This document shows, piece after piece, positions 1-48,251 of a DNA stretch of 48,251 nucleotides. Each line of letters opens with the position of its first letter. Position 1 is the stretch's first letter. Source of the stretch: Rhizaria sp. SCN 62-66 (lineage: Eukaryota). The stretch is from contig MEDY01000222.1 of the NCBI GenBank assembly GCA_001724265.1, forward strand, positions 1 through 48,251, given 5' to 3'. The notes under the pieces were generated by a model, which searched no databases, was not told the DNA's origin, and was given only the letters and a program-made list of their open reading frames with translations. A program made the translations under genes and the position numbers.

Positions 1-2429
1 GGGGGGTTACAGCCGTAGTCAGCACGTGATAATAGCATCATCAATAATAAAAATAAACATGTACGTAATACATGTCCAAGAGAATAAGAAGCAATAGAGC
101 GTGTGTATTCAGGAAGAGCTATCAAAGTCACCAACTCGTGTTTCACCAACACGAGTCTCTTATTCCTACTTTGGATGAGCTAAGAACCAACGAAGAAAGT
201 CAAGCGTGTGTGAGTTATAAAGTCGAGTGTTCTATTGTTTCTTTGTTGTGTGTCGCCACAGAACAAAAAGTGAGAGTGTTGAGAGTCAGTCGATAGAACG
301 GTAACATCAGCTCCGACTGTTGGGTCGGACATTATGGTGATCTATGCTTTTAAATTCTTAACTTCATCATCCCCAACACTACACAAAGAACAAACAACCT
401 CATACAAGACAATAAGCAACCCCTCTGTACTAAGAGAGTGACTAAATATGGTCAAGTTGAGTCAGATCAAAGCGGGATAACGGAGGCGGAGCCGCGTACC
501 TGCTTACTCAGCTGACAGCAGTTTTACTTGCAAAGCTGCAGAAACGATAGCGAAAGCACACAACAACCTGCGAAAGAGTAAAGCGAGATGGAGTAGAGTG
601 ATATAAATGAGAATAATGTGTAGAAAGCGCGAGTTGTGCTATGTCCTCAAAGAGTATAAAAGTATGGTTTTGAATCGAATCAGTTGTAGCGTTTTCTCAA
701 CATATCCACTCTTGTGGAGTCAGGCGAAAGAAGACAAAATTTATATTCATCATAAATCAAAACAAAACCAAGTACAGAGAGACTAGCTTGCGGGCTAAAA
801 CAAAGTTCTCGAGTGACTAAGGTGTTTGCAAGGAACGAGAACATACCTTGAGGAAGTGTGCTTGTCTGGGGTGTTCTCTTTCGAGCCGCAGTAAGGACAA
901 CTTGTGTGAGACAGTAGATCGACTGAGAAACAAAGCGGGACAGACGTAGAAAGAAGAAAGGCGAGTGGTGAGACGAGGGACTAAACGAGAGATACGCTGA
1001 GAGAAAGTTGGTTTGGTTTGTAAATTGCGTCAGATAGGGGCGATATGTGTCCACAAGCCTACAGCACATTCGCATGCGCCGTTGATTGAGAAGGGTTTAC
1101 TTGGTTGAAATCGAATCATCACGAGAATACGCACAGAAGTAGTGGAATGTGGGGGGTTTTAAAAGCAGAACGGGATGGCGAACTAGACATACCTGAACGA
1201 CGAGAGGCAGTGCTAGATCAGCACAGCGAAAAGGAGAACGAATTAAACGTCTCAGTCAAGAGCGCAACATGGGCTCACGAAAAAGAGAGGCCAAAGTTGC
1301 AAACAAATAGATTAAAATAGCCAAAAGCTGGTCTTAATCAAGTCGGCAACTCGAAGCCTTGGGTGCTCGAGTGCCCTTGTGAGGCGGCACTAGAGACACA
1401 CAAAAAAATCCGGGACAAAGCAAGAACAGATCTGACATAGCAGCGAGAGCGAAAACACTCTCATAAGCTAGAAATGGCCAGGATCACAGCGCAAGACTAT
1501 CTCTAAGAGTAGAGAAGCCGCTCGGGGAGTGAGCTCGGCTGAGCCGTGGTTGGCGCCGATTTTCCTGAAGGATAAATTAGCACAAACCAGGCTCCTGTTC
1601 GCAAATTGAAATTAGAAACAATACTTAAGAGTACTCAAGCATCGCATCTAACCCAACTTCGATGCATTTCGCGAAATCTATCGCTGTAAGCAGGCTTTGT
1701 ACTGATCTCCTCGAACCTGCCCTCGTCCTCACGCACCGACCGGACGACCTAACTTTTTTGAAGTCGATTGTGGGCAAAACGGATCGATTCGCTTGCTCTG
1801 CTCGTCGATCTGGCCGTCGGACTGACTGGCTGGCTGAGGAGTTCGTAAAAAATCGGACTCGCGAATATCCTTTGCGGAAGGATTGTGGGTGTTTAGTTCG
1901 CTCGTTTGGAATCTGTATTTACCCAAAATCTACACGCGTACCGGTTCTTTTCTGTTGTAGTAGTATATCATCTATTGATGTTCAAACGGGAACGTACTTC
2001 GTTGTCAAACCCCCTTCGCGACGTCGTCCTCTCGTCCCCATCCCCAGACCCTAATATTACTCACCAGCAAGTGGCATTAGGCTCTTGGCTCAAATTAAAA
2101 CACAGCAACGCATTTATTATTCTAATTTCCCTACTTTTATCTTACTGTTGACTCTTCCTGTGTTTACCTGCGCCCTCCAGACCCCGTCCCCCGCTCGCCC
2201 CGCTCGCTTGCTTCGTGGACTGCCCGCCTACGCGTGCCCCTGACCTCCTCCTCCAGCTCGGCGCCCACGCGCCCCCGCGCTGCCCCGCACTTTCCCCCGC
2301 GCGCTCATTGTGCCCCGCGCCGCGCTTTTGCCGTGACCGGCCCTCGTTGACGCGCACCGTCGCCGCGCAAGCGCCCGCTCTCGTCGACTCTACTTTGCTC
2401 GGCTCAACCCTGCTCTGCTTTGCTCCCCG

Positions 2430-2584
2430 ATGTCAGCAACAGCAGCCACAGCGGCTAGAGCAGCTGAAACTGCTCTCGTTGCTGCTCATGTGACCGCTTC
2501 CACAGCTGCCGCCGCTGCCCTGCCCATCTCAGCGTCGCCAGACCTCCCTGCTGTGCCAGCAGCGGGGGTGGGCGTGCCAGCTGA

Positions 2585-2615
<31 letters not shown>

Positions 2616-5524
2616 AACAGCGGCAGCAGCCGCAGCCGCAGTATCAGCCCGAGCGTCCACACCTTTAGTCCCAACGCCCCCAACGTCACCGCGAGCAGCG
2701 CCAACATCGCGGCTAATGCAAACGCTAACTCTAACGCTGCTGCTGCTACTGCTGCTGCTGGTCCTACGGTTGACGCTGCAGGTCTGCCGCCGCTGAGCCC
2801 TTTCCCTCCGGCGCGCGCGCTCGCCGCTGCCGCCGCCGCGGCCGCCGCTGCAACGGCCTCCGGCTCGGCCACCGCGTCTGCGTCTCCCAAGAGCAGCACG
2901 CGCTCGCCTGTCTTTGCGTCGGGTCTCAGCCCAAGCATGAGCCCTGCTGCCCTCGACAACCCCAACGCTCTCGCCAACAATAACAACAATAATAACGGCT
3001 TTAATCACAATAATCCACCAGGAACACCTGGCAACGCGCCCGGTACGCGCGGCAGTGCCGGTGGCGGCACCACGAGTCCGCCGGGGCTGCCCCGCGCCGC
3101 TACGGTCGGCGCCAACGCCGCCGCCGGGTCAAGTGGTCACGGCAGCGCCGCCCACACCCCGCATCACGCCCACAACCTCGCTATGGCGGGGGCGGGGAAT
3201 GGCAATAGTTCGTTCAATGAGACCGTGAGCTTCGGTAGCGCGGGTCTCGTGCCGGCGCCGCTCACGACGACTTACAGCGACCTCCACACGCATCTGCGTA
3301 CGCATGGGGATACACATGGGGGCACGCAGGGTGCTCACGGCCATAACGCGGACGCGAACGCGCACGGCGGTGTCATCACTGGCGCGATCAATGAGGAAGA
3401 CACTGAGAGTGCCGCTAATGTAAGTGCTCCCGCCACTAGTGTAAGTGCCAAGGCCCCCGTCGGCGGTCTAAGCGCCCTCATCGGCGGTCTAAGTACCCCC
3501 GCGAACGGTCTAAGTACCAGCCATGGCCCTGCTCCAATTACTGGCACCGCTGCGTTCTCAGTGTTTAGCATTGGCTCAGGCATGTCCGCAAACAACAACA
3601 ACAACAACAACAACACCGTTGCGGCTCTTGCTGCCGGTGGAGATGTTGCTGCTGTTGATCCCAACAGCGCTGTGAACGCAAATGCTGTTGCTAACGATGC
3701 TGTCGCACCGGATGCGCCTGGCAGTATGATGCCGCAGCCTCCGGTGCCGCTGCCGTTGCTGCATACTCAAACGGCGTCGCCTCACTCCGCGTCAGCCTCC
3801 CGGCCGCAGTCGCGCTCGCAGCAGCAGCTGCTGCTGGGCCAATAGGGCCAGCAGCAGCAGCTGCAGTTAACGTCTGTGGCGATGTTGACGACGCCGTCGT
3901 CGTCTGTCAACACCAACTCCAACAGCAATAACCCTCTGCTCGGTAACGATAATAACAATAACAACAACAACAACAACAATAACAATAATCCCAGCTCGAG
4001 CTCTAACTCTAGCGCAAGCATCAACATGAACCCTGCTGCTGTGCTGAGTGCGAATGTAAACGATGCGACAATGTCTGTCGCTGGCAATGGCTTGGCGACT
4101 CATGCGCCGACACCGACTGTGCTCATGTCCGCCGGCGGCGCCTCTGCTGCCGGCACAGGTACGCATGGGCATGTGCTCCCGTTCACCGCGAATGGCGACC
4201 ACAGCCACAGCTCAACGGTGCCGAGCAACGCTGTGACAACGAACATCAACAGCGCGACAGCGGCTCACGGCAACGCGAACGCTGGTTCAAGTGCGCAGTA
4301 TAACCTGACTCTGTCGCCGACCAACGGCTCGTTTGCGTACTCGGCAACGACGGGATCCGTGGTCATGGGTTCCGGCGGCGGCTATAATAACAACAACAAC
4401 AGCACCAGCGGCTCCGTCGTGTACCCAGGTGTTCCTGTCGCGATGCCGGCCGCAATCGCTCTCGCCACCGCCGCTCAGAACAACTCTGTTCATCACCAGA
4501 ACAGCAACAATCATCTGACCATGAACGCGAACGCAAATGTTGACAACGTCGAGAGCAATAACGGTGTGAACAGCGTGATCGACGGTGACGCCAACGCCAA
4601 CTCCAGCGCCAGCGCCAGCGGTGCGAGTGCGGGTGCGGCGGCTGCGGCTGATGCTGGGCCTCTAGCCGCAGCGAACGACGTTGTTCTGGACGCGCGCGCC
4701 GTCGGTTTGCCGGTGCGCACGCAAACGGCGTTCCAGCTCAACAACAACAACAACAACATCAATGTGAACACCAATACGATGAATTCGAACGCGAACGGGT
4801 ACTCGCTTAGACCGTCAGCTGCCTCTGCTGCTGCGCTGACGGCCCTACCGGCCACAGTCGCAAACAACAACGCCAACGTTAGCCATAACGCTAACCCTAG
4901 CTCTAACTGTAGCTCTAGCTCTGCGGTTGTCGCTCCTGCGTTTAGTAGCAACGGGGGGGTGAACGCTGCAAATTCGTCAGACTCTAGCGCCAACGCCAAC
5001 GCTACTGCCACTGCGAATATGAATGCGAATGCGAATGCACTGGGCGCCGGTTTCGTAGTCCCGACCTCAGTCCCCCATCAGGGCCACTTCTCCATCATGC
5101 TGCCCGCGAACAGCACTGCCGCCTCCAATCTCAACTCCGCCGGCAACGCCGGTCTCGCCGCCGGCAACGCTGCGGGGACCGGGATCGGGCCGTACACCGC
5201 GACCAGCGCCACGTTCATCCCCATCCCCGCCGCCGCCGCCGCCGCCAACCAGACCGCGGCCGCGACTGGCAACTCTAACCCCAACCCCGGCGCCGGCGCT
5301 GGCGCTGGTGCTACGGCTGTAGGTGGTGCGCCCGCCTCAGGTCCTCTGGGGAGTTCGTTGGACGCAGCCAGCACGCTGCAAGCGTTGGCGTGGCACCAGC
5401 AGCAGATGCAGTCTCAACAGCAGCTGACGGCCAGCCACATGCCGGCGTACGCGGCGGCCACGCCGTCGCCCGCCGTGCTCAACGACACGGCGAGGCTGGC
5501 GCAGGCGCGGGAACAGTTTGCGAT

Positions 5525-5562
<38 letters not shown>

Positions 5563-5824
5563 GGCAACAGACTCAGCAGACTCAGCAGACTCAGCTACAG
5601 CAACAACAACAGCCTCCGCAGCAGCAGCCGCAACAGCAGGCGTGGTCGCCCTATCCAGCCCCGTCAGTGCAGTCGACAACCAACTCGACAGCGCAGCAAC
5701 AACAGCAGCAGCAGTTTGTGTTTCCCACGCCCGTCTCTCTGCAGTCTCAGGCGCAAACGCAAACGCAGCAGGCTCAGTACTACGGTCAGAGCCAGCCTCA
5801 GACACAGTATCAGTATCAGCAGCC

Positions 5825-5858
<34 letters not shown>

Positions 5859-5948
5859 TTGTATCCAACTTTGCCCCAGACTCTGCCTCAGAATCCGGCT
5901 CAGACCCAGGCTGTCGCTATCGATGCGTTTCCTCAGTATATTCTGACT

Positions 5949-5992
<44 letters not shown>

Positions 5993-8900
5993 GCCGGTTG
6001 CAGGGCAGTATCAGCAGGTTCAATTCGCACAGCAGCCTCTGCAACAGCAGTTGCCGCAGCAGCAACAGCAGCAGTATCAGCTACCCTTGCCTCAACAGCA
6101 GCATCAGCAGCAGCAGCCGCAACTGACGCAGTCGCTGTCTCAAGCTTCTCAGCCTCAACAGCAGCAGCCTCAGTACCAGTACCAACCGCAGTACCAGCAG
6201 CAGCCGCAGCTGCCGACTCAGTATCAGCCCGCTTTGATGCCTCAACAGCAGCAGCAGCAGCATCAGCAGCCGTATCAACAGCCGACTATGCAGCAGCCGC
6301 AACAGCTTCAGCCGCCGCCGCAGCAACAGCAGCTCTCACTCGCGCACTCCGTTTCCAGCAACAGCTTGTACACCGCGAACAACTCCAATCTGCTGAGCAC
6401 CTCGCCGTACACTGCCCCTTCTGCTGTCGCCGCGGTCTCCGCGAGTGACAGCGTGAGCCTCAGCAACAGCGTCGCCCTGAGCAACGCGGCCGCCGCGAGG
6501 GGCAGTGTGGCCGCTCCTGTTGGGCTCACCGAGGCGCAGATGGCACAGTTCCAGTATCAGTACCAGAACCAGCTCCAGCAACACCAACAGCAACAGCAGC
6601 AGCAGCAGCAGATGCAGTTGATGCAGCTCCAGCAGCAACAACAGCGGCAGCAACAACAACAGCAGCAGCAGCAGATTCAACTGCAGCAGTATCAACAGCA
6701 GCAGCAACAGCAGCAGCTGCAGCAACAGATCAGCAACACGTCCGGTGTCGCCACTATTGCGTCTGCCCCTCACTTCACTGCCCAATCGCCCGCCACCGCG
6801 CCGGTCGCTGCGCCGATCAACACGTCCCCGTACTTCGCCGCGGCCCCGGCTCCGGGCGCGCTTCCGGCCACTGCCTCCATGCCCGTGCCTGGGCCGATGC
6901 CAGTGCCGGGCGCAGGCGCGGGCGCAGCCTCGGTTGACCCCAACGCTACGGGGGGGGCGGGCATGATGGCGGTCGGCGCTCTGCCCACGACCGCGCACGG
7001 GAACGCTGCGACTGCGGCCGCTGTGCCTGTCGCGGTCGCTGTGGCTGCGAGCGCGCCGATCGCAAACGCCAACCAGCAGCAGTATCAGCAGCAACAGCAA
7101 CAGCGGGTTGCAGTGATGCCTACGGTCACAACAACGACACCCACACATCAGCAGCAGCAGCAGCAGCAGCAGGCGCGCCCCAACGCGATCAGCGGCAACC
7201 CGAGCAACAGCGGAACGCCCCTCAGCACGACGGCGAGCTCCAGCTCTGCGACCGCCTCTGCAGCGGCGACAAGCGCCGCGAGCGCGCGCCCCTCTGCCTC
7301 CGCGGTCAGCAACGTCCCCACAGCCGCCAACAATGCGGGCAACAGCGTTGTGACCGTCGGCCCTGCCATCCCCCTGCAGTTCTCCGCGACGCCGTTCGAT
7401 CCCGCCGCCGCGTACTCGATCGTCGACCTGTTGACCGGCCGCGTCTTCGCCCTGTCCCCCGCTGCCCGCGCCGCGCCCGCGGCCCCGTTGTACTCGGCCG
7501 CGCGCGCCGCCGCCGTGGCCGCGAGCCCGCGGCTCGGCTCGGGCTTCGCCCGGGACACGCGCGGCATCCTGGCCGGGATTCTGAGCTTCCTCACCCTAAA
7601 GGAGTTGCTATCTCTGTCGCAGGTGTCGCGGCACATGCACGCCGCCGTGCACACGACGCTGCGCTACAGCGACACGCTCGATCTGGCGCAGTTCTGGTCC
7701 GCGCTGGGCGTCAAGCGCTCGCGCCGCGTCGTTGCGCTCGCCAGCGAGATGCGCTCGGTCAAAACGGTGTCGCTCGCTTTCTGCAACCTCGTCACGGACC
7801 GCTTCGTCGCGGACGTGCTGAAAGCGCTGTACCCGACGCCGCCGCAGCGCCAGCAGCTGCGGTCGTTCAACGCCTATTACTGTTACAAGCTCACGGACGC
7901 GTTTGTGGCGATGTTCGTGCGGCACTTCACTAACGTGACGCACGTCGACCTCGGCCGCTGCCTTTCGCTCACTGACGTCTCGTTTTCGCTGCTGTCCCAG
8001 CTGCCCAAGCTCAAGTCCCTCTCGTTCGCCGGCTCGCCGCACCTCTCGCTATGCATGGCGGACCTGCTGACGTCAGCAAGCGACCCCGTCAAGAACACGC
8101 CGATGCCTTTCCCGGCCCTGCGGGACCTCAACGTCGAAGGCTGTTTGCAGCGCATTTGCCGCCGCAGTGACTTGGAGACGATCCGCAGGCTGCGGCCGCG
8201 GCTGCGCATCCAGTTCGTGCCCGTCGACGCCAACTCTTCCTCTTCAAGCGGCGGCGGCGCGAGCGGCGCGGGCTCGGGCGCCAACAGCAACTCCGCCGGC
8301 AGCGACGCCTCTGGCGGCGGGGGCGGCGGCTCGGGCGCGGGCGCGGGCTCGGGCTCCGCCGGCACCGTCAATGGGAACACGGTGGGCGACGACGAGGACG
8401 AGGCCGAGGCCCGTGAGGAGGAAGAGTTGGCTGAGGCACGGGAGTCGTTCGTCACGTCGACGCTCTTCAACGCGGCCAAGAGCGCGAACGAGGAGTATAA
8501 CAACGCCGTCAACAACGCGGCCGACAATGCCGCCGCTCGTGCTAAGGCCGAGATTGTGACTGAGACCGCGGCGGTCGCTGAAGCTGGTCCTGCTCCAGCT
8601 CCGGCTCCTGCTGTTGAGGCTGAGGCTGAGGCTGAGGCTGAGGCTCAAACGGAGGCTGCTGAGACTGAGACTGCTGATGCTGCTGCTAAGCCTGATGTTG
8701 CGGTTGCTGAGGCTGAGGCTGAGGCCGATAAGAAGACTGGCAAGACCAACGCTGACCCCGCGGAGGCTGCTGCTGAGGCTCCTGCTCCCGAGGCTGAGAC
8801 TGAGACTGCTGATGCCAAAGCTGCGGACACCGAGGCGGGCACTGGCGATCCAACTGTTGATGCAAAGGCTGACTCTGACGGCGCCAAGGCTAAGGCTCAG

Positions 8901-9527
8901 ACTGGGGCTGCTGAATCAACGCCTGAGAGTGAGACTGAGGCGGCGGACAAGCCTGAGACCGAGACTAAGGCTGAGGCAGCTAAGGCCGACGAGCAGACTG
9001 AGGCTGAGGCCGACGCTGCCGCAGACTCGAAGACCGAGACTGAAGCGAAGCTTGAGTCGGAGTCTGAGACTGAGACTGCAGCCGAGCCCAAGACTGAGGC
9101 TGAGGCCGACGCGAAAGCTGAGTCTGATTCGAAGGCGGATAAGGCTGAGGCCGAGGTTGAGGCTGAGGCTGAGGTTGAGGCTGAGGCTGACTCCAAGGCT
9201 GACTCTAAGGCTGATTCTAAGGCTGAAGGCGCCGACGCTGAGGATGAGAAGACGAAGACAAAGGCTGAGGCTGATACAGAAGCAGCAAAGACTGAGTCCG
9301 AGCCAGACACTGCAGCTGCCGTCACTCAGGCTGATTCTGAGAAGCCTGAGGCTGAGGCTGAGGCTGAGTCTGCTGAGGATGCTGATGATGGCGTTACGAC
9401 AGCCAAGTCTGAGGTCAACGCAGAGCCAGAAAATACTGCGGAGACTGCGACAGAGTCTGCTACACAGAAGATGGCGAACAAGAAGGCAAACAAGTCTACT
9501 GCCGCGACTCCCAGAAAGAAGGCGTAA
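2430..9527 (+). CDS. Giant F-box/leucine-rich-repeat (FBXL-type) protein, ~2365 aa if the in-frame TAG at 3843-3845 is read as sense; N/Q/A-rich N-terminal region and acidic Glu/Ala-rich tail
   Basis: ORFs 2430..3845 and 3876..9527 are in the same frame, separated only by one TAG (GGC CAA TAG GGC CAG CAG), with the same low-complexity composition on both sides. There is an F-box-like motif (ILAGILSFLTLKELLSLSQVSRHMHAAV, ~7566-7650) followed by cysteine-containing LRRs (VSLAFCNLVTD, FNAYYCYKLTD, VDLGRCLSLTD, LNVEGC). The gene ends in TAA at 9525-9527 and has no AT-rich intron. Confidence 0.75.
3843..3845 (+). other. In-frame TAG codon inside the F-box/LRR gene (candidate sense codon)
   Basis: Context translates SQQQLLLGQ*GQQQQLQL. 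The frame is open for 471 codons before it and ~1890 codons after it. Confidence 0.7.
5524..7170 (+). repeat. Dense CAG/CAA trinucleotide tracts encoding polyglutamine and Q/P/Y-rich low-complexity sequence
   Basis: Many (CAG)n runs are visible, e.g. from ~5526, ~5826, ~5949, ~6580-6730 and ~7149. Confidence 0.95.
8616..9370 (+). repeat. Degenerate GAGGCT/GAGACT hexamer repeats encoding an acidic (EA/ET)n tail
   Basis: Runs such as gaggctgaggctgaggct at 8616-8646, 9145-9190 and 9348-9366, plus a near-exact ADSK x3 repeat at ~9186-9221. Confidence 0.85.
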
Positions 9528-10143
9528 TATGCCTGTCTGCAAGCACACAACGCAGACAAGCAAGAACTCTAGACACTGTACAACCACCTTTTTAAAAAGA
9601 AAAGAAGAAAGATATGTCTCACTAGAGCGGCTCTGGTGAGACTATTGTGATCACACCCGTATAGCTTAGATCCCGTACTACTCATTTATCCTGTTTACTT
9701 AAATACATCCAACTGTTTTATTCCTCTATTTCTTCATTATAAATTATGCAATCGTGTTTGTGGTGGAAACTGGGCTTTGCTCACGGTCAGTACCAGCCGA
9801 CAGCTCACGGTCACTATTTTAGGCAGCGACAGTTATTCCCAAGTTCGAACCGCTGTCGACGTTTTGTTTTGAAGGTTAACCGCAGTGATCGTCTCCGTAA
9901 GGCATTTAAATGTGGAGAAATGTTTCCGACGGCTTGTTTCATTCTATAATTTGTTGCTGCTGCTATTCTCGCGCGTGCGCGTTGTACATACCGCGCTTTT
10001 TCGTTCTGCCCCGAGGGCCTCAGCTTGAACGGTCTTGTTGGAGGCCCTTCCAGCGTCCTCTTCTTTTGCCTCCAGCGCCCTCCCATGACCGTAGCTCACG
10101 CTTTCTTCTTTTGCTTCGTATAATTCGCACGTGCAGGGCTACG

Positions 10144-13100
10144 ATGTGGTGCTCGAGGTACTTCCTATCTCTCGTGCTACTCGCATCACTCGTCCTCTCT
10201 GTTTTGCCGTTTTCGGCAGCCTCAGAGCTGGGTGCCTGCTCGACGTGCCCTTCCGGCCACTACTGCGAGAAGGCCGTCGATGCCCCTCACCTTGCAACTC
10301 CGACTCCTTGCCCCGCCGGCACCTACTCCGCGTCCACCGGCCGCTCCTCTGCGCAAACCTGCCGCGCCTGTCCCGCAGGCTACCTCTGCGCCACCGCTGG
10401 CATCACCCACTTCGACTCTGTCCGCTGCCCCGCCGGTGCCTTTTGCCCCGAGGGCACCGCGGCCGCCGTCCCCTGCCCCGTCGGCACGTTCCAGCCCTCC
10501 ACTGGCGCGTCCTCGCTCGATGAGTGCCTTCCCTGCCCCGCCGGCGCCGTTTGCGCCGCCCCGGCAACTCTGGTGCCCGCCCCCTGCCCCCTCGGCAAGC
10601 TCTGCCCCGCCAAGACCTGGGAGCCCCTCCAGTGTCCCCCCGGCCACTACTGCCCGCCTGCGTCCACCGCCAGCGCCAGCGCCGCCCTCCACGGCGCCTC
10701 GGCTGCATCCGTGAGCGCCCGCGGCGGCGGCTTCGAGGCAATCCCCTGCCCCGCCGGCTTCTACTGCGGCCCCATCGACGCCTCGGCCGCCGTGCCCTGC
10801 CCCGTCGGCACCTTTTGCCCCGCGCGCGCCGCCGCCCCCGAGCCCTGCCCTGCGGGCCACTCTGCGCGAGTCGGCCCGACGGTGTTCGACGGCGCGCGTG
10901 ACTCGCTCGACGCGGCCTGCGCCGCGTGTGCGCCGGGCACCTGGCAGCGCCGCGGCGACACCACCGGCCAGTGCGAGCCCTGCCCCGCCGGCCACACCTG
11001 CCCCGGGGGCGGCCTCGTCGTTGCCCCCGCTGCAGCCGCCCCGCGCGCCGTCCCCGTGAGCACCTACGGTCACGATGAGGCCGAGATGGACACGATGTGC
11101 CCGGCCGGCCACTACTGCCCCGCGGGCTCCGCCGTGCCGGTCGCCTGCCCCGCCGGGTCGTTCAACCCGCTGCGCGGCGCCGGCGCGCCCGCCGACTGCC
11201 TGCCGTGCCCCGCAGACACGTTCTCCGCCGCCGCGGCCGCGACCAGCTGCCGCGCGTGCCCGGCCCACGCGACTGCCGCCGCGGGCTCTGCCGCCTGCGC
11301 GTGCGCCGCCGCGGGCCGCGTCTTCTTCCCCGCGGACCGCTCGTGCCGCTGCAAGCCCGGGTTTGAGCTCAGCCCGCTGGCCGCGCTCGCGGAGGCCAAG
11401 GCCAAGGCCGCCGCCGCGGCTGCCGCCGCGGTCGCTGCCCGCACCCCGCTGACGGCCCGGCTCTCACGCGCCTTCACCAAGCTCACCAGCGGCGTCAACC
11501 GGGCCGCCGCCGACGCTGACTTTGAGGACGGCTCTGAGGCCGACGCTGACCGTGAGGACGACTCTGAGGCCGCTGCCGCGCAGGCCGCCGCCGAAGCCGC
11601 CGACGCCGTGTCGCTCTCTGACATCGAGCTCTCTGCCTACGACTGCCGCGAGACTGTGTACGAGCGGTGCGCCGCGCACGAGGCCCGCGCCGCCAACGGC
11701 AAGTGCGTCGACCGCAGCGGCGCGCACTGTGCGCAGGTCTGCGGCACTGCTGCTTCGGCTAGCACCATCGCTGATGCTGACGCGCCCCTCGAGTCCGCCG
11801 ACACCGTCCTCCAGTTCATCGACCACAGCAACGGCAATAGCCGCGGCAACATGAATGTGAACGGTACGTTCGCGAAGCGTGCGACCTCTGCCCGCGCGCA
11901 TGGCCACTACTTCGACGCCAAGCTCGGCATCTGCCAGTGCCGCGACGCCGCGACGCTGATCGAGAACGTCTGCGACGCCGACTGCCGCGCCCGCGCCCCC
12001 GTGCTCGCTCTCGCGCCTTCCCTCATCAATGCCAACAGCAACGACAACGGCAACGGTAAGACTGCGCTTGACGTCGTCGTCACTCTGCCCAACGGCGCCA
12101 ACGCGCAGCAGTTCGACCAGTACCGTATCTCCGCCGCCCAGGCCGGCTTCACCGCGTCCTCGCTCCCCACCGTCTGCAACAGCAACAGTGACATTGGCAG
12201 TGACAGCGACAGCATGCTGTGCCGCGCCCACCTGGCCTCGGTCAGCCCGCGCGGCGTCGGCGCGCTCTTCTCGCTGCCCGCCACAATCGCCACCGCGCTC
12301 AGCGCCGCCTACCCGGACTCGACCGCGCTCCAGACGTACCTCGCGCGCGCCGGCACTGCCGCCGGCACGCGTGACGGCACGCGTACTGGTGCGCGCGCGC
12401 TGTTTGCGACGGGCAGCAGCGACATCGTCGTCTACCCGGTCGTCTTCTGCCTCAAGCCCAGCGAGAGCCTCGTATTCGAATTCTCCCCGGCCAGCAACTC
12501 GTACCCGACGTACGACGCCGCGAACCTGCTCAACACTAACTCAGCGTTCGACTACTCGCTTTTCACCAACCTGCCCGCGCAGTTCCCCACCCCGGCCTCG
12601 GTCACCACGGCCATCTTCGGCTTCACGTTCACCGACCCCGGCACATACGTCTTCGTCGACTCGGCCGACGCGGACAAGATGTCGATTGTGCGCGTGCTTG
12701 ATGCCGCGCAGACCTGCCCCGCCGGGTCCACGGGCCGCGTCAGCTCGATCTCCAGCGCCACGCTCGCCGAGCTCGGCGTCATCGAGTCCAGCTCCGTGCT
12801 CACCAAGCCCAACTGGGACCTCATCGGCATTCTCCTTGCCATCTTTGTTGTGCTTATTCTCATTATCCTCTTCTCGCTGTGCTGCCTGCAGCACGTCGGC
12901 TGGGGCACTGCGCCCGCCAAGGATCCGCTTTACCGTCGCGAGGCCCAGGTACGTGCAACAGATAGATCTCGCTTATACCACATGTTTATGTGCTTAGTTT
13001 ATATTTAACTTGTATTCTTAGTTATTTATTAAAATTGCCTGAATTCATGTTAAAATACTCACAGATGCCGTTGCTATTTCCTCTTGTTGTTTGTTCCTCT

Positions 13101-16100
13101 AGGCCGATGACCTGGACGTGTGGTCCTTCACGACCAAGGGCTCTGTGACGACGATCCAGTCCCGTTCCGACGGCAAGCAGGGCATGGAGCTCGACAAGGA
13201 CGACCTCATTCAGGAGGCCGTTCTGCGCGCCACCAAGGGCGACAAGCTCCTGCAGACCAAGCTCAAGTATCTGCACCACCCGCACGACCCCGAGCTCAAT
13301 GAGGACGAGAAGCGCGTTATGAACGAGCTCACCAACTACTTCGACTACGAAGAGATCGACTTCCACACGCTGTACAAGAAGATGGAGGAGATGGGCAAGA
13401 AGATGCGCGAGAACTTCTCCCGCCAGTCCGAGCTGCTGCACATCTTCTACTTCAAGACGGAGCAGGAGCTCGAGCACCTTAAGTCGCTGCTCTCGATCAA
13501 GATCCACGTCCAGATGCAGCGCACCGGCGAGGGTTTTGCCGAGGCTGTGAACCGCCTCGTCTCCGGTGAGCTCTTTTCGCGCCAGGCATTTAGCAACATC
13601 TACTCGCAGTCCGTGTCCAAGGTGCAGAACATGCTCGACGACCTCCACACGCTCATCCTCGGCATGTCCATCGACTGCAACATCGACCCCATCATGCAGC
13701 TGCTCAAGGAGTTCCACGACGTTGCCAAGCAGTCTGAGCAGCGCCTGCTGCACGAGCGCTCGCGCCGCAAGACCTTTGCCGCGCACGTCGAGATCGTCGG
13801 CCGCGACATCGTCCAGATGCTCGCAGACCAGGTACGTAAATACGCACACCATATCTCGATACATGTACTCGATGAGAAATCAGTATTAACTTAGTGCGAT
13901 AATTTGTATCGTCTTTATTTTTTAGAAGTCTTAGTTCAATCTGACTTAATATTTACTTGATTTCTCGTATCTTTTTCGACAACTACAGGACCAGAAGGAA
14001 GGCGAGGTCAACGACGACTATTGGCACACAATCCTCTTCTTTGACGCCCAGGTCCAGGAGATGCGCTCCACGATGCAGGCGCGCCGCAACATGCACCTCG
14101 CTGAGATGTCTCAGGTCATGAACGAGGAGGACCGCCGTCTGGAGCAGATGCAGTACCACCGCGCCATGGCCGAGCTCGTCCATCTCATCCAGGTATGCCT
14201 ATCTACAACAACAAAGATAACACTGTCCAATTTTACATCTTAACTCAAATGTGTATTATTACTACTAAAGCTTGATCGCTCTATTTTATTCCCAAACTCT
14301 TGCATCTATCTCACTCGATCCCACCCCTTTCGTGTAACCTTGTCACCTTTGCGATCGCATTTTTTAGGTTGAGCTCAAGAACATCCTGGAGCGTCTCGTG
14401 GTGGCCGACGTGCTGGGCACGATGGACCGCTACGACGTTGAGGCCCACGACCTGTGGGTGATGATCCACCAGAGCATGATCACGGACCGTCTCCACGCTC
14501 TGCGCAACCCGACCGAGGGCCGCTTCTTCCGCGGGATCAACCCCGACCTGGCCAAGGTCCTTACAGGCTGCATGGGCATGCTGCGCTCCGGTATCAAGGT
14601 CAACCCCAAGACTGCATGCTACGAGCCCCGCGCGCCGTTCGACCCGTCTGACCCGTTCCAGACCATCACGGACCCCGGAGATGTGTACCGCGAGTGGTAC
14701 GAGCAGCAGCTGCAGCACGCCATCGAGCAGATGCGCTTCGAGGCTGACGAGGCCCGGCGCGAGGCTGAGGAGGAGGAGCTGCGTCGCCGCGAGGCCGAGG
14801 ACGAGGCCCGGCTGGCTGAGGAGCGCGCGCTCGAGGCCGACATCGAGGCCCGCCGCATGGTACTTCTTAGCAACAAAGATATATCGCTATAATTATCCCT
14901 GAGTTGCATAATTCTACATAATTTAAATGTTAGTTGTGGTTATATATCTATATATTTTGTTTTTCTTTCAAAAAACTCACATATCCCTTCACTGTATACT
15001 CTTTTGTCTCTTTTTAACAGGACTTGCAAGAGGACCGTGGCGTCAACGTCGACTCAATCCTGCAGGACATTCAGCAGCGCAACGAGGACGACGAGGATGT
15101 GCGCGCTGTTACCGATACGCTCGAGAAGGACCAGACCGAGCTTCTCGCGACTCTGATGGCCAAGCGCGCCGCGATCGAGAACGACCCCACTCTGGACCCC
15201 TCTGAGAAGGAGCGTCTGCTTAAGGTGTGGGACGACAAGATCAATATGCTGCAACAGATGCTCAAGGACGAGGCGCTGTCGCTGATCACCTACCTCCAGG
15301 CCGAGTCCAAGCCCGAGCCTGCGGCCGAGACCGCCCTGACCGGCAACATCGACGGCGGCGCTGACGCCGAGCTGGCCCCCAGCGTCCGCGAGCTTGAGCT
15401 CAACGCCGAGCTGCTTCTCGTCAAGTCCCAGCTCGAGTGCATGCGCGAGGAGCTCACCAACATTTCCGCCGTGCCGGCCCCCGGTGGCGAGACCGGCGAC
15501 GCCGACAACGGCGACGGCGAGCACGACGATGACCCCGAGGCGATGCTTAACGCCAAGGAGAACGAAATGCTCGCCTTCGAGCGCGCCAACGCTAAGAAGC
15601 TCCAGGTACGCGCATTTGACACATTTAAACAAAGCCTTTTCAATGTGAAGTTACTGTATTCTATACTGTGTGTGTCTTATAATCATGTTTTTAATCTCAT
15701 CTGCTTAATTCCAATCTCTTTTATTGATTCCTTGACGCCCTGTACAGGAGCTCGACGACATCCTGCGCAAGCGCCGTGAGAACGGCCTGATCGGCGACAT
15801 GGTTGGCCTTGAAGACGACGACGGCGCCCTTAACGACGAGTACCGCGCTCTCCAGCAGGCCCGTCTGGCGCACGAGGAAGAGCTCATCGCCGCCCGCAAG
15901 CGCGTCGAGGCCAAGCGCCAGGTACGAACAATAAGAACACACATCCAACAACAAAGATCGAGTCTATTGAAGACAATATTAAGCATGCTCTTAAATTCAC
16001 TCAGTGATTGTATAATTTTTTATTTGAACCCAACTCACTCACATCTTGTGCTCTATATAAACAACTTCTCCCATTCCCAGGACGTGCACAACCGCCAGGA

Positions 16101-19100
16101 GGCTAAGCGGCGCGCGATTGCCGAGGCCGAAGCCCGCGAAGCCGAGCTCAAGCGCGAGCTTCTGGACGCCGACGACGACGAAGACCTCGACGACCTGGAC
16201 GACGAGCAGCGCATGGTTGAGCGCAAGCGCCGGTTCGAAGACTCGCAGCGCTCGCGCCGCGACGCCGAGCTGGCGCGGCTCGAGGAGGAGCAGCGCCGCG
16301 CGCTGGCGCATGCCACGGACGCGTCCGAGGCCAAGCGGCTGGTGAAGGAGTTCGAGGCGAACAAGCTGGCGATGATGCGCAAGCTGGCCTCGGACGAGGA
16401 CGCCCAGCGCGCGAAACTCGACGAGGCGCTCAAGCGCCGCGATGAGGCCCGGCGCAAGGCGCAGGCGCGCGCGAACGAGACGCCCGAGGAACGGATCCAG
16501 CGCAAGACGCGCGTGATGACGGCGATCGCGCACGGCGATCAGCCCGACGACGAGGATCAGCTCACGCCGCGCCCCACGGCGCGCGAGCTCGTCATCGAGG
16601 GCGAGGACGAAGAGGCGATCCTCGCCAAGATGGCGCAGGCCGAGCGCGAAGCGTATCTCCAGCGCAAGGCTGAGCGCGAGAAGGATCGTGAGCTGCAGAT
16701 GCAGCGCCGCAAGGACGCCCGCCGCAAGCGCCTCGAGGCGCAGGTACGTTTATTGAATATCGTATAAATGTTTATTTAAAATTGTGCACTCAATGTGAAT
16801 ATCTATTTGAATATGTTATAGTCTTGCACATCACTTAACATCTATACTCTCTTAATTGCCTCTCTGTTTCGTTTCACTGCACTGCCTGTTTAGGAGAAGG
16901 AGGACCTCGAGCGCGAGAAGACCAAGGAGATGGAACGCCTCCAGCGCATCCACCACGACCTGGAGCTTGACCTTATCGAGGACTCCCTCCTCAAGGAGCT
17001 CGAAGTCGAGACGCGCGCACTCGTCGACGAAGCCATGGGCATCGCCGGGCTCGAGATCTACAACACGCTCTCTGCGCACGCGCGCAAGCTGGGTGTTGAG
17101 AGCAAGATCGAGCGCGTCAAGCAGCAGCTTGAGGACGCCAAGGAGGCCAACGAGGAGCGTACCATGGAGGAGGCGCAGCGTCTGCTCAAGCAGGCCGCGA
17201 AGGAGAAGGAGGACCTCCAGCTCCAGCTCGACGCCGAGCAGGACCGCCAGGTACGACATATATTCCGCTAAAATAACACCGTATAACATATAACCTTTAC
17301 AACGCGACTTGTTTATATCTGCACCCCTATTTTCACTCCGATACTCACTCATCTTGTGTGTTATATATCGATCTCATTCGTTCCGAGTTTAGGCTAAACT
17401 GCTGCACGAGCGCCTCGAGGCGCGCCGCAAGCAGAACACGTCTAAGCTGCGCGACGAGCGCGAGCGCCGCAAGAAGGACGAAGCGGCCCGTCTCGAGGAC
17501 GCCCAGCGCTCGACTGAGCTTAACGCTGACCTGCAGGCGGTCAAGGTGTCGCTGGGCCTGCTGCCCGAGCATCAGCGCCGGTCTGAGGCGCGCCGCGTGA
17601 TCGAGAGTGAGCTGCACGACCGCCACACCCGGGAGAAGAAGGACGTGCTTGCGACGCAGTCGGCCGAGCGCCGCATGTTCTGGAAGGAGAAGATGCTCGA
17701 GAACACTGATGCGGACCCGGATCAGGTGCAGGCGTTGGCGGCGCAGCAGTTCGACAAGGGCCACTCGTCGCAGCTTAACGAGCTCGAGGCGCGGCAGATG
17801 GAGGACGTCAAGGCGCTGTTCCTGAAGCTGTTTCCCGACGCCGACTTCGCGGGCGCCGAGTGGAACGTCGACGCCGGCAAACACGCGATCGAGGAGATGG
17901 CGCGCAAGAAGCAGGCTCTGCTCGACGAGGAGAAGCGCCGCAAGGAGGAGGAGTTCGAGCGCAAGAAGAAGGAGCTCGAGGAGAAGGAGCGCAAGCTCGA
18001 GGAAGAGCAGCGCAAGAAGCTCGAGCAGCTGCAGAGCAAGAAGGCTTCCGACGACGCCGAGTACAGCAAGCTGCTAGCGGACCACGACGAGAAGCTCATG
18101 CAGAACCACCGTGCTCTGCTCGAGCGCAAGAAGCAGCAGTACGTCAACAAAACATGTTTTATCGTTCAACATATAATTTAAATGTAAAATGCACGTATTT
18201 ATTATATCAAAGTTATATTTCTTTGCAACTCGCTCACATCCTACGTTCTATCTATCTCTCTCCGTATATCTCGTCGCAACGCCCACCTTAGGCTCGCGGC
18301 CGAGATGGCGGCGGTGAACCAGCAGGACGACGACATGCGGCGCCGCATGGTGCAGCAGCATCAGGACGAGATGGCGCGCTACGAGGCCGCGCTCAAGGAC
18401 GAGTACCAGCGCCAGAAGCAGGCCATGGTGAAGCGTCTTCAGGCGCGCCGTGCACTGCAGCAGCAGCGCAAGGTCGAGGACGCACGCAAGAAGAAGGACG
18501 AGGAGAAGCGCCGCGCCGCCGCCGCCGACAAGGTGGTCGAGGCGACCAACCCGCTCTCCGGTGCCGCGCCCGGCTCGGACCCTCTGTCCCTCAACGCGAC
18601 GGCGGGCAACACGAACAGCAACGGGGCCATTGCCGGCCTCTCTGCTGCCTTCGGTTCCCCGCTTGCGAACTCCTTCGCCTCCGCGGCGGCCGTGGCGCCG
18701 CCCGCGGCCGGCGCGGCGCACGCGCTGCGGCGCACGCGCACGAACCGTCGCGCGGGCTCGGCCGCGACGGGCGAGCGCCCCGTGGGCATGACGCCCGAGC
18801 AGTGGGACCAGAAGCTCAAGGCGGAGAAGGAGGAGCGCGACCGGCGCCAGCAGGAGTTGGAGCTCAAGGCCAAGTCGTTCGAGCTGCATGCTAAGACCGA
18901 GGCCGAGCAGGGCGCGACGCGCGAGGCGATGGCCGAGAAGCTGGCCAAGATCGAGGTCATCGTCGAGCGCCTCGATGCCGAGGCCGCCGCGTGGCGTGAG
19001 GGCTACTACGTCGACGAGAAGGAGGCCTTCATTAAGCCGCTGCGCGCGGCCAACTTCGACCGCGACGACCTCGACTTCGACGGCGTCGTCGAGCAGGTCC

Positions 19101-20521
19101 TGCCGCCGGAGCCCAAGCCCATCGCGGCCATGACTGCGCGCGAGTTCGTCCTCTACCGCTTCGGCGCCGCGCTCATCAAGCTGCTCACGGAGCAGGGCCT
19201 CGTGTCCGCGCCCCCCGCGGCCCAGCGCGCCGTGGGCAACGACGCAATCGCACTCATGATTGCCACCGGCCTCCCGCAGAGCAAGTTCAAGAAGGTCGCG
19301 TTCCCCAACTCGTACCAGTACGACGTCAACACCAACCGGCTGTGGCTGCGCCACGAGCGGCTCGTCGAGACCGGCGAGTTCGTGCTCGTGCTGCTCCACG
19401 CTCTGGCGCACATCCACGTCACGCGCGACGGCGACGAGTGGGATGACCGCTCCCCCGTGTTTTTGGCGCAGTTCTACAAGCTGCTGCGCCTCGTGTGCTC
19501 CGACATGTTCTTCTCGCGCTCCCGCGGCGCGCTCCACTACGTCGGCGAGCCCACCGCCGCCGCTGTCCCCGCTATCGCCCACTCTGCCGGCTCTTCTGCT
19601 GCTGCGGCTGCCGAGGACGAGTCCAAGGACGGCGACCTCGCGACGGACGAGTCGGCCGTGTCGCTGCTGCCGACGACGTACGAGCCTCGTCTGCCGAAGC
19701 TCACCGAGTTCGCGCTCGAGACGGTGGACTTCACCACTGCCGTGGACAATCACGAGGAGACTCTGCAGCCCGCCGTGGACGATCTCATCGACATCCACGT
19801 CTCGCTCGTCGACAACCACTCGGCCGCGATCGACGCCTCGGCGGCCTTCTCGCAGCACAGCGGGTCCAGCTCGGCCGTGATCGCCGCCAGCAACGGCATG
19901 GGCTACTTCGCCACGGCCGCGATGCTGCGCCGCATCGACGAGTACCAGGGCTTCGCGTCCTCGGCCCGCATGCGCGACTTCCTCGTCCGCGTCGAGCACA
20001 AGGCCGCCGGCTACGACCGCACCCGCGAAGTGCTCGCGCGCGACGTGTACAAGACGCAGACCAACGTCGTCGCCCGTGTGGCGTCGCGCGAGAACGAGCA
20101 CCGCCTCGCGTCGGAGCGCCACGACGACAAGGTGCCCGTCACGCAGCTCAGCAACCTCGCCGACGAGCTCAACCGCCAGTTCCTCTCAGTCGTCGACCAG
20201 CTCTACGAGTCCTCGGCGCGCCTCCAGCGGCTGCACAAGAGTTCGGGCGACGGTTCGCTGTCCATCGCCAAGCGCGCCGACCTCAACGACAAAATCGCTG
20301 CCGAGAAGGTCGTCATGGCGCGCCTCGACCGCGAGCGTCAGGTCACCATCCAGCGCCTGCGCCACCTCGAGAACAAGGACATCCCGGCCTCGGCCAGCAC
20401 CAAGGAGAAGCGCATGGACGCCGAGAACTACCTCAACGACGGCAAGGCTGCTCAGGTCCGCGCGGATGAGGCCAACAAGCGCGCCGGCGAGCTCGGTGAC
20501 GACCTCGATGTCGCGCTGTGA
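10144..20521 (+). CDS. ~2994-aa type-I membrane protein: signal peptide, GCC2/GCC3 (ephrin-receptor-like) Cys-rich repeats, one TM helix, long cytoplasmic coiled coil and a globular C-terminal domain
   Basis: Exons: 10144-12948, 13103-13831, 13989-14192, 14368-14859, 15021-15605, 15748-15921, 16081-16743, 16894-17250, 17393-18138, 18292-20521. All introns are GT-AG and frame-consistent (total 8985 nt). The protein has a hydrophobic N-terminus (MWCSRYFLSLVLLASLVLSVLPFSAA), many CPAG(H/Y/T)xCP repeats, a TM segment (LIGILLAIFVVLILIILFSLCCL) and E/K/R-rich helical exons. It ends in TGA. Confidence 0.85.
12949..18291 (+). other. Nine spliceosomal introns of the large membrane-protein gene
   Basis: 12949-13102, 13832-13988, 14193-14367, 14860-15020, 15606-15747, 15922-16080, 16744-16893, 17251-17392, 18139-18291. 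All are AT-rich, GT-AG and 142-175 nt. Confidence 0.88.
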
Positions 20522-21715
20522 GCTGTGAGCTGTAAAGCTAAGCCGCCATACGTAGATAAGTTAGTGAAAATCACGAAGTAAGGGCCAGCTGCTGTGTATG
20601 CTATGCGAGTGTAACAGTGGCGGCATTCTTTACATTTTTGGAAGATTGTTTTGATTTTGTCTGTTCCTAAATTCTGTATTTTAAACGCAGTCTTGAGTGT
20701 TTGGTGCTCTGGGAGGTTGTTGCTTTCGTGCTTCTTTTCTTTTTCTTCAGTTTCGTCGCCGTTCTGTTTCTTATCGCTTTTGCTGTGGTTGCTTCGGGGT
20801 CGCTTTGGTTTTGTTATTGGCTCTGTTCTTGTTTGTTATCTAAGCCTGCGTATAGGAGGTGTTATGCGTGTTGCGTGAGTATGTATGATTGTGTGCATTA
20901 ACGCACACGCGCACTTCTCACTCAGTATCGCTCTTGCTTGATCTCTTTTTCAGTATTGACGTTCTAGTACTTCGCATTAGCCGTGCATATTGTTTCCCTT
21001 TTTGTTTTTGCCTGATAGCCCGCTGTGTGAGTGTGTTGGTGTTTAGTGTGTGGTTGTTGATGTTGCTGTACCGATGGAGTAAAGGTGCAACAGCAGATGA
21101 CGCGGCCACATGCGACACTAACACGAACGCGCTATGCGTGCTATCCAAAACAATTCGCAACAGCTAATGCAGAGTACTTGATGACTCTACTTGTGGAGAA
21201 TGCGTGAATGCGAGTGTGTCTTAACACGCGTACACAGCAAGCGTAGATAAATGCAAGAACAACCAGCACTCCAACCAATTGCGATTTCAAGAACAACAGC
21301 AGCAATAACACAGTGACACAGTGACAGAATGATGACGGCATGAAAGCAACGGCTATCGTGGAGCGCCTACACAAGACCAGGCTGTTGTGCTGCAACAATA
21401 GTGGTAATATCAACCAAAGCTCTATTAACTATTTTAGAGAGCCATCAAACATATATTTTGTTTTGTACGTATTATGTATGAAACGTCGTGTTAATGACGT
21501 GATATAAGTGAGTTGCTTTGCTTGCTGTACGTCGGAGCTGCTTTGCCGTGGCTTTAAGAGGCAAGAGATCAACAACTACAATAACAACAAATAATAATAA
21601 AATCACTTAAAATTTCAATCATATCTCCAAGCTTTTGTTAATAACGATCATAATATGTATTGTATTGACGTGTACGTCCATAATTTAGCTTAAGAAGCAC
21701 ATAGAGCGTTTGAGC

Positions 21716-24700
21716 TTAGAGGATGTTGAATTGGTCGTAGAGCACCCTGCGCACGCGCATGGCATCATCACATGCGATACCCTCGATATCAAAGCCCTCG
21801 GACAGCGACACAACGCAACTGCTGCTGCCATCGGTGTCGCGGACATCGTCGTCGAGCATACTGCGAACAACGCTCTCGTTGCTCTGCAACTCCTCCTCGT
21901 CGTCGCCCATCACGATCGTGCCCGCGACCGCCGCAGTCGCGCGCTTGCGCTGCGCCGCGATGCGAGCAGCGAGCTCTTTCGCGCGCTTCACAGCAGCCAC
22001 CGGCCCCACCGCAGCGGCGGCGTTAGAACCCCCGCTGAGCATTGCATGCCCGCGCTTCAGCGCAGCAACAACAGCGTCGGTGGCGGGGTTCGCGTGCGAG
22101 ACGTTGTCCCACGCGGCGGTCTCGGCGCGCGCGAGCGCGAGCTTGCGGGCGGCAATGACCGTGGTCTGCTGCGCGTTGCGCTTGATGATGCGCACGAGCC
22201 CTTCCTTGCCGCAGACGAGAACTTTGCCGGCGTCGCCGTCGTCCTCGCCCTGGCCCTGCTGCTGCTGCTGCTGGTCCTGCATCTGCTGCTGTTGCTGCGA
22301 TAGGGCGGCGCGCGCGAGCCCGCCGTCGCGCGTCGCCGCGTAGCGCGTGTCGTTGATGATTGCGCTGGGAATGTCGCACTCGGCAAGCGCCTTGGAGATC
22401 TCGACCAGACTCGGCATGCCCACGCGCACGCCGACCAGCGGCCGCGGCCGCGCGTGCGCGAGCACAGCCGTGCGCGCCGCGGCGCCCTCCGCACCCGCCG
22501 GCGGCGGCGCCAGCGTCAGCGCGGAGCCGGCCGCCGCAACGCCCGCGGGCAGCGAGAGCACTGGCAGCGGGCCCAGCCGCGAGCCGTCAACGGTAAGCTG
22601 CAGCTGTGCCCACGCCACGCTGTGCTCCTCCAAGTTCGCCCCGCCGCGCCACAGGTTGGAGTTGGCCGCGGCCTCGGCGGCGGCGGCGGCCTCGCTGGCG
22701 TCGGCGCCCCCGGCCACGGCGGCCGCGCCCTCGTCGGTGGCGATCGCCGTCGTATCGAGCGCGCCCGTGGCGGCCAGGAACGCGCGCTCGAGCGCGGGCC
22801 CCACGGCGCGCGAGAAGGCGAGCGTGCGCACGGTGGCGCCCGTCGACACCTCAACCGTCTGGTTGCACTCGGGCACGACCACGGAGTTCGATAAGGCGCT
22901 GTTGCTGGCGGCCGCGGCGCGGCCGACCTCCTCCTTGACCGCAACCGCAGCAGCGGCAGCGGCAGCAGCAGAGTCAGCGGGGGAAGCAGCGAGGCCGGCC
23001 TCTTGCTTGACGCCGGGCTCTGCCTTCACGTCCGCGGCCGCAGCCTTGCTCACAGCCGCCGCCGCCGCAGCCGCCGCGCTGGCAGCCACCGCCGCGGACA
23101 CGGCGGCCTGCGCCTGTGATCCCGAGGCGGCGGCCGTGGCCATGCGCAGGCACTCAGTCTGCAGCGCGCGGCGTGCCGCAGGGGTGCCGCGCGCGATGAC
23201 GACCTTGCGGGGCGCCATGTTCTTGATGATGTTGAGGATCGAGGGCCCGTCGGAGCGGCCGTCGAGCGGGACGTACTCGACGCGCGCGCTGCACCGCAGG
23301 CCCGTCGTGCGGAGTGCCTCGGTGAAGACATTCGACACGGACACGATCGGGGCGGACGACGCGCTGCTCGCGGCTTGCGAGCTGCTCATAAGCGTGTGAG
23401 TGCTCGTGTTGGCAGAGATGATGCGGGGGCCGAGCGCGGAGAGCGTGGCCGACAGCAGCGCGGCAGGAGACTGCGCGCCGGCAGCGACAGCACTCGCGCT
23501 CGCGCTCGCGCTGGCAGCAACGGTGTCGCCGGCAGCTGTCGCGCTGTGATCATCCTCGGGAGACGGCACAGCGGCCTCTGCGGCGCCGTTCGCTGCGGGA
23601 GCGGCTGCCTTGGCCGGGACTGCGCCGACGTTGACAAGCGCGCGCTTCATGATCTCCGCGGGCCAGCTCAGCGACTCGATACGGCAGGGCTTCCCGTCGA
23701 CGTCGTCGTTTGTGATGCGCGCCTCCTCTTCTTGCTCTTCGCGCTCCTCCCGTGCCGCCGCCTCGGCGTCCTCGTCCAGCGCGGCGTCCGCGGCAGACGC
23801 GCCTCCCGCGCGCCCCGCCGCGGCGAGCCCGCCCTCAGGGCCGGCGCCCGAGGCGGGGATGCCCGTGCCGTAGTAGCGGCCGCCCATCTCGCCCGACGCG
23901 ATCATCGTCCTACAGATGAAAACAACACGAAAACATATGAATTATGAAAATTTAATACTAGAATTAGAATTGAGTAAATCAAGCACTTTTAAATATGCAT
24001 ATCAAAGCCCGAACAGTGCGTTTCATTTAGTTGCGTATTGTTGTTTTGTCTTGACGTACTTAGTGCGGACAAACGCCTCGCCGTACTCGCCGGTGCCTGG
24101 CGTGGCGTAGACCTGTCCGACCTCATCCCACTCCTGGTCCATCCCTGCGCTCCCGCCGGCGGCCAGCGCGGCCACCGACTGCGAGCGCGGTCCGGCCCCG
24201 ACCGCGGCGACGCGCGCCAGTGCGGTAAGATCTGCCTTCTCGCCGTAGGCGTCCCAGCCGCCGCTGCCCACGGTCGCGCCGACCGCGATCGTCGGGTCTA
24301 GCAGCGCCGGGAAGACGCCCGCCGCGGGGCCCAGCGCCGTCCCGGGGCCCGCGGGGCGCACGCCCGGCAGCACCACCGCCGCGTCCGCCGCCGTAGCAGC
24401 CGCCTGGGCGCTGGCGTCGGCCGCGGCATCGGCGGCGGCGGCGGAGCTGGAGAGCGCGAGCGCGGCGGCCGTCGCGGCCGTGACGTGTGCCGTGCCGTAG
24501 AGCCGCGCTGCCGTCGCCGCCGTGGTCGTGTAGTCGCTGTCCCGGTTGAGCGGCGCGGGCGCGAACATCGCGAACGGCGTCGCCGTCACCGAGAGGAGGG
24601 TCGAAACCGTGTTTGCGCCGGCCGCGGCGCCTGTGCTGCCGCCGCGGCCCAGGGCGCCAGCGCCAGCAGCGCCGGCGCCCGCAGCGCCAGCCGCGCCGCC

Positions 24701-27449
24701 GCGGCTGCCGCCGGCGCCGACGCTGGCGGCACTCACGCCCAGAGCGGCCGCCAAAGTGTCTGTGCGAGCAAATGAACAATAATGGGTAAAAAGACATAAA
24801 GATAAGTGCTTTGTGAGGTACAAATCATTTAAAGATAATTAAAAATTTGATTTAAAAAAACTGATCAGAAATACACATTATCTCACTTCAAAAATGATAA
24901 ATATGATAAATATGAGAAGTTGGACGTACTGCGCGAGAGACCCAGCGCGCCCGCGTCGAGCACGGTCAGAGGATCGCACTCGGCGGCCAGCGCCGCCGCG
25001 CGCGCTGCAAGCGCCGCCGCCGCCGTGACGGCCGCACTGCTGCTCGCTGCAGCGCCGCCCTCGAGTTCCTCTTGCTCCGCGAGCGCGTCTGCGAGCGCCT
25101 CCTCGTGCGCCAGCGCCTTGGCGCGGTCCAGGGCGCGCTGCGCGGCGCGGGCCCCGCGCTCCTGCTGCCGCAGCGAGGCCGCCGTGCGCCGTGCGTCCAG
25201 CGCCGCGTCCAGCTCCGCGCCCGCCAGCGGCACGCGCGCCAGGGCAGAGTACAGCAGCATGCGGCTGCCCGCGGCGGCCGCAGCGGCGTCTCCTGCGGCG
25301 GCCGCAGTGGCGGTGGCCGCGGCGGCCGCGGAGGCGGCGGCGGCCACGGCGGCGGCGTTGGCGGCGGAGCTGGAGGCGGGCAGCGACCGGCCCATGAGCG
25401 CGTCGAGGGGAATCGCGGCGGCCGACTGGAAGGTGGGCGGCAAAGTCACGGCCGCGGGCACGCCCGAGACCTGGACCAGCGCGGCGGCGCCGGCGGAGGG
25501 GTGGGCGGCGTCAGAAGCGAAGAGCTGCATGGCCGACTGCAGCGCGGGGATCGCGAACACCTGCACCGGCATGCTGAAGCCGGAGTTAGTGGTTGTATGC
25601 CCAGCAGGAGCAACGGCAGGGGTCTGAGAGAGCAAAACGGCGTCCGTCGCGTTCACGTCGGCCGCGTCAGAACCGGACTCCGCGTCTGCGCTCGAGCTAG
25701 TCGTAGCGCTAGAAGCCGAGGTCGTAAGGAAAGACGCGTACGAGAGGGGCGCGCCCGTGGTGGGGTCGACGCCGGCGGCCTGAAACAGAGCGGCGGCGAG
25801 CGAACCAGCCCTCGCAGCGGCGGGGCCTACACCGGAAGAAACAAAAGCGGGGAATTGAAGACATAGATGAGTACCAGACCACAAACAAAGACAGAAATAA
25901 GATGAATATGTAAAATTTAAAACAAAATATTTCGAATAAATGTGATTCGAACCATGATATCGATTGTTTAAATGGAAAATTAGTCATTTTGGCCTGTTAC
26001 GTAAGACGAACCTCGCTCAGTGAGAATGACCGTGTTGAGGGGGTTTGCGAGCCACTGCGGCAGCACGCCGTCCGCGAAGGAGCCGTCGAGTGAGCTGGTG
26101 GTGCAGAGCACAACGAGCGGACGGCCCTGTGCGAGCATCGCCAGCAGGTCGTCGGGCGAATGCACCGACTGGAAGGAAGGGAACTTGATCAACGAGTCGA
26201 GAGCGGTCGCGGTAGTCGTCGCAGCCGACTGAGCCTTTGTCGCAGCCGCCGCGGCCGTGGCCGCCGCCGCCGCGTCCCCGCCCGCGGCCGCCGCAGCCGC
26301 CGCGGCCGCCGTGGCCGCCGCAGCCTGCTTGGTGGAGAGCGTCCTGAGCATCTCGTCGACCTTGCTCTGGAGCTCGTCGTTGAGCCACTCCTGCATGGTG
26401 CGCACCGACGCCAGCGTGGACTGCGCGACGGGGGAGAAAAACACCAGCGGCACGCCGTTCGGGGAGCCCAGGGCCGCGTTCGGGTTCGGGCTACGCGTGT
26501 GCAAAGTGCAGAAGATAGACAATGAGATTAGATACAAAACAATAAAGTGAAACGGAGATTATAGATCCACCACTCGTATGAAACTCATCAATTAAGAAAA
26601 AAACACATTAATAAAAGACGTAGTTTTGTTTTAGGACGACAAGTCCCGACTGACGTACTTGTAGACGAGTTTGCGTTCGATCCACTCCTCGTTGAGCAGA
26701 AACGCCGTCTCGAGCGCGCGCGCCGGGTTGACGGGCAGCAGCACGTTGCCGCCGCGCTGCAGCGTGGACGTGATGTTGGTCAGCAACTTGGTGCGGCGCA
26801 CCTTGCGCGACTCAAGCCGCGGGTGCAGCGCGTTATACGCGTCGGTGATGAGCACTGTCGGGTGGCGGCCCGCCGTCTCCATGAAGCCGCCATCGACGAG
26901 CTTGTCCTTAACATGGTTAAAGTCGACGGCGTAGACTATCGTCTCCGTCTCCTTGGTGAGCCGCCAGAAGGCGCCGCCGAGCAGGCGCCCCGCCGGGAAG
27001 GGCGTGATGACGATGCCCGCCCCGCGCGGCGGCGGCAGCGACGTTTCGCTGCTGAACGAGAGCGGGGTGATGCGTGCCAGCGCGGCGTCGATGTCCGCGG
27101 CCGTGAAGGGCAGCCGACTGAGCATGCGGAGCTCGCGGCGGGACGCCAGCGTGTCGTAGAGGCACTGCTCCGCGAGCTTCACCACGGGCAGCGTGGCGTA
27201 GATGGGCGCCGTGAGACCCGCCGTGGCAACTAGGTAGGGCAGCGCGCCGAGGTGCTCGATGTCGGGGAAGGACAGCAGCACGGCGTCGATCTCAGGGATG
27301 AGCGTCTTGAGCGTGTCCAGGTCGGCCTCGGCGAACTCCTCGGTCCAGCCGCAGTCCAGCAGGATGGTGAAGTTGTCGATGCGCAGCACCGAGCAGACGG
27401 GGCCGTGCGCCGCCACGAAGAGCGGGCGGAACGAAATCGACACGGACAT
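21716..27449 (-). CDS. CPSF2: Cleavage and polyadenylation specificity factor subunit 2 (CPSF100), ~1686 aa, with large Ala-rich insertions
   Basis: Exons (minus strand): 27449-26659, 26490-26012, 25826-24930, 24759-24060, 23909-21716; GT-AG introns, frame-consistent, total 5061 nt. CPSF100 motifs recognised: ILLDCGW, DAVLLSFPDIEHLGALPY, IVYAVDFNH, LQRGGNVLLPV, NTVILTERG, DGRSDGPSILNII..MAPRKVVI, and C-terminal IEG..CDD..RVRRVLYDQF. It ends in TAA. Confidence 0.92.
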
Positions 27450-28511
27450 TATATACGCTTAGCAATCCGTGGCGAAAGCGTCACAGACGTGTGCGAGCTG
27501 CTGTGAGCGCGAAAGATGCTGACGAGACGTGCTTGTGCTTGGAAGATCACTTCTCAATCGCTCTCTCTGGGAGTGATTGCGTTGACGTTGGACTTGCTGC
27601 TTTGGTCTGAGCACAAGTGTGGACGAAAGTGTCCGCGCTGGAGTGCGCTGTGGCGACGTTAGAGCGCGTGAAAAGAAAGACTGCTGGCAGTCTAGAGAAA
27701 GATAGTGAAGATGATGCAAAGACAGAGTCTGTCCTGCTGGGCTGTAAGGTGGTGGGGATGGAGGGGTTAAAAAGGGTCTTGTGAGGCAAATGAAAAATAT
27801 TACACATAACGCTATGGCTGCAGTACATAATTTGATTTTCACCACGGAACAACGGATCTATATCCGCTTTTGAGGTATTACTCACTTGCGCGACTTTGTC
27901 TTCTACGTTCTTCGGTAGACGGCTCAGCTGGTTCCTAAAAATTGACTTCTGTGAGTGCTGTGTTGTTGTAAGTGAATACACCGCGATGAGAACCTCAATC
28001 AATGACAAATATTATTGTTTATATGCTCAATATCTGCATTTTATATTGGCACTTTGGTCGGTTTTTTACGTCTGAGAATATACTTGTAGAACTTCGGTGC
28101 TGCTTGGCGAACGTGCAGAAGCGGGTTGAGCATAACATAGCGCCATTAGATGCAGCAATAAGTTGTATTGTAAATAATCTGAAGTGCATATGAGTAAAAA
28201 AAATTTGGTAGTGTAATAAATAACTCTCAAATTTGTCAGACGAACAATCATGTTGCTGTGTTATTCGTCAACTGTTTACTAGGTAACGAGTGATCGTGTG
28301 ATGGAGAGTACACAAGAGCTTTGTTTGATCACGTATTTGCTCGAAAAAATGAGTCTGCTGGGATAAAAGGGAGGATGCGTCGTATCTGCAGCTATGACGC
28401 CGGCATGTGGCAAAGAATAGCGAGATTAATAAATCCCTTTACTGAAATTGCTACGACTGATGTGAGAGGACCGCTGTGGTTGAGTCAGAAGCGCACGCTC
28501 AGTGTCAAAAT

Positions 28512-29462
28512 TCAGCCATTCGGCGGCTGTGTTCCAGCATGTGTCCTTGCGCTCAAGACTCGCTGCCTCTCGTCAGCCCCTGCCGCCGCCGCGGCCGCCG
28601 CAGCCGCAGCCTCTGCCGCAGCCGCTTTGTCAGAGAAATAGATGTGGTGGCTGAAGGCAACGAACGCCTGTCCGATCGCATAAGCAATCAGCACTGTGCC
28701 CAGCAACGCTGTCATCGGCGTGGGGCCGACGACGCGGAAATACGACTCGATTCCGCGGCAAATGAGCTGCATAGGGTCGGGGAAGCGCAGGGGCCGCCTA
28801 ACTATAGCAGTGCGCATCGCGCCGGCGACGCGGCCCAGCGGCGGCTTGGCCAGGGCGGCGCGCAGAGCGGCGGCAACACGCTGCTGTTGCTGTTGCAGCG
28901 GTTGTTGCTGTTTCCACAGCTGCAGCTGCGGGACAGCGTTGGCGACGGTCGTTGCCGTGCGATGCAGAAACGTCGTGACGCGCGAAAACGCCGAGACAGA
29001 CCGTGAGCGCAAGCTCGTCCAGTGGCCGCGAGCGGCGACTGCGAGGTGGTGACTGTGCGCGGCAGTGGTAAGGCGACTGTGAGCAGCGTCAAAGCGACTG
29101 CGAGCTGCGTCCGAAACGCGGCTGCGCGCCGCGGCGAGGTAACTGCGTGCAGTGTCAACAAAGCGGTCAGCGTTGGCCGTTGCAGTATTAGCAGCGTAAT
29201 GGCTCTAAGTGGGGGCAGCATTAGCCGCATTAGCTGTCGCGGTCGGTGCTGATGTCGCCGCTGTAGCTGCTGCAGCTGCAGGCGCAGCGGGAGCATAAGG
29301 CCTGGCGGTGGGGCCTTCGGCGGAGACACCGGTTACTGCACTGGCGGCATCGCGGTTGCTGTGAAAGCTCGCGCGAAGGCTTAAGCAAACAGATGGAGAG
29401 CTGGTGGCGTTTGTTTGACTGATGTGCTTGCTTGTGAGTTGTTTGAAGAATGAGCCGAGCAT
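28512..29462 (-). CDS. Hypothetical ~316-aa protein with a C-terminal TM helix and a possible mitochondrial presequence; contains an in-frame TAG at 29205-29207
   Basis: ORF 29205..29657 ends in TAG, and the same frame stays open for 64 codons into ORF 28512..29012, which ends in TGA. The bridging segment has a protein-like internal repeat (ARSYLAAARSRVSDAARSRFDAAHSRLTTAAHSH). There is a hydrophobic stretch (MTALLGTVLIAYAIGQAFVAF). The start codon is uncertain because a GTGAGT lies immediately upstream of the ATG. Confidence 0.55.
29205..29207 (-). other. In-frame TAG codon in the hypothetical membrane protein gene (candidate sense codon)
   Basis: Minus strand reads GCC CCC ACT TAG AGC CAT TAC (APT*SHY), with the frame open on both sides. 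Confidence 0.55.
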
Positions 29463-30507
29463 ACTCACACCGCGTCGGGTGGTGCAAGTCCTCCCCGCGG
29501 TGTAGAGTTGTGTGTGAAAAGACTTGAAAACAGTGTGGGGGCAAGGATCAGATCGATGGAGGGTGTGAGAGTGATTGGGGAAAGAAAGAGACTCTGGTGC
29601 AAGTGTGCCGCATAGTCCTAAGCAAACTAGCTGACGCGGCTGTGTTTGAAACAACAAACTGGAACAGTAATTGTGTAAGAAGCAAGCGCAATAGCCATCT
29701 CAAATTGTCGCACTCCTGTTTCATCGTGAGTCGCGACGACACAAAGGCGTAATAGCGGCGTCGCAAGTCCAATCGGAGAGTCGGAACGACAAGATCCGTT
29801 CTGAAGAATCTTGAGTGATAAATGCTTACAAAAGATGCTTCCGAAATATAAACTATAATATCATCATTATTATATTCTGTAAACTACGTTTTACACATGC
29901 ATAACGAATTGAACGTGAGATACACCTCGAAGTTAGAATGTCTCAACCCCTGCGTCGTCTCCACCACAAATCGACTTTTATATGTTGAACAGTACATGTG
30001 GGTATCATATCACACGTTTTAACAGTGAAGGCAAGAGTTTTATTCAAGAATAAGTGTGCGTCACTACTTTTTGAATCACATCATCAAAAATATCGCGGTT
30101 ATAAGCGGTCTTCAGTTTAAATTAGTTGATGTATCAGAAAAAGAGATAATCTAGTCATCTGCAACGTAAGCCGACACTCGCAGCATAGCACAGCAACAAA
30201 ACTCAACACGCTCATAAATACGTGATTCAACGACTCAACAGTTCAGGGAAAAGAACTGTAACACCGCGTACAATACGCGACATTACAACGACATACAAAA
30301 AAAAAAAAATTAACTCTGCAAAACAAAACACGCACGAAAAAATCGTCTTGTGTTCCATATTGTTTTGTGACCTTTCTTTCACTGGTTTCACTGCACTAGC
30401 TCTCTCTACCTGCTTGCTTACTCGCGAGTGAGATCGCACATTTTTCTCCGCGTCGACGTCGCTAATATGTACAAAAAATGTCTCGTATCTGTCTCGTCTC
30501 GTCTCGC

Positions 30508-33500
30508 TCAGTGTGTGATGAGACGAACTCCGCCCAGATCCTCGAGCTTAAGCGTGAACCCTGGCTGCGGCGACGTGATGAACAGGTGGTTGCGCCCAAT
30601 CCCGAGCTTGACACTGATGTACGCCACCATCGCGGGCGTGAACCGGCCCTTGACCAGCACGAGATCGATGCGCAGCTTGAGGTACTGCTCGTTGAGCATC
30701 TGCACGTTGTGAGCCAGGAACGGCGGGATGTTGCTCTCGTGGTCGAACACGTGGATGATGCGCAGCCACGAGCAGTCCTCGTTGTCACGGATGTACAGCA
30801 CGGCCTTGTTCAGCACAGACAAGTCGCCGTTCTTGGTGAAAAACCCCATCGGCGCGTCGCGGATGCTCACCTGGGCGTCGCGCAGCCACTGCGCCACGTT
30901 CCACTTCCGGCCGCTGCAGCAACCGCCGCCGCCGCCGCTGCCACCGAGGCGGCGGCTGCGGCGGCCCCCCATCGCGGCAACGCCGCCGCCGCTGCTGCTG
31001 TTGCAGAGCTCGGCGCCGTTGCTGTTGCTGTTGCTACTCGCGTTACCGCCAGCGCCGGGGGCAGCGCCGGCGGCGGCGTTGCGGCGCAGAGTCATCTCGC
31101 TCTCGTCGCCGCCGGAGTAGGCCGTGGCGAACTCGCAGTCGCTGCCGTCGTCGTCGCTCTCGCTCTCGCAGCCGCTGTCGCCGTCGCAGTCGCTGAGGCC
31201 GCACGCGATGCGGCCCGCGACCGCGACAGCGCCAGCGCCAGCGCCAGTGCCCGCGCCCGCGCCGGAGGCGGCGTGACCGCTGCAGCTTCTAGCGGCAGTG
31301 CTAGAGTTGCCGGTGCCGCTGGCGGCGCTGCGGGCGCCGGCGCTGCTGTGGGGGATAAGGGGCGCGTCGGGGCCGACGGTGGCCACGGCGTCCAGTGCGC
31401 CGTAGTCGCTGCCGTTGAGGCTGCCGCAGGCGCTAACAGCCCCCACCCCCACGCCGCCGCCCACGCCGACGCCGACGCCGGAGCCGGCAACGGAGCCGGC
31501 GACGGAGCCCAGGGCCAGCACGGTCGACGTGGCATTAGCCTCGGCGTCGGCACCGGCGCCAGAGACGGCAGCGCCGGGGGCGGCCGTAGGACAGTGACCG
31601 TGCCCGTGACCGTGCGCGTGGGACTTGCGGGGGCGAGAGGACGAGGAGGACGAGGAGCGACGGCCGGAGCAGATGCGGCAGGGCAGCCCCGAGGCGACGA
31701 AGGCCAGCAGCCGCAGCACTTGGAGGCGGAAGAACATGACGAGGATGAGCGACCAAGCGATGGTGAAGTAGAGCGAAAAGACAAACACGATGTCGGGGTC
31801 GCGCAGCACCGCGCCCACGATGCCAGCGCACGTCGCAAAAAATGCCACCAGGGCCGCGGACCAGCTCGTCGTCACCTCGGCGACAAGCGTCGCGCCTGTG
31901 GCAAAACAAAGAGATACAACAAGGTAGTGAGTGAGGTGATAAGAGAAACGCATTGATATAAAGATATATGGACACATAACAGCATATAAGCATAAAATAT
32001 AACAAAGATAACTCAATGCATCTTAAGATCACAGAATGTTGCAAGAATCCGTGATATTGCGAAGTTATTGTGAGATATAAACGTACGCTTGACCTTGATG
32101 AGCATGACGCCGAGTGCAAAGAGCCCCATGACGAAGAGGAACGCCAAGGAGTATGTCTGCGCGAGCGACGTGACGTTCTGGTCCAGGATGAGATACATGG
32201 AGCAGCAGAGCGCGCAGAAGGAGAAGATGATCCAGTGGTTCGTATGGCGCAGCGAGTTTTGCGCGAGGAAGAACTGCGGCAGGCAGCGGTCCATAGCGAG
32301 GCGGCGCACAAGTCCGGTGACGCCGACGTAGGCCGTGAGGACGCCGCCGGCGAGCACCAGGAAGGCGTCGACGCAGACGACGGTGTCAAGCCACGTGCCC
32401 TCGATGACGGTCGAGGCCAGGAGTCCGACGATTGTGGTGACGTGTCCGCCCGCGATCACCGCGGACAGGTCCAGGAACGTCACAGCGGCGAGCGAGAGGA
32501 GGATGTTGAAGATGGTACACAGGACCCACATGTTCCGCAGCGTCTTGACGAACACGCCGGGCTTCTGTTCCTCGACGTAGTTGGCGGAGCTCTCGAAGCC
32601 CGTCACGCCAAGCATCGCGGCGGAGAAGCCGTAGAAGATGGCGAGCCCGAGCTTGGGCTGCATCAGCTTCGTGTACTCGAAGTTCTTCGCGAGCCAGAAG
32701 AGAGGAAAGCCTTCGCCCGTGTCCGCGGCGGCGGGCCCGCCCCCGGCGGCAACGCGCACGTAGAAGACGACGCACATGACGACAAGGAAGGTCATGGTGG
32801 CTATGTGGGTGCAGAAGATGCCGAGCGCGACTGAGGCCGACTCGCCGATACCGACGAAGTTGAGCACCGCGAAGAGCAACAACAGCCCCAGCGTGCCGTA
32901 GAGGATCCAGTCCTGGTCGAAGCCGCACGCGCGCTGAAGGTAGTGCATCGCTTCGGCGGCGCAGACGACGGCCGTGGCCGTGTACGAGAGCAGGGTGAGC
33001 ACGGCGGCGATGGCAGCCGTGGACTTCTTGGTGGTGTTGAGCAGCACGTTGTACGCGCCGCCGTTGAGCGGCAGCGACGTCACGGCCTCGCCGTAGACGC
33101 CGCGGAAGAGATACAGCACCATCGTGACGAAGAAGACCGACAGGGGCGCGAACACGCCCGCCTCCTGTGACGTCTGCCCAACCATGTAGAAGAGGCTGCC
33201 CGTGGCATCGTTGCCGCAGATGGCCGTCGCGCGCGCCTCGCCCAGCTTGTGTCCGCGCCGCAGCAGCGCGCGGTAGGGCTGCAGCGAGCGCGTGACGCGC
33301 GCCGCCGCGGACCGGATCGGCCCCAGTGTCGCGCGGGGCTTGCCAACATCAGCGGCGGCGGCGGCGGCGGCAGAGTCCGCGCCGGCCGCGCCAGCCGAGG
33401 CCTTGCCGGTGTGGCCAGTGTTGTCGGTGTTGCCCAACAGCGAGGCGTTCATGTCACTGCGCGCCGAGACCTGCGCGGGCCCGTCCGCAGCGCCGCCGAT

Positions 33501-34909
33501 GCTGTGGCTGGGGCCGCGCGCGCGGGAGGAGCGCGACATCGACATTGCGGCCTTGCGGGTGATGGGGTGCATCAGCGTCGACTCGGACTCCTGGTAGTGA
33601 GAGTCGTCGCCTGTGTTGTTGCTCGCGGCCAGGCTGCCGGTGGCGATGATGGGGGACAGCTGCGAGTGCAGGGCCGTGCTCGCGGCGGTGGAGATGCTGC
33701 TTGCGCTGTTGTTGTTGCTGTTATTGTTGCCACTAGCAGTCGAGGCGAGGCGCGGGGACGCGATGAGCACGTGCTTGCCGGAGGTGCCAGAGGTGCCCGG
33801 GGGGGTGCCGGCGCCGCTGCCGCTGCTGACAGTGCCGTTGGGGTTCGTGATGAGGTTCGGGGAGCCGGAGCGCAGTGAACCCACCACGAAACCGCTGCCA
33901 CTGCCGCTGCCGTTGCCGTTGTTGTTGTTGTTGTTGTTGCTGCTGCTGGGCACAGTGGGGGAAAACCCGTCGTTGCCCGTAGACTCGAGGTGGAACTTGA
34001 GGGGCGTGGCGAAGCCGAGACGCTGCTGGTTGCTGCCCAAACCGCCGGCGCCGCTGCTGTTGTTGTTGTTATGAGGCAACAGAGCAGAGGCGGCGGTGGC
34101 AACGGGCGCGAGAATGCCGCTGCCGTTGCCGCTGCCGCCGCCGCCGCGGCCGCCGTGGCCGTGGTGGTGGTGATGATGATGGTGCGAGGGCGGGGGAGGC
34201 GCGGGGGCGCCACGAATGACGTGTGAGTCGTCGACATGGCTCCCTGCACCGCCCTTATTGCTGTTGTTGCCGGCGGAAGAAGGCGCGAGTTGCGCCGCCA
34301 GACCCGCGGTCGCGCGGCCGTCACCGTCGCCGTCGTAGAAGTGAGGGTCCGTCGAGTCCTCGTAGTCGTCAAAGTCGCCCTCCAGCTCGCCGGCGAGGAA
34401 CTCGGCGTCCAGCGCCGTCAGCGCCGCGGGCGGGACGATGATCGAACTAGACCATGCGTCGTGCACGCCTGGAGAGCAAACATTGAAATGTAGAAGAAAA
34501 ATAAAAACAAATCAGGTTGGGAAATGTAAGTATAGTCACAATAATTCAAAATCGCGTCGAAAATCGTTCCGAGATAAACGCGGTTTACTGCGTTCGGCGA
34601 GGAGAGGATATCGTTGGACGTACTGCTGCTGCCGCCGTTGTTGTGACTCGAGGTCGGGAAGGTGCCCTCGGGAAAGGTCTCCGTGCCGGACATAACGACG
34701 TTGAGGTGCACCGAGGATGGGTACGCGCTGTGGAGCGGCGCGGTCGAGCCGAGCGAATCGCTGTGCGCGAGCGACGTCCCCGACAGCGAGTCGGTGCTGG
34801 TGGAGCCGGCGAGAGCGCCAGCAACGCCCGCGCCGCCGCCGTCGGCAGAGGCATTGCGGGGGGAGCCGCCGGTGGAGCTGTTGGAGCCGCCCAAGCGTGC
34901 AGAGTCCAT
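30508..34909 (-). CDS. APC-superfamily amino-acid permease, ~1351 aa, with a long disordered N-terminus and a C-terminal soluble domain
   Basis: Exons: 34909-34624, 34468-32087, 31895-30508; both introns are GTACGT...CAG in phase 1; total 4056 nt. About 12 hydrophobic segments with motifs ATAICGNDATGSLFY, LPLNGGAYNVLLNT, GFESSANYVEEQ and LAMDRCLPQ, then FFTKNGDLSVLNKAVLYIRDNE. It ends in TGA. Confidence 0.88.
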
Positions 34910-35935
34910 TTGTAGTGCGGTGAGCGCGCGTCTAGCCGTTTCTTTGCCGTGTGAAGGGAAAGAAAGGGCAGACGAGGACCGCAGAAACAAAAGTTCTGCT
35001 AAAGGGGGGACTGTGATTAAGGCGATGTTGGAGTGTAAATAGGAATGAAATAGCACGATCAAGTGGAAATTAAGTGGAGCAAAACAAAGACCAAGTTGAC
35101 ATAGCAAAGGCAGCTCGTCTTTCTTGTCAAAATGATGGTTGAAACAAAAGGTCAAGTCCACCGTGTGGCTCGCAGCGGTCGTCTGTGCGAAAATCGATAT
35201 TGGATCTCCATCTACAAATCCGTGCACAGTGCATGCGGGCAAATGCTCGAATAACATATCTTCGTGTACAAACTACATGTTCAATAATACTCCCTAAAAG
35301 TGAAACTACATCTCGGAAAAGCCGTGTTCGTTCTGCCCCCATCCTGGGTCGCTCTCGTCATCGCGTTCGCCCGTCGCTCATCAAAATCACTCAGTGATCA
35401 CATAGTTTCTCTTCTTCGCACTCCACAAACTACGTTTCCTCGAAATTCAACTTGTGATCACGCTTTTTGTATGCGGTTCTTAGTGTTTTCAAGTTTTTTC
35501 ATTTCCAACCACTCTGGGATATCTCCTTATCTTGGGTGTGAGTACCTCGCCATACCGCAGGCACTGTTTTGGACTCAAGCAGTCACGCAACAGTCTATGT
35601 TCGGCCCAAATTGACTTGCAACACCGCCGATCAAGTTAAAGACAGACGTCAACCTTGTTTCTGTCACTTGTTTCAACAGCACCACTGATTCTGATCACTG
35701 TGGATATGACCGTAACATCAGCACCTGCAAACCAATATCTTCTCTTCATTCACGTCGAAAAAGGCAATCAAAGAAGCTAGTTTATTCATGGACTATATAG
35801 AAATAACTCAAATCAATCTCAACTGCATCGACAAGCGGCGAGAATGATAAACAAAAACTGTTCAGATACTTTTATGTTTCTTCAAGCTGCACTCCGTTGA
35901 TTTCACAAAAGGCTCACTCACGCGACAAAAAGCGC

Positions 35936-37595
35936 TTAGCTGCGCTTGAGCGTGACACTCGCGACCATCTGGACCAAATACCTTGCCACCGCCGGACCCA
36001 ACGTCTCCCTCCGCCTCCCACCAATCGCCCCGCCATCACCACCGCTCCCAGCCGCTCCCGCCGCTGCCGCTGCCGCCGCGGCTGCTGATGCTGCGTTGTG
36101 ATTGAGTCCCTGGTTGGTGCAGATCTCCCCCACGCGCGCCACAACGTCAACCCACACGTCGGCCGCGCCCAGCGTGGCCAGCCCGGCCGCCTGCGCCTGC
36201 GCCACCGCTCCGCCCACACTCACCCGCCGCAGTGGCAGCCGCGACGCCGAAGGAGACGGCGACACGGCCGACTGACCGCCGCTGCCACAGCTGTTCGCGC
36301 CAGCTGCCACCGGCGCCACGGTGAGCGGGGCGAGCGAGAGCAGCAGCGGCGGCGGCAGGAGCCCGAAGTCTTTCTCGAGCTCTGCGGCGGCCGCGAGCCG
36401 TTTGGCGCGGGCAGCGGCCTCTCGAGCACCCACAGCCGGCGCGGCACCTGTGGATGCGGCGGACGTCTTCGCTGCTACCTCTGCGGATAGGAACGAGAGA
36501 GGAATGATGGCGCCGTGGGCCAAATATCGAGCAGCTTGCTGCTGCTGCTGCTGTTGCTGCTGCTGTTCAGGGACGGTATTCGCAGCATTCGCAGTATTCG
36601 CAGCGTTGTGGCCGGCGGTGTGGTTGGGCAGCACGAGCGCGAGCCCGCGGAGCTGGAGCTCGTCCCGGAGCACCTTGACGACCGTGGTCCGCAGCGCCTG
36701 CACCGTGGGCAGCACGGCGAAGACCCCCGTGGCGCGCCCCTGCGACACGAGCGGGATCTGGATGAGCGCGCGGAACCAGGCCTACGAGGCCGCGGCCAGG
36801 CGCTGGCCGCGCACCACAGCCGCCGCGCGCAGCGCCACGGGCGCCGAGGTCGTCGTCAGCGCCAGGAACGGGTCCGCGGACCGGGCAAACTCTCGCGACT
36901 GAGACCGCGCCACGGCAGCCAGCGCGGCCGAGACCGACAAAACGCCGTCGATCGGGCGCAGACGCAGGCCGCGGCGCAGCGCCACCGCCGAGAGCGTCAG
37001 CGACGCGGCCGCGGTCGACGCGAACGGGGACTAGTCGGGTGAAAACAATAGCCGCAAACGCAAGAGAGATGTGAGTTGTGTTAAAGTGAAACATTGCGAG
37101 AGATAAACAACGCGTATGAAGATAAATCAAACATGTAGTCAGACGGGAAATGCACTCCTTAAAATAATATGCCACAAGTTCCTAATATTTAGCCATTTCT
37201 GTTTTATATCTAGATTTGACGTACTTTGACGACGGCCCCGCCCGACGCGGCCGCGCAGTGGACGGCGACGGCCTCGCCCAGCTCGGCCCGCGCGCGCTGC
37301 TGCAGCGCCACGGCGGCGGCGCGCGTGACCGTGGCGTGCATGTCGAGCACGAGCACGGTCACGGCGTGCCGCGGCAGTGCGGCCTTAAGCAGGAAGAGAT
37401 AGAGCTCGAGCGCGGAGACGTGGCCCGGCGGAGGCAGTGCGCCGCCCGCCGCGCCCGCCGCGCCGGCTTTGGGCGGAGCGGCCCGGGGGGGCGGCGCGGC
37501 GGCGGCGGAGGGCTGGGGTAGCGAGCGGTCGAGGCGTGCGCGGCAAAACGGGCACACATCACCGCGATTGACACTGCCGCCGTTACTGCTACTGT

Positions 37596-37626
<31 letters not shown>

Positions 37627-39946
37627 AATGTTAATGCTTGCGTTGGTGTTGCACCAGCACGTGCGCGCAACGGCGGCGCCCGCGCGCGCGCCCGCTGCAG
37701 TGATCACGGGTATCACGGCCGCCACAGCGGCGCAGACCGAGGGCGCGTCCAACACGACCGTGACCGCGGGGGCGGACATCGCAGCGTATGGCGATAAGAG
37801 CGGATACAGCGATCGGGGCAGCGGCTGCTGGGGCGACTGGGGCGACGGGGAACTGGGAGACTGCGCGGGGTCAGGTGGCTGATGTGGCTGGAGACTGATA
37901 CGCTCGTTATTGTTGCTGCTGCTGAGGTTGCTGGAGACTGTGCTGCCTTGATATGAGCTGGCGAGCAGTGCTGCGACCGCCGCAGCCCGCAAAGCACGGT
38001 CGCTCTCAGTCGCGCCACTGTTCCCGCGCTTGCTAGCATGAGTCGGAATCAAGGGAATGATCGTCGGGACAACTGATGGCAACGCACTAGAAAAAGAATT
38101 GCAGTTGGCGCTCGAGCTAGAACGAGAACTGCTTGCAGATGAGCCGACGGCGCTGGCGCTGTTGTTCGCGTTGATAGCCGCATTGGTCGCGAGCGCGAGC
38201 GCTTGCTTCGACGCGAGCGCCTGTGGCAGCGTTGTGGGCGTAGGCAACAGAAACCGCCACGGCGCGAGGCCACCGTCCCAACCGCCGCCGCCGGCTGCCG
38301 CTGTTACTGGACTTGCAGCTGCTGCTGCTGCTGAAGCCGATGCGTTACTGTTGCCGGGGTAATCACCGGCGACAGCGCTTTTGATATTGCTGTCGACGGC
38401 GATATGAGTCGGCAGGAGCGGCGGCAAGGGCGTCGCAGCGGGTAAGTGCGCGAGCTGTGTAAGCACCCAGTTGGTGCAGTCGCCGAGACTCAACGGCGCG
38501 GCCGGGATGACCGGGAAGGCCGCGGTGGGCGACGGCGACGCGGCGACAACGGCGGCGGCTACTGAGGCCAAGGCGGCGGCCTTAGACTTGGTGTCAGAGT
38601 CGGGGTCAGCGGCAGGAGTACCCGCAGTCTCCGCCGGCGTCGTGGCGCCTGCAGTGCTGCTCCCTGCCGTTGCAAGGATTGCACTGACGTTGATGTTGCC
38701 AACGTTGACGCTATTGGCACTCAGCGCGTTCAAGTGCGCGTGGGACAGCCCCTTAGCCGCCGTATTCGTGCTGCTTGTCTTAGGACTTGCACTGCTGCTG
38801 CAGCTGTTGTTCTCATAATTGTCGTCGTCATCGTCATCATCGTCCTTAAGGCCGGAAGGTTGCGGCAGGGGAATGAAGCAGTGCACACTGGCGAGATTAA
38901 GCGGCGGAAGCGACATCTCCAAGGGCCGCTGCCAGGGAGGCACTAAGTAGCCCTGCTCGCAGTCTAAGTAGCCCTGCCGCTCCAAGTGCGCCTTGTCTAA
39001 GAGCGCTGATTCAGTCGAGGCTGAACCGCGCTTAGATCCACTGGCATTCGCGCTGGAAGCACTTGCCCTGTCTGCATCGTTGTTGTTGCATTGTAATGGG
39101 ACAGGGTGGCCTGTCACCGCCCGGGTCAGCACCGAGGCACGCGCAGTACTTAGATACTCGCCGGCGCTTCCGCTCACGCGCTGCGCATCTGCGTCGGCTT
39201 CGTTACTGCGATACCCACAGTCGACCCCGTGGCCGCGATCGTGACTGTGCCGAGCGTCGGCAGTGCTGTCACTGCTAGCCTTAAGAGCTGTTGCTTTGAG
39301 TCCAGTGACTGAGCTATAGCTCCCAGCTCCTCCGCTGCAGCCACCGTAAGCATCCGCAACAACTGCAGCAGCCCCTACGCTCATGCTGACGCTACCGTGA
39401 TCGGCTGCACTTGCACCCGCACCCGCACTCGCGCGAGAGCTGCTTTTCGCAGCGTGCGTGTTCGAGACGGACGCGGGGACAGAGACAGAGAGGCCTGCGC
39501 CGGGGCAAACATACTGCCGCAGCTGCGGGGGGAAGTCGGCGGCCGTGACCAGCGCCAGCTCCTCCGCCGGCGACACGAAGCACAGCGTGTCCCACCACTG
39601 CTGCGCGCCCACACCTCTTAGATCGGCGTAAGGACCCGCGCCGCCGCCTCTGCCAGTGCTACCACGGCTGTTGAGGAGAAACTGCTGCTTGCCGTTCAGC
39701 TGGTACGCTCGGTACGAAGTGTAGGCGTTGAAGTTGTAAATTGTCGCTGTGTCGGCGCCGGCGTAGGCCCCGTCAGCGCGGAAGTTAAGCCGCATGCGTT
39801 CACGGTCGTTCTTCGGGACCGCAGTCCAAGGGGACTGTGCCCCACTTACATTCAAGCCGCCGCTTCCAGAGGTACTTACATCACGAGAGCCACTCACACG
39901 ATAACAAACGCGGTTGTCGCTGCTGTCACTCACTAAGCTGAAACTA

Positions 39947-39978
<32 letters not shown>

Positions 39979-41128
39979 CATGCTGTGGACGCTGCCGCTG
40001 CCATTGCCGGGGCTACGAATGACCGTGAGCGCGGTGCCGACCGTGGTCGCAGCGGTCGGCGGCGGGAAGCGGGGCTCGCCCAGGCGCCGGAGCAGGGACG
40101 GCAAGCCTGCCCCGGCCGCGGTGGCCGCGACCGCCACGGCCGAGACGACGCCGCCCTTGTACTCGTACTGACTCGCCCGCTGCGCACCGACGACAGCGAC
40201 GCTCGAGCCGCTGCTGCTGCCGGCCTCGACGGGAGACTTGCTACTCAGGCTGGGACTCGCGCCGCTGTTCGGCTTGCTAGTGTTATCATAGTCGTAGAGG
40301 CCGTTGCTCTCCTCCTCCTCCTCGTCTTCTGCGTCAAACTCGCCGTAGCCGTCGTCATCGTCGTCGCCGAAGCTCCTCTGGCCGCGCGCACTCACCTCGG
40401 ACAGCGTGGTGTCGGCCTCGTAGCTCCAGTACGCGCTAGCGCCCGCGACTCGCGCGAACGCCACCGCGCCCGCGACGGGCAGCCGCATCAGCGCAAAGCG
40501 CATAGGGTGGTCACGCCGCTGCGTCAAGAGCTGCCCCAGCAGCGCCACGACGACGGCCGCGGGGACGCGGACGTCGATGAGGGCGACGGTGTCGCGCTCA
40601 CTGCCGAGCGCGGGCAGCGCACCCGGCCCCCGACTGTAAAGACGCGAGGCGTGCACAAACGGCGGGGCTGCCAGCGGCGATGACAGCAGCGCGGCGCTGG
40701 CGCTGGTGCTGAGGCGCGGAGAACCAAAATCTAAGCCGCCAACGGGCGGGGAAGTTAAGCCGCTCGTGGGCGCATCGCTGGGGGAGGATAAGCTCGAGCT
40801 CTGCGCTGGTAGTGATTGCTTCATGCTTTGCTCGTGCTGTTGCGGTTGCTGTTGCTGCTTTTGTTGCTGCTGTTGCTGATGTTGTTGCTGTGGGCGTAAA
40901 AAGGCGCCAATGATGTCGTTTCTTGCCAGTTTTCTCGCAGTGACCGCACTGCTCACAGCCGCTGCGCTGCTGTTGCTACTAATATTCATTGCGCTACTGC
41001 TACTGCTGCTGTTGCTGCTGCTGTTGCTGCTGCGGCTAACAGTCAAGTCGGCGGCGGTGCTCTTAGTCGTCTCGTTGCCACCGACAGCACTCGCACTCGT
41101 CTTTGCAATAGAAGAAAGGAAACCAGTG

Positions 41129-41164
<36 letters not shown>

Positions 41165-41768
41165 ATTGTCACAGCAGTCGCGGTGCTCTTGCTGCTGCCT
41201 TTGTTGAGCTTCCTTTGCAGCCTCTCCGTCAGCGTCAGCGCCAAGTCGTCGTCGTTGTCGCTGCTACTGCTGCTTACGCCACCGAAGCGCTGCCACTGCT
41301 TCAGTTGGTGGTCGTGTTGCATGAGCTGCGACAGCGACGACGACTCCTGCTCCGGTTGCTGTTGCTGCTGTTGCGAGGAGGAAGAAGATGTGGCGGGGCG
41401 GGGCCGCTTGTACGTCTGAGCAACGACACCGTCGTCGTCGCCATCGTCAAGCATAACGTCGCCATCGACGTCATCGCCGTTGGACGGCTTACTTGCGCTT
41501 GAGCGCGAAGCAGATGCAGAAGCGGAGGCGGAGGCAGGGGCAGCAGCGACTTTTTCTGCAACAGCGGGCTTCAGAGGCTGTTCACAAACTACATGAAAGT
41601 GAAATTCAGTGAGAAAAAAATGTGAGTTAAAACACTTTGAGGTTTGGAGAGATATGGCAAAGCTTTTGTTGATGCGAGGAACTTACTTTCGCACTCAGCG
41701 AGAAGGGCCGAGTTGAGGTAAGTGCAGCTGGGGCAGGAAATGCCACGCCCGCCATCAAGATGAGCCAT
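35936..41768 (-). CDS. EME1/MMS4-like (XPF/ERCC4-family non-catalytic subunit) protein with an N-terminal RanBP2-type zinc finger, ~1846 aa; contains an in-frame TAG at 36782-36784
   Basis: Exons: 41768-41687, 41588-37225, 37030-35936 (introns GTAAGT..TAG and GTACGT..TAG; total 5541 nt). The spliced N-terminus reads CPSCTYLNSALLAECEICEQPL (RanBP2/NZF pattern). The C-terminal segments AWFRALIQIPLVSQGRATGVFAVLPTVQAL and RRRETLGPAVARYL resemble, from memory, the EME1 (HhH)2 motifs VWRRQIQQLNRVS...A.AV...YPS...L and RRIGPELSRRIY. It ends in TAA. Confidence 0.65.
36782..36784 (-). other. In-frame TAG codon immediately before the HhH-like domain of the EME1-like gene (candidate sense codon)
   Basis: Minus strand reads GCC TCG TAG GCC TGG TTC CGC. 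ORFs 36782..36985 and 35936..36748 share the same frame. Confidence 0.72.
41129..41164 (-). repeat. (GAT)n microsatellite encoding a poly-Asp run
   Basis: (TCA)12 on the plus strand; translates as DDDDDDDDDDDD in the EME1-like frame. Confidence 0.9.
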
Positions 41769-42902
41769 AGCGGCGTAAAAACGCACAGAATTGGCAGTTC
41801 ACTCACTGTGCAGTTTGAACACGAATAGAACAGAGCTAAATATATTGAAGAGAGAGTGACTGCAAGGCGGGAAAGAGACTGAAGATGAGAGAATGAGAGC
41901 GGGCAAGAGGGTGAGGTAAATGTGTGCTGTTCGTCGGCAATATAAATCTTCCGAGAGGAAATATTTAAAATTAAGAGTCTTGGCAATAAAATAATTTGTG
42001 TTGTGCTATTCACAGTTCTCTTAACGGACATTGCATCGACCTTGGCTTTCGTCAGCTAAGTTGGATTCAACCCCCCAGAGTCGCGCCAGCCGTAGCAGCA
42101 AACAAGCTCGACAGGCGCAGAGTAACTGTATTGTACTGTACACGATATTGGAGCTTGAAACTGATAAATATGAAACAATCTTTGTATCGGCTACGTAGAT
42201 AACTACTGAAATAAAACAAGCAAGCAATCAATAAAACAAAAGCGTGAGTATCAACATGCATACGGATCAACAATCTTATCATATCACGCAAGTTATGCGA
42301 CAATGCAATGCAATCGACAGTTTGGGCAACTTGCATAGTGTAGCTTCGGCTATCGTGGCAGCCAAGCAACGCTATGTGAGTGAGAAAGTTCCAGCAAGCC
42401 AGCTATGTTGCTGTGAACTGAGCTAAACGCTATTTGCCGTCGAACAACGCAACGAACACTACGCAATGCGAAGAGAATAATAAAAGAACATGCAAAAACA
42501 AAGGAAAACAAAGTCTGTTGCGGAAAGAGCGAAAAGCAATAGATGAAAAAGAAAGAGCGAAAGCAAAATAAAAGGGAAAGAAAAAGCGAAAATAAAGAAA
42601 GAAGCAGAGCTAGCGAGAAAGCAAAGAAAAAGGGAGATAGGAGACTGAAGAAAAGGAGGATAACACAAAAGAGGAAACGTGTCATAAGAACACACTTGTG
42701 AGAATATCGCAATACTATTCTTTTAAGAAAAGAACAACGCATGCATATAAATCTTCTTTAAAACCATATTATTGTCCAAACAATCATTTTGAGTTTTAGC
42801 ACGGTCACTCTCTCTCCATCTGCCCCTTGCAACACAGTCATAATTTGCTGCCCACAGTCCTTGGTTGCCCAGAGTCGCTCGCCGCTCGCCCACAGTCCCC
42901 GC

Positions 42903-44932
42903 TCACTGCAGCGGCGTGCCCGCAAGCGGCTCGACCGCGGCGACCACGGAGCGGTTGGCGAAGCGGCGGCCGTGCAGCACCGCCACCGCCTGCTGAGCCT
43001 CCGCCGTCGTGCCGTACGCCACAAACACCTCCAGCTCCCCGTTATCGTTGTTGCGGACGAGAGTGACGGCGCGCACGGTGCCCCAGCGGCGGCACTCGTC
43101 GGCGACCTCGTCGGTCAGCTCGGCCACAGTCGCCTCGGCCAGGTCCGCCTCGGTGAACATGTTGCGCAGCCGCACCGTGCTCACGGTCGCCTGGGACTGC
43201 TGCTGCTGCGGGGCAGTGTTGTCGGTAGCGGAAGACGCGGCGGAGACAGGCGCGGGCATGGACGCGTACGCAGGGGCAGGGACAGCAGGGGCGAAAGCGT
43301 TCGCATTGCTCATGTTGTTCATGTTGCTGGGGGCAGGGTTGTTGGTGGGCTTGACGACGATGTTGCGGGAGCCCAGCTTCTGGCCGTTGAGCTTTTCCAT
43401 GGCCATCTTGGCGCTCGCCTCGGTTGCGAACTCGAGGAACCCGTGGCCCTTGTGGCGGCCAGTCGAGTGGTCCTGTCAAAGCAAAGAAGAAGAAAAAGAA
43501 ATGGCACAGTGGCATGAGACGATGAAGTCATAAAAGAATTAAAACAGAAAATATCATTAGGTAATAGCTAGATGCACCTTAGTGCACAGTTTGATTTGAT
43601 GTTTCGACTTAAACTAACTCAAAAACATGCTAACTGTTAAGTCACCACACATACCTGGATGAGGTTACACGAGCGGACCTCGCCGAACGCGCTGAAAATG
43701 GCCCGGAGGTGGTCTTCGTTGAACTCGGGCGCAATCTGGGCCAGGAACACCCTGCATTCGGTGTTGCTGCCGCTGCTGCTCACGCCCGCACCCGCGCCGC
43801 CGCCGCCGTCAGCGCCCGCCGCGCCCTGTGCCGCGCCGGCCGAGTGGCCGTGCGACGAGGCGGGTCCGTGGGGCACCTGCGTCGGCACGACGGGCACCAG
43901 AGGGGTGACTGTGAGCAGCGCGGGCGCCTGCCGCGCCGCCGCCTGCGGGTTGGCCAGCCGCGGCAGATTGGCGCGCATGGCGCGGCCGGCGACGAGGTAC
44001 CCGTTGAGGGCCGTCATCGCGCGGACCGCGTCGGCCTGGTGCGCGAACTCAACGAAGCAGAAGCCCTTGGTGTGGCGCTTGTCCGTGTCGCGCGGCATGT
44101 CGACCTTGGTGACGGGCCCCACGACGGCGGACACGATCGCCAGCACGTCGCCCTCGGTGACGGTGTAGTCGAGCGAGCTCAGGTGCACGCGACGCGCAGG
44201 GTCGTTGGGGATGCCAGTGATGGCGATGGGCGCGCCTGCGGTTGCGTATTCGGTCACCAGCGCGCCCACCGGGGGCGCCGCGGCGGGCGCGGACAGCGCG
44301 GACAGCGGGTCGGCGGCAGCGCCGCCGCCACTGCCGCCCAGCAGAGGGTTGCCCCCGCCGGGGACTGTGTTGGTGAAGAGCGAGGCAGCTGTGATCTGGT
44401 CCAGCGCGGCCGCACCGGCGCCCGCCGCAGCGCCACCCGGCGCGGCCGCAGAGTATAGCGAGCCCTCGAGCGCGGCGCGGCTCGCGCGTTCGCTGGCGCG
44501 GGAGATAAGCGCGCGCGCGTGCGTCAGCGTGACGATCTGCTGCGCCAGGAATGCGTTGCCCGCGTCGAAGCCGTCGGTGGCGACGCGGCGGCGCTTCGGC
44601 AGCGGCACAGCGGCCGCGGCCACGGCGGCCGCGTGCTCAGGGGACGTCAGCGCTGAGTCGGGCACCGCCGCGGCGGCGGTGGGGCCGGAGCTGGAGCTTG
44701 TGTTCGAGTTGAAGATGGCGTTGCTGAGGGCGGAGAGGCCCGTTTTGGGGTCGACTTTGAGCGCGGAGTAAACGTGACGGTTCACGCCCTTGGGGAGGTC
44801 AGCAAACACAGAGGGCATGGCCGCGATCGCGAGCGCAGTCTCTTCGGGGTTGCTCACAGGCATAGGCACAGGCGCAGGTGCAGGCGCTGCAGCAGTGTTG
44901 TTGTCGTGGTTGACTGACTCCATGCTGGACAT
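42903..44932 (-). CDS. PUF60: PUF60-like poly(U)-binding splicing factor (RRM-RRM-UHM), ~615 aa
   Basis: Exons 44932-43655 and 43472-42903 (phase-0 GTATGT..CAG intron 43473-43654). RRM1: RVHLSSLDY...KGFCFVEF. RRM2: RVFLAQIAPEF...FSAFGEVRSCNLIQ|DHSTGRHKGHGFLEF. UHM: VRLRNMF...EVADECRRWG...LHGRRFANRSVVA. RBM39 is the less likely alternative. It ends in TGA. Confidence 0.8.
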
Positions 44933-45663
44933 CGGGGGCTGTGTAAGAAGAATAAGTGAGGTAGGGAGTCGCCTGGAACGGGGGAAAGGAGCGGGGAAAC
45001 AACAAAGAGAAGCTGTGGCGAGTCGCTCGATGTCTGCGTGCTGGCTGGCAGGAGAGAGAGCTTAGTTTGGTTAGAGGTCTGTGAAGAGGGAGTAGAGAGG
45101 AAGATCAAAGGATACGCGGGGGGTGGTGAGCAGCTGTAATGGGGCTTGAAAATGGATCATTTAGATATGCAACTCTGGTGCATATAGAAAAGGCTGTAGA
45201 TGTCGTAACGGCCAAAGAGGCGAGTTGCAATCGATACAATCCGAACGCTGGTCGTGTGTGTTGTGACCAACCGCTCTCTCGAGGTTCGCAAAAAAGCCGG
45301 CCGTCGCGCGACTACCACGAGCGAGAGGAGAAATGCTTACTGAAACAGCACCACTTCAAGAACGCGGCTGCTGCGTCGTTAAATATCCGGCAGTGGATTT
45401 TTGGCGACTTCGATGAGGTTTTATGTATGGAAATACGCTAATATTTTTTGCTAGCAGTTGCCCAGTCGATGTCTTGCGTGCCCTGTCTCATCCGAAACTG
45501 TTCCACCTCTCGCCTCACCACACTCCACTTCTCACCACACACTACTCCGTTTCCCCGCGCCCACTTGTTCTCCCCTTTCTTTGCGCTTGCAACCACAGCG
45601 TTCCTCCGCGCCCCCACCACCGCTCGTTGCCCGTTTGTGCGTCTCTCGCAAGCAACCACTCCC
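44933..45663. promoter_or_regulatory. Putative bidirectional promoter region between the divergent PUF60-like and MOB genes
   Basis: The head-to-head start codons at 44932 (-) and 45664 (+) are only ~730 nt apart. Inferred from gene layout only. Confidence 0.4.
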
Positions 45664-47192
45664 ATGGGCCAAGGCAAATCGAAGGAGGCAGCCCACGACG
45701 GCGCCTCTGCTGACAGCAAAAAGGACAAGAAGGACAAGAAAGACAAGAAGGATAAGAAGGACAAGAAGGACGCTGGTGGCAACAGCGCCGCTGCCGCCAC
45801 CCCGTCTCCTCAGCGCGCCCAGCCCCTCCACACAAACTCTCACTCACCTGTTCTTGCTCCTGCCTCTGCCGCTCCTGCCGCTGCTGCTGGTGGCATCACT
45901 CGCACGGCAACGGTCCAGTCCACCCCCGCTGCCCCCGCCGCGCTGCCCTCGTCCTCCTCCACCGTTCCTGTTGTGTCCACCAACAACGCCAACGCTGCCG
46001 GCAAGCCCTCTTCCGCTGCCGCTGGCGTTGCTGCTGCCGCTGCCGGCGACGGAGAGGGTGACGGCGAGCGTCTGGCCGCCGTTGACCTCACCGACGTCCC
46101 TGAGGGTACTCAGCAGGCCGCCTACGACCACTGGTCTGCGCTTGCGCCCCCCGAGCCTACCCCTGCCTCTGCCCCCCCTGCCCCTGCGCCGGCCACGGCC
46201 ACGGCTCCGGCTCCGGCTACCGCTGCTAAGGACTCCAACGTCAAGGATAACAATAACGACGCCGCTGTTGCTGCGGGCAACAACAACAACAACACTGCTG
46301 GCTCGGGACTTAAGCGCAACGCCTCGCTCAAGAACCCCGTGCCCCCCTCCCCCGCCAACGCCAATGCCAAAGACGCTGGCAATAGCAACGGCGCTGTGCG
46401 CGCGGGCACGCTGCGGCTGCAGAAGACGATGCGCGACACGATGACGGCGACCCCCTGCGCCGGCGACCTGCGGCAGCTCGTGCGATTACCCGCCACAGCC
46501 GACTGCGACGAGTGGGTCGCGCTCAACACGATCCACTTCTACCGCGCGTCGCGGATGATCTTCGACTCGTACTCGTGTCTTTGCAACCACCTCACGTGCC
46601 CCTCGATGACCGCCGGACAGGTATGTCTTGGAAAACCCTCGAAAACCTTGAACTGCACCACTAGCAGATCTTCAAAGCGATGTATCTCGAGTCTTGATGT
46701 TATTTCAATATCTCCATGTTTATGCTCGTTATTAACTAGTATCATTTGTTTTATCAAATAACTCACGCATATACCCCTCGGACTGTCTTCTTTCATTCTT
46801 AGGTTGAGTACCTTTGGCGCGACGGCAAGCAGTACCCCGCCCCCACGCGGGTCCCCGCCTGCACCTACATCGCGCTCGCGCTGGCGGACGCGTTGGCGAC
46901 CATCGACGACCAGGCCATCTTCCCGATCCACGAGGACCAACAGTTCACGCCGGCGTTCCTGGTCGCCGTCAAGGAGATGCACAAACGCATGTTCCGCATG
47001 TTCGCGCACCTGTATTACGCCCACTACGAGCAAATCAAGAAGATGGGCTCGCACCGTCACCTCAACTCGAGCTTCAAGCACTTCATCCTGTTCGCGGTCG
47101 AGTTCCAGCTGCTGGACGCGGCCACGATGGCGCCGCTGCAGCAGTTCATCGACCACATCACGTCCACCAACAGCACGGTCAAGGCAACTTGA
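45664..47192 (+). CDS. MOB1/phocein-family kinase activator with a ~250-aa N-terminal extension, ~448 aa
   Basis: Exons 45664-46620 and 46803-47192 (intron GTATGT..TAG, phase 0). MOB motifs: LRQLVRLP..D.DEWVALNT, C...TCPSMTAG|VEYLW.D, DDQAIFP, KRMFRMFAHLYYAH, HLNSSFKHFILFAVEFQLL. It ends in TGA. Confidence 0.92.
45718..45771 (+). repeat. Six tandem 9-nt units encoding (KKD)6
   Basis: aaaaaggac aagaaggac aagaaagac aagaaggat aagaaggac aagaaggac. Confidence 0.9.
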
Positions 47193-48251
47193 AGTGCGGG
47201 AAGCGGTGACTGACTTGAAGCAATGAGCGACCTGAAGTGAAGTGTGATGCGGTCGTGACTTGATGTGTGGCGCTGAGCACATAATAATCATATTGTTTTA
47301 TGAATGACGATAAAATGGTTAAGCAAACAAGTAAGCAAAGAATAACACATATGGGCGACTGCAACGACGACAAAAACAACAGCAACGGCTGATAGCAGTG
47401 GTTGCTTTGCTTGTATTTTTGTTGCTTTTGCTTTGATGTCATCACCTTATTTTTAGTTAGTGTTGATTTATGCTTATTCTAATCGAGTAATTGACTGCCT
47501 TCGTTACCCGGTCAAAAGATTTGTGTTAACTTTACTTCTGACCATCTCGCACGTGATGGTTTATTATCCCTGTTATTTGTTGCTGTTTTTTGTGTATGAC
47601 ATGATCTATTTATGTCATCTGTGAAATCAGTGTGTGTTTTTCTTTCTTATTCTTACTTTGTGTCGCAACTGCGACGATTACTCGTGTGATTTGTCACTGT
47701 GTTCTAACATCGTCTGTCTTTATTCATATATTATTAGTATGTGTAAGCAATGACAGTATACGACGTGAATCGTGTGTTTCTGGCTTTGCTTACGCTTTGT
47801 ATAGTGCGATAACATGCTCTTAAACGACCGATGACTGACCTACAACGCAGTCGCAACCACATTACCACCGACATAATGTCAAAACAGCTTAGTATTCACC
47901 TCTATTCAAGTGTATATTGTGCTGTACGTGTGTATTGTCATCACAGTATTAGTTATTGACACCAGCACTTCAAAATGTACAGTTACATCTCCACTCTCTC
48001 ACAACAGTCACATCTGCTACTAGCAGTCGCAGTCGTGCTGATGTCACTTATACATCTTGTTAATGCGACACAAAGATAAGAACTAGTCGAATAACACATA
48101 CACGAATGATTTAATTGTCTAATAATTCTGAGTTTTAATCCTATAAAGCTATCTAACCCCTATGTAGCGTCAACTAAAAAACGCGATTTCGCGCTTTTTT
48201 TGCGACTTTGGCGCACTTTCGTAGAAGTTATCAAACTACGTGGTTTATTTA

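Follow-up and report, generated by a model that had tools for sequence, protein, structure and literature searches.

UAG as a candidate sense codon, with UAA and UGA as stops, in a GC-rich protist contig

Described codes that separate UAG from UAA

Codes that give UAG and UAA different meanings are few. Among them are those of Iotanema, the rhizarian exLh and the phyllopharyngean ciliates, and in all three the reassigned codon is already common (PMC5304391; PMC11687900). In Iotanema spirale (Fornicata) UAG encodes glutamine and UAA and UGA are stops, while exLh reads UAG as leucine (PMC5304391). Phyllopharyngean ciliates use UAG for either leucine or glutamine (PMC11687900), and a ciliate in which UAA and UAG encode different amino acids has also been described (PMC10553269).

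We analysed a stretch of 48,251 nucleotides of protist DNA (the window) in which three of eight genes carry a TAG in frame. On balance, the sequence favors a reading in which this GC-rich, intron-bearing protist of bioreactor and wastewater metagenomes translates UAG as an amino acid and keeps UAA and UGA as stops. We consider this the best single account of what the window contains.

Gene models and stop codon usage

Eight spliced genes with 18 introns were rebuilt. They are listed here in order along the window, together with the three TAG codons (sites 1 to 3) and one intron.

2430..9527, plus strand: gene A, labelled F-box, a single exon of 2,365 codons ending in TAA; GC3 0.72
3843..3845, plus strand: site 1, first TAG, codon 472 of gene A, in the context CAA TAG GGC within a Q/L-rich tract
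10144..20521, plus strand: gene B, 10 exons, 2,994 codons ending in TGA, no TAG; GC3 0.90
21716..27449, minus strand: gene C, CPSF2/Cft2-like, 5 exons, 1,686 codons ending in TAA, no TAG
28512..29462, minus strand: gene D, an orphan open reading frame of 316 codons if it starts at the ATG at 29462, ending in TGA; GC3 0.64
29205..29207, minus strand: site 2, second TAG, codon 86 of gene D, in the context ACT TAG AGC
30508..34909, minus strand: gene E, amino-acid permease, 3 exons, 1,351 codons ending in TGA, no TAG
35936..41454, minus strand: gene F, EME1-like, 1,774 codons as modelled, without a further upstream exon near 41700-41755, ending in TAA; GC3 0.74
36782..36784, minus strand: site 3, third TAG, codon 1493 of gene F, in the context TCG TAG GCC
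37031..37224, minus strand: intron of gene F, 194 nt, GC 0.37, GTACGT...CTAG
42903..44932, minus strand: gene G, RRM protein, 2 exons, 615 codons ending in TGA
45664..47192, plus strand: gene H, 2 exons, 448 codons ending in TGA

The models comprised 11,549 codons, counted up to the first TAA or TGA and leaving out the upstream exon of gene F. Three in-frame TAGs were present, one each in genes A, D and F (codons 472 of 2,365, 86 of 316 and 1,493 of 1,774), there was no in-frame TAA or TGA, and all exon sets joined without a frameshift. TAG terminated none of the eight genes; genes A, C and F ended in TAA and the other five in TGA. The initial annotation had described this pattern of single in-frame TAGs in three genes, intact frames and terminators that are never TAG, and the rebuilt models reproduced it in every part. 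The rarity of UAG that it had remarked upon proved extreme, at 3 of 11,549 codons (0.026%); UAG would equal 0.5% of glutamine codons (3 versus 599 CAG plus CAA). TAG usually ends 20-33% of genes in other GC-rich genomes, and at such shares its absence from eight terminators has a chance of about 0.04-0.17.

Introns were 142-194 nt long with a GC content of 0.27-0.40, and 16 of the 18 had GTACG or GTATG donors. DNA flanking the TAGs had a GC content of 0.48-0.79, compared with 0.27-0.40 in introns, and none of the three sites lay in intron-like sequence. A further TAG in the raw 35936..37126 frame was rejected as an in-frame codon, being the 3' end of the gene F intron at 37031..37224.

Gene B encodes a signal peptide, ephrin-receptor-like repeats, a transmembrane helix and a long coiled coil. 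Gene C has a CPSF2-type N-terminal metallo-beta-lactamase domain (Lactamase_B_6, E 1.7e-47), and its listed homologues are CPSF2 proteins. The C-terminus of gene H may be Mob1-like. Strain differences within coding sequence numbered 16, of which 15 were synonymous third-position changes and one was K>R (in gene E, 14 of 15 were synonymous). The gene frames are therefore under purifying selection.

Sequence context of the three TAG codons

At site 1, the TAG bridges two open reading frames, 2337..3845 and 3846..9527, in one frame. This frame was free of stops over the 471 codons before the TAG and over 485 after it, the sole open frame of six; the remaining five contained 8-24 stops upstream and 8-28 downstream. 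Its codon-usage score also exceeded those of the other two sense-strand frames both before and after the TAG, and the 1,893 codons that follow the TAG are open with their codon bias intact. The 150-nt flanks had GC contents of 0.68 and 0.48. As the next ATG lies only 36 nt past the TAG, versus spacers of 616-1,448 nt at GC 0.42-0.54 between modelled genes (n=7), site 1 does not mark the border between two genes. It is a solid case of a real, non-intronic TAG in frame within coding sequence. No homologues of gene A were found. Its protein is of low complexity, and the F-box label comes from sub-threshold Pfam matches (E 3.7e-4, 20.7 bits versus a cut-off of 24.3), which place a weak F-box around residue 1744 of P0001.

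Site 3 lies two residues ahead of a conserved helix-hairpin-helix block. Of the three sense-strand frames, the one with the TAG scored highest for codon usage on either side, at 0.3-0.5 bits per codon, and at 0.51-0.52 across the TAG, and the 281 codons after the TAG are open, again with intact codon bias. A relative, P0126 (E 1e-43, 56% identity), continues unbroken across the TAG from 80 residues upstream to 63 downstream, its C-terminus also aligns, and P0128 (583 aa), a more distant relative, is a single uninterrupted protein. Both relatives conserve the sequence upstream of the TAG, which identifies that sequence as exon rather than part of a longer intron. The TAG at site 3 is real and non-intronic and, by this alignment, reads solidly as an in-frame codon within coding sequence. 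P0125, an open reading frame that starts just after this TAG, was recorded in identical form on five contigs.

The EME1-like label of gene F derives from sub-threshold matches in P0126 at residues 107-141, to HHH_5 (E 1e-4, 23.1 bits versus a cut-off of 27) and EME1-MUS81_C (E 0.015, 15.9 bits versus a cut-off of 27.4). The window protein P0124 had no Pfam match. In a profile search of the PDB, the HhH domain of FAAP24 matched at E 0.73, and the AF2 model had a mean pLDDT of 47. An ERCC4-type nuclease or nuclease-like domain was sought, and no Pfam family matched the 1,490-aa upstream exon at E<=0.01, nor did any ERCC4-type family match P0128 at E<=1. A divergent ERCC4-type domain may lie upstream in gene F.

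Site 2 is the weakest of the three. Only 85 codons precede this TAG, with a GC3 of 0.52, no coding signal was detected upstream of it in any frame, and no homologues of gene D were found. The site may be located in a 5'UTR or a uORF. If the start of gene D is placed past the TAG, however, the first ATG leaves 129 open codons of the best-scoring frame unexplained. The initial annotation had placed all three TAGs within continuous coding sequence, which is correct, and frame-specific, for sites 1 and 3 but doubtful for site 2, given the lack of an upstream signal. In independent DNA, the TAG of site 2 was retained in contigs of runs X2 and X3 and in X4, an independent run of 2025 whose 3,489-nt contig differs at three other places; for site 3, no covering piece was shown. 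The polyA run X6 contained no piece spanning site 2 or site 3. One X6 contig carries intron sequence, so X6 contigs may be DNA or pre-mRNA.

The identity of the encoded residue was considered at the one alignable site of the three, no aligned residue being available for genes A and D. At site 3 the relatives disagree, with Glu in P0126, the closest, and Arg in the more distant P0127 and P0128. The surroundings of site 1 are as rich in leucine as in glutamine. Glutamine, which had been proposed as the most likely meaning in part from that tract, is thus not specifically supported; we regard Glu and Gln as the most plausible residues.

Standard code-based gene callers have already split the TAG-bearing genes, and P0125, predicted from the part past the TAG at site 3, is one such fragment.

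Alternative explanations and comparison with known codes

Broken genes are the alternative that survives best for the three TAG-bearing genes, and we judge them somewhat unlikely but a serious contender. Under a standard code, sites 1 and 3 would be nonsense alleles of recent origin that have become fixed or frequent in a clonal bioreactor population and that affect two very long genes under weak constraint, site 2 would be the end of a uORF or the 5'UTR of a later-starting gene, and the lack of TAG terminators among eight genes would be due to chance. The initial annotation had cautioned that CAG>TAG is an easy change in CAG-rich genes; the caution is sound but too narrow, as 74% of all single-step nonsense changes calculated from this codon usage yield TAG. 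Plain mutation would therefore produce three TAGs and no TAA or TGA with a probability of about 0.4, and the fact that all three are TAG barely discriminates. GC3 is lowest in the TAG-bearing genes (0.72, 0.64 and 0.74 in A, D and F, versus 0.80-0.90 in the other five), where a nonsense allele would accordingly be best tolerated, and two of these genes, at 1,774-2,365 codons, are large mutational targets. Loss of EME1/Mms4 is tolerated in several organisms, which is also in keeping with a broken gene F, as are, for a uORF or 5'UTR at site 2, the GC3 of 0.52 and missing frame-specific signal there. In the described reassigned lineages, moreover, UAG use is far above that of the window (PMC11687900; PMC5304391). 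Nonsense alleles would nevertheless require two independent and very recent hits in eight genes without any other lesion, leaving long downstream frames open with their bias intact at both sites, in a region where purifying selection is visible in the synonymous excess. The TAG of site 2 is the same in a strain that differs elsewhere, the frame downstream of site 3 is identical on five contigs, and a later start for gene D does not account for its 129 best-scoring-frame codons.

We consider it improbable that UAG is still a stop and that the messages are rescued, whether a near-cognate tRNA brings about programmed readthrough of these particular genes or RNA editing changes the codon (for example UAG to a UGG-like codon or CAG). 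The intact, codon-biased frames beyond the TAGs do indicate that the downstream sequence is translated somehow. However, the three contexts share no common motif, three of eight genes far exceeds any known frequency of programmed readthrough, and the missing TAG terminators would be left unexplained. Purines (G, A, G) follow the three TAGs, and a purine at +4 is a strong termination context and not a leaky one. This argues against rescue, and it also counts against a sense reading of UAG. Assembly or base-calling errors are a very improbable source of the TAGs even in a low-depth metagenome contig (depth about 4-8 in the compared runs), as site 2 is identical in the X2, X3 and 2025 contigs, 36782-36784 has no differing letter listed in four runs (though no covering piece was shown), P0125 occurs on five contigs, and three stop-creating substitutions with no indel in 11,549 codons would be implausible.

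The case for decoding UAG as an amino acid, as originally proposed, thus stands in part. At least two TAGs lie in continuous, frame-specific coding sequence, one of them crossed unbroken by a relative, none is intron-like and no gene ends in TAG; set against this, there are only three such codons in eight genes, one of them doubtful, so that the strong evidence comes from two. We infer that UAG is translated, in which case it would be decoded by a tRNA with the anticodon CUA that arose through one change in the anticodon of a tRNA for Gln, Glu or Leu, and eRF1 would no longer recognize UAG efficiently. The window contained no tRNA gene of any anticodon, no Rfam match and no eRF1 gene. The terminator role of UAG would have been abandoned, with the codon newly entering as sense in weakly codon-biased genes. 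If real, this would be an incipient reassignment. We tentatively suggest, as a possibility rather than an expectation, that a previously unsampled, non-ciliate, GC-rich lineage of wastewater reactors is at the outset of a shift of UAG from stop to sense, a natural intermediate stage. UAG would already have ceased to end genes, and its use as sense, perhaps for Glu and not Gln, would still be limited to about 1 codon in 4,000 and to genes with weak expression and weak constraint. Catalogued metagenome proteins of this lineage would then be systematically truncated, as standard-code callers split its genes, and early steps of reassignment would be directly open to study, including the first tRNA, the extent of eRF1 change and decoding ambiguity.

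Among known systems, ordinary premature stops in nonsense alleles or young pseudogenes resemble the window in their lone TAGs, long intact genes and weak codon bias, and in a GC3-rich genome nonsense mutation is expected to yield TAG. They differ in that two to three of eight genes are affected here, without a frameshift, a TAA or TGA, or a TAG terminator. NCBI translation table 15 (Blepharisma nuclei; TAG = Q) reads all eight genes open to TAA or TGA, a fit that is a formal description only and no evidence that the organism uses it.

In Iotanema spirale, as in the eight genes here, UAG alone stands in frame and UAA and UGA are the sole terminators, and a tRNA-CUA and altered eRF1 are predicted for both; UAG is frequent in Iotanema, with 96 in-frame UAGs in the conserved blocks used, compared with 3 in 11,549 codons here, and with Gln at 22 of 28 hyperconserved sites, whereas the window has no consistent residue (PMC5304391). 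The window organism is also GC-rich with introns of 142-194 nt, unlike Iotanema. In exLh, UAG is similarly uncoupled from UAA and is rarest in highly expressed genes, as UAG in the window is confined to the least codon-biased; eight conserved proteins of exLh hold 71 UAGs, versus 3 in eight genes here, and Leu occupies 82 of 86 hyperconserved sites, whereas at our one alignable site the relatives have Glu or Arg, not Leu (PMC5304391). Phyllopharyngean ciliates have also reassigned UAG by itself with UAA still a stop, but UAG occurs in 78-91% of their genes (3 of 8 here) and makes up 6.5-32% of their Leu or Gln codons (0.5% of Gln here) (PMC11687900). Unlike in these ciliates, the reading here is for a non-ciliate, and TGA is the commonest terminator (5 of 8). 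The ciliate with split meanings reportedly uses UAA for Lys and UAG for Glu. It would be a precedent for UAG as Glu, the residue of the closest relative at site 3, but UAA is also sense in that ciliate and ends three of the eight genes here. If the sense reading is true, UAG would be no longer a terminator and yet sense at only about 0.03% of codons, unlike in the mature codes of Iotanema, exLh and the phyllopharyngean ciliates.

Gene models and in-frame TAG codons

The G+C content of the window is about 60% over its 48,251 bases, with AT-richer spacers, and its genes are eukaryotic, with spliceosomal introns. Eighteen introns (12949-46802) were called from the alternation of AT-poor and AT-rich sequence together with splice motifs. 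They measured 142-194 nt with a GC content of 0.27-0.40. Of the donors, 13 were GTACG, 3 GTATG, one GTACT and one GTTCG; acceptors were YAG, and many introns carried a CTCAC-like motif 5' of the acceptor, possibly their branch site. Overall they form a very uniform set, and this signature could aid in identifying the lineage.

When spliced, the eight genes comprised 11,549 codons with no frameshift and no internal TAA or TGA, as the initial annotation had claimed. The three TAG codons that it had reported, and no others, were found in frame at the following positions:

3843-3845, forward strand: site 1, gene A (putatively F-box), codon 472 of 2365
29205-29207, reverse strand: site 2, gene D (orphan), codon 86 of 316
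36782-36784, reverse strand: site 3, gene F (putatively EME1-like), codon 1493 of 1774

Its count of terminators was likewise reproduced, with TAA ending three genes, TGA five and TAG none. Under the standard code, ORF 2337..3845 adjoins ORF 3846..9527 in one frame at site 1, ORF 29205..29699 adjoins ORF 28512..29204 at site 2, and at site 3 an 82-codon in-frame stretch lies before ORF 35936..36781. The raw frame 35936..37126 contains another TAG, which is the 3' end of the gene F intron 37224..37031. A scan of every stop-to-stop ORF of 60 codons or more gave no further coding-like ORF with a TAG end outside the models.

An open frame alone is no proof of an exon here, as seen in gene B (ephrin-receptor-like). 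Its intron at 15922-16080 (forward strand) has a length divisible by three (159 nt) and contains no stop in frame, so that the raw ORF 15736..16767 spans it uninterrupted. Gene B itself (10144-20521, forward strand) encodes one 2,994-codon protein joining three parts: a signal peptide with ephrin-receptor-like cysteine repeats, a transmembrane helix, and a coiled coil of about 2,000 residues with a conserved C-terminal region. Its first intron (12949-13102) connects the parts. Gene F is probably longer at its 5' end: a further exon, with its ATG near 41755 and an intron of the GTAAGT type (41455-41760, reverse strand), would add a few dozen stop-free codons. Homopolymer tracts were unusually common in the proteins from 2430-9527, 30508-34909 and 37225-41454, even within conserved proteins such as the permease and CPSF2, and each tract used a single codon (AAC for poly-Asn, CAG for poly-Gln; Ala, Ser, Asp and His runs also occurred). 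The first 2.3 kb or so of the window (1-2300; GC 0.44-0.46) contained no coding-like ORF in any frame; the other spacers span 0.6-1.4 kb.

Evidence at the three sites

Site 3 is the strongest of the three. Its exon begins at 37030 in a phase matching the upstream exon. Between 37030 and about 36580, codon-usage log-odds favoured the TAG frame over the others, peaking in TAG-spanning windows, and GC3 was 0.91 upstream and 0.78 downstream. With the TAG translated as Q, the exon matched three proteins in a full-library HMMER search: P0125, a fragment from the same organism that was called downstream of the TAG and is recorded on 5 contigs; P0126, the closest relative (E 1e-43, 56% identity); and P0127, a more distant match (E 9e-5). 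P0126 is unbroken across the site, reading ...RGRRLGAAS-E-AWFRMLIQIPQVSQARA... where the window reads ...RGQRLAAAS-TAG-AWFRALIQIPLVSQGRA..., and its C-terminus aligns as well. In both P0127 and P0128 (583 residues, same cluster), Arg directly precedes the conserved AW. Extension of the intron to 443 nt, so that it ended at the TAG, would delete 82 codons conserved in P0126 and P0128; conservation of these upstream codons in both relatives excludes this reading.

The block of P0126 that begins two residues past site 3 gave sub-threshold Pfam matches (HHH_5, E 1e-4; EME1-MUS81_C, E 0.015), and a profile of the three proteins matched the FAAP24 HhH domain in the PDB with an E-value of 0.73. The EME1-like designation of gene F is therefore plausible, short of demonstrated. 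A structure predicted for the C-terminal part of gene F reached a mean pLDDT of 47.4 and a pTM of 0.31, a quality inadequate for fold searching.

The site 1 TAG, too, is solid when judged as an in-frame codon. Over the stretch checked, its frame contained no stops in 471 codons upstream and none in 485 downstream, versus 8-24 and 8-28, respectively, in the other five frames; among the three sense-strand frames it also had the best score on either side. We rejected a gene boundary at this point, with the next ATG only 36 nt on compared to seven spacers of 616-1,448 nt that are AT-richer. The TAG was also rejected as an intron end: the sole upstream donor-like motif would give a GTATG..TAG intron of 122 nt with a GC content of 0.68, breaking the only open frame. 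No homologue of the gene A F-box region was found among proteins of 1,317-4,193 aa, and exact look-up of five TAG-bounded ORF pieces retrieved none of them from the protein collection.

Site 2 is doubtful as a coding TAG. The 85 codons from the ATG at 29462 to the TAG had a GC3 of 0.52 and no frame-specific coding score, and the remaining frames upstream contained just 2 stops each; the TAG could therefore be the end of a uORF or lie inside a 5'UTR. Counting against this reading, the first in-frame ATG after the TAG comes 129 codons later, and the stretch up to it is open and scores best in the TAG frame. An intron ending at the TAG (GTAACC..TTAG, 132 nt, GC 0.66) was rejected; it has no CTCAC-like motif, and its donor falls outside the four types used by the 18 introns, 16 of which have GTACG or GTATG. 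A GTGAGT donor directly before the ATG at 29462 would define a candidate 264-nt intron. No homologue of gene D residues 80-395 was found among proteins of 217-692 aa.

Occurrence of the DNA and strain differences

According to a sequencing-run look-up, DNA nearly identical to the window occurs in metagenomes of bioreactors and wastewater that span several studies and years, among them a possible source sample, an independent 2025 study (run X4) and a polyA metatranscriptome (run X6). X4 and X6 differed from the window at 22 positions, 16 of them within modelled coding sequence. Fifteen of these 16 were synonymous third-position changes and one was K>R, and the modelled frames are independently validated by these strain differences. 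X4 also has contig pieces of a more divergent relative over the permease exon (32118-33168, reverse strand). Its 12 differences (32118-32124 and 32979-33033) were spaced by multiples of three and all synonymous; therefore, a sister strain or species co-occurs.

The polyA run yielded short contigs only, with none listed over site 2 or 3, and its listed joints, with sides of 20-25 nt, were without exception low-complexity noise, uninformative on splicing or expression. One of its contigs (26554-26918, reverse strand) covers CPSF2 exon 1 and continues into 105 nt of the first intron (26554-26658). As intron sequence is covered, this organism contributed DNA or unspliced RNA to the library.

The CPSF2 N-terminal domain was 74% identical to a metagenome relative (P0004); the remaining matches reached at most 49%, the named ones belonging to animals, plants and amoebozoans. 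A metagenome-contig scan with the CPSF2 N-terminus returned only 5 loci, all from unrelated eukaryotes (36-50% identity); they included neither the source contig nor the contig of P0004. CPSF2 exon 1 matched only generic metallo-beta-lactamase clusters in the ESM Atlas. The genome-contig search gave no protein match and none to a 32-nt stretch adjoining site 3.

Possible decoding of UAG as sense

We lean slightly towards translation of UAG as an amino acid in this organism, in which case UAA and UGA would be its terminators. Hundreds to thousands of codons downstream of the TAGs remain open and codon-biased, the neighbouring frames are clearly under purifying selection, and TAG terminates no modelled gene. 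A standard code, with nonsense alleles and a mis-modelled gene D, seems unlikely to us but deserves serious weight. Given codon usage here, TAG arises from 74% of single-step nonsense mutations, and the TAG-bearing genes show the weakest codon bias among the eight (GC3 0.64-0.74 versus 0.80-0.90). Eight genes without a TAG terminator are just mildly improbable, one of the three sites is doubtful, and UAG is rare compared to its abundance in known UAG-only reassignments. However, a standard code would require one very recent nonsense change, and no other lesion, in each of two or more very long genes. Gene-specific readthrough or editing is improbable.

That the TAGs are errors is highly improbable. 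The site 2 TAG is retained in a 3,489-nt contig of the 2025 study that departs from the window at three other positions, and contigs from two further runs (X2 and X3) are identical to the window there; of the TAGs in the initial annotation, this is the sole one so verified in independent DNA. The comparison with sequencing runs covered a stretch that includes sites 2 and 3. None of the four runs had a mismatch to the window listed at site 3; its bin had depth, but the pieces listed did not include a covering one.

If UAG is sense, Glu and Gln are the leading candidate residues. Glu is the residue of the closest relative at site 3, and GAG>TAG is one step; CAG>TAG is also one step, and the context of site 1 is Q-rich. 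The initial annotation had considered Gln most likely and Leu possible; Gln stands only as co-leading with Glu, and site 1 is equally Leu-rich.

In a literature search for an activated-sludge protist with such a code, no paper proved relevant by its title and the start of its abstract, and a general search on such codes gave known cases only. If true, this would add one more to the few nuclear codes that read UAG alone as sense and keep UAA and UGA as terminators; with Gln as the residue, it would formally be NCBI table 15. The lineage would be unlike the described UAG-only cases. According to the respective reports, UAG occurs in 78-91% of genes in phyllopharyngeans (PMC11687900), and the rhizarian exLh has 71 UAGs across eight proteins (PMC5304391). 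Whereas these organisms use UAG abundantly, the window has three in 11,549 codons, a frequency so low that the reassignment, if true, would be at an incipient stage, and this would be its point of interest.

Follow-up and report, generated by a model that had tools for sequence, protein, structure and literature searches.

The window, a stretch of 48,251 nucleotides analysed at its full length, is the whole of one contig (C222) of a 34.9-Mb assembly in which exons are GC-rich and introns AT-rich. The public runs containing this contig were bioreactor, wastewater and activated-sludge metagenomes. A three-exon gene on the minus strand, here called EME1-like, lies among genes assigned by Pfam, and an in-frame TAG occurs at three places. 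The features were as follows.

41687..41768, minus strand: exon 1 of the EME1-like gene, with the ATG at 41768; CPSC...CEIC is encoded here and at the beginning of exon 2
41589..41686, minus strand: intron 1, 98 nt, GTAAGT...TAG, predicted from the sequence
37225..41588, minus strand: exon 2, long and of low complexity; the ERKxxxD nuclease motif was not seen in its translation
37031..37224, minus strand: intron 2, 194 nt, 37% GC, phase 0, with donor GTACGT at 37224 and acceptor TAG at 37033-37031
35936..37030, minus strand: exon 3, 364 codons and a TAA
36782..36784, minus strand: in-frame TAG, codon 1565, probably read as Glu; Glu105 in the orthologue P0122
36692..36781, minus strand: first HhH-like motif, with profile matches in the orthologue that are below curated cut-offs
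35939..36016, minus strand: C-terminal RRETLGPAVAR helix, conserved in the orthologue and within the modelled MUS81 interface
35936..35938, minus strand: TAA, terminator of the gene at the end of the frame
3843..3845, plus strand: second in-frame TAG, in a Gln-rich stretch of a 2396-codon low-complexity F-box-like ORF (2337-9527), with coding signal on both sides
29205..29207, minus strand: third in-frame TAG, in a possibly coding ORF (28512-29699) with no Pfam match
9910-20521, plus strand: large cysteine-rich Ephrin_rec_like protein (Pfam)
21716-27458, minus strand: metallo-beta-lactamase-fold protein (Pfam), presumably CPSF100-like
30508-34511, minus strand: amino-acid permease (Pfam)
43637-45061, minus strand: RRM protein (Pfam)
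45442-47191, plus strand: Mob1 (Pfam)

An in-frame TAG in an EME1-like gene

The minus-strand TAG at 36784-36782 was codon 1565 of a three-exon gene of 1846 residues. It stood in the context AAAS*AWFRALIQIPLVSQGRA with a Trp two codons later, and the frame beyond it was open for 281 codons to the TAA at 35938-35936 (minus), in agreement with the sequence-only reading, which had given the same distance to the Trp and about 280 open codons. The 5541-nt frame held two stops, this TAG and the terminal TAA, and the Markov coding margin around the TAG was 10.8 upstream and 14.6 downstream. The CPSCTYLN...CEIC sequence encoded across intron 1 (41687-41768 and 41560-41588, minus) is a putative zinc-finger pattern of the RanBP2/NZF type. 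Among the contig pieces listed from four public runs none crossed 36784 and none contained a splice joint. RNA-library contigs were located at 35789-36008 and 36097-36299 and were indistinguishable from DNA, and of the pieces listed from the RNA run none extended across a TAG. Gene calls on 5 contigs included the protein that begins downstream of the TAG.

Three matches to the window protein were obtained from 1.84 billion representatives: the piece that follows the TAG, P0122 (56% identical, E 3.6e-44) and P0123 (33% identical). P0122 has GAASEAWFRMLIQIP opposite AAAS*AWFRALIQIP of the window, with Glu105 exactly at the TAG column, in line with the earlier view of the site as informative. P0123 was gapped at this column. 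The 82 codons that lead from the start of exon 3 to the TAG were 64% identical to P0122, and the similarity to P0122 began at the exon start at 37030.

The TAG could in principle be an alternative acceptor for the 37224 donor, in which case it would never be translated. Splicing to 36782 would preserve the frame, as noted earlier from the sequence, with 83 codons removed, and TAG commonly acts as an acceptor in this genome, four kinase TAGs and three others being intron ends. However, the orthologue retains the residues that would be lost, its similarity starts at the position of the 37030 exon and the TAG column is occupied by Glu and not by an intron end. The stretch of 30 nt leading up to 36782 was 87% GC with 3 T, compared with 50% GC and 12 T for the one leading up to 37031, as expected from the earlier remark that a pyrimidine tract is present at 37031 and missing at 36782. 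Because 82 deleted residues are 64% identical in P0122 and the upstream sequence is so GC-rich, the use of 36782 as an acceptor was considered extremely unlikely; it would also leave the TAGs of the eRF1 and UBE2J1 genes unexplained. The alignment supports, by both residue and exon-start position, the view that the TAG is not a terminator and that 37031 is the real acceptor. On sequence grounds, what looks like a stop in this DNA-repair gene most probably does not interrupt it.

The region downstream of the TAG had been read as an EME1-type HhH region and the segment upstream as the end of an ERCC4 domain. The latter assignment was not confirmed, the segment having no Pfam match and an ERCC4 search of the genome finding two other loci, neither of them in the window. 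The catalytic MUS81, with ERKMTAD, was located at G000:C456 and XPF at G000:C133. No Pfam family was found for the window protein when the read-through exon was searched, and a short piece of the protein gave one unrelated weak match only. Two profiles matched P0122 from two residues past Glu105 onwards, HHH_5 (E 1e-4) and EME1-MUS81_C (E 0.015), neither of which reached its curated cut-off. A genome search with EME1-MUS81_C returned MUS81 as the only match. A PDB sequence search with the single exon gave 0 matches, and a three-sequence profile matched solely the FAAP24 HhH domain (E 0.67 and 1.5). Alignment of the window protein to the organism's own MUS81 with hhalign had the correct register at a probability of 0.4%. 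AlphaFold2 models of the window protein reached a pLDDT of 40.7 without an alignment and 52.7 with three sequences, and Foldseek and VIA searches with these poor models gave nothing clear, a result that carries no weight against the fold.

A complex of the C-terminus of the organism's own MUS81 with P0122 residues 85-265 was modelled with a score of 0.84, against 0.10 for the best of 3 controls, a value that may come from the predictor's memory of a solved pair. At least 73% of contacts were shared between runs and the partner pLDDT was at least 62. The modelled interface comprised P0122 residues 101-115, 130-136 and 254-263, and thus included residue 105. Among microbial pairs, 51/78 solved and 2/108 mismatched ones attained the mark set for the complex score; among eukaryotic pairs the corresponding figures were 39/65 and 2/126. 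Because MUS81-EME1 is a solved pair and the partner was taken from a relative, the model suggests likeness, not binding, and does not tell which family member binds.

The gene resembles EME1/MMS4 of the XPF/MUS81 family, which also includes FAAP24 and ERCC1, in its C-terminal HhH motif and terminal GPxxAR helix, in a protein without a visible nuclease motif, in the presence of an intact MUS81 elsewhere in the genome and in the modelled contact. It differs in that its 1846 residues are mostly of low complexity with no ERCC4 Pfam match, and in that the window protein itself is under every family cut-off. An XPF/MUS81-family HhH region downstream of the TAG is supported by the weak profile matches and by the model, and to this extent the earlier proposal stands. 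The gene is probably EME1, the non-catalytic partner of MUS81, and less probably FAAP24 or ERCC1.

Distribution of in-frame TAG and the residue at TAG columns

A Markov coding model was applied to 229 records, about 0.88 Mb distinct of the 34.9 Mb. Stops flanked by coding signal on both sides were 14 TAG, 7 of which sit in stretches selected for a TAG, together with 2 TGA and 1 TAA that were of low complexity. Putative gene ends from a heuristic model over about 0.88 Mb were 76 TAA, 70 TGA and 10 TAG when unfiltered. Ends whose final 30 nt contained a donor-like motif were then dropped, which removed nine TAG candidates and left 54 TAA, 54 TGA and 1 TAG, so that TAA and TGA accounted for 108/109. 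The eRF1, HSP90 and dynein genes were among those ending in TAA. As a Glu codon UAG would be rare, with a share of about 0.2% of all Glu codons at most (14 TAG to 578 GAA; GAA 174/2336). A GC3 pattern search returned 22,042 matches that were mostly antisense and uninformative.

Internal stops were found in 14 of 142 kinase matches. Twelve of the 14 were examined, and comprised 5 with a single in-exon TAG, 4 with a TAG at an intron end and 3 running through introns; an in-exon TAA or TGA occurred in none of the 12. No TAG was present in about 32,000 dynein codons. In-exon TAG was likewise absent from the ABC matches examined (0/20 with stops), the DEAD matches examined (1/43 with a stop, which was an acceptor), the WD40 matches (0/149 with stops), the kinesin matches examined (3/54 with stops, the TAG being an acceptor and two matches unopened) and the HSP90 and GlxRS matches examined. 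In these further families the TAG lay at an intron end in C40, C108, C390 and C660, and the inspection did not extend to the stop-bearing matches C520, C178, C66 and C101. The base of the third window TAG, at 29205-29207, was confirmed by contigs from two public runs belonging to two studies. Two of three divergent paralogous kinases (L106, L107 and L108, at G000:C148, C49 and C9) had an in-exon TAG, and L106 had a second TAG in a neighbouring frame.

Homologue columns were informative at three TAG sites. The eRF1 column, corresponding to human E107, held 114 E, 6 D and 0 Q among the 120 best homologues, and the UBE2J1-like column (n = 76) held D 42, E 10, S 9, T 4, N 4, G 3, K 1, gap 3 and Q 0. 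Among kinase paralogues of the genome Glu was joint top at two TAG columns and 1/30 at a third. Pfam scores summed for seven residues placed at six TAG sites were E 457.3, K 455.8, Q 455.4, S 452.6, Y 447.7, L 445.2 and W 443.7, with E the best residue at 4/6 sites and K at 2/6; the E-Q margin was 1.9 bits and the sums hardly separate E, K and Q. Leu, 12.1 bits under Glu over the 6 sites, was rejected, the variable loop of the CUA tRNA also being short, and Trp and Tyr were rejected by the same sums. Gln, initially favoured, was abandoned in view of the findings on the tRNA, on eRF1 and on the orthologue.

A single tRNA with anticodon CUA was identified at G000:C84:76008-76080 when ARAGORN was run on 41 of 44 pattern matches, the other 3 being tRNA-Leu(CAG) genes. 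It has a full cloverleaf with every pair standard, scored 58 bits with Rfam, is single-copy and is followed by a T run; free-energy folding alone did not recover the cloverleaf and was not beyond shuffles (z -1.5). When compared with 37 other tRNA sequences of up to 78 nt, a length filter that places Leu, Ser and Tyr tRNAs outside the comparison, it was nearest to the organism's own tRNA-Glu(CUC) (47/73), followed by His (40), Asp and Lys (39) and Gln (33 and 29). No tRNA with anticodon UUA was present among 14 matches to a pattern that would miss intron-bearing tRNAs. The tRNA inventory was incomplete, with 63 of 506 candidates scored and tRNA-Glu(UUC) not seen among these, and a DNA search for tRNA-Gln found CUG genes only. 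Three class Ic (Glu/Gln) tRNA synthetase genes were located at G000:C207, C27 and C9.

A sense UAG might be read as Gln, as in Iotanema spirale, or be ambiguous between Glu and Gln through a mischarged CUA tRNA. One divergent ubiquitin-like copy has a TAG where the organism's own ubiquitin has Gln, several TAGs lie inside Gln runs, the Pfam margin of Glu over Gln is slight, and the tRNA(CUA) carries U35 and G73, which are identity elements of glutaminyl-tRNA synthetase in bacteria. Against this, Gln was found in 0/120 eRF1 and 0/76 UBE2J1 homologues at the TAG columns, the orthologue P0122 has Glu, and the tRNA(CUA) agreed with tRNA-Gln at 33/73 and 29/73 positions only. CAG becomes TAG by a single transition and Gln runs would gain TAGs whatever UAG encodes; TAGs in Gln contexts may accordingly be CAG-to-TAG transitions tolerated as Gln-to-Glu changes. 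Decoding as Gln was judged unlikely, and Glu was retained as the preferred residue. The ubiquitin-like unit with the TAG (L175:1246-2100, G000:C681) is fused to a tail and may be mobile or viral; the tail presumably resembles peptidase S74 chaperone domains.

The TAGs might also be true stops, produced by assembly or sequencing errors (GAG recorded as TAG) or by pseudogenes, with the tRNA incidental. One base separates TAG from GAG, position 36784 is uncovered among the listed contigs, and the assembly comes from mixed samples, judging by the runs that contain the genome. Errors or decay would, however, also yield TAA and TGA, whereas the in-exon stops were almost only TAG. The essential eRF1 gene was found once in the genome and its TAG is repeated in a second record, the TAG at 29205-29207 has independent confirmation, TAG is nearly missing from gene ends and an intact CUA tRNA is present. 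This explanation was considered very unlikely.

eRF1 and the reading of UAG

In the eRF1 gene (G000:C63), which ends in TAA, codon 111 of 441 is an in-exon TAG that aligns to human E107. A record in another collection (L192), whose source may be the same sample as the window, was identical over 1626 nt, TAG included. Substitutions were found in the stop-reading motifs at invariant or near-invariant columns, namely T32S, G57S, T58K and K130Q. Column 32, in the GTS motif, was Thr in 81/81 homologues and is Ser here; columns 57 and 58 were G and T in 120/120 homologues and are S and K here. The G of UAG is bound by Thr32, a residue replaced by Gly in Iotanema (PMC5304391) and retained, as part of GTS, in the standard-code relatives of Iotanema (PMC9161772).

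A metagenome scan for eRF1 genes with K58 gave one identical record and 10 unrelated genes, with no eRF1 gene of a relative among them. Since five unrelated K58 genes end in TAG, T58K is not diagnostic. Among unrelated eRF1 genes with T58K, six (L193, L195, L196, L198, L199 and L202) had YYCGERF or YYCGEKF replacing YLCDNKF, and 4/6 ended in TAG. An intronless, very divergent eRF1 gene at L197:10001, on a 403-kb contig, also ended in TAG and is guessed to come from a giant virus. Two AT-rich eRF1 genes with KASNIKC (L194 and L201) both had an in-frame TGA at human residue 73; L194 had a further TAA downstream and L201 did not. These two are either pseudogenes or another case of a stop in eRF1.

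Because TAGs lie at Glu or acidic columns, a CUA tRNA resembles tRNA-Glu, gene ends are poor in TAG and eRF1 motifs are changed, the organism, an uncultured single-celled eukaryote, very probably has a variant nuclear code, as judged from sequence data, in which UAG is a rare codon for Glu while UAA and UGA are stops. A duplicate of tRNA-Glu(CUC), altered at the third anticodon base to CUA, would have provided the decoding tRNA. The CUA anticodon would pair with UAG and not with UAA, and charging would still be by glutamyl-tRNA synthetase. T32S in eRF1 would weaken the contact with a third-position G, allowing the tRNA to win at UAG. The window gene would then yield the full 1846-residue protein with Glu1565 at the start of the (HhH)2 region, most likely the EME1 partner of MUS81. 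The sequence-only reading is upheld in treating the TAG as a non-terminator; the probable cause goes beyond that reading, being a genome-wide assignment of UAG to Glu with its own tRNA and not readthrough specific to the gene.

Programmed readthrough that depends on context, under the standard code and aided by a natural suppressor tRNA, with UAG still ending other genes, was also considered. The extreme rarity of in-frame UAG and the single CUA tRNA gene would fit such a system, as would the one TAG gene end and the nine TAG candidates set aside for a donor-like motif. However, no context common to the TAG sites was evident, the TAGs lie in the middle of essential domains, TAG made up 1/109 of the putative ends and the GTS motif of eRF1 is altered. 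The probability of programmed readthrough was placed close to nil, and a sense UAG read as Glu remained the preferred interpretation.

The UAG at codon 111 of eRF1 might in addition act as a feedback sensor, if the code change is incomplete or leaky; this was regarded as possible but doubtful. If some termination at UAG persists, surplus eRF1 would cut short its own translation, and the mRNA would be directed to NMD. The TAG lies 477 nt upstream of an exon junction, and UPF1 is present in the genome. In a gene with 90% GC3 and 31 Glu codons a TAG would be expected by chance about once in 17 or less at a frequency of at most 0.2%, an estimate that concerns one gene noticed post hoc. Bacterial prfB is autoregulated by an in-frame UGA and a frameshift. 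The eRF1-1 mRNA of plants is subject to readthrough and NMD at the normal stop (PMC5397192). In these systems, as possibly here, a stop-type codon in a release-factor mRNA could couple synthesis to the strength of termination; the present case differs in that the in-frame UAG is at a conserved N-domain Glu and has a dedicated tRNA, and the regulation is hypothetical. If correct, this would be a eukaryotic parallel to the autoregulation of bacterial RF2, seen in an organism at the ambiguous-intermediate stage.

Known codes and the host lineage

UAG-only reassignments are described for the rhizarian exLh (Leu) and Iotanema spirale (Gln) (PMC5304391), and for phyllopharyngean ciliates (Leu, Gln) and Scotinosphaera (Ser) (PMC11687900). 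These codes resemble the present one in that UAG is sense, UAA and UGA are stops and a CUA tRNA was predicted or found; in Iotanema Thr32 of eRF1 is altered too. The present code differs in that the residue is Glu and the tRNA Glu-derived, and in the rarity of UAG compared with exLh, which has 384 in-frame UAGs in 71 genes (PMC5304391). Neither Leu columns nor a CUA tRNA derived from tRNA-Leu were found here, and neither Gln columns, apart from the one ubiquitin-like counter-case, nor a CUA tRNA derived from tRNA-Gln.

A further parallel is provided by an oligohymenophorean ciliate in which UAA is Lys and UAG is Glu, presumably the strain labelled PL0344. It has ten tRNA-Sup(CUA) genes nearest to tRNA-Glu, and UGA is its sole stop (PMC10553269). 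UAG is likewise read as Glu there through a CUA tRNA most similar to tRNA-Glu, but the ciliate differs in its sense UAA and in its number of CUA genes, UAA being a main stop in the present genome and a single CUA gene having been found. Peritrich ciliates and Blastocrithidia read both UAA and UAG as Glu, and Blastocrithidia uses UGA for Trp, with dual meanings (PMC11687900, PMC5304391). UAG is Glu in these codes also, but so is UAA, while no supported in-exon TAA or TGA was found here. A sense UAA, as UAA/UAG = Glu or with UAA = Lys and UAG = Glu, is not indicated in this genome, TAA forming 54/109 of the putative ends with 1 unsupported internal candidate.

Neither a code with UAG = Glu in which UAA and UGA are stops nor an in-frame UAG in any eRF1 gene was found described in a literature search covering few subscription journals. 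Within that literature UAG = Glu was found only where UAA was also reassigned. Few nuclear codes separate UAG from UAA, and the examples found assign UAG to Leu, Gln or Ser or reassign UAA too. UAG = Glu with both other stops kept would, if true, be a new code table. TAG sites, the tRNA that would decode them and an eRF1 in which Thr32 has changed independently for a second time are all available in a single assembly, and the question of how eRF1 drops UAG alone therefore becomes directly testable. With UAG at so low a frequency, such codes could escape screens that depend on large numbers of internal stops, and essential genes, among them those for eRF1 and EME1, are cut short by standard annotation. 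A natural eRF1 that is blind to UAG and competent for UAA and UGA would be useful for amber-suppression work.

Dynein heavy chains in the genome indicate a flagellate. The ubiquitin genes (L173-L184) are single units that start with MSMQIF and end with RGGHPQ, some of them clustered, and a tandem polyubiquitin junction was not seen in 12 loci of 23 matches. An insertion of one or two residues between polyubiquitin monomers is a rhizarian character (PMC12930898, PMC6133090). The 18S gene (L172:1501-5945, G000:C706) is very divergent, 4445 nt long and interrupted by four group I introns. The MSMQIF ubiquitin and the divergent 18S suggest that the host belongs to Cercozoa, perhaps Helkesida/Sainouroidea; such an 18S fits helkesids and is not specific to them, and nothing was seen pointing to a ciliate. 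If the host is a sainouroid, UAG would have been reassigned twice in that clade, to Leu and to Glu. The 18S gene also contains about 500 extra nt before the first intron match, a possible homing-endonuclease remnant.
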